Positions 1 through 64,000 of a stretch of DNA of 64,000 nucleotides are shown piece after piece (position 1 is the first letter of the stretch; every line of letters starts with the position of its first letter). The stretch comes from a virus. Location of the stretch: IMG/VR virus record IMGVR_UViG_3300020465_000011, positions 4,482-68,481 of that record. One strand, 5' to 3'. The notes beneath the pieces are model-generated. The model ran no database searches and had not been told where the DNA came from. It saw only the letters and a program-made list of their open reading frames with translations. The translations under genes were made by a program, and so were the position numbers.

Positions 1-1
1 T

Positions 2-211
2 AAAGAAGGCGAACAATTACAGCCATTAGCAGAAATACAATATGTGTATGTTGCACCTGAAATGCAAGGTGGAATGAGTGCTAGTGACTTTAGAAATGCT
101 ATGAAGAGCAATGCAAGTGATCAGGAAAAAGCACAAGTATTTCAAAAGTTCTTTGGTAAATTTGACAAAGAAGTGTTTACTTTTATAAATGGAAGATTAA
201 ATGCGAAGTGA
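2..211 (+). CDS. C-terminal part of a possible HIGH-class nucleotidyltransferase (truncated by window edge)
   Basis: Open frame from position 2 to TGA at 209-211: ...YVYVAPEMQGGMSASDFRNAM...; GMSASDFR resembles the SAS/KMSKS-like motif of phage cytidylyltransferases. Confidence 0.4.
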   Translation, partial: KEGEQLQPLAEIQYVYVAPEMQGGMSASDFRNAMKSNASDQEKAQVFQKFFGKFDKEVFTFINGRLNAK

Positions 212-899
212 TTTACGACCAAGATTAACAGCAAAAGGTAGTTCTGGAGGACTTTTAATGCAAGGTCCTGCAACTGCTTTAAAATCTAGTGGTGTAAGAA
301 ATAGTTTAGTTTTTCCATACACACCTGCTATTACATATCAGAGATCTGCTAATTACGGAACATATGATTTAGCACACACAAATTATCAGCCTAAGTATTA
401 TTCAGCAACACAATCACCATCAGTACAAGTAACATGTTTGTTTACTAATGCAACTGAAGATGAAATAGCATATACACAAGGTGCATTACATTTTTTAAGA
501 ATGGCAAGCCTGATGCATTTTGGTGAAAATGATCCAAATAGAGGAACACCACCTCCGGTGTTATTGTTTAGTGCATATGGTTCTAATCAATTTCAAGATT
601 GGCCGTGTGTAGTAGGTAATGTTGCATATACATTTGATTCAGATATGGATTATGTAGAAAACGTTTCAGTTGGTGGACAAACTACAGATACAAATAATTT
701 AACAGGTATAGGAATCGCAAGTGGAGCTACTCTAATGAGTAGTGCTGGAAATAGTAATGCGTCTGGCCAAATTGTATTACCAGCACAATTATATGTTTCA
801 ATTGAATTACTACATCAGCCTGATTTATTAACAACTCGTAAACAATTTACAGTAGCAAAAATGGCAAATGGTAGTATGCTTAGAAGAGGTTATATATAA
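201..899 (+). CDS. Baseplate/tail-tube-associated protein (tube-initiator-like)
   Basis: FPYTP motif, GxPPPV...FSAYG and 'P.VV.NV.Y.FDSDMDY' pattern; directly upstream of gp53-like gene. Confidence 0.55.
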   Translation: MRSDLRPRLTAKGSSGGLLMQGPATALKSSGVRNSLVFPYTPAITYQRSANYGTYDLAHTNYQPKYYSATQSPSVQVTCLFTNATEDEIAYTQGALHFLRMASLMHFGENDPNRGTPPPVLLFSAYGSNQFQDWPCVVGNVAYTFDSDMDYVENVSVGGQTTDTNNLTGIGIASGATLMSSAGNSNASGQIVLPAQLYVSIELLHQPDLLTTRKQFTVAKMANGSMLRRGYI

Positions 900-1192
900 T
901 GTATAGGGGCGATAGTCATTTAGCACATACGAAAATTAATGCAAAGTTCACTGAACTATATGAACCGGGCAATGAACTATTCTCTACAGAACAAGTAGAG
1001 CATACAATAGAATCTAAACATAATAAAAGGCCAGATCTTTTAGCATACGAATTATATGGTAACCAAAGACTTTGGTGGATATTCATGCATTTTAATCCTA
1101 ATATTATTAAGGACCCTATCATGGATTTTAATTCAGGTAAAACAATACTAGTACCGCTACGACGAGCTAGTTCATCAGACGCAAGGATGTAA
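899..1192 (+). CDS. Baseplate wedge protein, T4 gp53/LysM-like
   Basis: RPDLLAYELYGNQRLWWIF...NP motif typical of gp53-like proteins. Confidence 0.8.
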   Translation: MYRGDSHLAHTKINAKFTELYEPGNELFSTEQVEHTIESKHNKRPDLLAYELYGNQRLWWIFMHFNPNIIKDPIMDFNSGKTILVPLRRASSSDARM

Positions 1193-1194
1193 TT

Positions 1195-4100
1195 ATGCCC
1201 GGAAAAGGTACAGGAGCAAATCCCAAATATAATAATAAATCCGATTCTAGCACAACTTCTGATGTTAAAGTAGGAAATCAAGAAACATTTCTAGAAAATA
1301 TGACCTTTACAGAAAAGATGATTGAATTAGGTGTAGAACCTGGTCTTCTTGAAGAAAAACAGAAACTACTAGAAGAAGGAAATAAAACAAGATACGCACC
1401 TAGAAACTTTAAGAATGCTGTTGATGTTAATATGAATCCTGAAAAATATATGACAGATAAAGAGTTAGAAAGATTTCATGCTCTAGAGCGTTCTCTTGAA
1501 ATGAGGAGAACTTTAAATGGTGGTTTGTATAACAGAAACGCTATGAGATTTGCACCTAATGTAGGTTGGGTAGAGACTAAAGAACCTAAGTATGCATTTA
1601 TCAAATCTGAAAAAACAGGTCAGCTTGTTAAAACAGCATTCATGGATCAAAATGCTTTAGATATGTTTAATATTAATCAAGAAGCTGAGGGTTATACACC
1701 TTATGCTGATCGTATAGCCGCTCCAGAAGCACCAACTCATGTTCCTGCAAAAAAAGCTGTAGTAATGGGAGATTGGTCAGAAAATGTTCTTAATGAAATG
1801 GATTCTTCGACATATCATTTAACTTTATGGATAGACAATGTACAACGTGTTAATCATGAAATACATCAGAATCAAGGAGTTGTTATAGCTGAAACTGGAG
1901 CAAGTACGTATTTTACTATAGACAATTTAGAAATAGTAACAGCGGCCGGAGGCTCGGATATTATTACAAATGATGCATCACAATTAACATTTACTCTCAC
2001 TGAACCCAATGGAGCGGCATTTTTTCCTAAACTACTAGAAATAGCTAGACAAAAGGGAATAAAAAGTATATCAGAAGCTGGTTATGCATTAGAGATACGT
2101 TTTAAAGGTAGAGATAAGATTACAGGAAAACCTGCATCAGATAGTCATAAATGGCTATACAAACTGGTAGTAACAGATATTCAAACAAAACATGATGTGC
2201 AAGGTAGTGTATATAATTTCACAGCTCATAATATGGATCAAAGAGGTTCATTTGAATATTGGAATAATCCAAAACAAACTATATCTTTAACTGAAACAAC
2301 TACACTTGGTGATGCAATAAAAGATCTAGAAAACAAATTAAATGATTACCATGCCATGAAAGCAGTAGCCAATGGTGGAAAACCTGATACTGTAAAGATA
2401 ACACTTATGGATCCAAAATGGAAATCGTGGAAACTGTTAACACCTAAAGGTTCAACTAATACTACATGGAAAGAAGGAGCCCGAGATTGGTCTATGGATA
2501 GAGGTAGTTCTGTTAAAGACTTTATAGGAAAGTTATTAATACACACAAACGAAATGATAGATAGATTAGATAAGGCTGGAGCAGACATAAAACCCGACAG
2601 CAGAGAAGATGTAGCACATTGTACAGATTATCTTTGTAACTTTTTTAAAATTAAAACAACTATTGAATACGGAAATTTATGGAACGAAGTAGCAAAGAAA
2701 TATAATGAGAGAATAGAATATGTTATAATGCCTTACTTAGAACATCCTCCTGAAAAACAAGCTAGATACGAACAAATTCGTAGAAGTAAGACTAAACAAA
2801 AACAAAAGATAGCTGATCATATAAGACATAATTTTTTAAAGAAGCGATACGATTACTTAAACACAGGTATGAACACCGAAGTACTTGAATTTAATGCAAA
2901 CATAGATATGGCATTCTTTCAACCAGAATTAATATATGATGGTAGAACAACATACGGTGCTAAAGCAAAAGAACATAATGTACCAGAAGATCCTAGTGAC
3001 GTAGACACTTCGACTGTTAGTTATAACAAAGAAAAAGCTGACTTGAGTACTATTGAAGGTGTGCAAAGTGAAATAGATCGTTTAAACACTGATTTTATAG
3101 AAACAGGTAAAGAACGAGCAGATGCTGAATCAAAAGTAAAAAATGCTTCAGGCCCAGCTGAGTTTTCATCATTAACTGATGCAATAACAAAATCAAAAAA
3201 TAAAATGAATAAAATACAAGCTGATCTAACTATGTTGGATAAAGTTAAAGGTACTATGCTTCGTTGGGACGAAGGTATTGCTGGTGCATCTGATAGCTTT
3301 GATAGACAGTATCTAGGAGATATAGGTACCTATGAAGATTATTCACTTGTACGAAAATATAAACCAACTGTTATTTCAAGAGCAGGACAGGATCCAGAAT
3401 CTAGTATGATAGAATTAGCACAACAAAGAATAAAAAATATCTCTAGCGAATTGCTTTCTATAGAAGTTGGTATTAAAGGTGATCCTTACTGGTTAGGTCC
3501 ACCTACTAATGAAAAATCTGTATTACAAAAACAAGTAAGACCGGCCAATAGATCTACATTCAAAGTAGTTGATACAAATCTATTTGTAGATTATGATCAT
3601 GGTCCGCCATTGTTTTTGTTTAGTATGTTTTTTCCCGACCATGGTGGTAAACCATATTTTAATAAACTATACAGTGGTGTATATCAAACTATTGACATTA
3701 TACATCAATTCCGCAACGGGCAGTTTACACAGTTTCTTAAAGGTACTAGAATGACCGACATTCAAGAGGAACAAGTAAAAATGTTAGTTGATGCTAAAGA
3801 CCCTACAGTACTAAATCCATATGGTGATGATATAACTGATGATTACTTTGATGAAGGTCTAAACAACGTTGGAACCGATGGAGCACCTATAGGACCTGCA
3901 GAACCAGGACCAGCTTCTGTATCAGCAAGAGAACAACAAGTAATGTCTAGATTAATAAACGAACATGGACTTACACCTGAACAGGCGGCAGGTATTGTTG
4001 GTAACCTTAATAAAGAAAGTGCATTAAAAACTGGTGCTAGAAATGTTGGCGATGGAAATGATGGCAGTGATAGTATCGGTATAGCACAATGGAATAGCAC

Positions 4101-4437
4101 AAGAGCACAAAACTTGCAGAACTGGGCCGCGGCAAATGGTAGGAATCATTTAGATCTAGATACTCAAACAGATTTTATTATGCATGAACTTAACGGTAGT
4201 GGTTCATATGGCGGTGGTAGCGAAAGTCTTGCTTGGAACAAATTAAATGATCCCAATATATCTACACAAGGAGCGGCCGAAGCATTTACATACTATGAAC
4301 GCTTTAAGAATTATAATGTTGCTAATAACCCAGAAACAATATCTAGAAAGTCACAATCAGAAAGAATTTTACTTGAGTATAATCAAGCAAAAACATCTGG
4401 CACTAATACAGCAAACTCGTTAGGACTAGGAACATAA
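1195..4437 (+). CDS. Baseplate hub protein with C-terminal phage tail lysozyme (Phage_lysozyme2-like) domain
   Basis: Hub motifs IKGDPYWL and YSGVYQ..I.HQF..GQFTQ.L; C-terminal AAGIVGNLNKES...GIAQW...R...TQTDFIMHEL. Confidence 0.75.
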   Translation: MPGKGTGANPKYNNKSDSSTTSDVKVGNQETFLENMTFTEKMIELGVEPGLLEEKQKLLEEGNKTRYAPRNFKNAVDVNMNPEKYMTDKELERFHALERSLEMRRTLNGGLYNRNAMRFAPNVGWVETKEPKYAFIKSEKTGQLVKTAFMDQNALDMFNINQEAEGYTPYADRIAAPEAPTHVPAKKAVVMGDWSENVLNEMDSSTYHLTLWIDNVQRVNHEIHQNQGVVIAETGASTYFTIDNLEIVTAAGGSDIITNDASQLTFTLTEPNGAAFFPKLLEIARQKGIKSISEAGYALEIRFKGRDKITGKPASDSHKWLYKLVVTDIQTKHDVQGSVYNFTAHNMDQRGSFEYWNNPKQTISLTETTTLGDAIKDLENKLNDYHAMKAVANGGKPDTVKITLMDPKWKSWKLLTPKGSTNTTWKEGARDWSMDRGSSVKDFIGKLLIHTNEMIDRLDKAGADIKPDSREDVAHCTDYLCNFFKIKTTIEYGNLWNEVAKKYNERIEYVIMPYLEHPPEKQARYEQIRRSKTKQKQKIADHIRHNFLKKRYDYLNTGMNTEVLEFNANIDMAFFQPELIYDGRTTYGAKAKEHNVPEDPSDVDTSTVSYNKEKADLSTIEGVQSEIDRLNTDFIETGKERADAESKVKNASGPAEFSSLTDAITKSKNKMNKIQADLTMLDKVKGTMLRWDEGIAGASDSFDRQYLGDIGTYEDYSLVRKYKPTVISRAGQDPESSMIELAQQRIKNISSELLSIEVGIKGDPYWLGPPTNEKSVLQKQVRPANRSTFKVVDTNLFVDYDHGPPLFLFSMFFPDHGGKPYFNKLYSGVYQTIDIIHQFRNGQFTQFLKGTRMTDIQEEQVKMLVDAKDPTVLNPYGDDITDDYFDEGLNNVGTDGAPIGPAEPGPASVSAREQQVMSRLINEHGLTPEQAAGIVGNLNKESALKTGARNVGDGNDGSDSIGIAQWNSTRAQNLQNWAAANGRNHLDLDTQTDFIMHELNGSGSYGGGSESLAWNKLNDPNISTQGAAEAFTYYERFKNYNVANNPETISRKSQSERILLEYNQAKTSGTNTANSLGLGT

Positions 4438-5672
4438 TGAAAAAAACAATAAGAACTAGAGATACAATACAAGGATACGCCGAAGAACGAGCAATGATAC
4501 ATCTCAATTCACGTGAAAATGTATTAAATGGTGTGTATCTAGCTAGAGTAGTACAAAATTCAGACGAACAATATAATGGGCGTTTTAACGTAGAATTAAT
4601 TGATGATGGATCACCTAGCAATGATCCAGGAACATCGCCTGAAGACTTAATTGGTATTAAAACAATATTACCAACAAGTCCATTTGGCGGCACAACTAGT
4701 TCTAAGACGGCAACTGATAATAAACAATATGCAACCAGTCAAAATTCATATGGTATGGCTCCACAAGCACCTCCAATTGGAGCAACTGTATTGGTAGCAT
4801 TTATTCAACAACAAAAAGAAGGTTTTATGATTGGTTCTATCTTTGACAAAGATAGGAATTATAGTATACCAGGCCTAGCACATGCTGAAGTAGATAAAAA
4901 ATCGCCACCAACTAAAGCACCTGCTAGTGAACTAAATCCTAATACTAAAGACTTTAACGAAGGAGTACAGGCTCCTCACCCAATGATGGCTAATATAGTT
5001 GAAGCCGGCCTAGCAGGAGATTTCATACGTGGTCTTAGTAGTAGTGGTATGCGTAGAGATACTATTAATAATGCATTTGGCTTTACCACAGCCTCTGGAC
5101 ACAGTATTACTATGGACGATGGTGGTAGTGCAGGAACAGATCGTTCTATTAGAATTAGAACAGCCAATGGTGCTCAAATATTATTACATGACGAAGCAGA
5201 AATAATTTACATACAAGGTGCTAACGGTGCTGGATACATTGAAATAGATAGAGCAGGTGCAATAGATATTTACAGTAGGTCAACGTTGAGTGTTAATGCA
5301 GAAGAAGGAATCAATTTTAAAACAGACGGCTCTTTTAATTTAGAAGCTGGTGCAATCAATATGAAAAGTATGCAGAGCGGAATTAAAATGGAAAGTGCTA
5401 CAGGCAAAATTGAAATGCATAGTGCAACTGATGTTACTATTAGTGCAGATGCAAATGGCAATCTAAACTTTGGAGGCAATCTTCGAGCCACAGCATCAAG
5501 AATTGATTGGAATGGTCCAACAGCAGATAAAGCAGAAAAGCCAACACCTGGTGCATTAGCAAGGAACACAGGTGTTAAAGAAAGCATAGCAGGTAGAGTA
5601 CCTGAACATGAACCATGGGGTGGTAGAGATACTTTTGCAGGACAATCGGCTGGAGGAATGCAAACAATATGA
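4437..5672 (+). CDS. Baseplate central spike, gp5/VgrG-like (OB-fold plus beta-helix)
   Basis: YLARVV..D..GR, PPIGATVLVAF OB-fold; GHSITMDD, IRIRTANGAQILL beta-helix repeats; RVPEHEPW tip. Confidence 0.85.
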   Translation: MKKTIRTRDTIQGYAEERAMIHLNSRENVLNGVYLARVVQNSDEQYNGRFNVELIDDGSPSNDPGTSPEDLIGIKTILPTSPFGGTTSSKTATDNKQYATSQNSYGMAPQAPPIGATVLVAFIQQQKEGFMIGSIFDKDRNYSIPGLAHAEVDKKSPPTKAPASELNPNTKDFNEGVQAPHPMMANIVEAGLAGDFIRGLSSSGMRRDTINNAFGFTTASGHSITMDDGGSAGTDRSIRIRTANGAQILLHDEAEIIYIQGANGAGYIEIDRAGAIDIYSRSTLSVNAEEGINFKTDGSFNLEAGAINMKSMQSGIKMESATGKIEMHSATDVTISADANGNLNFGGNLRATASRIDWNGPTADKAEKPTPGALARNTGVKESIAGRVPEHEPWGGRDTFAGQSAGGMQTI

Positions 5673-6397
5673 CAAGAATAGTTTCAACAAGTACAGTTTT
5701 TCCAACTACTCAATTAATTGAATGGAACGAATTTACAGTTCGTAACACTTTGGATACAACTGTCTATGAAGTTATAGAAAATAGAGAACTAAGTTCAAAA
5801 GCAGTAAGTAAATTATTAATGAACTACAATTACAATATGTTTACTACAGCAAAAGGAATTATTGGTTATAATACAGACGATAGCAAAAATACGTATACAT
5901 ATGGCATATCCGAAGCTGATGCATTTAGTAACTGGATCATTGGAATTAAAGAAAAAGAAAAAAGTTTTAAAAATGTAATGCCTAAAAATTTTAGTTTAAC
6001 CCAAGGACAGTATGATGGACTGCTTATATTTTATATTATAACTGGTCAAATAACTAAAATACATACAACTGATAGCATATATGATTTACGAAATAATATA
6101 CTTGCAAAAGAATGGGAAACAGTAGCAAGTAAAATAACATATGATAAACGAGATTTTAAACTTAATAGACAAGCCGGTACTATGATAATGTTAGGCGACT
6201 ATGGCAATCTTCAAGGTAGGAGTTGGATGCGTAATAGAGGTATTCAATATACTCGTAGACAGTATGGATATATTGCCGACGGTTATAAAATTAGACAAGC
6301 TGAGCATAGTTACTATAGAGAAACGCAAAAGTTTCTACCAAATATGAGCGAAATGCGTCAAAGAGAAGTAGTTACATATTATCGTGCTAATCCTTAA
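5669..6397 (+). CDS. Divergent lysozyme (GH24)-like baseplate protein
   Basis: IIGY, ISEADA and LTQGQYDGL resemble GH24 lysozymes; located between spike and gp25. Confidence 0.5.
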   Translation: MTRIVSTSTVFPTTQLIEWNEFTVRNTLDTTVYEVIENRELSSKAVSKLLMNYNYNMFTTAKGIIGYNTDDSKNTYTYGISEADAFSNWIIGIKEKEKSFKNVMPKNFSLTQGQYDGLLIFYIITGQITKIHTTDSIYDLRNNILAKEWETVASKITYDKRDFKLNRQAGTMIMLGDYGNLQGRSWMRNRGIQYTRRQYGYIADGYKIRQAEHSYYRETQKFLPNMSEMRQREVVTYYRANP

Positions 6398-6416
6398 ACC
6401 CCGTATTTTTAGCTCA

Positions 6417-6422
6417 TAAATA
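6417..6422 (+). promoter_or_regulatory. T4-like late promoter core TAAATA
   Basis: Intergenic TAAATA 5 nt before the gp25 ATG. Confidence 0.55.
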
Positions 6423-6427
6423 AATGT

Positions 6428-6784
6428 ATGAGATTCGTAGGATATACAACAGTAGATCAACCATTGATAGCTAAGATTTTGCATGACAAGGAACTTGCTA
6501 TTCAAGATCTTAAAAATCATCTTTATACACGTTTAGGCGAACGTGTTATGGATCCAGATTTTGGTAGTATTATACCATTAATGGTTTTTGAACCATTGGA
6601 TGAATATAGTATAAGCGAAATACGAGCCGATGCAGAACGTATTATTGGTCTAGACCCTAGATGGGATTTAATAGATTTGGCTGTTTTAGACAACAATCAC
6701 GATGTAACACTTCAAATTAAATTACAATACATAGACAGAACTGAGGAAGAAGTGTTCGTAGCATATGAAAGAGATATAGTATAA
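6428..6784 (+). CDS. Baseplate wedge protein gp25-like
   Basis: TRLGERVMDPDFGS...FEP...DPR motif. Confidence 0.92.
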   Translation: MRFVGYTTVDQPLIAKILHDKELAIQDLKNHLYTRLGERVMDPDFGSIIPLMVFEPLDEYSISEIRADAERIIGLDPRWDLIDLAVLDNNHDVTLQIKLQYIDRTEEEVFVAYERDIV

Positions 6785-9700
6785 TGGCACAAGGAACTAG
6801 ACAAAACACTTTATTTGCGGCAGAGGATTTTACTGTAGTATACGAAAGTTTTGCTAATAGTAATTTCAAAGCATATGACTTTGATACTATTCGTGAAGCA
6901 ATGATAAACTATGTGCAGAACACTTACCCAGAAGAATACAATGACTGGATTCAAAGTTCTGAATTTGTAGCTCTAATGGATCTAGTGTCATACTTTGGAC
7001 ATAACCTAGCATTTAGATTAGACTATGCTACTAGAGAAAATTTCTTTGGAACAGCTCAAAGACGTGAAAGTTTAATTAGACAATCAAACTTAATTAACTA
7101 TAGAGTAAGACGTAACTTACCAGCATTTGGTTATGGAAAAATAATAGATATACAAACAAACGAAGTAGTATACGATATTAATGGTAATAACTTACAAAAT
7201 AAAAAAGTAAGTTTTGAAAATTCAGCTGAATATGAAAATTTCATTACAGTAATTAACGCTGTACTACAAAGTTCAACTCCTTTTGGTTCTCCGAGTAGTA
7301 GTAAAACATTAGACGGTGAATTATTTGACTTTTATAGATTAAACACTACTGCCGGACAAGCTGTTTTTAAATTTAGTGCAACTGCAAATGGACAATCTGA
7401 TAACTTTGAATTTGTTGGGTTATCATATGATGATACTACAGATACTATTAGAGAATCTGTTCCAAACCCTGCTTCTGGCACTGATATAATATATCAAAAT
7501 AAAAATACTGGTATAGCTGGTAATGATACAGGATTTTTTATGGGTCTGAAACAGGGTACGTTAGCATTTGAAGATTATGCTATTACATCACCTGTTATTA
7601 ATAAAATCATTGACATAAATTCATCAAATGTTAATGATACAGATGTCTGGGTACAAAATATTAATAATACTGGCGCCGTTGCCCAAAATTGGACTAATGT
7701 TAGTTCATTAAGTGGAAGTAATGTAATTTATAACAGTCTTACTAGTACTAATAGATTTATACACAGCACTGAAAGTAGAAGCGAAAATGCTGTTAGTATT
7801 AAATTCAGTGATGGTAATTTTGGCGAAATACCATCTGGAACTGTTAGGGTATGGTTCAGAACAAGTAGAAACGAAACATATACTTTGCGTCCTGTAGACG
7901 TAGGTAAACAAACAATTACAATGAGTTATACTGGTAGTGATGGTAACAATTACACAGCCACACTTGGTATACAACTTAAATCAAATGTTAATACAGCAAG
8001 TTCGGGTGAAACTAATGCTGATATAAGACTTAATGCTCCACAAACATACAGCTCACAAGATCGTATGGTAAGTGCAGAAGATTATACAGTTTATCCTTAC
8101 AATGTTAGTAGTAATATTAAGAAGATTAAAGCACTAAACAGAACACATAGTGGACATAGTAGATTTGTTGATAACATTGATCCAACAGGAAATTATCAAG
8201 ACGTAACACACTTTGGCAGTGATGGTATAATATACAATGAAGGTAAGCAAAAGTCAACTGAATTAGCATTGCCTTCTAGTTTAAGTAATTTAGGTGTTAT
8301 AGAAAAATATATCGAACCTTATATAAATGATGCAGAAGTTATTAACTTCTATTATACAAAATTTGGACCAAAAACATTTAATTATACCAAAGCAACTACA
8401 AGTAATGGTACAAATGCATTTAAATGGCAGAAGCAAAGTGGAAGTACTGGTTACTTAATTTCAGGTGTTGCAAACAACGTTCAAAGAGTTGGCACTAGTG
8501 CAAGTGGAAATTTACGTTATTTTAAAACAGGTAGTTTGTGTGAATTTATAGTAGATACAAGTAGTACTAAAAACTATGTAGATGGTGAAGTTAGTAGTAT
8601 TTCAGTAGTTAATCAAGGTTCAGGATATTCAACTGTTACAGTCGATATAATTGGAGCAGGTACAGGTGCTACAGCAACAGCAACAGTTAATGCTGGTGCT
8701 ATTACTGGTATTAACGTAACCGCCGCAGGTTCTGGATATGATGAATTTACAGTAGCACAAATTACAGATTCTGGTGCAGGTGCTGGCTGTAGTGTAAAAG
8801 TAAATGTAGGCAGTTTAGAAACTATATGGGCTCGAGTAACTAATGTAACAGCCGACGGATTAGGTGCAAACGATACAAATGGTAATAGTACAGGTATCAC
8901 AGAGGCCGGATTAGGTAGTGTAGTTTTTAATAAAGAAATAACAAACAATGCAAGACTGAAACAAGTATGGCCAGTCTGGAATACTAGATTTAGTACTACT
9001 GAAAAAAATGCTATTAATAGTGCTATAAGTTTAAATCAAACTTTTGGTTTGCGTTATGACACACTTAACAGCAAATGGGAAGTAGTTACAACTAATAATA
9101 TTCCTAGTAGTACAAAAACAAACAATGCTGTAACAGCATGGAGTTTAACTAACGCTGGAGATACTAGCGGTACAAATATAGATCAAAGTTGGATTATACG
9201 TGTAGATTATACTACAATAAGGCGTAGATTTACAGCAAGAACTATGCAGTATATATTTGAAACTGCTGGTAGTACAAAATTTTATAACAGTAACGAAAGT
9301 TTAAAACTAGATGCTGTTACTGGCAAACCAAAAAGAGATAACATTAAAATACTTAAAATAAACAATAAATCTGGTACTAGTATTGCACGTTTAGGTACTG
9401 ATTATACATTTTACTTTTATGGAAACTTTACAGAAAAAGACGGACATACAGATCCTAAAAAAGTTAGACTTACAATGGGTAATCCAGATAATGGCAATCT
9501 GCCAGATATTCCTGATGCATTTACTAATATTGTAAGTACTGATACAATTAAACTAGGCACAGTAACAGAAGATGGATATGATTATAGACGATATCTAAGT
9601 AGTGGAGCAGATTCTGTATCGGGTCGTACAACATTAGATTTTAGATATCAGCATGTTGCAACAACAGATAAAAGAATAGATCCGGCATCTACTAATATTA

Positions 9701-10356
9701 TTGATTTGTACGTATTAACACAATCATATCATACAAATTTTGTAAATTGGCTTTTTGCAACAAATCCAGTGGAATCAGATAAACCATTGCAACCAAGCAT
9801 CGACGATTTACGTAGACAATTTTCAAGTTTAGATAATAAGAAAAGTGCTAGTGACACTATAATTTACAGACCTGTAAAATATAAAGTATTATTTGGAGAT
9901 TTTGCAGATGCTTCATTGAAAGCAACATTCCGTGTTGTAAAAGTTCCTGGAGCAAGTATAACTGATACTGAAATTAGAAGTACTGTTATTAATGCAATCA
10001 ACATTTACTTTGATCCAAATCGTTGGGAGTTTGGTGAAACCTTTTACTTTACTGAACTAAGTGCATATATTCACCAAACATTAGCAGGTACAGTCGCTAG
10101 TTTTGTTATTGTACCACAAGATACAGAAAGTGTGTTTGGTAGTTTATTTCAAATTACATGTGCTAGTGATGAATTGTTTATCAATGGAGCAAACACAAGT
10201 CAAGTTGAAATTGTAGACAACTTATCTAGATCTAATTTGCAAAGTACAACTGGTAGTTTTATAAACAGTTCAAGTAACACAGGTGTATCAACAGGATTGT
10301 ACAGCTCAACATCAGGTGGCAGTGGATTAAGCAGTGGCAATAGTGGGAGTTATTAA
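6784..10356 (+). CDS. Baseplate wedge protein gp6-like
   Basis: DFDTIREAMINY, ENFFGTAQRRES, FSDGNFGEIP, QDRMVSAEDY motifs; GSGY repeat insert near 8580-8810. Confidence 0.88.
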   Translation: MAQGTRQNTLFAAEDFTVVYESFANSNFKAYDFDTIREAMINYVQNTYPEEYNDWIQSSEFVALMDLVSYFGHNLAFRLDYATRENFFGTAQRRESLIRQSNLINYRVRRNLPAFGYGKIIDIQTNEVVYDINGNNLQNKKVSFENSAEYENFITVINAVLQSSTPFGSPSSSKTLDGELFDFYRLNTTAGQAVFKFSATANGQSDNFEFVGLSYDDTTDTIRESVPNPASGTDIIYQNKNTGIAGNDTGFFMGLKQGTLAFEDYAITSPVINKIIDINSSNVNDTDVWVQNINNTGAVAQNWTNVSSLSGSNVIYNSLTSTNRFIHSTESRSENAVSIKFSDGNFGEIPSGTVRVWFRTSRNETYTLRPVDVGKQTITMSYTGSDGNNYTATLGIQLKSNVNTASSGETNADIRLNAPQTYSSQDRMVSAEDYTVYPYNVSSNIKKIKALNRTHSGHSRFVDNIDPTGNYQDVTHFGSDGIIYNEGKQKSTELALPSSLSNLGVIEKYIEPYINDAEVINFYYTKFGPKTFNYTKATTSNGTNAFKWQKQSGSTGYLISGVANNVQRVGTSASGNLRYFKTGSLCEFIVDTSSTKNYVDGEVSSISVVNQGSGYSTVTVDIIGAGTGATATATVNAGAITGINVTAAGSGYDEFTVAQITDSGAGAGCSVKVNVGSLETIWARVTNVTADGLGANDTNGNSTGITEAGLGSVVFNKEITNNARLKQVWPVWNTRFSTTEKNAINSAISLNQTFGLRYDTLNSKWEVVTTNNIPSSTKTNNAVTAWSLTNAGDTSGTNIDQSWIIRVDYTTIRRRFTARTMQYIFETAGSTKFYNSNESLKLDAVTGKPKRDNIKILKINNKSGTSIARLGTDYTFYFYGNFTEKDGHTDPKKVRLTMGNPDNGNLPDIPDAFTNIVSTDTIKLGTVTEDGYDYRRYLSSGADSVSGRTTLDFRYQHVATTDKRIDPASTNIIDLYVLTQSYHTNFVNWLFATNPVESDKPLQPSIDDLRRQFSSLDNKKSASDTIIYRPVKYKVLFGDFADASLKATFRVVKVPGASITDTEIRSTVINAINIYFDPNRWEFGETFYFTELSAYIHQTLAGTVASFVIVPQDTESVFGSLFQITCASDELFINGANTSQVEIVDNLSRSNLQSTTGSFINSSSNTGVSTGLYSSTSGGSGLSSGNSGSY

Positions 10357-13300
10357 TGGCTGAAGACTATAGTGCAAAGTCGGTAAAAGCTCAATTACCT
10401 GGCAACCAACCCGGCAAAATTAAAAAAATAGAAGAAATTAAAAGTACTGAGTATCTACCTCAATATCTTAATACTACTGTTAATAAAAAGTTTTTACAAA
10501 GTACACTAGATCAAATGATCAGTAAAGCATCATTTGAAACAATAGATAACTGGGTAGGTAAAGAAAAAGGTAGTTGGTATAATGCTGACAAAGATAAATT
10601 TATAAGTACCGCTGACGCCTCAAAAAGATTTTACAACGGATCACCTGCTTTTATTGTTAAGAATCCAAATGATACAGATAGTATTTCTGAAATTCATACA
10701 TACAGTGATGCATTAGATGATATTAATAATTTAGGATATGAAGGCAATCGACCAAACGGCTCAGATTTTGCATATACATATTCACCTCCAATTGATTATG
10801 ACAAATTTTCAAATTTTAGTAGCTACTATTGGTGTAAAGATGACTTGCCAGTTATTAATGTAAAACCTAATACTACATGGGATCCAGATTCCATGATAGG
10901 GCAAACTCGATATAAACTAACAACAAGTGATTTAGGAGATATAGACTTCCTGACAGGAATGAAAATTAAATTTGCTCCACAGGTAACAGAAAACTTTACT
11001 AGTACATCTGCAGATAAAACAATAACAAACGCTACAGGTGCAAATCCTGTTGTAATTACTACTGGTAGTAATCATGGACTAGCAGACGGCGAACTTATTA
11101 ATATTACTGGCGTAGTTGGTATGACAGAACTTAATAATAAAGTTTTCTACATCGATGTGCTATCAGCTAACACTTTTGCTTTATATACAGATTCAGGATT
11201 AAGCACGAGTGTTAACGGAGCGGCCTACACAGCGTATGCAAGTGGCGGTACAGCAAAAACTGGAGGAAAGTTTACACTAGCAAACACAGGTTATTCGTTG
11301 GTTGTAGTAATTGTTGGTACAACAAGAAAAACTGTTACCACTCATTATGCAATTAATGGTACAGCATTAACATTTACACATGGTAATTTTCCAAACAACG
11401 GAGACTTAGTACAAATACTACATTTTCACATGAGTGATATTAATTATTATGGTAATACTTACATTGTTAACAATGTAGGAGATTCAATTGATTTAATACA
11501 AACACAAGACGAAAATGGTAAAACTGTACTTAGTAGAATGATGTTGTATAGTGTGCATCAACCAAGTGGGTTTGACATGGATCCTCTTGATGGTAAACCC
11601 TATGACTATACAGAAGTAGAAAATAGACTACATGAATATGTTTGTATGGAATCTGGTTCATATGACATGAACGCATGGAGCAGAATTAATCAATGGCAAC
11701 ATTATAACTGTATAGTTGAAGCATGTAGATTAACAGGCGAAGATTTTACAACGTATGCATCAGATGCTAATAGAGCTAAACGACCTATTATAGAATTTGA
11801 AAGAAATATTATTCTTTATAACTGGGGAACACACCCTGGTAGTGGTGTAAAGTATCCACACCACAGAATGAATGTAGATTTTGTAACTAAAAGATTTACT
11901 GGTACAGATATCATAGGACAAACAAATTACAATTTATTACAAACTGTTATTAATTGGTCATCTAGTACAAAATATTCTATAGGTGATATTGTACGAGAAG
12001 CAGTTGGTGGTAGTTATTGGTATTTTGAATCAAAAATTGAAAATAATCAAGGCCTTGATCCATTGGATGCAGACTTAGTTGTAGACACAACAAATTGGAA
12101 ACGTGTTTATGATAAAGGTATACAAGACAATGATACCATACTGTTTTTAAACACAGGAAATACAACATATGATAATAAAGTATTTAAAGTAAGTGGCACA
12201 GGTTCATCTATTGCTCTACAGCAGGTGTTAGATCCAAGTGATAATGATAAAGTACATACAATAATGGGTCCAACATATCCTGATAATTTTAATGGTCCTG
12301 ATCTTGTATGGCATAACAGTCAGTGGAATAGACCTCAACAAAAAGAAAGCAAAGGACAAGCACCAAATTTTGATTTGTTTGATTCTAACAATAATGAACT
12401 TGCAACCTACTACAATAATAATGATTTTGAAGGTAGTACAATTTTTAACTATGTTATTAATACAGCCGCCACAGAAGATACTGCATTAGGATTTAAAGCC
12501 AAATATAATACTTCTGCAGGTAGTAGTGAATTAGTATTTGAACACCCATTGGTAACAAAACGTTTTAAGTATGATTTACAAACTAGTCCTAAGGATATAC
12601 GTGGATTAATGTATTACGGTAAAAGAAGAAATATATCAGATAATACAACAAATTATATAGAAGGATGGTCTAGAGCTCAAAACTTAGATAAAACATATTA
12701 TGCCACAGAAACAAAAGTAGTTACAGCAGACGATGCTAATACAGCAACATTTGATGTTGGATCAAATGATATGCAAAAATTATCAGATGAAATGATTTTT
12801 GCATACACTAATAATAATTGGTATGTGTATGAGAAAGATCAAGACACACCAAAAAATTATCACGGAGTACCAGGAATAAATCCAAACATATATTTGTTTG
12901 CAGGATCAACTGTCACTATACGTAAAGACTATGACAGCTCAGAAACAGATCTGTCATTTGTAAAAGAAACAGACGGCACTACGGCCGCACCTGGTATAAC
13001 TGTCACTGACAATGGTGCAACACTCAGCGTTGCTATTGATTCTAATAGTGCAAACTATGACAAAGTGTGCAAATACAAAGCCAGTGGCTCTGGTTCAGGT
13101 GCAATGGGTAAAGTGTATATTGTAGATGAAGATACTGGTTATGCAGGTAATAACAATAGTTTTATTCAGTATAAGCACACAGTATATAAAAATGGATCTA
13201 GAACAGAAGATTATACATTAGGTGCTAATTCAACAATATTAACAAGCCTTACAATAGGAGATGTTGTTGAACTAAGATATGTTCCTAACGGTGCTAAAGC

Positions 13301-16300
13301 ATCTACTAGTAATTGGGCAACTGGTATTGAATATCAACATAATCCAATTAATACTAACTTAGGTGAACATACACACGCAGATTTACGTAGACATTTTACT
13401 GACAAGATTAGTAGTTTACCAGGCTATCATGATAGTGCGTTTGGTGTTACTGATTATTATATCAGTAGTAAGGAAAATAATTTTGGTGGTACTATATTAC
13501 AAGGTAATCCTGGACAACCTATGTCATGGTATCTTAAAGAAAATAATAGAAATGTAATTGTTGGTATTCGTAATGTAATGAATGATTATGATCGTTTTAA
13601 AACACAATTTGCTAATAAAGCATTACAAGTAAATAAATCTGGAATATATGAAACTACTAGAGAATTGGTTAATGAAACTTTCAACCAACTTAATGTAGGT
13701 AAAGATAGCTCATTTAAATATGCATCAAGTGGTATGTGTCATTGGTATAATGCAAGTACACAGGAAATAACAGTAACAGATACTACAACTGTTTTTTATC
13801 TAGATAAAACAGAAAACGTAGACTATGAAACTAACAATAAAGAAGATCATGTATATGTCTATCTTAAAGATTATGTGGCGGCTGATAGTGCGTATGTTCA
13901 AAGACTTTTAAATCGTAATGAAGATTATGTATTATTAGGAAATAAACTTACGCTTAATAGTGCAGTAACTCTTAATGGTGGTGTATCAGCAGTAATAACT
14001 ATAGATCATTATAGTAGTAAAAATAATAGTTTTGTTCCATGGAGTGCTCCTAAACTGAATTTTATGAAGCCTGTAGAGCCACGTTTAAATACACCTAAAA
14101 CATTACTAATAGCCCATGATGGTGCAAAAATTACTATAACTAATTCTGGAAATTTATATCGTCCGCAGGAGACAAATTATGATGTTAGATCTGCTGTACT
14201 ATATGAACTAGAAAAAAGAGTAGCCGCAGGATTTCCAACATATAAAGATTATAATGATGTAAAAGAATTTAACCCTAGACATCCAGTGGGACAGAAGCAT
14301 GGACAAGGAACACGCACACAATGGGCAAAACATTATAGAGCTGTATTTGAATATTGGTTAGACAGTAATAATAGAACATATCCAAGTTTGGTTAATGCAT
14401 CGGCTGTAGCAAATTATAGTAATCAAACTGATGCAGACGGTGTTACGCTACCCGGAACAGAAGCTGGTGTAATTGAATACTACTGTGGCACTACTGAGCC
14501 TCTTAACAGTCCATGGGAAATGTTTGGTTATAGAGAAACGCCAAGTTGGTGGACTACTTACTATGATTGGAAGGATACAGCCAATGGCGGCAATGATGCA
14601 AAACGTGCGGCATTATTAATAGCATTAGCAAAAGGTCATTATAATAATCCTGCAGATACAGAAAAAACAGATAGACGTTATGTAGTTAAACAAAATATAG
14701 GTAACTTAATTACAGTAGCTGGTGTTCAACAAGATATTGTTACAGCTGGTTGGGCAACAGCTGGTAATACTAAAAAAGATTTTGTTATAGGAGATGGCTT
14801 TAGTGCTGAAGATACATTTAAAGATTCTAGTGCATATAACTTTGCATTAGTAGAAGCTGGATTTAAAAATTGCCCATATACATTCTGGCAAACATTTTAT
14901 GATCCTAGTAGTATAGTTTCAGACAATGTTATCAATAACAAAACAAGATTAAGACCGTCTGTAACAGATCCTGTATATGGTAGTCCTATAAACAAAGGAA
15001 CATTAGATAACATTACTGTTACAAATACTGGAAATAACTATACTTCATCACCTACTGTTACAGTAACAGGTGACGGAGTTGGTGCAACCGCGGTTGCAAT
15101 AGTAGATAGTGGCTTAATTAAAAATATAAGAATAACCTCAGGTGGTTATGGATATAACAACGCAGGAATTACTATAACAGATACTACTGGAACAGGTGGT
15201 AAAGGCACAGTAACACTACTAAAAAATCAAAGATATAGAACAACTGGATTAATGGCATTAATTTGGTTACAAAATATAATCTCAAAATTTAGTGTAGATA
15301 TACATGCTAGAAATCAATTAACTTCAGCACAGCCAGTTATTAACGTAGAAGGCTATACAGATAAAAATATTATACGAGTAAGAACCTTAGGTAATAGTGC
15401 TAAATCTCCATTTGTAATGCAAGACAACGATATAGAATTAGCATTACATAAAAGTTCAGCAAAAGTTCAATTGAACTTTAGTGCTGTTAAAATAACAAAA
15501 CTATCCACTGGATATCAAGTAACAGGATATGAACCAGATAGAAAGTATTTTGAATATTTTAGTGCTAACGAAGGAAATAGTACTACAGTTACGTATGGTA
15601 ATTTAAGTACAGAAATATATGATAATTTTGATCTAGATTCAACTCCTAATCAATTAAATTATGATCATACATTTCCTGATCTTCATACGTTAGCAAATTT
15701 TATGGCAGGTAGAACAGAATGGCTTATAAGCAAAGGAATACAATCTTTTAACTTTAGAGGCGTAGTTAATAATTTACTTGAATGGGCAACTACAGCTTCT
15801 ATTAATGACGTACATTTTGGACATGGTACAAATAGTATATTATTCAAAGATTCTTTGGATAGATTTTTAGATAGTATTTTTTCAACAAATAAGACTTTGT
15901 TAGTTGAAGACAGAACAGAAACATCTTTAACAAGAGAATCAGAGCTGAGTAATATTAAAGCAATAAGAGATGAACTAGGTGCAACAATATACACAGAAAG
16001 TGGCGCCAACATTCTTAGAATGAATGCTAATTTTGTACAATGGGAACATGTAATCGTACTAGAAAATAAAACTACATTTAATGATAGTGTTTATAGACCA
16101 GATTTAGGCATGGGATTTGACAGTTATAAACTAGAAGGTAGAAGAACAATAAACTGGAAGGGCGAACCTAGTACAAAAGGTTATTTGATAGAAACAACAG
16201 GACTAAAATCAAATTATGATTCAAGTGTTAGAGAAGTTGAAGATGATTACTTTGTTATAGATAGTAATGCATTAAACAAACAAAAACGTAAAATTGCACA

Positions 16301-19300
16301 AACAAGCATTGGCTATAATAAACCTGAATGGGCTAACTCATTACCTGTATCAGAAGATAATACATTTGATTGGTATCGTAGTGCTATAGCAACAAAAGGC
16401 ACAAAAGAAAATCTAACTGCACTTAGAAGACATAACGAAGTAGTTAATCCTCTTACAGATTCTTTTAATATTAATGATCAATGGCTGTTTAAGACAAGTG
16501 ACTTTGCTGGTAATAATAAATCATACATTGAAATGGAATTTAGTGACGACTTAGTAAATGTTAATCCTCAAGGTATTAAATTATCCAATGATGGTAATGC
16601 TGATACTCTTAATGATGAAATTATTACTATGCAACAAAACGATAAAAGAATGATTACCAAGTTATCAACTCCTAATCAATTTACTTTAGGTAACAACTAT
16701 TACTATCAAACTGATAGCACATATACTGAATTTAATAGTTGGCTTAAAAATGCCGGATATCCATTAATGACTGAAATTGACGAACAAGCATTAACAATCA
16801 ACGACATACCAGCATTATATGATTCTACAAAAGATTATGCAACTGTTGGTGCATGGGATAATACAGTAAGTTATAAACTTGGAGATAAAGTACGTTATCA
16901 AGATAAAGTATATGAATGTAATGTGGCCGCAACCGGATATCAGACAACAACCAATCCTATTACATGGAATGGTACTGTTAACAATCCTGTTATATTACCT
17001 GGCAATACACTAGTAATAGATGGTAATACAATTAACTTAACAAACTCTGTAACCACTGTAACATATAACAATATTGAAGTTACTTCAAACGCATCACCTG
17101 TTGTAAATGGTGGTGACACACTTATCTTAGATGGTGCTACTGTAACATTTGCAAAATCATCTACAACAACAACGTATCCAGATTTTGCAGTAGCAGGTAG
17201 TACAGTTAATCCTACTATACAAGGTAGTGCCACAGCAACATTAATAATTAATGGCACCACAATTAACTTTAATGAAACAGTAGCAACAACTGTTAACAGA
17301 GATTGGACTTATTGTGTAGGTGATCAGTTTACAAGTGCTAGTTCAACAAGTGTTACAGCGGCCGACAGAATTACAGCATGGACAAATTTAAGAAGTTCAC
17401 TTCAAAGTGTGTATGGTAATGCTCAAACTAGAACAAAACTTGACACTTACTTAAACACTAGTGAAGCAGGATTTGATACTAGCGTACTAGTAACAGAACA
17501 TGGAGCAACTGGTAACGCTACACTACAAGGACACATTTTAACATTTTTAACACAAGATGTAACAATTATTAACGAAAAGGCAGGAACAAGTTATGTAACT
17601 GCAGATGTTTTAAGTGGCTCAACTCCTGTTAACGCAACAGATGAACAAACAACACAAACAGCGTTTAATTTAAGTAGCTACACAGACGATATACATAACT
17701 GGTTAATAGCATCAGCTAATGATTCTACTGCTATATCCGGCACTATTATTGTTATGTCAGAAGCAGGCACAGCATATAAGTTATATTCAGCCGCTGATAT
17801 TGTGTCTAGAATTACAGCAGGCGCACCAACTAATGCCACCGCAAGTTTAGTTAGTAACCAACTTACTATTACAAGAATTAATAGAATAGTAAGTGATAAG
17901 GATTTATTAATAGGACCTGGTACAGCTAACGCTGAAGTAGATAATGCCGCGACAACATTCCCTTCAAGTGGAACACTAACACATACAGGATCAGAAAATA
18001 CAACTACATCAACTACCGCGGCCCTAACTGTCGCTGAAGTGGTACAGCAAATCAATGATGCAGGTATTAACAACATTGGTGCAATATTATTTGACACAAA
18101 CAAAGTCAAAGTTACAAAAACAACATCGTCAAGTGATCCTAACTTAACTGTGGCAGGCACAGCCGTAACAGATTTATCAGGTGGATTTACAACTGGTACA
18201 CTTACTGCAACAACTACAACATCTACTTCGCAGGCAAGTTTAAGTGTAGGTCTTGTAGCACAAAAAATCAATGACGCCAGTATCACAGGCATAACTGCAA
18301 GTGTAGTTAACAATAGAATAGTTATTAAAAGTACAAATACTACTGGCACAATGACAAGCACACAGGCCGCATTAGATTTAGGTATTAATACTAATATTTT
18401 AAGCGTTACAAGAAATGCTACAACATCTACTGGTACTAATACATTTACCATCGGTAACTGGACAGAAATAGATGAACCATTACTAGAATATATTTGGGTA
18501 GCAGACGATACTGGTTTAGGATATACCAGTATTAATAGCACTATTACAGCAAAATTTAACGGCTGGAATGTATTCAAAGTAATGGACTTAGATTTGTATG
18601 CAACAAAAATATGTGCCGCGACTACAACTGGTACAGGAAATGATGCTGAATTATCATGTAACAAAGCACACAATTTACAAAACGGTGATATTGTGATGCT
18701 GTTAAATACAAACAGTAAACCTGCAATAGATGGATTTCATACTGTTACAAGTATAGATTCAGCAAGTACATCAAAATTCTTTATAGATCAATTTATAGAC
18801 CAAGATGCAAGTTTTTCAAAAATATTGGTATTAAGACCTGTGCGTTTTACTACTGATGCACAAAGAGATGCGGCCGTAACGGCAACTACTCATTATGAGT
18901 TTCCATTAGGTGATCTTGCATGGGTAGATGGCACAGCACAATTTACAGTTTATAAAAAAGATACATCTACTGCATGGACAGTAAAACGTACACAAGGAGA
19001 TAACCATGTTGCTCCAACAACTATACAAAGTTCTATTCTGCATGATCAAACTAGCGTATTAGCTGAAGCAGAAGCATATGATCCTTTTAAAGGCATCATT
19101 CCTGGTTTAGCAGATAAAGAAATTACATTTAAATCAATAAATGATCCTGCTATATATACATCAAGTACAGATACAACTGCACAAATAAACCAACAGCAGG
19201 CATGGGGCAATAACTATTTAGGTAGTGTATGGTGGGATACAAACAAAGCCATCTATATAGATTATGAACAAGATTCAATTGAATATAGAACACAGTATTG

Positions 19301-22300
19301 GGGTACGTTATTTAAAGGTGCAACAATTGATGTGTATGAATGGACCAGAAGCGATGCAACACCTGACACTTATGCAGAAAGTGTAGCTGGTGGTAAAGAA
19401 CTTAATGGTGAAGTATTAACAGGCGAAGTATATAAAGAAATAGATACATTTGGTAACGAATTATATTATTACACAGAAGTAGATGAATATGATAGTACAG
19501 TAGGTGGTAATGTAACATATTATTACTTTTGGGTTAAAAACAAAACTAGCATACCAACTGGTACAAATCGTGTAACAAGTGTATTAAATATTGCAAATCT
19601 TATATCAAACCCAACTTCGCAGAACATTAAATGGCTTAATGCATCAGGCAAGGATAGTTTTATTGTTTCTAATTTGCGAAATGATACAAACGAACAAACA
19701 GTATTGCAAATAAGCAATATTAGCAATGAAGATAACACGCATACGCATTGGACACCTATAATAGAGAATGATACTGCCGTACCAGAATATTATCATAGAC
19801 GTTTAAAAGATGGTTTACGAGGTAGTAACGAAAATAAAAAATTAAAAACATTCAAAGGTGAATATTCAAATGCTACAACATATACTAAAGGTCAAGTTAT
19901 AAGTATAGACGCTCCAATTCCTGCACTAGAAATTGGTGTAGCTACAAAAGGAACTACAGCTAGATTTTATCAAAGAGGTCATAACGAAACTTTTACTGTT
20001 AATGGTAGTCAACTTAATAATGGACAATTACTTACATTACAACGAGGGAAAACTTATATATTTGATCAAAATGATTCTACTAACTTAACACACCCATTAG
20101 TGATCAGTCCTACGCTAGATGCCAAACATCAAAGTTTATCATATTATGATTCTACTACAATTGGCGTACAATATTACTTAAATGGAGGTGAAGTTAGTTT
20201 AGCTACTTATAATAGTGCTATTAATAACCCGGCAAATATAGATGATAAGAAAATAACATTTAAGCCAGATGAAAATACTCCAAATACTTTATGGTATGGT
20301 TGTTATAATTATACTGCTATGGGTAGTGAACTATATATTATTAATGAAGAACGAGACGAATCACCTTCTTACTATATGAGTTTAATGGATAGCAACTTAA
20401 ACTATATGCCACAAACAAATAGAAGTGCATGGCGTAGAATTTACAATGTATCTAATGTAGATGAAATTGAAGAAGAAATTCAAATACCAGAAGAAAGAAT
20501 GGTACCTGATTTAGATTTACATCCATATGATCGTGTAGGTGAAAGCATACGCCCAAGTAGAAGTTGGTTTACATACAAAAATATTAGTAGAAGAGAAATA
20601 GTTAATAAATTAAACAACTTATTGTTGAACACTAATTTAGTAGATACTGTACCTGAGTATAAAACATACTTAGATGTAACTATATCACAAGGTTCAAAAG
20701 ATTATGTAGTTAGTAACTATTGGGAAAATGTAGATTGGTATCATAAAGATTTTGATAAATTTATACAACCTAATAGAGAAGTAACAGAAATAACACCATT
20801 GCTTACAAGTGGCGATGCAAGTCAACTTGCCGGCAATTACGATAATGAATATATTTTAGCTAAAAATGTATTACATACAGATGGTATTAAACGTGATAGT
20901 ATCTTTAAGTATGATACTACTAACAGTAAGTGGGTACCAATTTGGAAAGAAAAAGGCACAATACAATTATCAGATGAGTTATGGGATCCAGTAAGTGGTG
21001 GATATGGTTTTGATTCGGCTGGGTTTGATAATGAAGGATTTGACCCGGACCCTATACACGAGTTTTCTAAAATACTAGATTGTTTTCGCGATAATATATT
21101 AAGTCAAGCAGATTATAATAGAGTATGGTTTTCTGGAATATATGATGCTGTTAAGGAAATGCCAAACTCAGAATGGATCAAGAAGTCAACATACATTGTT
21201 CCAAAACTTAACAAACAGGTTAACACAACAGGACGTATCGGTTATGATGCTGTACCTATACTAGAAGAATATATAGATAAGAATAAACCTTTTACAAGTA
21301 AGTATAAAGTTAATCCTTCTTTGTTCCAAGATGAAAAAACTGTAATGGATAGAGGTTCTGCTGTGATTACAGAACACTCACGTAATATGGCAATAACTGA
21401 AAAAGTAGAAGAACATACAGATAATCAATTTTCAGAAAGATTAGGCGGTACGGCAGTAGTTGCACACGCACCATTGCCATTTAATGATTTAGATATTATT
21501 AAAACTTTTAATAGTGTAGATCATACCATTACTAGAAATCCAATTATAACAAGTTGGGAACAACAGTATCAACAATATGTAGTAACATTAGCTAACTCTA
21601 TAAGCGAAACTGAGCATTTAGTTGGTGTTATTGCTGATGTAGAAAAAGTAGCATGGGATAGTGATTATGTATATGTAAGAACAAGCGGACTTACAGATCA
21701 TACTGGTGGTCCAGGATATACTGTAGCACCTGATACAGAAGGTGTTGTAAAAGATCAAAGACCAGCAAATCCCAAACAATTTAATTGGAAATTTGTTAGA
21801 ACTCCTAAAGTTGCTTCTTCTAAACCATTAAGAGGCTCAGGACCAATTGGTGCATTAACAAATGGTGTAGCAATATTTTCGCCGCAAGATTACGAACAAA
21901 CAAGCACAGGTAGTATATACTATAGAAATGAAGGTTATCTAAGAAGAAATAAAATGGATGCAAATAATGGTACTAGCTGGTCAAGTAAAGGTAGTTACGA
22001 GCCTACAGTTAGTGGATTATACTACCATTTTGATATGCCCAATGAATATAGGCAATTAGAATCTTCAACTAAACACAGCCCATTAATAGGTTGGGCATTA
22101 GATGGATATCCAATTTATGGACAATATGGTTTTACAAATGCAGACGGAACTGGTGCCATACTTAAAATGACAAGTAGTTATGTTCTTAAAAGTGGTGCAA
22201 GAACAGGACTAGGTGCTCCAGCTGGTAACTATGATGGATCTTATACAGCAGATTATATCTATGATGGAAGCGGAACATTAGATCAATACAATGGTAGATT

Positions 22301-24464
22301 TGCAGTAACTCCAGAATTTCCAGATGGTATATATCATTATCATGCAACACCAGAAGCATATCCATACTTTGTAGGTAATGAATATTACGGCGAAAAGAAT
22401 AGTAGTACAATATATGATGGAACAACAACTATAGAACCTTGGGTACCACATCAAACTAAAGCATATGATGCACATGATATTACAGCAAATGGCGGAACGT
22501 TTAGTAATGTAGATGCTGATTATACATACTTTTGGGACGGACAAGGCTTCCTTAACCAATACGAAATACATGGTAATGCACAATACAAAGTAGACTTTAA
22601 CGAAGCTGTACAAATTGCAGTACAAACAAACCCACAAGGCGTAACTACTGCAGGTGCAACTTATAGTGTAAATGCTCAAGAAACTCAACCTAGAGGACTT
22701 ACATTTAACACTGATGGTACTAAAATGTTTGTTGTTGGTGCAAGTGGTGACGATGTGAATGAATATACTCTTTCAGTAGGATTTGATTTAACTTCTACAG
22801 TAACCTTTATAGACAGTTATGCAGTTACAGAATGTCCAGATCCAACAGCAGTAAAATTTAATGCAGATGGTACAAAGATGTTTGTTACTGGTACAGGCAA
22901 TAGTAATGTTCATCAGTATGCTCTGTCAACTGGTTTTGATGTATCAACAGCAAGTTTCACCCAAACACTTGTTACCACTGTTGACACTAATAATTTTGGA
23001 CTTGATTTTAAAGATGATGGTACTAAAATGTATATCACAGGAAATGATAATGACAAGATTCATGAATACAATTTATCTTCTGCATTTGACATTTCATCAG
23101 CAACATTCAACCAAGATTTAAATGTCCAACCTACAGACATAGAACCATTTGGTATAGAGTGGAGCCCTGATGGTAAAAAATTGTTTATAGTTGGTACACA
23201 TGGAAATGGTGTAGATTTATTCAGAGTGTCTACAGCATGGAATATATCAACAGCAACACATAGTGAATTTTATAGTATAGGTGGTAATCCTTCAGGTATA
23301 CACATCAGTCCAGACGGGACAAAAATGTTTATTGTAGGTAATAATGCTGATCTAGTAAAATCATATACACTTTCATCTCCTTATGAATTTACAATAAGTA
23401 GTACTGCTACAGCAGATACTAGAAGTTTTATATACTTCAACGATGATGATAACAATGTTTATAGTAGTGTTATACAAAATACAAACAAAGACACACTTAA
23501 CGGAGCATTAACAGCTAGTGCAACTGAAATAACTGTAGCAGATGTAACTAAATTTTATAATCCAAATAATTTTGCAGTAGGAAAATACTTTGGGCCACAC
23601 GGATCCATTGGGCAGGCAAAATTTGGCGTACAAAGTATGACATTTACTAATAGTAATAATGTAGAACTGTTTACTCCTGCAATAGTTACAATGACTACAG
23701 GAGAAGTACATTTTTGGATATACATGGGCAATACAGCCACTGAATCTAGAATTATAACAACAACACAATGGGGACTAAGAAGAAGTGCCGCCGGAGCAAT
23801 AGAAGTATTTGATGCATCTGGTTCGTATGCTATTACAGGCGGTACTGGACTAAATGATTCGGCTTGGCATCATGTATCAATAGCTTGTGATGGTGATGAT
23901 TTATTAGTTAAAATTGATGGAGGATCATTATCAACTTTAGCACCCAATACAACTCAATTTACTACACCAACACATGGTGTTAGATTTGGTAATACTACTC
24001 ATCTAACAGGCACATATAGCGGAGCGGCATGTGAAGATGTATGGATAGATGCAGTACAGATTAAATCAGCAGGTGGTAATACTGCTCCTCCGGGTTCAGC
24101 AGTAACAGGCGAATTAGTATCAGAGAATTTTGAACCCATGGGTCTAACAACATTTCCTATTATGCCAGGCATTGTAACAATAGGAACAGAGCGTATCCAT
24201 TATGGAGCAGTAGACCTTACAAATAACAAATTATTATTTTGCACACGAGGTGCAGAAGGAACAAGTGCAGTAGCACATTTAAATAGTGCAGTCGCTATAG
24301 ACTGTTCATCTAATTTAAGAGTGCCAGCTCATAGACAAATTCATTTATATGGAGATAATCTATCTACTGCATACAACGATCCATCTACTAGTTTAGCTAG
24401 TGGAACAGGGGTAAGTATAGAAACTAAGTTTATTAGAAGTGCATCTCAAGGGGAATACTTCTAG
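10356..24464 (+). CDS. Giant (4702 aa) mosaic virion baseplate wedge/fibre protein
   Basis: Single ORF after gp6; N-terminal LP.Y..T..NKKFL..TLDQ and PPIDYDKF; FCCH-like, CBM5/12-like, flagellin-IN-like, cupredoxin-like, YHYH, beta-propeller and LamG-like segments. Confidence 0.8.
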   Translation: MAEDYSAKSVKAQLPGNQPGKIKKIEEIKSTEYLPQYLNTTVNKKFLQSTLDQMISKASFETIDNWVGKEKGSWYNADKDKFISTADASKRFYNGSPAFIVKNPNDTDSISEIHTYSDALDDINNLGYEGNRPNGSDFAYTYSPPIDYDKFSNFSSYYWCKDDLPVINVKPNTTWDPDSMIGQTRYKLTTSDLGDIDFLTGMKIKFAPQVTENFTSTSADKTITNATGANPVVITTGSNHGLADGELINITGVVGMTELNNKVFYIDVLSANTFALYTDSGLSTSVNGAAYTAYASGGTAKTGGKFTLANTGYSLVVVIVGTTRKTVTTHYAINGTALTFTHGNFPNNGDLVQILHFHMSDINYYGNTYIVNNVGDSIDLIQTQDENGKTVLSRMMLYSVHQPSGFDMDPLDGKPYDYTEVENRLHEYVCMESGSYDMNAWSRINQWQHYNCIVEACRLTGEDFTTYASDANRAKRPIIEFERNIILYNWGTHPGSGVKYPHHRMNVDFVTKRFTGTDIIGQTNYNLLQTVINWSSSTKYSIGDIVREAVGGSYWYFESKIENNQGLDPLDADLVVDTTNWKRVYDKGIQDNDTILFLNTGNTTYDNKVFKVSGTGSSIALQQVLDPSDNDKVHTIMGPTYPDNFNGPDLVWHNSQWNRPQQKESKGQAPNFDLFDSNNNELATYYNNNDFEGSTIFNYVINTAATEDTALGFKAKYNTSAGSSELVFEHPLVTKRFKYDLQTSPKDIRGLMYYGKRRNISDNTTNYIEGWSRAQNLDKTYYATETKVVTADDANTATFDVGSNDMQKLSDEMIFAYTNNNWYVYEKDQDTPKNYHGVPGINPNIYLFAGSTVTIRKDYDSSETDLSFVKETDGTTAAPGITVTDNGATLSVAIDSNSANYDKVCKYKASGSGSGAMGKVYIVDEDTGYAGNNNSFIQYKHTVYKNGSRTEDYTLGANSTILTSLTIGDVVELRYVPNGAKASTSNWATGIEYQHNPINTNLGEHTHADLRRHFTDKISSLPGYHDSAFGVTDYYISSKENNFGGTILQGNPGQPMSWYLKENNRNVIVGIRNVMNDYDRFKTQFANKALQVNKSGIYETTRELVNETFNQLNVGKDSSFKYASSGMCHWYNASTQEITVTDTTTVFYLDKTENVDYETNNKEDHVYVYLKDYVAADSAYVQRLLNRNEDYVLLGNKLTLNSAVTLNGGVSAVITIDHYSSKNNSFVPWSAPKLNFMKPVEPRLNTPKTLLIAHDGAKITITNSGNLYRPQETNYDVRSAVLYELEKRVAAGFPTYKDYNDVKEFNPRHPVGQKHGQGTRTQWAKHYRAVFEYWLDSNNRTYPSLVNASAVANYSNQTDADGVTLPGTEAGVIEYYCGTTEPLNSPWEMFGYRETPSWWTTYYDWKDTANGGNDAKRAALLIALAKGHYNNPADTEKTDRRYVVKQNIGNLITVAGVQQDIVTAGWATAGNTKKDFVIGDGFSAEDTFKDSSAYNFALVEAGFKNCPYTFWQTFYDPSSIVSDNVINNKTRLRPSVTDPVYGSPINKGTLDNITVTNTGNNYTSSPTVTVTGDGVGATAVAIVDSGLIKNIRITSGGYGYNNAGITITDTTGTGGKGTVTLLKNQRYRTTGLMALIWLQNIISKFSVDIHARNQLTSAQPVINVEGYTDKNIIRVRTLGNSAKSPFVMQDNDIELALHKSSAKVQLNFSAVKITKLSTGYQVTGYEPDRKYFEYFSANEGNSTTVTYGNLSTEIYDNFDLDSTPNQLNYDHTFPDLHTLANFMAGRTEWLISKGIQSFNFRGVVNNLLEWATTASINDVHFGHGTNSILFKDSLDRFLDSIFSTNKTLLVEDRTETSLTRESELSNIKAIRDELGATIYTESGANILRMNANFVQWEHVIVLENKTTFNDSVYRPDLGMGFDSYKLEGRRTINWKGEPSTKGYLIETTGLKSNYDSSVREVEDDYFVIDSNALNKQKRKIAQTSIGYNKPEWANSLPVSEDNTFDWYRSAIATKGTKENLTALRRHNEVVNPLTDSFNINDQWLFKTSDFAGNNKSYIEMEFSDDLVNVNPQGIKLSNDGNADTLNDEIITMQQNDKRMITKLSTPNQFTLGNNYYYQTDSTYTEFNSWLKNAGYPLMTEIDEQALTINDIPALYDSTKDYATVGAWDNTVSYKLGDKVRYQDKVYECNVAATGYQTTTNPITWNGTVNNPVILPGNTLVIDGNTINLTNSVTTVTYNNIEVTSNASPVVNGGDTLILDGATVTFAKSSTTTTYPDFAVAGSTVNPTIQGSATATLIINGTTINFNETVATTVNRDWTYCVGDQFTSASSTSVTAADRITAWTNLRSSLQSVYGNAQTRTKLDTYLNTSEAGFDTSVLVTEHGATGNATLQGHILTFLTQDVTIINEKAGTSYVTADVLSGSTPVNATDEQTTQTAFNLSSYTDDIHNWLIASANDSTAISGTIIVMSEAGTAYKLYSAADIVSRITAGAPTNATASLVSNQLTITRINRIVSDKDLLIGPGTANAEVDNAATTFPSSGTLTHTGSENTTTSTTAALTVAEVVQQINDAGINNIGAILFDTNKVKVTKTTSSSDPNLTVAGTAVTDLSGGFTTGTLTATTTTSTSQASLSVGLVAQKINDASITGITASVVNNRIVIKSTNTTGTMTSTQAALDLGINTNILSVTRNATTSTGTNTFTIGNWTEIDEPLLEYIWVADDTGLGYTSINSTITAKFNGWNVFKVMDLDLYATKICAATTTGTGNDAELSCNKAHNLQNGDIVMLLNTNSKPAIDGFHTVTSIDSASTSKFFIDQFIDQDASFSKILVLRPVRFTTDAQRDAAVTATTHYEFPLGDLAWVDGTAQFTVYKKDTSTAWTVKRTQGDNHVAPTTIQSSILHDQTSVLAEAEAYDPFKGIIPGLADKEITFKSINDPAIYTSSTDTTAQINQQQAWGNNYLGSVWWDTNKAIYIDYEQDSIEYRTQYWGTLFKGATIDVYEWTRSDATPDTYAESVAGGKELNGEVLTGEVYKEIDTFGNELYYYTEVDEYDSTVGGNVTYYYFWVKNKTSIPTGTNRVTSVLNIANLISNPTSQNIKWLNASGKDSFIVSNLRNDTNEQTVLQISNISNEDNTHTHWTPIIENDTAVPEYYHRRLKDGLRGSNENKKLKTFKGEYSNATTYTKGQVISIDAPIPALEIGVATKGTTARFYQRGHNETFTVNGSQLNNGQLLTLQRGKTYIFDQNDSTNLTHPLVISPTLDAKHQSLSYYDSTTIGVQYYLNGGEVSLATYNSAINNPANIDDKKITFKPDENTPNTLWYGCYNYTAMGSELYIINEERDESPSYYMSLMDSNLNYMPQTNRSAWRRIYNVSNVDEIEEEIQIPEERMVPDLDLHPYDRVGESIRPSRSWFTYKNISRREIVNKLNNLLLNTNLVDTVPEYKTYLDVTISQGSKDYVVSNYWENVDWYHKDFDKFIQPNREVTEITPLLTSGDASQLAGNYDNEYILAKNVLHTDGIKRDSIFKYDTTNSKWVPIWKEKGTIQLSDELWDPVSGGYGFDSAGFDNEGFDPDPIHEFSKILDCFRDNILSQADYNRVWFSGIYDAVKEMPNSEWIKKSTYIVPKLNKQVNTTGRIGYDAVPILEEYIDKNKPFTSKYKVNPSLFQDEKTVMDRGSAVITEHSRNMAITEKVEEHTDNQFSERLGGTAVVAHAPLPFNDLDIIKTFNSVDHTITRNPIITSWEQQYQQYVVTLANSISETEHLVGVIADVEKVAWDSDYVYVRTSGLTDHTGGPGYTVAPDTEGVVKDQRPANPKQFNWKFVRTPKVASSKPLRGSGPIGALTNGVAIFSPQDYEQTSTGSIYYRNEGYLRRNKMDANNGTSWSSKGSYEPTVSGLYYHFDMPNEYRQLESSTKHSPLIGWALDGYPIYGQYGFTNADGTGAILKMTSSYVLKSGARTGLGAPAGNYDGSYTADYIYDGSGTLDQYNGRFAVTPEFPDGIYHYHATPEAYPYFVGNEYYGEKNSSTIYDGTTTIEPWVPHQTKAYDAHDITANGGTFSNVDADYTYFWDGQGFLNQYEIHGNAQYKVDFNEAVQIAVQTNPQGVTTAGATYSVNAQETQPRGLTFNTDGTKMFVVGASGDDVNEYTLSVGFDLTSTVTFIDSYAVTECPDPTAVKFNADGTKMFVTGTGNSNVHQYALSTGFDVSTASFTQTLVTTVDTNNFGLDFKDDGTKMYITGNDNDKIHEYNLSSAFDISSATFNQDLNVQPTDIEPFGIEWSPDGKKLFIVGTHGNGVDLFRVSTAWNISTATHSEFYSIGGNPSGIHISPDGTKMFIVGNNADLVKSYTLSSPYEFTISSTATADTRSFIYFNDDDNNVYSSVIQNTNKDTLNGALTASATEITVADVTKFYNPNNFAVGKYFGPHGSIGQAKFGVQSMTFTNSNNVELFTPAIVTMTTGEVHFWIYMGNTATESRIITTTQWGLRRSAAGAIEVFDASGSYAITGGTGLNDSAWHHVSIACDGDDLLVKIDGGSLSTLAPNTTQFTTPTHGVRFGNTTHLTGTYSGAACEDVWIDAVQIKSAGGNTAPPGSAVTGELVSENFEPMGLTTFPIMPGIVTIGTERIHYGAVDLTNNKLLFCTRGAEGTSAVAHLNSAVAIDCSSNLRVPAHRQIHLYGDNLSTAYNDPSTSLASGTGVSIETKFIRSASQGEYF

Positions 24465-24466
24465 AC

Positions 24467-24472
24467 TAAATA
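24467..24472 (+). promoter_or_regulatory. T4-like late promoter core TAAATA
   Basis: Intergenic, upstream of the 24494 structural gene. Confidence 0.5.
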
Positions 24473-24493
24473 CATATGAATAGGTGTTAGGAA

Positions 24494-25087
24494 ATGTTTA
24501 AAGATAAAACAACAATACAAGTTGATGGGCATGTGCTAATAAAAGACGTCGATACAGACGAAGTTCTTTTAGATCAGCATAATGCTATTAACTATGAAAA
24601 TATAAGTCAAGCTATAGTTAGGTTGCTGGCGAATCAGCAAACTACAGGCAAACACGATTTTATAAATTTAATGCACTTCGGAAACGGAGGCAGTAGCGTA
24701 GATGGTGGTGGTACTGTAACTTACCTATCCCCTAACACTAATAGTGCCACAGGAGTTCTACACAACAAAACATTTGAAAAGATCGTTGACCCAAATGATG
24801 CAGGTGTTGATACAAGCACAACAAACACTATGACAACTGCCCATACGGCAGGAAATCTATACAGTGATTTAATTGTAACTTGTACATTAAATTATAGTGA
24901 ACCTGGTAGCCAAGATGCATTAGATAATTCAGCTAATCAAAATGGTACATACATTTTTGATGAATTAGGTTTGTATTCAGCGACAGGTGCTTTAATAACA
25001 CACATCATATTCCACCCTATTCAAAAATCGGCCAACAGACAGATACAAGTAATCTATACTGTTAGAGTCAGAGCGGGAGCATTTTAA
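24494..25087 (+). CDS. Virion structural protein (baseplate/tail collar-like)
   Basis: GHVLIKD...HNAI, FGNGG, FDELGLYS...LITHIIFHPIQKS.NR...YT.R pattern. Confidence 0.65.
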   Translation: MFKDKTTIQVDGHVLIKDVDTDEVLLDQHNAINYENISQAIVRLLANQQTTGKHDFINLMHFGNGGSSVDGGGTVTYLSPNTNSATGVLHNKTFEKIVDPNDAGVDTSTTNTMTTAHTAGNLYSDLIVTCTLNYSEPGSQDALDNSANQNGTYIFDELGLYSATGALITHIIFHPIQKSANRQIQVIYTVRVRAGAF

Positions 25088-26169
25088 TGGCATATAGCAT
25101 TAACTATAATGATACCAGCTTAGAGCCTACTCCGATTACCGTTGCAGACGCTACAGTAAACACGGAAACAAGTATTAAGTTGGTCGGAAAAAACTATACA
25201 AATCACGGAGAAATCTTTAATGAGAATTTTCTAAGACTATTAGAAAATTTTGCAAGTGAAACCGACGGAGATTCTCCAGGCACACCAACAGGTGCCGTAC
25301 GTGGACAGCTTTGGTATGATGCCACAGCCCACGCAGTAAAATTTTATGACAACAGTCAATGGTATCCATTGGCTACAATGAAAACAGGAACAGCTACACC
25401 AGCCGACGGTAGTGAACCACATCAGCCTGGAGATTTATTTTTCCATACTAGTGAAGAGCAACTTTATGTTAGCCAAGGCACTAGTTGGTTACCAATTTCA
25501 ACAGGTGGTTCAACTAGTGTAAAGAGTAGAACACGATATGATACAGGTGGCAATACACATAAAACATTAGAATATGTTGTTAATGCCGTAATTGTATGTA
25601 TTGTTGTACAAGACACAACAAGTTGGGCACCAATGGCGGCAGGTGCAAACACAGAATACCTAGAAGATGGTGCAACATTGTTAAACACACAATTTGCAAA
25701 CTTACAAGCTGGTATTAATATGAATTCAACTACGGACTTTAAGTTTCGTGGTATAGCCACTACAGCAGAATACGCTGACGTAGGTGAAAGATATCATGCA
25801 GACAAACAATATGACGCAGGTACTGTAGTTAAAATTGGCGGTGAGCATGAAATAACAGAAACAGACGTTGCACTAGACGGCGAAGTATTTGGTATTATAT
25901 CTACACAACCAGGTATAGAATTAAATTCTGGTGCAGGACCCGATGAAACACATCCATTTGTTGCTATTGCAGGTCGTGTGCCTGTTAAAGTAATCGGACC
26001 AGTGCGTAAAGGTCAAAGACTAGTTACATCAGAAGTAAATGGTGTAGCAAGAGCTCCTCAAGATCACGAAGGCGAACGCGATGATTGGTATAGAGTAGTA
26101 GGCAGAGCATTGGAAAGCAAAGACTCCGAAAGTGTCGGAATGGTAGAAGTAGTAGTCGGGAGAATGTAA
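25087..26169 (+). CDS. Tail fibre protein with C-terminal chaperone/autocleavage (Peptidase_G2-like) domain
   Basis: LVGKNY..GE..NENF..LLENFA, GQLWYD; C-terminal YADVGERY...GIIST.P...VAIAGRVPVKVIG...KGQRLVTS. Confidence 0.75.
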   Translation: MAYSINYNDTSLEPTPITVADATVNTETSIKLVGKNYTNHGEIFNENFLRLLENFASETDGDSPGTPTGAVRGQLWYDATAHAVKFYDNSQWYPLATMKTGTATPADGSEPHQPGDLFFHTSEEQLYVSQGTSWLPISTGGSTSVKSRTRYDTGGNTHKTLEYVVNAVIVCIVVQDTTSWAPMAAGANTEYLEDGATLLNTQFANLQAGINMNSTTDFKFRGIATTAEYADVGERYHADKQYDAGTVVKIGGEHEITETDVALDGEVFGIISTQPGIELNSGAGPDETHPFVAIAGRVPVKVIGPVRKGQRLVTSEVNGVARAPQDHEGERDDWYRVVGRALESKDSESVGMVEVVVGRM

Positions 26170-27282
26170 GTGGCAATCGGCGCCGGAAATAGTATTACAG
26201 CAACAGATTTTAATGCATTAGTCGTTCAAGTAAACAAATACTGGGGAGATAATGTGCCTTCTGCGGCCGTAGGCGATGCTGATAAAACCTTACATAAATT
26301 TGGCTGGGGACAAACACACGCTCTTGAACTGACAGGCACAGATGATAGAGTTGCGGCGACTGAAACTATTGAAGCAAAACATTTTAATCAATTAGTAGCA
26401 AGAGCAAACGCTTCAGGTTTACATGTAGGGATGTCAACAAACTTAACTTATAAAGTTATTGACAATAATGTAACTGCGGCAGACGGTACAACAATAGAAA
26501 CAAGATTTGGTGCTAGTGGTATTGATGCAGAAACTGATGCTAGAAGTGCCGCAATATTAGGATATCATGTTGTTGGTGCAGGCAACTCTAATGCAAATGC
26601 ACTAGGTACAATTACACGTGCCGCAACATGGAGAGAAGTACTACTATCAGAACAAACTGTTACATTTACAAACTATACTAAAGCTCGTTACTTTTTTAAT
26701 AGCGGTGGTAGTATTACATTAAGTTGGGATATCACTGGTGCAAGTGGAGCAGAAACAGAAAACTGGGACGCTAACTTAGCCGGAATGGGAACTATACACT
26801 TTTTAGCAGATGATGTTGTTAATAGTGGTACTGGAGGTTATTCTGTACCTAACGTAGGATTTTATGGATTAACAACAAGTTATCAGTTATGTTACAGTTA
26901 TAGTTTTGGAGATGGAGTAGGAACAGGTACATTTAACTCATCTGCATTTAGTGGAGGTGATGTTAATGTTGGAGCTCAAGCATCTGAACGAGGTGGTTAT
27001 TTAAGTGCAGGAACTTATGCAATTAACAGAATATCTATATATGCAAAATACAGTAGTTCAGGTGAACAAGTAGATATAAGAGCAATATTACAAACACCAG
27101 ATGATGGCACTCAAATTAATGGTACATTAACTCAAAGTTTAGGTTATACTATTGCAAGTAATCAAACAGGTAGTGGTGGAGCCGGCGGAGCGGCCGCAAA
27201 TGTTACATTTAATGTAAGTGGTAATGCACCAACTAGTCATTCATTTACAAATGAATTAACAACTGGTGGTGATGACTATTAA
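26170..27282 (+). CDS. Virion structural/fibre protein
   Basis: GTG start; ITATDFN, GWGQ, ARYFFNSGG.I motifs; Gly/Thr/Ser rich. Confidence 0.6.
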   Translation: MAIGAGNSITATDFNALVVQVNKYWGDNVPSAAVGDADKTLHKFGWGQTHALELTGTDDRVAATETIEAKHFNQLVARANASGLHVGMSTNLTYKVIDNNVTAADGTTIETRFGASGIDAETDARSAAILGYHVVGAGNSNANALGTITRAATWREVLLSEQTVTFTNYTKARYFFNSGGSITLSWDITGASGAETENWDANLAGMGTIHFLADDVVNSGTGGYSVPNVGFYGLTTSYQLCYSYSFGDGVGTGTFNSSAFSGGDVNVGAQASERGGYLSAGTYAINRISIYAKYSSSGEQVDIRAILQTPDDGTQINGTLTQSLGYTIASNQTGSGGAGGAAANVTFNVSGNAPTSHSFTNELTTGGDDY

Positions 27283-27293
27283 TAGATATACAC

Positions 27294-27322
27294 TTGACAA
27301 ATTAATTATATAAGTATATAAT
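27294..27322 (+). promoter_or_regulatory. Consensus sigma70 promoter TTGACA-N17-TATAAT
   Basis: TTGACA 27294-27299 and TATAAT 27317-27322; AAGGAG RBS at 27338-27343. Confidence 0.8.
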
Positions 27323-27349
27323 AAACATGCAAACTCCAAGGAGAAAGCT

Positions 27350-27697
27350 ATGGATAAACGCTTAGAACAAGCATTAGATTTTGCAAATTACAGAGCTACT
27401 ATTGCAAATCAAAAAACTAACTTAAAAAATCGTATTGCAACTTTAAAAGTATGTCATTATGGTGGATCTCAATTTACAGCTAATAAAACTAATATAGCAT
27501 ATATTAGGACCTTAATAGATCTAGGATATAAAGAAGCTGTAGTAGAAGATGATAAAAACAATCCAATTGAAGTAACAGATCTTCAAGCATTATTAGATGA
27601 TTTAACTAGTGCTAATCATGCCGCGATGAATGAATACTTAATGGAACATAAGAAAATTAATAAAGCAAGAGGCTTAAAAACTATGATGGACTGGTAG
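27350..27697 (+). CDS. Hypothetical protein (possible tail fibre assembly factor)
   Basis: Strong RBS, helical protein following fibre genes. Confidence 0.6.
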   Translation: MDKRLEQALDFANYRATIANQKTNLKNRIATLKVCHYGGSQFTANKTNIAYIRTLIDLGYKEAVVEDDKNNPIEVTDLQALLDDLTSANHAAMNEYLMEHKKINKARGLKTMMDW

Positions 27698-27882
27698 TGG
27701 CTACACCAGAAGATATACCAGAAACAATAATATATGTAGACACAGATAGAGTTTGGTGTATGGGAGAAGCAATGGATCACCCCAAAGTATACTATACTGT
27801 ACCAGATGAAGGTTTTGTAGTATGTGGTTACTGTGATATCAAATTTGCTAGAAAGAAACAAGATGCAGATAAAAGGAAGTAA
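27697..27882 (+). CDS. zf-CHCC zinc-finger protein (NDUFS6-like)
   Basis: VWCMG...DHPKVY...VCGYC = C-H-C-C pattern. Confidence 0.8.
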   Translation: MATPEDIPETIIYVDTDRVWCMGEAMDHPKVYYTVPDEGFVVCGYCDIKFARKKQDADKRK

Positions 27883-28756
27883 AGGCACCTGCTTTATTGC
27901 ACTCAATAATAGAGAGTTAGACTATATAAATTTTGCAGTTTTTGCCGCCAATCAAGTTAAAAAACATTTTAAAAAACATAAATCAACTGCATTAATAACT
28001 GATTATGCAGGAGAAGGATATCTCAAAAGTGTATATTCAAAAGAAGAAATAGATGAAGTGTTTGATCATGTTATTATTGATCAAACAAAATATACTGAAA
28101 CAGATAACATGAGAAATCATCATGATTCTCCATGGACAGAATTCGAAGCACCTTTTAAAAATAGACAAAAGCACGATGTGCATTGGCAATCGCCATTTTC
28201 AAAAACAATATTATTAGACATAGATTATATTGTACAATCAGACGCTTTAGAATATTTGTTCAATGATGATAACCCACATCAGATACAAATGTTTGAAAAC
28301 GCAAAATATTTACGATATGATTTTCCACCTCCTCCAGAACGTTATCTACATGAAAATGGTATACCATTATGGTGGAGTACTGTAGTTTATTTTACTAAAA
28401 GCAATGAAGCTCAGTTATTTTTTAACCTATGGAGCCACATAGCAGATAACTATGATTACTATAAATTTTTATATGGATTTCCTGGAAAATTATTTAGAAC
28501 TGATTATTGTGTAAGTATAGCATTACATATTTTAAATGGTATGCAAGAAGGCGATTTTGCTTATCCTATAGTGGGACATCTTCTTAATATGGATCAGAAA
28601 GACGTTATCATTGAAAGCAAAAATCCGGAAAACTATCACTTCTTAGCATTTGATAGAGCAGAACCATGGAAAAATCTATTAGTACATACACATAATCAAG
28701 ACATACATATAATGAATAAACGTAGTCTAAACGAAGCAATGAATAATTGGGAATAA
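27863..28756 (+). CDS. GT-A fold glycosyltransferase-like protein
   Basis: SPFSKTILLDIDY (DxD), WSTVVYF, FRTD, H..NK; ATG at 27863 preferred over 27824. Confidence 0.7.
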   Translation: MQIKGSKGTCFIALNNRELDYINFAVFAANQVKKHFKKHKSTALITDYAGEGYLKSVYSKEEIDEVFDHVIIDQTKYTETDNMRNHHDSPWTEFEAPFKNRQKHDVHWQSPFSKTILLDIDYIVQSDALEYLFNDDNPHQIQMFENAKYLRYDFPPPPERYLHENGIPLWWSTVVYFTKSNEAQLFFNLWSHIADNYDYYKFLYGFPGKLFRTDYCVSIALHILNGMQEGDFAYPIVGHLLNMDQKDVIIESKNPENYHFLAFDRAEPWKNLLVHTHNQDIHIMNKRSLNEAMNNWE

Positions 28757-28757
28757 T

Positions 28758-29603
28758 ATGAGTCACGAAGAAAAACAAGGCTGGTTAATTAATGCAGGTA
28801 ATAACACACAATCTTATTATCAAGCGGCCGCCGTTGCAATGTTAATAAAAATACACAGCAAATTATCTGTTGCTGTGATTATAGATAAAACAGAAAATTG
28901 GCCAAGCGAATATAACGATTGTATAGATTACATAGTAGAATATCCATTTGGAGATTTAGATTATTCAAAACAATGTCCTCAAATAAATCAGTATCAATTT
29001 TATCATATTACACCGTTTGCAGAAAATATTGTAATTGAAGCAGATACGTTAGTATTAAGTGATGTAGATTATATAGTATCTCTATTAGACTCAAATCATG
29101 TTAATATTTTATTTCCTATACAGGTAACAGATTTTAGAGCTAAACCATATATACCATTGCATGTTTTAAACTTTCCAGAAAATAAAATAGAAATTGCACA
29201 TGCAGGAATATGGCTTTTTAATGCAAATAAAGAATCCTTAGATTATTTTAAAATGTTAGATATAGTATGTCACAACTGGAGAGAATTGTTTAAAGAATAT
29301 TTTAGACCAGAACACGTACCAGAATATCCAGAGTTAGATGCAATGCATAGTGTTACACTAAAAATGTTAGACGAATATGAATCATCTACAGTTAATGATC
29401 CTTTACTACTAAGCTATTCACATCTAATTAGTAAACCAGATCAAAAATGGAATGATCAAATGAATACTTGGTATACTAATAACTTTAAAGTAGATAACTA
29501 TAGACAAAATGGAATTGTCAAATACACAGAACCAAGTGTAATTACAGGAACTATATTAAATGGAATCAGAGCCCATCATAGAAGTGCCAATAGAACCAGT
29601 TAA
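28758..29603 (+). CDS. Glycosyltransferase-like paralog with degenerate DxD
   Basis: TPFAENIVIEADTL aligns with SPFSKTILLDIDY of the upstream gene. Confidence 0.6.
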   Translation: MSHEEKQGWLINAGNNTQSYYQAAAVAMLIKIHSKLSVAVIIDKTENWPSEYNDCIDYIVEYPFGDLDYSKQCPQINQYQFYHITPFAENIVIEADTLVLSDVDYIVSLLDSNHVNILFPIQVTDFRAKPYIPLHVLNFPENKIEIAHAGIWLFNANKESLDYFKMLDIVCHNWRELFKEYFRPEHVPEYPELDAMHSVTLKMLDEYESSTVNDPLLLSYSHLISKPDQKWNDQMNTWYTNNFKVDNYRQNGIVKYTEPSVITGTILNGIRAHHRSANRTS

Positions 29604-30522
29604 ACATGAATGGTATGTTTATTATAGTAAATCGGGCATTATTAAAGAAATACATAGAGAAAAAATAGTTTCTAATTTAGACTATGTAATTACATTAGAC
29701 CAAGAAGCTGGTAAAATTATTTCTGGTCATGTTAACAAAAATCATTATTGTGTAAATTATAATTCAGAAAACGACTCAATTGAATTTATGCATAGAAAAT
29801 ATGCTGGTAATTTACAACCTCTAGAGTCATCATTATATCAGATACCTTTACAAACAGAAGCAATACCAGATCCAGATATAGGTGTACGATTATATCCTAA
29901 TGACAATGTGCTAACAATAGATATTGGCAAAAGTTGTAAAAATAGATTAACCTGGGGTATACATGTATATGATATTAAAAATCCGCAAGGTTCATTTCTT
30001 AATATATACATTACAAAAAAAGATAACCCGGATTATTTGATACTTCAAGTTAAAGTAGATCCTATAGAATTAATAACACATGAACGAATACTAGTTGAAT
30101 TACCAACTTCAGTATTACGTTATGTAAATTATAATGATATATCTATTTGGACAACTAGAATATTTGATGTTTACACATACAGATTAATTGAAACGTATGT
30201 TGATATTGATCCTAAGGATAACCGCAGAATTAAAATAACAGAAGATTCAAACGACTGTCATATTACATTTAGTAGAACAAATGAAGGTAATATATATGTT
30301 AAAGGTACTAAAGATATTTTACAACTTTCTCCAGAAAAATTCTTGCAATTTTATGTAGTAGATGCTACAATAACAAGAGATATAGAAAGTAGATACTTGT
30401 TTACGTTAGATGTATCATTGAATGATATTATCGCAGGCATAGATATGGGATTTAAATATTCTATTCCAGAAAAGTTTCGAGTATTACACAAACATAAACT
30501 AAAAATAGGAACAACCGTATGA
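29560..30522 (+). CDS. Hypothetical protein
   Basis: Long ORF overlapping both neighbours; YITKKDNPDYL motif. Confidence 0.6.
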   Translation: MESEPIIEVPIEPVKHEWYVYYSKSGIIKEIHREKIVSNLDYVITLDQEAGKIISGHVNKNHYCVNYNSENDSIEFMHRKYAGNLQPLESSLYQIPLQTEAIPDPDIGVRLYPNDNVLTIDIGKSCKNRLTWGIHVYDIKNPQGSFLNIYITKKDNPDYLILQVKVDPIELITHERILVELPTSVLRYVNYNDISIWTTRIFDVYTYRLIETYVDIDPKDNRRIKITEDSNDCHITFSRTNEGNIYVKGTKDILQLSPEKFLQFYVVDATITRDIESRYLFTLDVSLNDIIAGIDMGFKYSIPEKFRVLHKHKLKIGTTV

Positions 30523-31505
30523 GTATGGCAAGTATAAATGAATTTGATATAGTTTTTATAAGTTATGATGAACCTAACGCCGATAGTAACTATGCACACT
30601 TATTAGAAATATGTCCGTGGGCAATGCGTAGTCACGGAGTATGGGGCAGTGATGCCGCTCATAAAGCGGCCGCGGCAATGTGTGAATCTGACAGATTTAT
30701 TACAGTTGATGCAGATAATAAAGTAAGACCAGAATTTTTTAATATGGAAGTCGACTTACGTAAGTTAGGAAAAAGTGATGTTATTAGTTGGGCAGGCAAA
30801 AATGCAGTAAACGGATTAGTGTATGGTAATGGTGGCATTAAACTTTGGCCTAAGCATGTTGTTGAACAAATGCGTACACACGAGGCCGCACCTGAAGAAG
30901 ATGCTAAAGCTCAAGTTGACTTTTGTTGGAACATTGGTTATGTACAAATGAATAACGTTTATTGTGATGTTATGAATAACGGATCACCACTACAAGCATG
31001 GCGTGCAGGATTTCGAGAGGGCGTTAAAATGACTTTGGACGGTGGTGATGTTGTTAATCCAGAAGTATTAAAACAACACGTACATTATAAAAACCTAACT
31101 CGTTTATTCACATGGATGAGTGTAGGTGAAGATAGTGTAAATGGTTTATGGGCAATGTATGGTGCTAGGCAAGGATGTTACATGACAAACATAGCACGTA
31201 AAGATTGGGACTGGAGACTCGTTAGAGATTTTACATGGTTAACTGAATTTTTTAAAGAAGATGTGTTCCCACAGTTTGCAGATGACAATGGTGAAATATG
31301 TGCTAATACTGGTATGCGTTGGAGTTTAGAAAAACTTAGAGCTTCAACTGCTAACTATGGTGTAGATATTAAAAAACATCTTAACTTACCTATTGCCGAC
31401 CTAGATCCGGATGGTAGTAAGTTTTTTAAAGCAGTATACACAAATCCAACTAGACTTGAACCATTGGTCCGCGAAGATCAAGTCGAATACACCATAGAGG
31501 ACTAG
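30519..31505 (+). CDS. Phage glycosyltransferase (GT-A-like)
   Basis: FISYDEPNAD, AHKAAA, VDAD (DxD), N.VNGLVYGNGGIKLW, AWRAGFREGVK. Confidence 0.7.
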   Translation: MSMASINEFDIVFISYDEPNADSNYAHLLEICPWAMRSHGVWGSDAAHKAAAAMCESDRFITVDADNKVRPEFFNMEVDLRKLGKSDVISWAGKNAVNGLVYGNGGIKLWPKHVVEQMRTHEAAPEEDAKAQVDFCWNIGYVQMNNVYCDVMNNGSPLQAWRAGFREGVKMTLDGGDVVNPEVLKQHVHYKNLTRLFTWMSVGEDSVNGLWAMYGARQGCYMTNIARKDWDWRLVRDFTWLTEFFKEDVFPQFADDNGEICANTGMRWSLEKLRASTANYGVDIKKHLNLPIADLDPDGSKFFKAVYTNPTRLEPLVREDQVEYTIED

Positions 31506-31507
31506 AG

Positions 31508-31513
31508 TAAATA
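31508..31513 (+). promoter_or_regulatory. T4-like late promoter core TAAATA (leaderless position)
   Basis: 13-bp intergenic gap; TAAATA 5 nt before the ATG of the first radical SAM gene; no SD. Confidence 0.55.
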
Positions 31514-31518
31514 CTTGT

Positions 31519-33093
31519 ATGAATTTTAACGATATGAATTGGCACCGTTTTTCAAATGGTGTGCTTGAATGGAACGATCATAATGCTAATCAGATAAAAT
31601 CTTTATTAGAACAGTCTGGTGGCTGTGGTATGTGTTTAGCTAAGTTCAAACAAGTAACATTACATTTAGGCACAGGTATGACCCATTCATGCCATCACCC
31701 GTCACCACATAAAATTCCTCGAGAAGAAATTGATAAAAATCCAGCGGCACTATTTAATACATTGCATCTTAAAAAAGCAAGAAAGCAAATGCTTAATAAT
31801 GAAAAGCCAAGTGAATGTGACTATTGCTGGAGAGTAGAAGCTGAAGGGCAAAAAAGTGATAGATTTTTTAAAAGTTTAGAAAATTGGGCCAGTGATTATT
31901 ATGATGAAATAATTCAGTTAAATGGCAGTGAAGACATTTACCCAAGTTATTTAGAAGTAAGTTTTAGTAATGTTTGTAACATGAAATGTACATATTGTGG
32001 TCCTGAATTTAGTAGTAAATGGGTAGAAGAGTTAAAACAATATGGTCCTATTCACTTAGCAACTAATACTGCAAAACAAGAAGTATTACATGCACAACAC
32101 GATCTTCAAAATCTAACATTTAAAAATCGAGAGTTTAATCCATACATTGATGCGTTTTGGAAATGGTTTCCAAAAGCTCTTCCTCATTTAAGACACTATC
32201 GTATTACAGGTGGTGAACCTTTAATGAGTAAAGAAACTTTTAGAACTATGAAATATCTAATTGAAAATCCAAATACCGAAATGGAATTTTCAGTTAATAG
32301 TAATCTTAGTGTCCCAGATAAATTATGGGATGAATTTATTAAACTGTTAACTGAAATGAGAGATAAAGAAGTTGTTAAAAAAATTACTGTTTATACTAGT
32401 ATTGAAGGTTGGGGAGAACGTGCAGAGTATGCAAGAACAGGACTAAATTTTAATTTATTAAAATCTCGTGCTGAGCAAATTGCTCAAATGGATAATATTA
32501 GAATATCAGTGATGTCAGCATTTAACGTATTAAGTATTACTAGTTTTAAACCATTATTAGAATGGATATTAGATCTCAAAAGAAAATATACTGTAAATGA
32601 TACCAGTGAAACTGTTATTATGCAAAAAACTGGATATGAAAATAGTACTGGAACAATGGATGAAATTCTTGCTCATAGAAAACGCAATCATTCACATACA
32701 ATTACAGTTAGTATAGATATTCCATATTTGAGATGGCCAGAATGGATGGACGTACACTTTTGCACAGAAGAATTGTTTACCAAGCATTTGTTACCAGCAA
32801 TGAAATTTATGGCTGATAATAATCCATCTAGTGTATGGAGTACAGAAATTGGATTTTTAAATGCCGAAGTTGAAAAATTAAAACGTGTTGTTATGCACCG
32901 TGCTTATTATAATCAAAAGAAAAAACCTGAACGCGAAGGTCATGATGATATTAGAGAAGGACGAGCAAAATTTTATGATTATATCAATGAAATGGATAAT
33001 CGTAGAGGAACAAACTTTTTAGAAGTTTATCCAGAGATGAAAAATTTTTATAATACTTGTAAAGAAGCAAGAGAAACGTTTAACAATGTCTGA
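31519..33093 (+). CDS. Radical SAM protein with N-terminal twitch domain
   Basis: CLAKF..SCHHP..ECDYCW N-domain; CNMKCTYC; TGGEP. Confidence 0.92.
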   Translation: MNFNDMNWHRFSNGVLEWNDHNANQIKSLLEQSGGCGMCLAKFKQVTLHLGTGMTHSCHHPSPHKIPREEIDKNPAALFNTLHLKKARKQMLNNEKPSECDYCWRVEAEGQKSDRFFKSLENWASDYYDEIIQLNGSEDIYPSYLEVSFSNVCNMKCTYCGPEFSSKWVEELKQYGPIHLATNTAKQEVLHAQHDLQNLTFKNREFNPYIDAFWKWFPKALPHLRHYRITGGEPLMSKETFRTMKYLIENPNTEMEFSVNSNLSVPDKLWDEFIKLLTEMRDKEVVKKITVYTSIEGWGERAEYARTGLNFNLLKSRAEQIAQMDNIRISVMSAFNVLSITSFKPLLEWILDLKRKYTVNDTSETVIMQKTGYENSTGTMDEILAHRKRNHSHTITVSIDIPYLRWPEWMDVHFCTEELFTKHLLPAMKFMADNNPSSVWSTEIGFLNAEVEKLKRVVMHRAYYNQKKKPEREGHDDIREGRAKFYDYINEMDNRRGTNFLEVYPEMKNFYNTCKEARETFNNV

Positions 33094-34555
33094 TCCTCAT
33101 GATTATAAAAAGAATATACTAGATACAAAAAGCAAAACTTTTTGTGGAGCAAAATGGTATAATGCTACAATCTGGTTAGGACATGGTGCAACTACTAGTT
33201 GTCATCACCCACCTCCTCATAAAATTGATCCTGAAGAAGTTAAAAAAGATCCTAGTGCGTTACACAATACAACTTATAAAAAACTTGTAAGAAAAGAAAT
33301 GCAAGAAGGTGTTCAATGTAAAGAATGCGAATACTGTTGGAAGATTGAAAATTTAGAGCAAGACTTAATAAGTGATAGAGTTTATAAAAGTAACATATAT
33401 GATGATGAAAAGCTACAAGAAGCATTTGACTCCAATTGGAGGAAGAGTTTTAATCCTATTAATTTAGAAATTGCATTTGATGCCAACTGTAATTTTGCAT
33501 GTAGTTATTGCAATGCTGGGTTTAGTACTACATGGGCACATGATGTTAAAAAGAACGGACCGTACAAAGATTTGCTTAGTGACGGTTGGGGTGCATTTGC
33601 AACTGAAGGTAATTGGGCTCAGCCGTATGGTTTAAAAAATGAAGGTAATCCATATATTGAAGCATTTTGGAAATGGTGGGAAAGTGACTTACAGTATTCA
33701 TTGAATGAACTTCGTGTTACTGGAGGAGAAGCAACTGTTAGTAAAGATTTTTGGAAACTAGTTAATTGGTTTGAAAAGAATCCAGGGTGTAAGGTAAATT
33801 TAGCAGTAAATACAAATCTAGGAATTAAAAAAGACAGGTTAAAAAAACTTATTAATAGTAGTAAATTTATTAGAAAGTTAGACATATATTCTAGTAACGA
33901 AAGTTTTGGACCACAGTCAGAATATATACGTGATGGTTTAATATGGAAAGATTGGTTTGAAAATTCTGAAACATTGTTAACTGAATCTAATGCAGGTTAT
34001 CATGTTATGCTAACACTAAATGCATTATGTTTAGGAAGTTTGGATAAATTTCATGAAGCTATATTTGAATTAAAAAGTAAAACAGGTAAGAATATATATT
34101 TGAGTTATAATATATTACGATTTCCTAGTTTTCAAAGTATTACAACATTACCTAAACATATTAGAGATGAGAGGTCTGAATATTATCAAAAATGGCTAGA
34201 TAAAAATAAACAACATTTGAATAGACATGAAGTTGATGGAATGGACAGAACAATCAGCTACATAAAAAATGTTGACGAAGGACATAGTGTAAAAGAACTA
34301 AGCGACTTATCTTGTAGACAAAATGACTTCTTTAATTTTTATAGTCAATATGACGTAAGAAGAAACAAAGTATTTGCAAGAGCATTTGGTGACTGGCCTG
34401 ATCTTATTGAATGGTATACATCTTTAGCAGGAAATATTAATCACCGCGATATATCTGAACCTATTGAAGCAAATGCAGTTGATTGGGGTAAAGATATATA
34501 TGATGGCGTAATAGAAGATGCCATTAAGCAAGGTTTAGTCAATGGACCGGCGTAA
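33086..34555 (+). CDS. Radical SAM protein with N-terminal twitch domain
   Basis: CGAKW..SCHHP..ECEYCW; CNFACSYC; TGGEA. Confidence 0.92.
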   Translation: MSDPHDYKKNILDTKSKTFCGAKWYNATIWLGHGATTSCHHPPPHKIDPEEVKKDPSALHNTTYKKLVRKEMQEGVQCKECEYCWKIENLEQDLISDRVYKSNIYDDEKLQEAFDSNWRKSFNPINLEIAFDANCNFACSYCNAGFSTTWAHDVKKNGPYKDLLSDGWGAFATEGNWAQPYGLKNEGNPYIEAFWKWWESDLQYSLNELRVTGGEATVSKDFWKLVNWFEKNPGCKVNLAVNTNLGIKKDRLKKLINSSKFIRKLDIYSSNESFGPQSEYIRDGLIWKDWFENSETLLTESNAGYHVMLTLNALCLGSLDKFHEAIFELKSKTGKNIYLSYNILRFPSFQSITTLPKHIRDERSEYYQKWLDKNKQHLNRHEVDGMDRTISYIKNVDEGHSVKELSDLSCRQNDFFNFYSQYDVRRNKVFARAFGDWPDLIEWYTSLAGNINHRDISEPIEANAVDWGKDIYDGVIEDAIKQGLVNGPA

Positions 34556-35438
34556 AATACTACTAGTATCTCCTACTTTAAGTGATTCTTTATTTTTTTG
34601 TCAAGTAACAGGACATCATTTAAATGTTCTCTGGCCGGGCTGGTGGAACGGCTTAAATGAAAAATATGGTTCATTTGAGATTATAACCAAATTTGGTGTA
34701 ACACGTGGTGATGATGCTAATAAAATTTACGGATCGTGGAACAAGGAAGGCTGTTTACAATTTCTAGAAGATATGAAGAACTATGATGGTTATCTTACTA
34801 GTATAAAGTTAGATAGCTATAACTATCTTTATAATAATGGTTTACTAGATAATCTTAAAGAAGCAAGTAAGGATTGTTATCATATTTTACTTTTTAAAAG
34901 AGATTTTATAGATACAGTTCTAAGTTTATGTTTACTTAATAGTGAAGAACAAAGTGTAGATGATCCTAATGATGGTTTAAAACGTCGTCGATGGTACGAA
35001 TCAACAGATCCTGTCACAGTTACTAAAGAACATGTAATAGATCAATTTTATTATCTGTTTGAAACATACGCAGATTTTATCCTAGGAAATAAATTTGGTA
35101 TCAAATTTGATGAAATAATGTTTTCTGAAGAGCTTAGAAATGTAAAAACATTTAAACAGATAATGGAAAAAACAAAACTTGCCAAGGACTGGAATTATGA
35201 AGGTATTCCAATGGCTGGCCCGGACCCTAGTATTAGTTTCAGTAAGCAAGGTTATATTTCAAACTACTATCAAACAGTATTTTGGATCATTGAATTACTT
35301 CAATTAAATATAGATAATATACATGTCCCAACTAATCAGCCTGAATTTAAAAATATTGATTGGGGGATTGATTTGAGTCAACAAGTTTCTATATTATCTA
35401 GATGGGTAAAACAGGCTCGAGATTGGAATAATAAATGA
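34542..35438 (+). CDS. Degenerate sulfotransferase-like (P-loop) protein
   Basis: ILLVSPTLSDS in place of a PRSGS loop; LFKRDFIDTVLS resembles the 3'-PB motif. Confidence 0.4.
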   Translation: MDRRKILLVSPTLSDSLFFCQVTGHHLNVLWPGWWNGLNEKYGSFEIITKFGVTRGDDANKIYGSWNKEGCLQFLEDMKNYDGYLTSIKLDSYNYLYNNGLLDNLKEASKDCYHILLFKRDFIDTVLSLCLLNSEEQSVDDPNDGLKRRRWYESTDPVTVTKEHVIDQFYYLFETYADFILGNKFGIKFDEIMFSEELRNVKTFKQIMEKTKLAKDWNYEGIPMAGPDPSISFSKQGYISNYYQTVFWIIELLQLNIDNIHVPTNQPEFKNIDWGIDLSQQVSILSRWVKQARDWNNK

Positions 35439-36868
35439 CTGTATTGCATAAAGTTCCTAAAGGACTTGATAAAAAAACAGAAGAGACTTTACCAGAGACA
35501 AATGTAGAACGATTTAATCGTATGAAAAAGAATAAAAGTTTCTGTGCGGCTCCATGGTTACATATTCATAGTTTACCACAAGGTTATATTATGCCTTGTT
35601 GTATGTGGGATTATGGCATATTTAAAGAAAACCCATATCGATATGGAAATATGCGTGATGTTAAAAATATAAATGAAGCTTTAAACAGTGACCAATTTAA
35701 AAAACTTAGACTTCAAATGATGGCAGGAGAAAAAATTAAAGGTTGTATCAGATGTTACGATAGAGAAGTTCATGCTCCTCCCAGTGGGAAAGAAGCCGAA
35801 CAATATTCGATGCGAGGTTGGTTCAATGAATACTTCTTTAGAAGAAGCCATGAATATCATGACATGGCAGATTACGTTATGGGAACACAACCAGACGGAA
35901 CAATACATGATATAAAGATACGTTATCTAGACATTAGGTTTGGAAATATTTGTAATCTTAGATGTAGAATGTGCGGACATGGATTGAGTAGTACATGGTA
36001 TGACGAAGAAAAGAAAATAAATCCACATCGAGGCCTTCAAAAATTTATTCATACTGATTGTTATGATAAGATAGAGGAATATCTTCCTCATGTAACAGAA
36101 ATATACTTTGCTGGCGGTGAGCCATTTTTATATCCTGAACATTTAAAAATGTTGGATAAATTAATTGAGGTAGGAAATACTAATTGTAGTATAAAATATA
36201 ATACCAATCTAACTACTTTAAAGTATAAGAAAAGAAGTTTACTAGATGTGTGGAAACGATTTCCAAATGTTCATATAGGTGCCAGTATAGACGGTATGGG
36301 AGATACCGTCGAATATATTAGAACAAATATGAATTGGAAAGATTTTAAAAATAACTTTCAGCGTGTCAAAGAGGAATGTCCACATGTTAGTATTACCGCT
36401 TCACCTACAATAGGAGTGTTCAATATTGAAACATATCCTGAATTTGATAGATTTCAAATTGAAAATGGGTGGACCAATGGACACCACGCAATTAACTATA
36501 TTATGGCACCCGATGAGATGAATATATATTTCATGCCAACTTGGTATAAGGATAAGTTAATAAAAATATACGAAGAGCATCGCGATTGGATATACAATAC
36601 TATAGGCGTTGCAAATAAACATGCACTAAGAATAAATGAAATAATAAAAAGATTACAAATAGAACATGCAACTCCTGAAGAGGTTGATAAACATATGGCT
36701 CGTTTGCATCATAAACTTGAATTATATGATGATACAGCAGGATTAAATTGGAAGAAATCAATGCCTCATCTGGACGCTATGCTCAAAATGCATTTTTATA
36801 AAAGACAACAAAATCTCCAAGATTCTGAATTAGCTGAACTTCCTAAAGGCTGGGGAGAAGTTAAGTGA
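35435..36868 (+). CDS. Radical SAM protein with N-terminal twitch domain
   Basis: FCAAPW..PCC..GCIRCY; CNLRCRMC; AGGEP. Confidence 0.93.
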   Translation: MTVLHKVPKGLDKKTEETLPETNVERFNRMKKNKSFCAAPWLHIHSLPQGYIMPCCMWDYGIFKENPYRYGNMRDVKNINEALNSDQFKKLRLQMMAGEKIKGCIRCYDREVHAPPSGKEAEQYSMRGWFNEYFFRRSHEYHDMADYVMGTQPDGTIHDIKIRYLDIRFGNICNLRCRMCGHGLSSTWYDEEKKINPHRGLQKFIHTDCYDKIEEYLPHVTEIYFAGGEPFLYPEHLKMLDKLIEVGNTNCSIKYNTNLTTLKYKKRSLLDVWKRFPNVHIGASIDGMGDTVEYIRTNMNWKDFKNNFQRVKEECPHVSITASPTIGVFNIETYPEFDRFQIENGWTNGHHAINYIMAPDEMNIYFMPTWYKDKLIKIYEEHRDWIYNTIGVANKHALRINEIIKRLQIEHATPEEVDKHMARLHHKLELYDDTAGLNWKKSMPHLDAMLKMHFYKRQQNLQDSELAELPKGWGEVK

Positions 36869-38064
36869 AGAAATATTGTGTAATGCCATGGATAGGACTT
36901 GAAGTTAATAACAATGGAAATTTGAGACCGTGTTGTGTTTATAAAGATCAAATCAGAGATGAACAGGGCAAAACTTTTAATATTAATAATAACACAATAG
37001 AAGAATATGCTAACAGTAAATCAATGATTGAACTTAAAGAGAAACTTATAAATGGACAAGAGCCATGGGGCTGTATTAAATGTTATGAAGAAGAAAGTCT
37101 AAATGTTGCTAGTCTGCGTCAACGAAAAAACAAGTATTATAAAGATTATATTACAAAATCAGTAGAAGCTGTAGACTTGATTTCTGTTGATTTAAAATTA
37201 AGTAACTTGTGTAATCAAAAATGTGTAATTTGTAATACTGGTGCTAGTAGTTTATTAGCTTCTGAAAATAAACAAATTCTGCCAGAGCTGAACATCGACT
37301 GGAATAAAACACAAGATCTATATCATTGGTATAAAAAAGATGAAGTATGGAGTGAGCTAGAAGCAAAAACACAAGCAACACAACATTTTGATTTTTTTGG
37401 CGGTGAGCCATGGCTTATAAAAAAGCAATGGGAATTTCTTAAACATCTAATAGATTCAGATAGATGTAAATGGGTATCATTGAATTATGCTACCAATGGT
37501 AGCATACATGATGATGCATACTTCACTGAATACTTTTCTAAATTTAGAGATGTTTCTATATTATATAGTGGTGATGGAATTGAAAATTCGTTTGAATACA
37601 ATAGATTTCCAGGAAAATGGGAAACATATAAAAACAATGTTCTTAAAGCTAAAAAGTTTCAAGTTGATAATAGTATTTCATGGATGGGAGTTGCATATAC
37701 AGTAAGTGCATACAGTATACATAATGTCATTGAGGCCATGGATTTTTATACAAAAAACAATGTTGAAGTATGGTTTAATATGGTAAATGAAGATGAACTG
37801 TGTGCAGGAGTATTACCTGATGATGTTAAAAAAGCAATACGGAAAAATATTAAAGAAGGATGGCGATCAGATTTTACTACACTAGATAAAAATATTGATA
37901 CTGCATTTTTTGAACAACAATTAGATAGAGAAGTTAGTAGTAACTGGAAAAAAGTATTTGTGAAGAAAACTAATGCACGTGACAAATTTAGAGGAGTTGA
38001 TTTTACTAAGTTAATTCCAATGGCTTCGCTTAAAGAATTTTTAGGCAGGGACGCATCATGGTAG
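36865..38064 (+). CDS. Radical SAM protein with N-terminal twitch domain
   Basis: YCVMPW..PCC..GCIKCY; CNQKCVIC; FGGEP. Confidence 0.92.
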   Translation: MKKYCVMPWIGLEVNNNGNLRPCCVYKDQIRDEQGKTFNINNNTIEEYANSKSMIELKEKLINGQEPWGCIKCYEEESLNVASLRQRKNKYYKDYITKSVEAVDLISVDLKLSNLCNQKCVICNTGASSLLASENKQILPELNIDWNKTQDLYHWYKKDEVWSELEAKTQATQHFDFFGGEPWLIKKQWEFLKHLIDSDRCKWVSLNYATNGSIHDDAYFTEYFSKFRDVSILYSGDGIENSFEYNRFPGKWETYKNNVLKAKKFQVDNSISWMGVAYTVSAYSIHNVIEAMDFYTKNNVEVWFNMVNEDELCAGVLPDDVKKAIRKNIKEGWRSDFTTLDKNIDTAFFEQQLDREVSSNWKKVFVKKTNARDKFRGVDFTKLIPMASLKEFLGRDASW

Positions 38065-39338
38065 AGCCTCAATATAATATATGCAGTAAAATGTGGACAG
38101 ATTTGAATATAAATTTTCAAAAGAAAACTTTCCAACATTGTTGTAAACAGGTGCATCAACCAATATCATTGATTGAGATTGATAAATTAAAGGCAGATGT
38201 ATTTGATTTTCATGAACGTAATGTAAGAAATAGAAAGATCAGCATTGATCATAACATGTTACCTCCTGATTGTCAATGGTGTATATCTACTGCTCCTAAT
38301 AATATTAAAAAAGTTTGGAACATATGGGAAGACGAAGATCTAGATGAATATCAGAAAACCAATGATCTTGCAACTCTTAAAAAAACTTCTAGAACTGCAT
38401 ACATTGATTTAGATATTGGAAATAGTTGTGATTTAGCATGTGTCTACTGCGGGCCATGGAGTAGCACAACATGGGCTAAAGAATTAGGTCAAATTAAATC
38501 TGCTAGAAATTTCATTGACCCGGAATGGAAGGAAAAAATACTAGAGAACTTATCTCTTTATTTGTTAAAGTTAGACAGTACTGAAAAAATTGTTTTTAAT
38601 ATACTAGGCGGAGAACCGTTGTTAATTGTTGATACATATGAAATTATTTCATATCTAAGTAATAACTGTAAGCACTTTAAACAAAAACCTATACTAATGA
38701 TTACAACAAATTTAAATTGTAAACCTGCAAGTTTAAAAAAGTTATTAGAAACTTTAGAAGAAACTAAGGACATTTTTGAATGGAACATAAGTGTCAGTAT
38801 AGAAGATATTAATATACGTGCAGAACAAGTAAGATATCATTTAGATTTTAATAAATTTGAAAATAATCTTAAAGCTATTAAAAATGCACCAGATAAGATA
38901 TATGTAACAGCTACTTTAAGTATTTTTAGTTTTCCTAACTTTCATGAGTTCATTAATTGGATTTTTTGGGTCCTAGGGGTTGAAAACTATAATAAGACTT
39001 GGGATTTTACTTTAAACAATGTACAAGAAGGATTCACTGACTTAGCGTATTGTCCTCGCGAGTTAATAGATATAGATAAAATTAAAAACACATACAATAC
39101 ACTTATCAAAGACATAACAGATAGAAACGAACATAAAGTTAGAAATGTTATGGATCATCTAGATAATATGTATCAACGTTCAGGAACTAAGAAACCAGGA
39201 AGAGAGTTTTATGGTTTCTGGGACAAAATGAGTAAAAGAAGAAATGTAGATTATTTTACAATTTATCCATTGACGTCAATGAAATTTCCATGCAACTTGG
39301 AAGATAATAAGTTAGTAACCAATGATCAGATTTCATGA
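38058..39338 (+). CDS. Radical SAM protein with N-terminal twitch domain
   Basis: ICSKMW..HCC..DCQWC; CDLACVYC; LGGEP. Confidence 0.92.
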   Translation: MVEPQYNICSKMWTDLNINFQKKTFQHCCKQVHQPISLIEIDKLKADVFDFHERNVRNRKISIDHNMLPPDCQWCISTAPNNIKKVWNIWEDEDLDEYQKTNDLATLKKTSRTAYIDLDIGNSCDLACVYCGPWSSTTWAKELGQIKSARNFIDPEWKEKILENLSLYLLKLDSTEKIVFNILGGEPLLIVDTYEIISYLSNNCKHFKQKPILMITTNLNCKPASLKKLLETLEETKDIFEWNISVSIEDINIRAEQVRYHLDFNKFENNLKAIKNAPDKIYVTATLSIFSFPNFHEFINWIFWVLGVENYNKTWDFTLNNVQEGFTDLAYCPRELIDIDKIKNTYNTLIKDITDRNEHKVRNVMDHLDNMYQRSGTKKPGREFYGFWDKMSKRRNVDYFTIYPLTSMKFPCNLEDNKLVTNDQIS

Positions 39339-40479
39339 ATTAGAAAGAATTCATATTGAGTTAAGCTCTGCTTGTAATGCGGCCTGCCCTGCATGTCCAA
39401 GAAATGTCGACGGAGGATATACTATACCATGGTTAACAACACGAACTTTATCCTTTGAAGATTTTATAAAAATATTCACCAGTGAAGTTTGTCAACAACT
39501 TAAAACAATTTTAATGTGTGGAAATTATGGTGATCCTATTTACTGTAAAGATTTGCCAAAAATATTAGAATACTTGTGGAAGGAAAATACAAGACTACAT
39601 GTACATGTTCATACCAATGGTGGTGTACGAAGTCCGGAGTGGTGGAGTGCTTTAGCAAAATCTAATCCTAAGTTATTGGTTGTTTTTAGTATAGACGGTC
39701 TAGAAGATACAAATCACATATATAGAAGAAATGTTAACTGGCAGAAACTAAGAGAAAATATTATTGCGTATATAAAAGTTGGAGGTCATGCAATATGGGA
39801 ATTTCTTATTTTTAAACACAATCAACACCAAATCAATGATGCTAGACAGATGTCAATTGAATTAGGGTTTATAGATTTTAAAGCTAAACGTGCATTTGGA
39901 TTTGAAAACGTTGCTAATAGCTATAATTCAATGAGGGTGTTAGATAATATAGGAAACGTAGAGTATTTTATACAGCCTCCAGATAACGAAGAATTTAGAA
40001 ATAAAAACTTTCAAACAGAAGATACAGAGCGATATGATTATTCGGCTAATAATAGTTTACCATTGGATGCTTATGAAGTAGCTTGGAGTCAACGTGATAA
40101 TAATTTTAATTATGTGCTTAATGCTGAACTTAAAGATTACGAAAAACTAGATGGTACTGAAATATCATGCATGACTAAAAATTCTAAAGAAATATATATT
40201 GACAGTAATGGAAATGTACACCCTTGCTGTTTTTTAGGAATAGGCAGTCAAAATGTTACACTTGCAAGTGACACTATGCAATACCATAAATGGCTTAAAG
40301 AGAATATAGAGTTAGATAAAACTAATGCTAAAAATTATTCACTTAGGCAAATATTAGATACTAACTTTCTATCTAAGATAGAAAACACATGGAACAAAAC
40401 ACACAAAGAAGGAAGATTAATGTGTTGCACTAGAATGTGTATAAGAAATAAAAGTGCAACAGATAAATTATACGTATGA
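39322..40479 (+). CDS. Radical SAM protein with C-terminal twitch/SPASM domain
   Basis: CNAACPACPR; CGNYGDP; FSIDGL; C-terminal ISC..HPCC..CCTRMC. Confidence 0.92.
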   Translation: MIRFHELERIHIELSSACNAACPACPRNVDGGYTIPWLTTRTLSFEDFIKIFTSEVCQQLKTILMCGNYGDPIYCKDLPKILEYLWKENTRLHVHVHTNGGVRSPEWWSALAKSNPKLLVVFSIDGLEDTNHIYRRNVNWQKLRENIIAYIKVGGHAIWEFLIFKHNQHQINDARQMSIELGFIDFKAKRAFGFENVANSYNSMRVLDNIGNVEYFIQPPDNEEFRNKNFQTEDTERYDYSANNSLPLDAYEVAWSQRDNNFNYVLNAELKDYEKLDGTEISCMTKNSKEIYIDSNGNVHPCCFLGIGSQNVTLASDTMQYHKWLKENIELDKTNAKNYSLRQILDTNFLSKIENTWNKTHKEGRLMCCTRMCIRNKSATDKLYV

Positions 40480-41240
40480 CACAACTAATAGATGAATGTA
40501 AAGTAATGGCATTAATGAATGACATGCTTGTTCAAAGTATGATAATTCGAGACATAACACAAAGAACGTGTAGTAAACCTACACGGAGACGAATACTAGA
40601 ACTGGGTTCAGGCGGTGGCGGCTGGACAAAAATTATACATAAACTCAGTGAAGAATCCGGTAATCCTCCGCTTGATGTAGGTTGGACATTGGTAGAAAAT
40701 TTTATGTGGATGGAAGACAATTATCAAGGTGATTGGCCAACTACCAAGGAGGAATTAAGAGAAGCTGTTAAGGACATGATTCCACATGCTATTCTTGAAA
40801 ATATATACGATCATAGCGTAACACAATTAATCTCTGACAGAGAGTTTAATAATTGTTATAACAATAATATTTCTTTCATGCGAATCGATGTTTCAGCAAC
40901 ATACCAAGAAATAGAACATTTAATTAAACATAACTTAGATGATGATGCTATGATTATAATCGACGATACTAGAATGAACTGTGGAATAGAAAGAATATAT
41001 TTGTTGTTTGAACTAATTAGAAATAACTTAGGATATCCTGTTTGGTTTGGAGAAAAAGAAAGTATGCTATGTAAAAATCCAGATAGAGCTAAATTTTATA
41101 GTAATTGGTTAGCAGAAGCATTAAAAGAAAAAAACTACAATATATATTGGAATCAAGAGTATAAAGTATTTTTTGGCATAGATTGTTATTTTACAACAAC
41201 TACCCCGTTTAATATATTTGTATCTCAGGTAAAGGAATAA
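40476..41240 (+). CDS. Class I SAM-dependent methyltransferase-like protein
   Basis: ILELGSGGGG motif I; RID and IIIDD. Confidence 0.65.
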   Translation: MTQLIDECKVMALMNDMLVQSMIIRDITQRTCSKPTRRRILELGSGGGGWTKIIHKLSEESGNPPLDVGWTLVENFMWMEDNYQGDWPTTKEELREAVKDMIPHAILENIYDHSVTQLISDREFNNCYNNNISFMRIDVSATYQEIEHLIKHNLDDDAMIIIDDTRMNCGIERIYLLFELIRNNLGYPVWFGEKESMLCKNPDRAKFYSNWLAEALKEKNYNIYWNQEYKVFFGIDCYFTTTTPFNIFVSQVKE

Positions 41241-41242
41241 AA

Positions 41243-42088
41243 ATGCAACTTATATTCAATGATCATTCATTAGAATTAGAATTGTACAATACAAATTTTG
41301 TAGACGCTTGGTGTAATTGGGTATTCAATGAAAGTAATGAATTAGATTTAAATTTTGATTATAATAGAGTAAAACAACTGCACAGTGAAAGACTAACACT
41401 AATAGACAAGTTAGATACAATTTTAAATGCTGTTAATGAAATAGCAGTAAGTATGGGGTTGCCTGACAAATGGCATTATGAATTATCTAACTTATACGAT
41501 AGTAATTTTTTACAACGAACACACGAACAATGGGCTATGATATCAAAAGAAGCAAATGAAAAGCACTTGCCTTTGTATGATGCACAGGTAGCAGAAATAT
41601 GGAATGCTCATAATCAAAAACTCGCAGAGCAATCTAAACATTATAATGACATTAATTCATGGGTGCATCACATTGAATTTCAATACAAATTTTTCTCAAT
41701 GTCCAGAGTTATGTTTAATAGATCTGACGAAGCAATTAAAAGTTATAATATCACACCAAGTGATACCAGTTTCATTAAAGATGCAGTTACAATACCTTTC
41801 AATGATATTGGCAGACCTCAATATGAAAAATTTTGTATAAGTGGCAATGTAACAAATCCTGAGATAAGCAATTATAATAACGTTATTAATGCAGTAGAGT
41901 TATCAAGTACTCCTGTACAAACTCCAATTGATCCTAGATTTATTACTACTTGTGAACAGCAAGGAGTTGAACAATGGGGGCCTAATGTTTGTGTTGCTAA
42001 AAACAAAGAAATAGATACTCAGCTGATGGGATATACAGTAATTAGTAATTTTACTGAAGGAGAGAATAGGATGATATTAAAAAGGTAG
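41243..42088 (+). CDS. Hypothetical protein
   Basis: RBS AAGGAA; helical with LQRTHEQW and INSWVHHIE motifs; no family recognised. Confidence 0.6.
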   Translation: MQLIFNDHSLELELYNTNFVDAWCNWVFNESNELDLNFDYNRVKQLHSERLTLIDKLDTILNAVNEIAVSMGLPDKWHYELSNLYDSNFLQRTHEQWAMISKEANEKHLPLYDAQVAEIWNAHNQKLAEQSKHYNDINSWVHHIEFQYKFFSMSRVMFNRSDEAIKSYNITPSDTSFIKDAVTIPFNDIGRPQYEKFCISGNVTNPEISNYNNVINAVELSSTPVQTPIDPRFITTCEQQGVEQWGPNVCVAKNKEIDTQLMGYTVISNFTEGENRMILKR

Positions 42089-42092
42089 CTCA

Positions 42093-43154
42093 ATGGATTT
42101 ATCCAATAATTTAAAAAACAGATATTGCCCTAAACTTTTTACCTTTTTTGAAGTTAGTTGGAATGGCGACTGTTGGCTTTGTTGTCCTGCATGGTTACCT
42201 AACAAAATAGGAAATATATTAACCCAGAGTTTTGATGAAATATGGAATGGTGATACAGCAAAGGAACTAAGAAATCAAGTGTTTACTGGAAATTGGAACT
42301 ATTGTCAACATGAAGTGTGTCCTCAAATTGTGCAAAACCAGTTACCAGATTTAAGTGAAGCGGTTGCTAATAGTCCTGTTAAAAAACAACAAACACATGT
42401 TGAGACTCTTCCAACTATAATTAATTTCAGTGAAGATGAAAGCTGTAATTTGCAATGCCCTAGCTGTAGACTTTATAAGAAAATGTGGAAAAAAGGCACA
42501 CCCCAATATAATTCACGCAAGAGAATTAATGACAATGTACAAGAAATTTTCTTTAAGACTCCTACAGACAGATACTTTGAAATAAATGTTACCGGAAGTG
42601 GCGATCCTTTTGGTAGTATCATTTATAGAGAAATGTTACAGTCAATTGATGGCAGAAAATTTCCAAATTTAAAAGTTAACTTAAACACAAATGCAGTGAT
42701 CTTTACTCCTAAAAATTGGCATAAGATATATAAAATACATAACAATTTGCAAAACTGTAGAATAAGTTTTGATGCAGGAACAAAACATACGTACGAAACA
42801 AAAACTCGAATTGGTGGTAATTGGGATATATTATTAAAGAACTGTAGGTTTTTAAATGAAAGATCAAAAGAATTTGAAAATTTTAATTTACACTTTGACT
42901 TTGTAGTACAATATGACAACTATCATGAAATGAAAGATTTTGTTAAATTAATATTAGATAACTTTGATAATGCACATAGTATACATTTTTCAAAAATAAT
43001 TGATTGGAAGACTTGGAGCCCCGATAAATACAATTCTAAAGCAGTTTGGAAAGAAACACATCCAAATCATCATGATTTCCTAGAGCATTTAGCTGATGAT
43101 ATTTTAAACCACAAATTGGTTTTCCTAGGTAATTTATATCAATATAGAAAGTAA
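42093..43154 (+). CDS. Radical SAM protein with N-terminal SPASM/twitch domain
   Basis: YCPKLF..WLCCP..IGNI..IWNG..YCQHEVCP; CNLQCPSC; GSGDP. Confidence 0.92.
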   Translation: MDLSNNLKNRYCPKLFTFFEVSWNGDCWLCCPAWLPNKIGNILTQSFDEIWNGDTAKELRNQVFTGNWNYCQHEVCPQIVQNQLPDLSEAVANSPVKKQQTHVETLPTIINFSEDESCNLQCPSCRLYKKMWKKGTPQYNSRKRINDNVQEIFFKTPTDRYFEINVTGSGDPFGSIIYREMLQSIDGRKFPNLKVNLNTNAVIFTPKNWHKIYKIHNNLQNCRISFDAGTKHTYETKTRIGGNWDILLKNCRFLNERSKEFENFNLHFDFVVQYDNYHEMKDFVKLILDNFDNAHSIHFSKIIDWKTWSPDKYNSKAVWKETHPNHHDFLEHLADDILNHKLVFLGNLYQYRK

Positions 43155-43159
43155 CATTT

Positions 43160-43831
43160 ATGAAAGTAGTAGCTGTTATACCGGTCCGTAAAGGTTCCGA
43201 ACGAGTTATATCTAAAAATACAAAACCTTTTGCAGACACAACACTTTTAGATTTAAAATTAGAAGTTATGAAACAAGTAAAGGGTTTAGATAATCTTATT
43301 GTTAACACAGACTGTGATATTTGCATAGATATTGCAAAAAATCATGGAGTAGAAATACATAGACGTGATGATTATTTTGCTTCATCTCTTGCAAATAATC
43401 GTGAACATTGGACTAATTTAGCAGAAGTAACTGATACTGATATACTAATGATGTGTCAATGCACAAATCCAATGGTAACAGTTACAACACATGAACAAGC
43501 ATTAACAGATTATCTAGCGTCTATAGATCAGTATAATAGTGCTATATCAGTATCAGCACAAAAAAAGTTTTTATGGCAAGATGGTTCTCCTATAAATTAT
43601 GATTTTAATAAAACTCCTAAGAGTCAAAATCTGCCAGACATTGTATCATTAAATTTTGCTATCACTATTAGTAACAAGCAAGAAATGTTTAAAACAGGAA
43701 ATGTCATTTCAGCTAATCCAAAGTTTATAGAATTAGATAGTATCCAATCATTGGATGTAGACTGGCCAATAGATTTTGAGTTTGCTGAATATGTTTATAA
43801 AAAGCATGGACTAGATTGGGTGTTATCATGA
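43160..43831 (+). CDS. Acylneuraminate/CMP-sugar cytidylyltransferase (NeuA/PseF/KdsB family)
   Basis: IPVRKGSERVISKNTKPF, CTNP, DVDWPIDF. Confidence 0.88.
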   Translation: MKVVAVIPVRKGSERVISKNTKPFADTTLLDLKLEVMKQVKGLDNLIVNTDCDICIDIAKNHGVEIHRRDDYFASSLANNREHWTNLAEVTDTDILMMCQCTNPMVTVTTHEQALTDYLASIDQYNSAISVSAQKKFLWQDGSPINYDFNKTPKSQNLPDIVSLNFAITISNKQEMFKTGNVISANPKFIELDSIQSLDVDWPIDFEFAEYVYKKHGLDWVLS

Positions 43832-44742
43832 TATTAGTTACAGGTGTTGCAGGATTTATTGGAGCAAAAGTTGCCGAGTCATTAATAGAAGCAGGTGAAA
43901 CTATAGTCGGTGTAGATGATTTATCAACAAGTGATTTATCTAATGTACCAAACGATGTCATATTTGAAAACTTTGATTTAGCTGATACACAACTTGTAAG
44001 TAAACTAGAAAAGCATGGTAACTTTAAAACAATATATCATATTGCTGGACAAAGTGGTGGTGAGCCTAGTTACGATAATCCGTTACAAGATCTTAATAGT
44101 AATACTGCTAGTACATTAAATTTATTACAACTAGCACTTAAATCACCAGATTGTGTTTTTGTATATGCATCGACAGTATCAGTGTATGGCAAAAATGGAA
44201 AAACGCATTTGCAGAATGAGCATGATTTATGTAGACCTGAATCGTTTTATGGTGTAGGTAAAGTTGCCAGTGAAAACTATCTACGTATATACGCTGAGCA
44301 ATATGGATTAAAAACACGATCTCTTAGGTTATTTAATATATACGGCCCCGGACAAAATTTAAATAACCTAAGACAAGGCATGGTAAGTATTTTTATAGCA
44401 CAAGCAATTAATAATGGTGAAATTATTGTAAAAGGTTCTAGCGATAGATACAGAGACTTTGTTTATATTGATGATGCTGTAACAGCATTTAAACTTGCTT
44501 CCGATTATCTAGCATCGGGTTACTTTGTGTTTAATATTTCAACAGGTATAAAAACTACAGTAAAAGAAGTTTGTTCATTAATTGGTGATGTACCAGTAAA
44601 GTATAGCAACCCTACACCAGGAGATGTCCATGGTTATACTGGAGATTTTAGTAGAGCAAAAGATTTATTGGGTTGGGTTCCTAAAACATCATTCAGTGAC
44701 GGAATAGCTAAAATGCTAGAGTGGGCAAATAATCAGCAATAA
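43828..44742 (+). CDS. NAD-dependent nucleotide-sugar epimerase/dehydratase
   Basis: GVAGFIG, YGVGK (YxxxK), RLFNIYGPGQ, RDFVYIDD; ATG 43828 overlaps upstream stop. Confidence 0.92.
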   Translation: MILVTGVAGFIGAKVAESLIEAGETIVGVDDLSTSDLSNVPNDVIFENFDLADTQLVSKLEKHGNFKTIYHIAGQSGGEPSYDNPLQDLNSNTASTLNLLQLALKSPDCVFVYASTVSVYGKNGKTHLQNEHDLCRPESFYGVGKVASENYLRIYAEQYGLKTRSLRLFNIYGPGQNLNNLRQGMVSIFIAQAINNGEIIVKGSSDRYRDFVYIDDAVTAFKLASDYLASGYFVFNISTGIKTTVKEVCSLIGDVPVKYSNPTPGDVHGYTGDFSRAKDLLGWVPKTSFSDGIAKMLEWANNQQ

Positions 44743-44752
44743 ATATTAAATA
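44740..44752 (+). promoter_or_regulatory. Tandem TAAATA late-promoter motifs
   Basis: TAAATA at 44740 and 44747 before the GGAG RBS of the dioxygenase. Confidence 0.4.
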
Positions 44753-44773
44753 TACATTTAATGGAGATGTTCA

Positions 44774-45535
44774 ATGTCTTATAAAGATATTATAAGAGAA
44801 GAAGGTTATACTATTATACCAAAGTTTTTTAATGATGACGAGGTATTTAAATTACAAACATTAAATGATAATGTAGGACCAGAAAAAGGCCAACATAAAG
44901 AGTTAGGGTGGCAAAAAGAAGCAGACTCTACTAGAGAAAATTATATACATTATTGGAGTCATCAATGTAAGGAAGAAACTGTTTGGATACAAGAAAAATT
45001 ACATCCTGTTATAAGTGATATAATGTTAGAAAACTATAAATGGTTTGCTATAGACTTTCACGTAACTAATCCAGGTAGTCAATATATTCATGCACACATA
45101 GATTATCCATATGCGTTTAGGCCATGGCATTATATGACAGAACTACTTGCTGTACAATGTTTAATTGCTGTAGATAATTTTACTATTGCTAATGGTGGTA
45201 CAGCAATATTGCCAGGTTCACATGTGAACAGTTATCCACTTGACAAAATGGGCAGTAGTGAATTAAATGATGAATTAGTAAATAATGGCTATAACTTTGT
45301 GGCACCAGCTGGTAGTTTATTAATATATCATCCTCGTTCGTTACACAGCACAATGCCAAATAATACTACAAAACCTCGTAGTGCATTATTAATGTTAGCA
45401 GTAAAGCCTGACATTGTTAAAGGACTTAGTCGTTTTCATAATGTTAATAAAGAAGATTTTGAAGATGATATACCATTGACAAATGAGATGAATTATGCTA
45501 GACTAGATAAACTAATGGGACATATTAGAAAATGA
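44774..45535 (+). CDS. Phytanoyl-CoA dioxygenase (PhyH)-family 2OG-Fe(II) oxygenase
   Basis: EEGY, HID, NGGT..LPGSH, GS..IYHPRSLHS...N....R. Confidence 0.88.
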   Translation: MSYKDIIREEGYTIIPKFFNDDEVFKLQTLNDNVGPEKGQHKELGWQKEADSTRENYIHYWSHQCKEETVWIQEKLHPVISDIMLENYKWFAIDFHVTNPGSQYIHAHIDYPYAFRPWHYMTELLAVQCLIAVDNFTIANGGTAILPGSHVNSYPLDKMGSSELNDELVNNGYNFVAPAGSLLIYHPRSLHSTMPNNTTKPRSALLMLAVKPDIVKGLSRFHNVNKEDFEDDIPLTNEMNYARLDKLMGHIRK

Positions 45536-45885
45536 ATGTACATGAACAAAATATGCCGCCGCCACCCCCACCAAGTAAACACCCAGAAGGGTTTGACGGT
45601 ATAGAACCTACAGCTCAAATGATAGGTATATTTCAGCCATGGACTGATGAACATACTAAGTTATTTGAGCGTATATTAGAAACAGAAGTAGATCAAGTAT
45701 GCATAGCAATACGTCATATGCCAATAGATGATAATAATTCTTTACATCCGCATGAAGTAGGAAAGTATATAGAAGATGCATTAAAAGTAAAAGGTTATAC
45801 ACAGTTTAAAGACTTTGTAATTATGATAGTCCCAAACATAACAAGAATCTTTCAACAAAAGGAAGATAATGAAAAGAATATATAG
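45532..45885 (+). CDS. Degenerate cytidylyltransferase-like protein
   Basis: MIGIFQPWTDEH instead of GRxQPxHxGH; IAIR; VPNI. Confidence 0.6.
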   Translation: MNVHEQNMPPPPPPSKHPEGFDGIEPTAQMIGIFQPWTDEHTKLFERILETEVDQVCIAIRHMPIDDNNSLHPHEVGKYIEDALKVKGYTQFKDFVIMIVPNITRIFQQKEDNEKNI

Positions 45886-46174
45886 AACAAACAGACTAGG
45901 TCGTATAAAAGACTTTATTAAAGAATCACACAGATTATCTCCTACAGCATTTTATTGTGAAATGGTGGAAACTGTGTTGCTGTTAACAGCATCGGCAATA
46001 CTCTCATTTACTATTCTTGATCCTGCAACGGAAATATTCATTCCATTATATCTAGCAGGTTCAATACTTGGTATAATTAGTACTGTAATACGCAAAGCAT
46101 TCTTTGCTATTGTGCTATGTGCGTGGTTCACAGTAATGAACACTATAGCACTTATTCAACTAGTAATATATTAA
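45869..46174 (+). CDS. Small membrane protein (about 3 TM)
   Basis: Three hydrophobic segments. Confidence 0.65.
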   Translation: MKRIYRTNRLGRIKDFIKESHRLSPTAFYCEMVETVLLLTASAILSFTILDPATEIFIPLYLAGSILGIISTVIRKAFFAIVLCAWFTVMNTIALIQLVIY

Positions 46175-46183
46175 AAGGTATAT

Positions 46184-46462
46184 ATGATAAAAGTATTCTT
46201 TATCGCAAAGATAAAAAATTTAAATGCAGACTATAAAAATAGAAGCACAAGACTACGCAAAATGGCAGAATCAATGCCAGGCTTTGTTTCAATTGAATCA
46301 GAAGAAATAGATGATGTTGAAATTACTGTTAGTACATGGCGTAGTAAAGAAGATGTACAAGAATGGGCACAAGATTTAACGCATGTTGAAGCAAAACGCA
46401 AACACCAAGAATGGTATCATTGGGTGCGTGGCATACACGTTGAAACTGTAGATGACGAGTAG
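46184..46462 (+). CDS. Antibiotic biosynthesis monooxygenase (ABM) domain protein
   Basis: MPGFVS..ITVSTWRSKEDV..W....H..A.......WY. Confidence 0.8.
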   Translation: MIKVFFIAKIKNLNADYKNRSTRLRKMAESMPGFVSIESEEIDDVEITVSTWRSKEDVQEWAQDLTHVEAKRKHQEWYHWVRGIHVETVDDE

Positions 46463-47978
46463 ATACGACACAGTTTGGGGTTGGACTGGATTATCACATG
46501 ATGCCAGTTTAGCTGTATTTGTTAATGATCGTCTTGAGTTTGCCTCACATGCTGAACGTTTTTCACAAGTAAAAAATGATCGTTTTATTCATGCAGGACT
46601 GATGCATGAAGCACTTCAGTATGGTATACCGGGAGAAATTTTCTTTTATGAAACTCCATGGCTAAAGAAAACAAGACAATTATATGCTGGACAATATAAA
46701 TTAATTAAAAAACCTTCACCAGATCATTTCCTAACTATGGTATATGATGTAATGATAAAAACAGGTATTGGCAAAGGTGAATTACCACGTTCTGTACCTA
46801 CAAGACATCATCTTGCACATGCCGCCGGAGGCTATTATACATCAACATACGATCATGCTACTATTGTTGTGTTAGACTCTATAGGTGAATGGGAAACACT
46901 TACAATATGGGAAGGCATAGACAATCAATTACATAAACGTTTCTCTCAGAGATATCCACACAGCGTTGGAATATGGTATTCTGCTATGACACAGCGTATA
47001 GGATTAAAACCACAGGAACATGAATACATACTAATGGGCATGGCCGCAATAGGCGATCCAGATAGATTATATAATAAAATTAAAAAAGATTTTATTGCTA
47101 AAATGCCAACAACAAAAGATCCTCGTGTGAAGTTTCGACGCAACTGTCATCGAGGTTGTTTAGATTGGTTACCTGGATTAAACACACCACAAGACTATGC
47201 CGACATAGCCTCAGCTACACAACGCATATATGAAGAAATATTTACAGGCATACTGGAATACGCTCGTACTCATTATCCTTCACGCAACCTTGTATTAATG
47301 GGTGGCTGTGTATTAAATTGTGTAGCAAATAGTTTAGCGGCCAATTATTATGACGATATATGGATAATGCCCAACCCAGGTGATGCTGGTTCGGCCATTG
47401 GTTGTGTACTTGCACACAAAAAACAAAGATTAGAGTTTACTCATGCATTTCTAGGAGCGGATATACCTGGTGAATATCCTATAGAAGAAATACTGGAAGA
47501 TTTGCATGAACACAAAATTACAGCGGTTGCTTCGGGCCGAGCCGAGTTTGGACCACGAGCATTAGGACATAGAAGTATCTTGGCCGATCCCCGGGGCGCC
47601 GATGTAAAAGATAGAGTTAATCGAATTAAACAGCGTGAAGCATTTAGACCATTTGCTCCAATGATACTGGAAGAACATGCATATAAGTATTTTGATATGC
47701 CAGTTAAATCATCACCATATATGCAATTTGTAGCTAAATGTAAAAAGCCTAAAGAGTTTCCTGCTATAGTACATTATGATAATACTTCTAGAGTACAAAC
47801 TGTAGGCAAGGAAATGGGCCCTGTTAGAACTCTATTAGAACGTTGGTATGCAGAAACTGGTTGTCCTATGTTGTTAAATACTAGTCTTAACATTAAAGGA
47901 AAGCCTTTAGTAAATTGCAGAATGGGTGCAAATAACTGGAGTGCAGAATATGGAGTTGACATTTGCTTGCCAAGATAA
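46452..47978 (+). CDS. O-carbamoyltransferase (NodU/CmcH/TobZ family)
   Basis: HDAS, HHLAHA, GGCVLNCVAN, GDAG, EFGPRALGHRS, RPFAP, LLNTSLN. Confidence 0.93.
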   Translation: MTSRYDTVWGWTGLSHDASLAVFVNDRLEFASHAERFSQVKNDRFIHAGLMHEALQYGIPGEIFFYETPWLKKTRQLYAGQYKLIKKPSPDHFLTMVYDVMIKTGIGKGELPRSVPTRHHLAHAAGGYYTSTYDHATIVVLDSIGEWETLTIWEGIDNQLHKRFSQRYPHSVGIWYSAMTQRIGLKPQEHEYILMGMAAIGDPDRLYNKIKKDFIAKMPTTKDPRVKFRRNCHRGCLDWLPGLNTPQDYADIASATQRIYEEIFTGILEYARTHYPSRNLVLMGGCVLNCVANSLAANYYDDIWIMPNPGDAGSAIGCVLAHKKQRLEFTHAFLGADIPGEYPIEEILEDLHEHKITAVASGRAEFGPRALGHRSILADPRGADVKDRVNRIKQREAFRPFAPMILEEHAYKYFDMPVKSSPYMQFVAKCKKPKEFPAIVHYDNTSRVQTVGKEMGPVRTLLERWYAETGCPMLLNTSLNIKGKPLVNCRMGANNWSAEYGVDICLPR

Positions 47979-48088
47979 AATTATTATTAGAGTATTTGCC
48001 TATTATAGGTCCACGTATACGTAAGAATAGGCGTAGGCGTGAGCTAATGGAAAAGATAGCTAACGAAGATCCATTTATATACGATTAA
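47963..48088 (+). CDS. 41-aa basic peptide ending DPFIYD (not in ORF track)
   Basis: TTG start after GGAG; MLAKIKLLLEYLPIIGPRIRKNRRRRELMEKIANEDPFIYD; fills the gap after the carbamoyltransferase. Confidence 0.6.
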   Translation: MLAKIKLLLEYLPIIGPRIRKNRRRRELMEKIANEDPFIYD

Positions 48089-48097
48089 GGAGAAACT

Positions 48098-48460
48098 ATG
48101 TCACAATTTGACTGGAAACGTCCTACGTGTGCAATGCTAGGAGCATTTCAACCATGGACAGAAGATCACACAAAAGAATTTGAAAGTGTTATTAAAAGAT
48201 CTAAACAAGTAGTTGTATGGGTACAAGAAGCAGATAAAACTGTTAAACGCCCACATGATTTTATATTTGTAAGAGATCAAATTGAACAAGCATTAAGTGA
48301 TGCTGGGTATGATAATGAAGAAGATTTTATTATACAGCCAGTTCCTTATGTAGTTGATTTTGTGTTTAGTAATGAAGGTGAGTATAGAATTACCAGGCCT
48401 TTTGTGGGTCAAACACAAGAGCCTGATGTGATAGACTCCACGGGCCAAACTCTAAATTAA
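48098..48460 (+). CDS. Degenerate cytidylyltransferase-like protein (paralog of 45532)
   Basis: PTCAMLGAFQPWTEDH; AAGGAG RBS. Confidence 0.6.
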   Translation: MSQFDWKRPTCAMLGAFQPWTEDHTKEFESVIKRSKQVVVWVQEADKTVKRPHDFIFVRDQIEQALSDAGYDNEEDFIIQPVPYVVDFVFSNEGEYRITRPFVGQTQEPDVIDSTGQTLN

Positions 48461-49166
48461 CAGTATCAGCACACTTATAAAATCTTTGTAATGTGTCGCC
48501 TAATTCTACTCTAAATTGTAATGCTTTTATTTCTAAATGTCTAGTACCATGTGGTATTAAATCGTCTTTAAGATAATTGCATATATTCTTTTTAAACCTA
48601 CGCATAAACCCTGCTTCTTCTTCGGGTATATCCCATGGTACATTATAATACTGTGAGTCATTCCAGTTTTTATAATATTCTTTTAATTCCTCTTTACTTT
48701 CAATTCTTTTTATGTTATAAGGAGGTAATACACGCAAAGTATCTTTCATCCAACTTTGCTCTTCTATTTGCATATAAATTTTATCTTCAATGAGACCTTG
48801 TTGTATTAAAGGTGCAATATATAACATTCTATCACTGCCAGGGTGTGCAACTAACTTATGGTCCGGCCATTGTGTTTCCCAATGCATTTGCTGTGGTGCT
48901 AATATTCCGTTACGATAGATATCGCTACCAACAACACAAGCCTTATGCATTGTATACAAGCCAGGTATATTATCTAATTTTTGCCATGGCAATGCCATAT
49001 ATTGTGAAATACTTTCGCTTTGTATTTGTGCTGGATTTACAGTTCTGCCATTGACAATCGTATTATATTCTGCTAGAGTAACTGTACCTATATAAATTTT
49101 ATTTCTACTATTAGCAAAATAATCATCTATAACTGAGTCATCTCTATTTACAGTAAAGTTTACCAT
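48390..49166 (-). CDS. Hypothetical protein with HPGSD motif (possibly ParB/Srx-like)
   Basis: IYRNGILAPQQ...VAHPGSDR. Confidence 0.5.
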   Translation of the reverse strand: MVNFTVNRDDSVIDDYFANSRNKIYIGTVTLAEYNTIVNGRTVNPAQIQSESISQYMALPWQKLDNIPGLYTMHKACVVGSDIYRNGILAPQQMHWETQWPDHKLVAHPGSDRMLYIAPLIQQGLIEDKIYMQIEEQSWMKDTLRVLPPYNIKRIESKEELKEYYKNWNDSQYYNVPWDIPEEEAGFMRRFKKNICNYLKDDLIPHGTRHLEIKALQFRVELGDTLQRFYKCADTVNLEFGPWSLSHQALVFDPQKAW

Positions 49167-49873
49167 TTGTCAATACCTAATATTGCTCTCATTTGATAGT
49201 ATTGTAAATCTTGTTTGGTTTTAATATCGCACCATGGACCACCATTGGTGAAATGCAGAGCACCAGCATCTTCTCGATATTCATATTCATCCACTAACCA
49301 ATTCCAGCGTAAATCAATTGATCCTATTTCTTCGTCTTTAAGATGTAAAAACCTATGCAGTTCTCGAGGCTCAGCTGAATTACAATACTCGGGTGTTAGT
49401 GTTCTATTACTGGGGTGGGCACAATTCCACATTATTAGACTGCTCCAGTTCTTGCGTGGAAAGTTTTCTTGTATATGCCCGTATGCTTTTTCTTTTATTG
49501 TGCTTTCATAGTCGTGTTTGCACACCATTACAGCATAACGGTCGTCACGCTGTTCCCAAAGTCTAGCAACATTGTCTTGCCATAAAAAATCTCCATCACA
49601 GAATATGGCCCAGCCTTGCCAAAAACTCACAAATGGAATAAAAAATCTAGAATAAACAAAAGCAGTTGATTCATTATCTTTCTTTTCTCGTGCATAATAA
49701 GGAATAGTATTAATACAATTTGGTTTTGTTATTACATCTTTGCAATAGTGTCTTATACTACTGATACACAAATCATACATTTCTCTGTGTCGAGAATCAA
49801 AACCAATGTGAACTATAGGGTGTGTACTTGTCGATTGGGCTGACTGGATTGTAGATTGCATTAAAATTTCCAT
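49160..49873 (-). CDS. Glycosyltransferase (GT8/CDI-like)
   Basis: IGFDSR, ST.F.YSRF, FCDGD, PRKNWSS, HFTNGGPW. Confidence 0.85.
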   Translation of the reverse strand: MEILMQSTIQSAQSTSTHPIVHIGFDSRHREMYDLCISSIRHYCKDVITKPNCINTIPYYAREKKDNESTAFVYSRFFIPFVSFWQGWAIFCDGDFLWQDNVARLWEQRDDRYAVMVCKHDYESTIKEKAYGHIQENFPRKNWSSLIMWNCAHPSNRTLTPEYCNSAEPRELHRFLHLKDEEIGSIDLRWNWLVDEYEYREDAGALHFTNGGPWCDIKTKQDLQYYQMRAILGIDKW

Positions 49874-50723
49874 TGTCGGGTCTCCATATTCCGTATTCTT
49901 TTGTCAGACGATGCTCTCCTATTAAAAGTGTATTGTCGTCTATTAGTTTTATATCCCACAGCATGTCAATGTCATTCAACATGCCTTCTCTGTGTATTGC
50001 ATCAAAATAACTTAAATGCCATACAGCTATTTTAAATCTATTTTCGCCCCAAGTATTAAGTTTTTTATGATACTTTCTTATACCATTAAATACTGGCATG
50101 TTGTGTGGATTACAGTCATTACGCCATAGTTCCATCCATTCGTATACAGTATGGAATGATGGGTGTGTAAAGTTAGGAAAACATGCTTCTATCTTTTCAG
50201 CAGTATCACATATTTCATAATCCCAATCCTTATAAAATTTATAATTTACTTGAGCATAGTCAATATACACAAAAGGCAACTCGTCCAGTGGCTCTGCTAA
50301 AAACATAATAGCATAACTTTTATCACTACCTGGATGGCAGTTAATGGCCGGGTAACCAAAACTTAACATTTGTACAGGTGCAGTTATTTTACCTTGACGG
50401 TTGATATCTTGAGTAAGCCAGTAGATCTTAAATAACTTATATAGTGCTAGTAGATCTGGATCGCCATCTGCGTGAACATACATTGGTCCAATTTTGCAAA
50501 AAAGTTCTTTCTTAGATCTATCTACACGTAAAAAGTTATCAATTATACGAGAAAAATCATTAAGAACTCGCATACCATTATTAGACAATACATCATAGAA
50601 TACTTGACTAGATATAGAACCTCGTATATAATAAGCATTATGTGTGGTCTCAGACCAATCTATAAAATGTTGCAAATACGAACGTTTTTCACTGAGATCT
50701 GTGCTTTGGTTAAAACTACGCAT
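49797..50723 (-). CDS. Hypothetical protein with HPGSD motif
   Basis: INRQGKITAPVQ...NCHPGSDK, similar to 48390-49166. Confidence 0.5.
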   Translation of the reverse strand: MRSFNQSTDLSEKRSYLQHFIDWSETTHNAYYIRGSISSQVFYDVLSNNGMRVLNDFSRIIDNFLRVDRSKKELFCKIGPMYVHADGDPDLLALYKLFKIYWLTQDINRQGKITAPVQMLSFGYPAINCHPGSDKSYAIMFLAEPLDELPFVYIDYAQVNYKFYKDWDYEICDTAEKIEACFPNFTHPSFHTVYEWMELWRNDCNPHNMPVFNGIRKYHKKLNTWGENRFKIAVWHLSYFDAIHREGMLNDIDMLWDIKLIDDNTLLIGEHRLTKEYGIWRPDNGNFNAIYNPVSPIDKYTPYSSHWF

Positions 50724-50749
50724 ATAATTAGTTATGATAGGAGAAACAC
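50724..50749. promoter_or_regulatory. Compact divergent promoter region
   Basis: 26 bp between divergent ATGs; minus strand TAACTA-N5-ATG; plus strand TAATTA then AGGAG RBS. Confidence 0.45.
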
Positions 50750-51454
50750 ATGCTAGACGTCTTTTATATTAGCTACAACGAAGACTTTGCTGATGAGAAT
50801 TATGAAATGCTGAAAGTCTTTGCTCCACTTGCTCAACGAGTGCATGGTGTTAAAGGAATATTTCAAGCACACAAACAGGCGGCACAAAAAGCAAAAACAT
50901 CTCATTTTTATGTAGTTGATGCTGATGCTGTGATTGAAGAAGAGTTTAAATTTAAGTTTACTCCTAGTAAATATAAAGAAGCATATCCTAATGTACCTGA
51001 ATCTGAGTGTGTGTTTACATGGCGTTCACGTAATCCTATAAATGATTTAATATACGGATATGGAGCAGTTAAGTTATTTCCTAAGAAACCCTTCTTAGAA
51101 CTTACTGACTGGAGTGTAGATATGACAACTAGTATTGGCTGTCCGTTTGTACCAAAGTTCCAAATAAGTAATGTTACAGCCTTTAATACAGATCCTTTTA
51201 ATACATGGAAAAGTGCGTTTAGGGAGTGTGTTAAACTCAGCAGTAATATTATAGATAACAACGATAATATAGATGATGAATATAGACTTAAAGTTTGGTG
51301 TGCTAGAGGAGAAAAGCGACAGTACGGAGAGTATTCAATACTAGGTGCTCAACAAGGTGCAGACTTTGGAAATTCATATCGCGGTGATAAAGACGCATTA
51401 AAAATGATCAACGACTTTGATTGGTTAGCAAAGAAATTTGACGAAGCAGTATAA
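50750..51454 (+). CDS. Phage glycosyltransferase, paralog of 30519
   Basis: FYISYNE, AHKQAA, VDADA, NPINDLIYGYGAVKLFP, WKSAFRECVKL. Confidence 0.7.
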   Translation: MLDVFYISYNEDFADENYEMLKVFAPLAQRVHGVKGIFQAHKQAAQKAKTSHFYVVDADAVIEEEFKFKFTPSKYKEAYPNVPESECVFTWRSRNPINDLIYGYGAVKLFPKKPFLELTDWSVDMTTSIGCPFVPKFQISNVTAFNTDPFNTWKSAFRECVKLSSNIIDNNDNIDDEYRLKVWCARGEKRQYGEYSILGAQQGADFGNSYRGDKDALKMINDFDWLAKKFDEAV

Positions 51455-52410
51455 TGGAATACAATTATTATTCACAAGACAAAGTAGACGAAATAGCTAA
51501 AAAGTATCATTGGGTTAATGGTCTAGATGAATATTTAATACGTACTGGCTCTAAGCATTTAGATAAGTTTACTACTTTTCGTAATGCAATATTTTATGGC
51601 AATCCTTATAAAATAAAAGAATTACTATTAGATGAAATAAATCGCGGTCCTAATACATTAACTGAAGAATTTGTCAATATTATATTACATGGACACATTG
51701 ACTGGACTAAATGGATTAATCATAAAAAATTAATTAATTATTTTGCATATTGTATTGACGAGCCGTTATTTGCAATTATTAATAGCTGGAGCGATCGCTA
51801 TGGAGGTGATGTTGTTAATATCAATGATCACTTTAGCAGAGGACAAATGCAAAGTAAAATGTGGATGTTAGATGAACTTACTAATATTGTAGAAGAAGGC
51901 AATATGGGTAATGTGCTTATGTACGGTGGTTGGTATAATACATTTGCGTATTTCTTATTTGAACGTTTTAATGTTAAACAAATCTATAGTTTAGATCTAG
52001 ATCCTAACTGTTGGGAAATAGCTGATAACTTTAATGCTGAACATTGTTATAAACAAAATTGGAAATTTAAAGCCGCCACAGCAGATGTAAATGCATTAGA
52101 ATGGAGTACTGATCGTACAGTATCGTTTGATGTTGATAGACCTAATTTAAAACCTACTTCTATTACATATAGACCTAACATTATTATTAATACAAGTTGT
52201 GAACATATGAGCGATGAATGGTTTTATAATTTGCCAAAAGGCATGCCTGTGTGTTTGCAAACAAATGATTATTTTAAGAATGATCAACATACTAATTGTG
52301 TAAGCAGTATAGCAGAAGCTAAAAAGAAATATAAATTCAGTGAATATGTTTATGCAGGAGAATTAGAAACATTCTTATACAAAAGGTTTACTTTAATTGG
52401 AATTGTTTGA
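51454..52410 (+). CDS. Class I SAM-dependent methyltransferase-like protein
   Basis: SKMW, VLMYGGWY, SLDLD, INTSCEH, LQTNDY. Confidence 0.65.
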   Translation: MEYNYYSQDKVDEIAKKYHWVNGLDEYLIRTGSKHLDKFTTFRNAIFYGNPYKIKELLLDEINRGPNTLTEEFVNIILHGHIDWTKWINHKKLINYFAYCIDEPLFAIINSWSDRYGGDVVNINDHFSRGQMQSKMWMLDELTNIVEEGNMGNVLMYGGWYNTFAYFLFERFNVKQIYSLDLDPNCWEIADNFNAEHCYKQNWKFKAATADVNALEWSTDRTVSFDVDRPNLKPTSITYRPNIIINTSCEHMSDEWFYNLPKGMPVCLQTNDYFKNDQHTNCVSSIAEAKKKYKFSEYVYAGELETFLYKRFTLIGIV

Positions 52411-53002
52411 TAAATGGCCTATAGGCAGAGATGCTCATCTTGCTGGGCAATCAGAAACTGTAGATGGTACTGTTTATAACTATAACAATTTAGGCTGGCG
52501 TGATGCAGAGTTTACAGGTGAAATAGGTATAGTAGGAGATAGTTTTGTTTTTGGAATAGGTACTACTCATGCATTCCCACATATACTTAAAGTAGACAAT
52601 TTGGGCATGCCTTCTGCTAGTAACGATAGAATAGTTAGACATGCAATACAGTATATTAGAAACTATGAACCACATACTGTTATTGTGTGTTGGACATACG
52701 GATACAGAAGAGAATGGATTAAACCCTCCGGGGCACCATATAACTTTAAACGTTTAAACAAAGAATTGAAGCCTATAGACGAGCACCTAGCTGAGTTACA
52801 AAATCATGAATATGACAATTATAATTATTATAAAAACAAATTATTAATTGAATCGTTTTGTGCAGTAAATAAAGTTAAGTTAATACAAATAGATAACCAT
52901 TATATTCCAAATGACGCTGAAGGAACAGATAATAAGCACCCAGGACAAAACTGGCACAATAGAATGGCTAAAGAAGTAAAGAAATTAATTAATGCTGAAT
53001 AA
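52397..53002 (+). CDS. SGNH/GDSL hydrolase-like protein
   Basis: N..GWRD, GDSFVFG, NLGMPSASND, D..HPG. Confidence 0.7.
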   Translation: MELFDKWPIGRDAHLAGQSETVDGTVYNYNNLGWRDAEFTGEIGIVGDSFVFGIGTTHAFPHILKVDNLGMPSASNDRIVRHAIQYIRNYEPHTVIVCWTYGYRREWIKPSGAPYNFKRLNKELKPIDEHLAELQNHEYDNYNYYKNKLLIESFCAVNKVKLIQIDNHYIPNDAEGTDNKHPGQNWHNRMAKEVKKLINAE

Positions 53003-53255
53003 TGTAAGTTGGGGAGCAAATAAATTAACTGTAGAAGATTTATCTACACGACAGTTACAACGTGAAAGCTCTAGAGCTTTGGCTAGTGGTGCTATTGTTG
53101 CCACGTCTGCAAACCTAACTAAGTATAACAAACAGGCTCCTCATAACAGTCATCTATGGTATAGAGCTGTTATTGAAGATTATGTAAAACAATACGGTGG
53201 CTTGCCAAGTAAAACAGGCCCTGGACAAAGTGTAAAACTGATACTGGAGGAATAA
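52992..53255 (+). CDS. Hypothetical protein
   Basis: Overlaps both neighbours; ends with the GGAGG RBS of the next gene. Confidence 0.55.
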   Translation: MLNNVSWGANKLTVEDLSTRQLQRESSRALASGAIVATSANLTKYNKQAPHNSHLWYRAVIEDYVKQYGGLPSKTGPGQSVKLILEE

Positions 53256-53926
53256 TGAATAGAAAAATACGTGACGCACTAGAAATGTTTTGTGTAGAAA
53301 CGTTTGGCACTCAACCAAATTTAGATGAGCTAGAACCGTTAGTTAATATGTTAGACAAACATGTATTAACAAGGTATTTTGGCAATGAAGGTAATTGGAA
53401 GCCAGATAATAAAAGATTTACAGCAAGTGGTAGTGATTTAATTGCCAAGGTAAATGCATTAAACCCTGAACGGGTACTAGATATAGGCTGTGGATACAAC
53501 TTACTTAAAGGAAAGATACTAAATCTATGGGGTATAGATCCATACAATAGTAATGCGGATCAAATGATAGACATTATGGATATGGAAAACATATATGATG
53601 TTAAAACTGGCAGATATGGTTATGATGTAGTATTATGTTTAGGTAGTATTAACTTTGGTAGCGAAGAAGATATTAAAGAAAAAATAGCAAAAGCAGTAAG
53701 TCTATGTCGACTTGACGGACATATTTTTTGGAGGGTTAACCCAGGTATAACACATACAAAAGATGATGCTGAATGGATAGACTTCTTTGAATGGTCACCC
53801 GAAAAGTTAGAAGCGTTTGCAGAGCAACACGATTGCGATTGCGTCGATGTACAAAAGGATCGTTGGCGTGACGATGACCAAGGATTAAGATATTATGCTC
53901 ATTGGATTCGGCGAAGAAGTATATAA
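53255..53926 (+). CDS. Class I SAM-dependent methyltransferase
   Basis: VLDIGCG, GIDP, LCLGSINFG. Confidence 0.82.
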   Translation: MNRKIRDALEMFCVETFGTQPNLDELEPLVNMLDKHVLTRYFGNEGNWKPDNKRFTASGSDLIAKVNALNPERVLDIGCGYNLLKGKILNLWGIDPYNSNADQMIDIMDMENIYDVKTGRYGYDVVLCLGSINFGSEEDIKEKIAKAVSLCRLDGHIFWRVNPGITHTKDDAEWIDFFEWSPEKLEAFAEQHDCDCVDVQKDRWRDDDQGLRYYAHWIRRRSI

Positions 53927-55229
53927 ACAAGAACCATTTCCATACAGAATATGGGAAGGTAATTTTCTACCCAATGATTTGTATAAAGAATTAAAGCAGT
54001 TAGTTTATGAATTTGAACCAACTAAAGAAACTTTATTAAATGCAAATGAAGATGTGTATCCATATGGGCAAACACATCTTTGTCCTAATTTAAATGGTTT
54101 TAGAGATTTATGGATTATGCCAGAGCATAAAAATTGGTTAGCAGATAAAATATCATGGCCAAAAAATATTACACCAATTATTGATGTAAGTATGCATATA
54201 GACAGTGAAGGGTTTTATCAAAAAGCACACAGAGATTTAAAACCTACACAAAGCCCTGCAGGATATGGAACATTACAAATATATTTTGGTAATGAAGAAG
54301 ATGAAACAACAGGCGCCTGGGTATTGGACGATGAACACAATAAAATAGAACAAGTGCCTTATGCAGAAAATACAGCATGGGCATTTTTAGCAACAAGGAA
54401 TAGTTGGCATAGTGTAGATACTATTAATAAACCTATTAATAGACGCAGTATCATGATTAATGTACGAGGCGATCTAAGTAATCGTAGTACTACAAAAACA
54501 ACTAATTTTAATTTTGTTAAACATAATCCTAGGAAATGGAAATCATTTAGAGATCATACTCGAGTAGATTTTTGTATTACAACGTATTGTCAAAGTAAAT
54601 GTCCTACTTGTCCTAGAACTAATGCAGAAACACTTGAACTAGCAGAGTTTATAACATTACAACACATGCCTTATTCAGTTTGGTATGGTGTTATGGACAA
54701 AGTTGATTGGAGTAGAAAAGAAATACAGTTTTGTGGTGAACATGGTGATCCAATGATGCACCCTGATATAGAAAAGTTTATATTATCAAGTGCAGAACGT
54801 GCATGGCTAACTACAGTAAATACAAACGGAGCTCTTCGTAATAAAAAATGGTATGAAGAAATATACGATAAAGTAGAAGATTGTGATTACGGAGAATTAA
54901 GTTTTGTATTTGCCATTGATGGATTAACACAAGAAACAAATGAAAAATATAGAATAGATGTTAATTTTAAAAAAGCCTGGGAAAATTTCATGACAGTAGC
55001 AGAAAATCATAGTAGACTAACATATTGGGACTTTCTAGTATTTGAGCATAACTGGCATGAATTAGAAGAAGTTATACGCATTGCAAGAGACCTAGAAGTT
55101 AACTTAGATATTAAAGTTAACAGAGGAGATTATCAATGTTTAAAAAGCAACGAAGGTAAACAACACGTAAAAAACATATTAGGTATAGATGTAGATGCTG
55201 AAGGACAACAAATAGGCAAACTACAATGA
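53895..55229 (+). CDS. 2OG-Fe(II) oxygenase - radical SAM fusion protein
   Basis: N-half HRD...SWHSV...RRS; C-half CQSKCPTCPR, CGEHGDP, FAIDGL. Confidence 0.8.
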   Translation: MLIGFGEEVYKQEPFPYRIWEGNFLPNDLYKELKQLVYEFEPTKETLLNANEDVYPYGQTHLCPNLNGFRDLWIMPEHKNWLADKISWPKNITPIIDVSMHIDSEGFYQKAHRDLKPTQSPAGYGTLQIYFGNEEDETTGAWVLDDEHNKIEQVPYAENTAWAFLATRNSWHSVDTINKPINRRSIMINVRGDLSNRSTTKTTNFNFVKHNPRKWKSFRDHTRVDFCITTYCQSKCPTCPRTNAETLELAEFITLQHMPYSVWYGVMDKVDWSRKEIQFCGEHGDPMMHPDIEKFILSSAERAWLTTVNTNGALRNKKWYEEIYDKVEDCDYGELSFVFAIDGLTQETNEKYRIDVNFKKAWENFMTVAENHSRLTYWDFLVFEHNWHELEEVIRIARDLEVNLDIKVNRGDYQCLKSNEGKQHVKNILGIDVDAEGQQIGKLQ

Positions 55230-55555
55230 AAAAAGTAATATGTGAAGCAATGAAAGGCAAAGAAATTGATATTGACATTAATTTTAAGATGTGGCCTTGT
55301 TGTATGTACCAAAATATCTTTGCTGAGTTTAAGAAAACTGGCGATCCGTATATAGATAGTTTGCCTAGCGATTGGAATGATGTAAGAGTACATGGTATAG
55401 ATACAGTATTAAGACATTATGCATATACAGATCACTTTAATGATAAAAGTTGGACAGACGAGAAAAAGTGTTCACCTGTGTGTTATGAAAAGTGTGCAGA
55501 AGGCGGAGAAATGCATTTAAATCATGCACCTATTAATCTAAATGATGAAAAATAA
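55226..55555 (+). CDS. Stand-alone twitch/SPASM Fe-S domain
   Basis: VIC..KEIDID..MWPCC...CSPVCYEKC; mirrors the C-terminus of 39322-40479. Confidence 0.75.
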   Translation: MKKVICEAMKGKEIDIDINFKMWPCCMYQNIFAEFKKTGDPYIDSLPSDWNDVRVHGIDTVLRHYAYTDHFNDKSWTDEKKCSPVCYEKCAEGGEMHLNHAPINLNDEK

Positions 55556-56429
55556 AGAATTACAAGCGAACGCACCAATTCGCGAAATGGGGAAATATAG
55601 ATTTATTGATAAGCGAGATATTACATCTCGTTTTGATTTACCTCAATGGTGGCGTTTACCTGAAAAAGTAAGATGGTCTCATACAGCTCGTAACTATAGA
55701 AAAAGTTATGATGCATGGACAGCAGAGTTTACATTTGATACACGCAAATATAGTGGACAATGGTTAGTAGATTATATTAATGCACGTGGTCCAAATGATT
55801 TAGTATTAGATGTAGGATGCGGATCAAATCCTTACAAAGGTAAGATTAAAAACTTAGTAGGTATGGAGCCAGGCGATTGGGGCAGTAAAGATTTACAATG
55901 GAATATTATGGACCATATATCTAAGTACTTAGAAGATAACAAATGGGATTGGTTACTTGCAATAGGACCACTTAATCATGGCGACACACATGAAATAGAA
56001 GAAATGCTTAGTACCATGCATGGTTGTCTTAGACCTGGCGGCAAGCTAGTCGGATTAGTTAAACCTGCTAATTGGGCACATTTAAAAGTTGACCCATGGA
56101 GAGAAAATAGAGGATTGTGTTATCCATGGCTTAAAGAAAGTATATATAAGTTTGCTGAAAGATGTGATTATGAACCAGATATGGAACCTGTGTTAGACGG
56201 AACAGATTTAGGCACACTTACTGATGAAAAATTAGAAAAGTTAGCAAGTATAGAACCATGGGAACATACAATAAACGGAGCACCTCCAGTGGAGACTGAA
56301 GTGCAAGACGGAGACATGTACTCGCAATGGGAAGCAGTACAACGAGAAATAAAACGCAGGAAAGACACACCAGACGAACCAAGTGAAATTATAAGACAAC
56401 GTTGGTTCTGGATATGGAGTAAAAGATGA
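55542..56429 (+). CDS. Class I SAM-dependent methyltransferase
   Basis: VLDVGCG, AIGPLNHG, LRPGG. Confidence 0.8.
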   Translation: MMKNKELQANAPIREMGKYRFIDKRDITSRFDLPQWWRLPEKVRWSHTARNYRKSYDAWTAEFTFDTRKYSGQWLVDYINARGPNDLVLDVGCGSNPYKGKIKNLVGMEPGDWGSKDLQWNIMDHISKYLEDNKWDWLLAIGPLNHGDTHEIEEMLSTMHGCLRPGGKLVGLVKPANWAHLKVDPWRENRGLCYPWLKESIYKFAERCDYEPDMEPVLDGTDLGTLTDEKLEKLASIEPWEHTINGAPPVETEVQDGDMYSQWEAVQREIKRRKDTPDEPSEIIRQRWFWIWSKR

Positions 56430-56438
56430 GAGAGGTAA

Positions 56439-56813
56439 ATGAATCAACTAGTACCGGTTAAAAAAGGAGCATTAGTTCCTATTAAACAAAATAAACAACC
56501 AGTTACACCATTCTTATTAGTAACAGAAAAGACAGAGTTTAAAACAAGAGAAGAAGTTAAGCGACGTTTACCAGACATCTGTGGAATAGCACTAGCCCGT
56601 AGTTGGCACGATAAAGAATATCATAACAAATTAAAATCAGATATTTATAATACATTTAAAGAAGGTGGAGTAATACTACCAGACAGTATGGTACTAGAAT
56701 TTGAAAAAACAAGTGGCCAGAGAGCCAAGATTACAGTTTATGAAGTAATGTCTGAAAGTAACTTTAAGATTAAAGTTTGTAGTCTTAGTTTAAACATGAT
56801 AGCACAGAGGTAA
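56439..56813 (+). CDS. Nitrile hydratase alpha/NHLP leader-like protein
   Basis: ALARSWHDKEYHNKLKSD....KEGGVILPDSMVL matches ARAWxDxxF...L..D.......G..LP; GAGG RBS. Confidence 0.6.
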   Translation: MNQLVPVKKGALVPIKQNKQPVTPFLLVTEKTEFKTREEVKRRLPDICGIALARSWHDKEYHNKLKSDIYNTFKEGGVILPDSMVLEFEKTSGQRAKITVYEVMSESNFKIKVCSLSLNMIAQR

Positions 56814-56817
56814 AGAT

Positions 56818-56973
56818 ATGAATACAATATTAAAAATACAAGCAATTATAATAGCAACATTAGTTATAATATATTTGTTAGGTTCATTAGCATATATGGG
56901 AATGGATTTAGAAATGATGTCCACAGATTATGAAATGGAAAAAGTAATGGCACAGAGGTTATATGACAACTGA
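56818..56973 (+). CDS. 51-aa single-TM protein (not in ORF track)
   Basis: MNTILKIQAIIIATLVIIYLLGSLAYMGMDLEMMSTDYEMEKVMAQRLYDN; GAGG RBS; fills intergenic gap. Confidence 0.6.
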   Translation: MNTILKIQAIIIATLVIIYLLGSLAYMGMDLEMMSTDYEMEKVMAQRLYDN

Positions 56974-57895
56974 TTCAGAAAACTACATGAATACTATGTC
57001 ACCGGTCAAACCTAAATTTGATCCAGAAGAAGTAGCCAATTGGCCTAGAGAACGTAGACTAGAACAGTTACGTGAACATTTTAGTACAGGACATAGTGAT
57101 ATTATACGTACTACTTCACATACTAAAACAGGAAGTGGCTTTCCAGCCGCCGAAATAATTAACGCAATGAATCCAGACCTTGTATTGGATTTAGGTTGTG
57201 GTTTTAGTTTATTTAAAGAACACATACAGAATTTAATCGGAGTCGATTTATTGCCGTACGGTGATAGAGTTGATCTAGTAATGGATTGTGATGATGCACT
57301 TCGATTATTCAAAGACAACAGCGTAGATGCAATACGCTGTGTAGGACCTTTTAACTTTGGCACACAAGAAGAACAAGAAGAACTTATCGGCTTGTGTTTT
57401 GCTAAGTTAAAGCCAGGAGGTCTAGTTTGTGGACATGCTCGCCCCGGTCGCCTCAGCGATGCAACAGGATTTAATGCAAGGGGCATTATACACTATCCAT
57501 GGACAAGGACCGCGGTACATGATTTTACCAGCCTGTTTAGCTGGGAACTTTGTGACCCGCATCTTAGCGTACCAGACTGGCAAAAAACTAGTAGTCATAG
57601 CTCTCCAATTATTACTGAATGGACAGATCTTAGACAACTAGGTTGGCCACAGTTAAAAGATTACTTAAAGCGTTTTAATCCAGATGCTACACCTATTGAT
57701 GATTTTAATAAATGGTTAGATAGAGAACAAGACAATAGCGATATGTTAGATCCATTAGAGTATCAAGAAGGATTAGATCAAGCATTTGTTAAATGCCAAA
57801 ATGAATGGTATAGGCGAATGAAAGACGAACGTTATGACAGGCACATGCATGATGGTGTTAGGCCTCGTTATAATTGGTGGTGGAGGAAACCCTAA
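56963..57895 (+). CDS. Class I SAM-dependent methyltransferase
   Basis: VLDLGCG, GVD, CVGPFNFG, LKPGG. Confidence 0.82.
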   Translation: MTTDSENYMNTMSPVKPKFDPEEVANWPRERRLEQLREHFSTGHSDIIRTTSHTKTGSGFPAAEIINAMNPDLVLDLGCGFSLFKEHIQNLIGVDLLPYGDRVDLVMDCDDALRLFKDNSVDAIRCVGPFNFGTQEEQEELIGLCFAKLKPGGLVCGHARPGRLSDATGFNARGIIHYPWTRTAVHDFTSLFSWELCDPHLSVPDWQKTSSHSSPIITEWTDLRQLGWPQLKDYLKRFNPDATPIDDFNKWLDREQDNSDMLDPLEYQEGLDQAFVKCQNEWYRRMKDERYDRHMHDGVRPRYNWWWRKP

Positions 57896-58116
57896 TGTAC
57901 ACAGTAGAATTTGAACATGACACATTTGAAATTGTAGTATTATGTGATCAAGGAACCGATGACGATTTAAAAGTTGAAATAGAAAGTGATGCAGTTTTTA
58001 TTTCACAATGGAATAGTGTATTAAATGAAGAACAGAATATACGTATTTCGCCACAGATGTGGGACGAACTGTTATCAGCAGTTAAAAGTCCAGAAGGAGC
58101 ATACATAAAAAGGTGA
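57895..58116 (+). CDS. Small acidic hypothetical protein
   Basis: TAATG overlap with upstream stop; GGAGG RBS. Confidence 0.6.
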   Translation: MYTVEFEHDTFEIVVLCDQGTDDDLKVEIESDAVFISQWNSVLNEEQNIRISPQMWDELLSAVKSPEGAYIKR

Positions 58117-58751
58117 ACAACAAAGGTATAGTAAAACGTCTTAAAGAACGTTTCGAACAGGAACATGAAGTACGCAAACGTAGTCTTGCGTTACATAGAA
58201 CATTAAGCGGCCGCAAGTTAGCAGAAGAAATAACAGCAACTAATCCACAGTTAGTTTTAGATTTAGGTTGTGGTAGTAATGAGTTTAAAAAAGTTTGTCC
58301 TAATGTAATAGGAGTTGATGTAGCAGAACTACCCGACGTTGATTTTAAAATGAGTATACATCAACTACACCTTAAAAAAATGTTTAAGGAAAGAACTGCT
58401 GATTGGATATTGTGCTTTGGTCCTTTTAACTATGGAGGTGCTAGTTGGGCAACTGAAATAGGAAATTGTATGAGATATTATCTTGCTGAACATGGTACAG
58501 TAGTATGTCATGTACATCCAACTAATAGTGAAATAGATTGGACAGAAGAAAATATTAATATATGGGGTAAAGAGTTTGGATTTAAAACTACTAGTGTTGA
58601 AGTAGGATACACTGATATTATGACAATGTCAACCGAAGAATTAGATATACAACAAGAAGTAGCAGAACGCTCACCTGATATAGCATTAGAATTATCTTTG
58701 GGCAAAGATTTAATTAGACCAATGATAGTATGGAGATGGGAACACGAATGA
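58113..58751 (+). CDS. Class I SAM-dependent methyltransferase
   Basis: VLDLGCG, GVD, CFGPFNYG. Confidence 0.8.
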   Translation: MNNKGIVKRLKERFEQEHEVRKRSLALHRTLSGRKLAEEITATNPQLVLDLGCGSNEFKKVCPNVIGVDVAELPDVDFKMSIHQLHLKKMFKERTADWILCFGPFNYGGASWATEIGNCMRYYLAEHGTVVCHVHPTNSEIDWTEENINIWGKEFGFKTTSVEVGYTDIMTMSTEELDIQQEVAERSPDIALELSLGKDLIRPMIVWRWEHE

Positions 58752-59248
58752 GCATAGTACCAATTGGTTGGCCAGAAGTTAAACAAATTTGGTCAGAACA
58801 TCTTTGGCCTGATAGAAAAGATATTAATCGTATGAGTAGCATGTCTGACGCTCATAATTTAGATAAAAATATATTTAAAGCCAAGTACAATACTTCTGAA
58901 AGTAATTATCAACCTTATTTTTTTGGTTGTAGAATAGATAATATATTAGTTGGTGTAAACAGCGGACATCAAACTTCAGATACACATTTTAGAAGTAGAG
59001 GTTTATTTGTATTACCAAATTATAGAAGGTTAAATATTGGTACAGAATTACTACTTGCTACAATAAAAAAAGCACAACAACAAAAATGTAAAATTATATG
59101 GACAATGCCACGCAAGACTGCACTGGCAACATATGAAAATGTAGGTTTTATTAAAAAGAGTGATTGGTTTAAAACTGAAACAGTTTTAGATAGAAGAATT
59201 AAATTACTTGAAGCAAATTGCTACGCCGAAAGGAAGTTAGATGAATAG
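58748..59248 (+). CDS. GNAT family N-acetyltransferase
   Basis: RGLFVLPNYRRLNIGTELL, YENVGF. Confidence 0.88.
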   Translation: MSIVPIGWPEVKQIWSEHLWPDRKDINRMSSMSDAHNLDKNIFKAKYNTSESNYQPYFFGCRIDNILVGVNSGHQTSDTHFRSRGLFVLPNYRRLNIGTELLLATIKKAQQQKCKIIWTMPRKTALATYENVGFIKKSDWFKTETVLDRRIKLLEANCYAERKLDE

Positions 59249-60206
59249 AAAAGAATATCAACGTTATTTTTTAGAAAAAGAATTATTTGAGCAGTCTGCT
59301 CAGCACACAGATATGGACTTTGAAGATTATTATCCAGAACAACCACTAGAAGCATATTGGGATTCTCGTTGGTATGGTGGAGATAATGAATACTACTTTG
59401 ATAAGTTTGAAGAACAAGGTTGGATAGGCTGTCAAGGTATGGACTATAAATTAGATCATATTAAACAAGATCGTGTATGGACTAAACAAGAAGTGCATTA
59501 TAGTTTAGACAAACATGGATTTAGACACAACGTATCACGTAAAGATTATTCTGCAGAAATTCGTGTATTACATGCAGGACAATGTAGTACGTTTGGTATG
59601 GGTATTCCTTACGAATCATGCTATCCTGCTAGAACACACGGATCACATGTTAACATATCTCCATATCATAGTTTAATGAATATGTGGGAACCTGTTAAAC
59701 AATGGGCAGATGAATATAAACCTACACATATTATAATGACTAATCCACGCTTCTTTACAGAAAGTGATTATATGTATTTGCATCTATTTGAACAAAACAG
59801 GCATCGCAATGACGCAGAGTATTGGCGTAGAGCCATCGCGGCAATGTATATGGAGACTAATAGATCTTATACTGAAATATTTTTAGATGGACTAAACAGT
59901 TTTGGTATACCTGTATTATTTTGTTGGGAACCTAGTAGAATGTGGCGACATAGATGGATACGTCATTTAAAGCCTAGGAAAAATATCACTTATTGGCCAG
60001 AAACTTTTCGTTGGGTAGTAGATCTAGCACGTGATTGTAGACGTCCAGGATTAAAGTCACATGCAAATTGTGCATCTAGAATGAATGTATGGCTAGAAAA
60101 TCCTAAGCCTTACTTAGGACAATATTGGATTGACAATAAATGGGATTATCCATATAAGAGTGGCGAAGTATACGATATAGAAGATATGTGTCCGTCTATA
60201 CCTTAG
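59241..60206 (+). CDS. Degenerate SGNH-like protein
   Basis: [26 protein letters not shown] (His of DxxH replaced). Confidence 0.5.
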
Positions 60207-60954
60207 TAGCCCAAACGTATTTTATCCACCAACCAACAGGATCAAACTGCCACCACTTTTCTTGTGTGGTATAACTACTAGCTCTATAGTGATGATTGTT
60301 ATGCCAACCCTCTCCTAAACTTAATAATGCTAGAACAGGATTGTTTGTGCTATGATCCTTGCTTTCATGATCTTGCCAACCCCATAAGTGATTCATAATA
60401 GCATTGCCACCTATACCTGCTATGTAAGTGTATATACAAGGAAATGCAAAAAGCACACCGGCTAGAACAGGGTGTATAATAGCAGAAACTATTAATGCAC
60501 CGGTGTATAATTTAAAATAATGTCTTTGTATAAATTTAAGCTGTTTGTGTCTTAAAACATCTCTTATTAATTTAGGGGAAGTTTCAAATGTATTATAATA
60601 ACCAAGTATTAAAGTCCACCATGGTTGTTGATTGGGTGAGTGTGGATCCACATCTTTGTCGCTGTTAGCATGATGATATCTATGCATAGCAACAATAGTA
60701 ATAGGAGCACCAGTTACACTTAACATACCTAACCATGTCATTATACTTTCTCGTATAGGACCTGTTTCATAGCTTCGATGACTCCAATATCTGTGCCACC
60801 CTCCAAACGTTCCTACACCAATGGACCAAAGAGCCCAAACGACTCCAATCCAAAAGATATCCCATCTTCCATTAACTGAGCACCAATAAATTGTATAAAT
60901 TGTTAGTGAAAAGTTAATAAGCAGTAAGGATCTAATTTTTGCTCCGTAGCTCAT
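60196..60954 (-). CDS. Membrane fatty-acid (delta-9-like) desaturase
   Basis: His boxes [20 protein letters not shown]; DPHSP; TM segments. Confidence 0.92.
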
Positions 60955-61262
60955 GCACCTGCTTCAAATTCTGCTTCAGTAACTGTTATAATATTCATTT
61001 GCATTTTAAAATTATAGCCAGATGATGCTTCGTTTGCAAGGATACTATCCCATGATGTATCATCTGGTACTGCTCCTTTGCAATATACAGCGTTTCCTGC
61101 TGTAGCAAGTTTGTATTCCATAGACTCGATTATATTTGAGTCTATTTGTGTTTGTATGAAAGTCCTCATATCATTGTTTGGATCAACATCGGCAAAGTAT
61201 GCATCAACATTAGCATAAGGTCCGACTCCTAAACATTTTCTATAATAATTAATTGCTGGCAT
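60951..61262 (-). CDS. Hypothetical protein
   Basis: AGGAG RBS; ATGA overlap with desaturase. Confidence 0.6.
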
Positions 61263-61280
61263 GTGGTCTACTCCTATTAG

Positions 61281-61286
61281 TATTTA
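61281..61286 (-). promoter_or_regulatory. TAAATA late-promoter motif
   Basis: TATTTA on + strand upstream of the 61262/desaturase pair. Confidence 0.4.
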
Positions 61287-61739
61287 GTATAAATTTTTAG
61301 TCCAATGTTTTGTGGGTTTGGTATAGTTTTGTCGACCTTGCCCTTGACTTGGACCTCTTTGTCCAAAATGATGATCTAACATTACAGCAAGTCCTGCTGG
61401 TTTTAAATCCATTTTGCTTTCCTTGTTATAACCGCTCTTACGGCTAACTTCTGTATGACTTAGTAACATATCCATAATTGTAATGTGTTTACTTTTTGGC
61501 TTGGGCATTTTGTTTAAACTGTAACCACCAAACACAGCAATACGAATGTTTTCATTGAACTGCCAAAGTTCTATTGCTTCTAGATATGTTTCTTCTATAC
61601 TAGGTAAAGTTTTGTCTGCTGTCATTATCACACAATCAGGATAATAGGGATAGACAGTTTTTAAAAAATGCTGTGCATGTTTGTATTCAGGCAACAGTAC
61701 AAAATTTTTACTCGGTATCGTGTATTTTACTTTTTTCAA
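61284..61739 (-). CDS. Hypothetical protein
   Basis: TTG at 61739 is the likely start, minimising overlap with the upstream gene. Confidence 0.5.
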   Translation of the reverse strand: MKKVKYTIPSKNFVLLPEYKHAQHFLKTVYPYYPDCVIMTADKTLPSIEETYLEAIELWQFNENIRIAVFGGYSLNKMPKPKSKHITIMDMLLSHTEVSRKSGYNKESKMDLKPAGLAVMLDHHFGQRGPSQGQGRQNYTKPTKHWTKNLY

Positions 61740-61971
61740 GTAATTTCTTCTTTTCTTCTTGTTCAATCCATTTTTCACGAAAGTCATACACATTGTCTGA
61801 CTTTATTAGACTGATAATTGAGTTTGTCAAGTCTACTTCTCTACTCAGTATACTAATTTTTTTAGTTAGTTTAAGTAGTTCCTCTTGATAAAAATCTAAT
61901 TCTTTTTCTTTACGTAACTTTTGTTCTATAAATTCTGTTATTAATATTAATTTTGCGTCTTCATCGACCAT
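61708..61971 (-). CDS. Coiled-coil hypothetical protein
   Basis: Heptad-rich; AGGA RBS. Confidence 0.6.
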   Translation of the reverse strand: MVDEDAKLILITEFIEQKLRKEKELDFYQEELLKLTKKISILSREVDLTNSIISLIKSDNVYDFREKWIEQEEKKKLLEKSKIHDTE

Positions 61972-61972
61972 A

Positions 61973-62173
61973 TTAGTTTCCTACATCTTCTCCAAAACCT
62001 ACGCATATATAACCTTTATGATATTCGTACGAACCTGTTAAAAACATTTGTCTGCCTTCAGCCGCCATTTGGCAACTCGGTTTGTAATCATATCTTGCTT
62101 CTTCAGTTACACTAAATGTTCCATCTGCTTCTGCTGTAACCAACAGTAGCAACCACCATGTTATTTTGCCCAT
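61973..62173 (-). CDS. Small secreted/membrane hypothetical protein
   Basis: N-terminal hydrophobic stretch, two Cys. Confidence 0.55.
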   Translation of the reverse strand: MGKITWWLLLLVTAEADGTFSVTEEARYDYKPSCQMAAEGRQMFLTGSYEYHKGYICVGFGEDVGN

Positions 62174-62175
62174 CT

Positions 62176-63570
62176 CTATTCACACTTAATTCCTAATCCT
62201 CGCACCTGATAATTCCAGGCACTCCGTGCAAATGGTCCTTTGCCTTCATAGGCACGTCTATACAACCATTTCTCACAACCATGTTTTTCTCTTTCACTAT
62301 AGTCTAATCCTAACGTATATTCCATAACAAAATAATCTGCTAATGGATGTATATACCTTCTTGCTGAATCAGTACTATATCCACGGAGTCTGAACACTTT
62401 GTGGTGTAAGCTACCTACGTTAACTAAACAGTTACGTTGATATTGTTTATTTGTGCTTGTCCAAAAACCCCAACGGTCTAGCGTTTCCTTAACATCATCT
62501 ACTATACGTTTCCAAGCCATTTCTGCCATAACCTCATCACGTTCGAACTGATCGCTAAAGCTACTGCAATTAAGTGTTGTAGTTTTAAAGTTTTCAACAT
62601 GACTACACATCATGCTGGCTATTTCTTCTACTTTCCACTCGTTATACTTGTTTACGTAGTAGCTTAGGCGTTTACCAGCCTCTCCATAACTAATTATGTT
62701 TCCAACTTCACCAGTTATTATTGTGCCGTCTATTTTGTGTCTATTAAGTGTTTGATGCTTAACTAGCCATGCACTATCATTGAATTCATAATGAATTGGT
62801 GGATCATATGCAGGTGGCTTTATATTAGCATTAATATTTACAGGTGCAATATCTAACATTTCTGCATTGAAGAGTGCATCTTGGAATTCATTGTGTTTGC
62901 CTTTTTTATGTGTTATAGTGTAAAATTCTATATTCTTATGATATCCTAATTGTGCCAATGCACTAGCAACAACGGCACTATCTCTACCACTACTAAAAAG
63001 CATATTAATAGGCTGATCATAACCGCCCAATCTACGATCATAAATTTTCTTTAAATTTTTATCTAATAGTTCTTTATATAGGTCACCGTCCCATGCATAT
63101 CCACGTGGTTTTGCTATGTCGCTGTATCTATGCTGTACACCATTGTGTACATAATGTTCTGGTTTAACTGTAAGTATATCATCATATGGTGTATGTTCAC
63201 CTATAGCATAACAAAAACCAAACATAGAACGCTGTAATTCATACACACCATTTTTAACTTTATGTACATAATATTGTTCCTTCATTGGGTTTGAAATGTC
63301 TTTTAACCATTCAGTTAAACTGTGAAAAATTTTATTTGAATCTGTATAAAAGATAGGAGTTTCAGCTACATGATTAACACAAGCCCACCAATCATCATCT
63401 GTATAGTATACAAATGCAAAAGAACCACGTAGCTCAATAGGAAATATACCTTGACGTAAACTTTCATAGACCATACCAGGTGATAAGTTTGCATCTCCCC
63501 ACCAATAAAAATCTCTATAAAGTTCTTCAAATTTGCTATGTTGATTTATGAATATCATATGATTTGTCAT
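62176..63570 (-). CDS. Asparagine synthetase-like ATP-dependent ligase
   Basis: LRGSFAFV, PIFY, LFSSGRDS (PP-loop), ITGEVG, HPLAD, KWLYR. Confidence 0.75.
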   Translation of the reverse strand: MTNHMIFINQHSKFEELYRDFYWWGDANLSPGMVYESLRQGIFPIELRGSFAFVYYTDDDWWACVNHVAETPIFYTDSNKIFHSLTEWLKDISNPMKEQYYVHKVKNGVYELQRSMFGFCYAIGEHTPYDDILTVKPEHYVHNGVQHRYSDIAKPRGYAWDGDLYKELLDKNLKKIYDRRLGGYDQPINMLFSSGRDSAVVASALAQLGYHKNIEFYTITHKKGKHNEFQDALFNAEMLDIAPVNINANIKPPAYDPPIHYEFNDSAWLVKHQTLNRHKIDGTIITGEVGNIISYGEAGKRLSYYVNKYNEWKVEEIASMMCSHVENFKTTTLNCSSFSDQFERDEVMAEMAWKRIVDDVKETLDRWGFWTSTNKQYQRNCLVNVGSLHHKVFRLRGYSTDSARRYIHPLADYFVMEYTLGLDYSEREKHGCEKWLYRRAYEGKGPFARSAWNYQVRGLGIKCE

Positions 63571-64000
63571 CTGGCCACAGTGGTAATTTTGTACCAGGTG
63601 CTCGTTTAGGTATTTTACTATCTGCTGAACTCACACAACTTTTACTAATACAAGGCATCGGTGTATCAAATAACTTAAAGCCTGTTTCTATGTTGCCAAG
63701 CGGAACATCCGCACAACTATAGGAACGTTTGATGCTTCCGTCAGGCTCTCTGATAATAATACTGCGATATCCTGCACTACATTCCCAACCTTCAAACTTG
63801 TTAAAATTAAATGCATTAAATCTCTCTGCTTGGTCCATATACCACGGATCGCCGTTGGCATCTTTAAATTCTATTTGCATGTTCCATGGAACACTTTTAT
63901 CGTCCCGCTTATCTATTTCTGTGGGAATTTGAAACTGTGGTCTTGGACGGTCACTCCAAACAGCTTTCGTGTCGGTGTAGGCTCTTTGCGGCATTCCGTT
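63536..64000 (-). CDS. C-terminal part of a radical SAM/SPASM-type protein (truncated by window edge)
   Basis: F.GWECSAG..SIII..DG...RSYSC...LGNI...CISKSCVSSAD; frame stays open to the edge. Confidence 0.7.
   Translation of the reverse strand, partial: NGMPQRAYTDTKAVWSDRPRPQFQIPTEIDKRDDKSVPWNMQIEFKDANGDPWYMDQAERFNAFNFNKFEGWECSAGYRSIIIREPDGSIKRSYSCADVPLGNIETGFKLFDTPMPCISKSCVSSADSKIPKRAPGTKLPLWPDDKSYDIHKST

Follow-up and report, generated by a model that had tools for sequence, protein, structure and literature searches.

The 64,000-nt stretch analyzed here (the window) covers positions 4,482 to 68,481 of the IMG/VR virus record IMGVR_UViG_3300020465_000011. It carries clear tailed-phage structural genes followed by a block of enzymes, with these main features:

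1195-4437, plus strand: tail-lysozyme ORF (PF18013 Phage_lysozyme2, E 6.9e-27)
6784..10356, plus strand: baseplate wedge gene, 1190 aa (phrog_10646, E 4.9e-276)
10356..24464, plus strand: giant structural ORF, 4702 aa, with YHYH, CBM_5_12 and E1_FCCH domains; free of GCWGC
31519..47978, plus strand: enzyme block comprising an N-twitch radical SAM array, cytidylyltransferase, epimerase, PhyH and carbamoyltransferase; free of GCWGC

The baseplate wedge protein, which served as the query for recovering relatives (78 IMG/VR loci) and as the basis of the tree, shares 34-43% amino acid identity (tblastn) with proteins of Rak2, PA5oct, Atu_ph07, SCTP-2 and similar jumbo phages, whose genomes measure 286-490 kb. 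A megablast search with 20 kb of the window against cultured phages returned no match. CheckV assigned a completeness of 9-23% to the relatives' records of 46-83 kb, implying a genome of ~350-500 kb, and from these records the genome of the present phage is estimated at about 350 kb. With structural proteins shared with the Rak2/PA5oct-like phages (baseplate wedge and hub/lysozyme) and a size above 200 kb implied by the relatives, the contig is, judged by its sequence, a fragment of an uncultured Rak2/PA5oct-like marine jumbo myovirus, amounting to about one-fifth of the genome. No tRNA genes were found in the window, and no integrase family was detected among its scanned ORFs, which represent about one-fifth of the genome.

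Absence of GCWGC and synonymous codon choice

A preliminary description of this DNA had claimed a near-absolute avoidance of the word GCWGC, and counting bears this out. The 64-kb window holds no GCWGC on either strand (GCAGC 0, GCTGC 0), and both words are equally missing from the whole 68,481-nt contig. Against this, 100 dinucleotide-preserving shuffles of the window gave 55.57±7.20 sites, a maximal-order Markov model based on the GCAG, CAGC and CAG counts gave 64.6, and 300 synonymous-codon shuffles within each of 59 ORFs gave 50.7±3.7, with a minimum of 41. The Poisson probability of observing none with a mean of 50.7 is ~1e-22. With an observed-to-expected ratio (O/E) of 0, GCWGC ranks lowest of all 4-6-mers by the maximal-order Markov measure (z = -8.0). 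Since all three expectations, spanning 50.7-64.6, stand against an observed count of 0, a bias in shorter words does not explain the absence. Extrapolated from the contig's 50.7-64.6 to ~350 kb, roughly 270-330 GCWGC sites would be absent genome-wide. The description had further held that the pattern spans structural and enzyme genes; the count is indeed evenly 0 across the window, and because the enzyme block is as free of the site as the structural genes, the avoidance extends beyond the structural module.

The sequence itself is well reproduced: contigs from the independent runs X4 and X6 match it without a single difference over stretches reaching 4 kb, and the stretch is present at a fraction of at least 0.79 of sampled words in runs from four studies. 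Among 40 listed of the 343 population variants in four runs, none creates a GCWGC, a result that is uninformative because just 0.25 new sites would be expected by chance.

Alanine codons illustrate how the site is kept out. All 53 Ala-Ala pairs open with GCC or GCG, compared with only 149 of the 1249 Ala codons that precede another residue, the remaining 1100 being GCA or GCT. This confirms the Ala-Ala pattern that had first drawn attention to the word, and the three examples cited for it read as claimed, each in frame with its ORF:

4126..4134, plus strand: Ala-Ala-Ala as GCC-GCG-GCA, reading GCCGCGGCA, within the tail-lysozyme ORF 1195-4437
28824..28832, plus strand: Ala codons GCG-GCC-GCC, reading GCGGCCGCC, within ORF 28758-29603
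30666..30677, plus strand: Ala codons GCG-GCC-GCG-GCA, reading GCGGCCGCGGCA, within ORF 30519-31505

The other reading frames show comparable restrictions. In NGC+WGC codon pairs, the third-position combination C..C never occurs, versus 111 instances of T..T, 31 of C..T and 13 of T..C, while the contexts G|CAG|C for Gln and G|CTG|C for Leu are used in 0 of 9 and 0 of 31 cases, respectively. When 90 GCWGC sites of a sister lineage (L009) were mapped, 19 fell at positions whose amino acids are conserved in the window; here the window shows a W-to-S replacement in all seven Ala-Ala cases and differs at third codon positions in the other frames. As nearly all of the DNA is coding, GCWGC is excluded through synonymous codon use specific to each reading frame: Ala-Ala is spelled GCS-GCN, removing the site, NGC-WGC pairs have T at one of the two third positions, and CAG or CTG lying between G and C is swapped for another codon.

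Other words also depart from expectation. GCSGC is enriched in the window (63 versus 18.4 by codon shuffle), so the agent behind the avoidance tells a central W from S, unlike Fnu4HI-type GCNGC enzymes. GCGC is strongly depleted (6 versus 42.0 by codon shuffle), and its avoidance, less complete than that of GCWGC, points to a further host system. TAAATA is depleted too, at 45 versus 111.7 expected.

Conservation and loss across the jumbo-phage family

All nine close relatives recovered from other metagenomes (78-88% amino acid identity) also contain 0 GCWGC, versus 11.7-37.7 expected. Observed and expected counts are 0/46 and 0/91 in the whole records of two of the relatives compared (G001 and G002), and 0/235 in the 185 kb pooled for clade A. 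The contig differs from G001 by 4,896 substitutions and from G002 by 9,275. Re-placing these at random, with base change and codon position kept, produced 30.3±5.0 and 38.2±5.8 GCWGC, respectively, against an actual count of 0 in both; the avoidance is thus sustained by selection, old and maintained. The preliminary description had spoken of a long-resident island. The long residence of the trait stands, with nine of nine relatives at 0, but there is no island, the contig being a jumbo-phage fragment.

Outside this group, the trait comes and goes. A sister record (G005), whose lineage shares the gene order and proteins of the window's phage, has a normal GCWGC count (286/280) and avoids TTAA (8/149) and CTGCAG (8/32) instead. 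A record from the distant clade B (G003) again lacks GCWGC (0/48), together with AGCT (0/102). The tree comprises 78 baseplate proteins, with GCWGC avoided (O/E <= 0.3) in 23 rows; the trait needs six changes, or five when only well-supported branches are considered. The avoided palindrome therefore varies by lineage, with the sets GCWGC+GCGC, GCWGC+AGCT and TTAA+CTGCAG, as expected if the hosts carry different restriction-modification (R-M) sets.

In two abundant groups of marine phages, such avoidance is missing. Across 80 pelagimyophage-like loci, GCWGC stands at 633/764 and is weakly low in 2 of 57 testable loci; across 80 cyanomyovirus-like loci, it stands at 1321/1128 and is low in 0 of 77. 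Within this sample, the trait is consequently limited to the jumbo-phage family.

Candidate agents of the avoidance

The depletion is significant, falls on a known enzyme site, is conserved in relatives and is lost in other lineages, all features of restriction-site avoidance. We consider it likely, with good confidence, that a Type II enzyme of the host, with the specificity of TseI/ApeKI or BbvI, has exerted lasting selection on DNA in which these sites are unprotected. Inside the host cell, phage DNA would be exposed to a Type II restriction endonuclease recognizing GCWGC; genomes bearing the site would be cut, so that mutations making GCAGC or GCTGC would be purged by selection. The type IIP specificity of TseI and ApeKI and the type IIS specificity of BbvI correspond to the same set of duplex sites. 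We infer that the cutting is done by a restriction enzyme of the host and that phage cytosines within GCWGC are unprotected by modification; that the phage DNA is not shielded by hypermodification is a reasonable reading of the same pattern. Selection by a GCWGC-specific restriction enzyme, as first proposed for this stretch, thus holds as the best explanation, the absence being real and not an effect of shorter words.

The cutting agent could instead be encoded by the phage itself, as a GCWGC-specific endonuclease directed against host DNA or competing phages, with the phage protected by site absence rather than methylation. We regard this as unlikely. The confinement of the trait, among the sampled groups, to the jumbo-phage family and its absence from the 80 pelagimyophage-like and 80 cyanomyovirus-like loci also fit a phage-borne cause. 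So does the methyltransferase survey: no C5 DNA methyltransferase (PF00145) appears in any of five relatives' records, which are fragments covering part of their genomes, and the scanned window ORFs contain no DNA methyltransferase family, giving only weak small-molecule methyltransferase matches below the cut-off. Against it, the window's ORFs yielded no nuclease candidate, although with ~20% of the genome covered, the missing gene is weak evidence either way. Also weighing against a phage nuclease are the patchiness of the trait on the tree, with at least 5-6 changes, and the second avoided palindrome, which differs per lineage (GCGC, AGCT, TTAA) and is more simply accounted for by changing host R-M repertoires. 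A narrower version, quite unlikely in our estimate, takes the avoidance as self-immunity to a jumbo-phage GCWGC nuclease ('restriction without modification') gained and lost between clades; such gain and loss would explain why the trait is absent from the two abundant marine phage groups.

Three further explanations dispense with a nuclease. Mutational loss, in which a methyltransferase of host or phage would C5-methylate GCWGC and 5-methylcytosine deamination would then erode the site, draws on the fact that GCWGC methyltransferases include C5 enzymes, M.ApeKI methylating the second C according to the account of that enzyme in PMC8557920. We consider it very improbable, as the C-to-T products show no excess (O/E 1.02-1.04 for GTWGC/GCWAC and 1.08-1.10 for GCWGT/ACWGC) and the deficit is taken up by GCSGC (1.43) and GCWGA (1.46-1.53). 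The Ala-Ala replacement is, moreover, W-to-S in all 53 of 53 cases, beyond what deamination can produce, and mutational decay does not yield exactly 0 of ~235 sites in 185 kb. Equally improbable is the idea that GCWGC serves the phage as a reserved signal, for instance in packaging or replication or as a promoter element, and is purged elsewhere: the low TAAATA count indicates that signal avoidance may act here, but a reserved signal should leave a few copies and there are none in 68.5 kb or in the 185 kb of pooled relatives, while the sister lineage, in which gene order and proteins are the same, is normal at 286/280. A sequencing or assembly artefact, such as bases consistently miscalled where a motif is modified, might be suspected because base-calling errors linked to methylated motifs are discussed in papers mentioning GCWGC. 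It is effectively refuted: the replacements are frame-dependent and synonymous, unlike a chemistry artefact, contigs from independent runs and studies carry the identical sequence, and nine separately assembled relatives are also at 0.

The proposal that GCWGC avoidance might serve as a handle for host prediction was pursued without success, since neither a contig scan, nor the taxa of the epimerase, nor the two phage groups gave a host. Scanning genome contigs with the baseplate protein returned three distant matches (35-44% identity) in unrelated metagenome-assembled genomes (MAGs); where GCWGC could be counted there, it stood at normal levels. The taxa given by the Atlas for the sugar epimerase were scattered and indicated no host. 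A fingerprint shared with pelagiphage HTVC008M appeared in the first 50 kb of that phage, where GTGCAC, CTTAAG and GGATG are also depleted. This lead was dropped because jumbo clades whose GCWGC count is normal show depletion of the same three words, and because HTVC008M further avoids GATC, TCGA and ACGT, none of which is avoided in the window.

A link to the Chloroflexi methylome was likewise rejected. An m4C motif at GCWGC in marine Chloroflexi MAGs and the orphan m4C methyltransferase M.AbaBS3I of freshwater Chloroflexi share the GCWGC target, and in the relevant passages of PMC6329791 and PMC8919816 they represent the sole GCWGC-directed modification that we found in print for aquatic or marine plankton. 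These passages describe the methyltransferases without a restriction partner. The companion motifs, GANTC and TTAA, do not match the phage avoidance: none of the six whole records counted avoids GANTC, and neither the window's contig nor the records of clades A, B and C avoid TTAA.

Comparison with known systems and implications

Classic cases of site avoidance include phage K, which lacks GATC, and Bacillus phages, which lack GGCC; among restriction enzymes, the type IIS BbvI recognizes GCAGC. TseI and ApeKI (type IIP, G^CWGC) and BbvI have recognition sequences equal to the avoided word and discriminate W from S, but their known sources are thermophiles and Brevibacillus rather than marine plankton, none of their genes is seen here, and site absence cannot tell the enzyme architecture. 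That GCWGC is a known restriction site, as originally stated, agrees with the descriptions of TseI in PMC3643589 and of ApeKI in PMC8557920. The relevant portion of Rusinov et al. 2018 (PMC6286503) reports near or complete elimination of orthodox Type II sites in ~1/10 of phage genomes, and the present case resembles the avoidance described there for virulent dsDNA phages in that a tailed dsDNA phage has shed a short Type II site entirely by way of synonymous changes, in a lineage-specific manner and with several sites involved. It differs from known cases in that the genome is very large, at ~350 kb, and that several distinct clades of a single uncultured marine family avoid one and the same site. 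Our literature search found no published report of GCWGC avoidance in any phage, nor any combining 'restriction site avoidance' with 'jumbo phage', and the main text of a marine jumbo-phage survey (PMC9123017) contains neither 'restriction' nor 'methyl'.

The finding adds a further example of an anti-restriction strategy that is well known; the phenomenon is textbook, and existing knowledge is refined rather than changed. The sets of avoided palindromes form sharp fingerprints for each lineage, offering testable host-range markers where host prediction is absent, and they suggest an enrichment in which marine viral DNA is digested with TseI/ApeKI (plus HhaI or AluI) and the uncut high-molecular-weight fraction is kept. 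The same fingerprints predict a GCWGC-specific restriction system in some marine bacterium, and they indicate that classical Type II restriction exerts a strong and persistent pressure on uncultured marine jumbo phages of ~350 kb.

Absence of GCWGC and its synonymous basis

Neither GCAGC nor GCTGC (together GCWGC, where W is A or T and S is G or C) occurs in the 64,000-nt window, and both are likewise absent from the full 68,481-nt contig, whose bases 4482-68481 make up the window. All three null models agreed that dozens of sites were due: 55.57±7.20 in the window under 100 dinucleotide-preserving shuffles, 64.6 under a maximal-order Markov estimate from GCAG, CAGC, and CAG counts, and 50.7±3.7 (minimum 41) under 300 synonymous-codon shuffles within each ORF, which took in 59 ORFs representing 97.5% of the contig. 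For a mean of 50.7, the Poisson probability of zero sites is ~1e-22. Because the Markov expectation of 64.6 is set against none observed, GCWGC is the most under-represented of all 4–6-mers with enough expectation (z = -8.0); five-mers one substitution short of it number 1,299 in the window. The near-absolute avoidance claimed in the preliminary description is thus fully borne out and statistically extreme (0 versus 50.7–64.6 expected), with an observed/expected ratio far from 1 under every null and, given the dinucleotide and Markov models, no explanation in shorter-word bias.

The sites are excluded by entirely synonymous means that vary with reading frame. The Ala-Ala pattern that had first drawn attention to the avoidance, including three quoted examples that proved exact in sequence and in frame, holds throughout: 53 of 53 pairs start with GCC or GCG, whereas GCA or GCT accounts for 1100 of the 1249 Ala codons preceding a non-Ala residue. 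Among 155 NGY+WGY codon pairs, C..C never occurs (T..T, 111; C..T, 31; T..C, 13), and where G precedes and C follows the codon, CAG encodes none of nine Gln residues and CTG none of 31 Leu residues. As a by-product of site exclusion, GCSGC rises to 63 against 18.4 expected under the codon shuffle, a 3.4-fold excess; the selecting agent must thus distinguish A/T from G/C at the central position. When 90 GCWGC sites of L009, a locus of the sister lineage, were mapped onto the window, amino acids were conserved at 19; at these, all seven Ala-Ala cases show W-to-S replacement in the window, and the remaining frames show changes at third positions.

Genomic identity of the phage

The avoidance had earlier been assigned to a long-resident 'island', a label that does not hold, as no cellular genome is involved: this is a virus record with jumbo-phage relatives, and its window carries tail and baseplate genes.

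Features encoded in the window
6784-10356 (+): baseplate wedge protein, 1190 aa (phrog_10646, E 4.9e-276)
10356-24464 (+): structural ORF, 4702 aa, directly after the wedge gene, with YHYH, CBM_5_12, and E1_FCCH domains
Within the window: tail lysozyme (PF18013 match)
Within the window: baseplate hub/lysozyme
31519-33093, 33086-34555, 35435-36868, 36865-38064 (+): four radical SAM proteins above the NCBIfam cut-off, N-terminal-twitch family NF033640
38058-39338, 39322-40479, 42093-43154 (+): three weaker radical SAM matches
53895-55229: extra radical SAM/2OG-oxygenase-like ORF
43160-47978 and 58730-63570: sugar- and small-molecule-modifying genes, with products including a PseF-like cytidylyltransferase, NAD epimerase/dehydratase, PhyH dioxygenase, carbamoyltransferase, GNAT acetyltransferase, fatty-acid desaturase, and Asn-synthase-like protein

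By wedge protein, the nearest relatives in culture (34–43% identity) are Rak2, PA5oct, Atu_ph07, SCTP-2, and similar phages, with genomes of 286–490 kb. CheckV completeness of 9–23% for the relatives' 46–83 kb records implies genomes of ~350–500 kb, and about one fifth of the window phage's genome is in hand; the scan of window ORFs in this fifth reported no families for DNA methyltransferase, restriction enzyme, or integrase. The 4702-aa product is probably a giant baseplate or fibre protein. The radical SAM genes form a tandem array at 31519-43154 (+), and the modifying enzymes make up a glycan or metabolite pathway. Marine-metagenome runs from four studies contain the window sequence at 0.79 or more of sampled words, and contigs from two independent runs are identical to it over up to 4 kb, with 0 differences.

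Distribution of the avoidance among relatives

Using the wedge protein, we retrieved 78 IMG/VR loci. GCWGC is absent from all nine close relatives (L001-L007, L010, L011; 78–88% identity) against 11.7–37.7 expected, with GCGC also scarce, and from whole records of two close relatives (observed/expected, 0/46 and 0/91); the 185-kb pool of the window's own clade, clade A, gives 0/235 for GCWGC and 17/122 for GCGC. Random re-placement of the 4,896 substitutions separating relative G001 from the contig, keeping the same base and codon position, generated 30.3±5.0 new sites, and of the 9,275 in relative G002, 38.2±5.8; both records have none, and selection has therefore been continuous.

In the sister lineage (61–62% identity, 42% GC; record of 75,787 nt), GCWGC is normal (286/280) and TTAA (8/149) and CTGCAG (8/32) are avoided instead, a restriction fingerprint different from that of the window. 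A distant clade (37–39% identity) again lacks GCWGC (0/131.5 in 128 kb), and its 52,024-nt record G003 (GCWGC, 0/48) has a second absolute avoidance, of the AluI-type site AGCT (0/102). Depletion is partial in a third clade (29/102 in record G004), and 17 of these 29 sites cluster within 2.7 kb (1951-4673), in the following genes:

G004 1533-5472 (-): two tail-fibre-like genes (locus L256), one with a Peptidase_S74 chaperone domain

With 41–46% GC against ~35% around it, this stretch looks like a recent import, apparently a host-range module still unpurged of sites. On a FastTree phylogeny of 78 wedge proteins, omitting L007 because its gene copy is truncated, 23 rows have a GCWGC observed/expected ratio of at most 0.3, and the trait requires six changes, or five counting well-supported branches only.

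Other words are also depleted. GTGCAC, CTTAAG, and GGATG are low both in the window's lineage and in clades with normal GCWGC, and are therefore not specific to the former. CTTA/TAAG is under-represented (452 versus 651.7), as is TAAATA (45 versus 111.7 in the window; 112 versus 244.8 in the clade A pool), perhaps through avoidance of a word resembling a promoter; the late promoter of T4 is TATAAATA. Five of six residual GCGC in the whole contig lie within GGCGCC and are thus non-random in context. Cultured and single-virus marine phages show absolute avoidances of their own, all with normal GCWGC: P-SSM2 (100001-150000; GCGC 0/15.5, AGCT 51/138), HTVC008M (1-50000; TCGA 0/39, GATC 24/137, ACGT 39/127), and AG-345-L05 and AG-345-O18 (GCGC 0/9 and 0/6).

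Restriction and competing explanations

The pattern looks like restriction-site avoidance, since a known Type II site is fully gone, has long been kept out by synonymous means, and is accompanied by lineage-specific extra avoided palindromes. BbvI, with site GCAGC, addresses the same duplex sites as GCWGC. As these are also the sites of TseI (PMC3643589) and ApeKI (PMC8557920), both described as recognizing GCWGC, the type of enzyme cannot be read from site absence. According to Rusinov et al., roughly one phage genome in ten shows complete or near-complete site elimination, chiefly for orthodox Type II sites and chiefly among non-temperate phages (PMC6286503). We consider a host enzyme the likely agent of selection, so that the preliminary interpretation was largely right about restriction, its 'island' wording aside; the avoidance itself suggests phage DNA without protective base modification.

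A GCWGC nuclease borne by the phage, to which the phage would be immune through absence of sites, is the leading alternative. Its appeal lies in the lack of avoidance in 80 pelagimyophage-like loci (633/764; two of 57 testable loci weakly low) and 80 cyanomyovirus-like loci (1321/1128; none of 77 low), which, within this sample, confines the trait to the jumbo-phage family. However, no nuclease candidate was seen in the phage fragments scanned, and a patchy trait with a different companion site per lineage better fits changing host repertoires. Loss through methyl-cytosine decay is argued against by its C-to-T products, which show no excess (GTWGC/GCWAC, 1.02–1.04; GCWGT/ACWGC, 1.08–1.10), and a base-calling artefact by the dependence of the replacements on reading frame.

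Neither tRNA genes, a baseplate-protein search of genome contigs, nor the taxa of epimerase matches yielded a candidate host. For GCWGC methylation in plankton, the literature searched gave only an m4C motif in aquatic Chloroflexi (PMC6329791, PMC8919816); that link was rejected, as none of the six whole records counted avoids GANTC, and the window contig and the records of clades A, B, and C show no avoidance of TTAA. No previous description of phages avoiding GCWGC turned up in the literature searched. The finding adds a clean new case of an already known strategy, from a marine jumbo-phage family still uncultured, and has practical use as a host fingerprint and a handle for enrichment.
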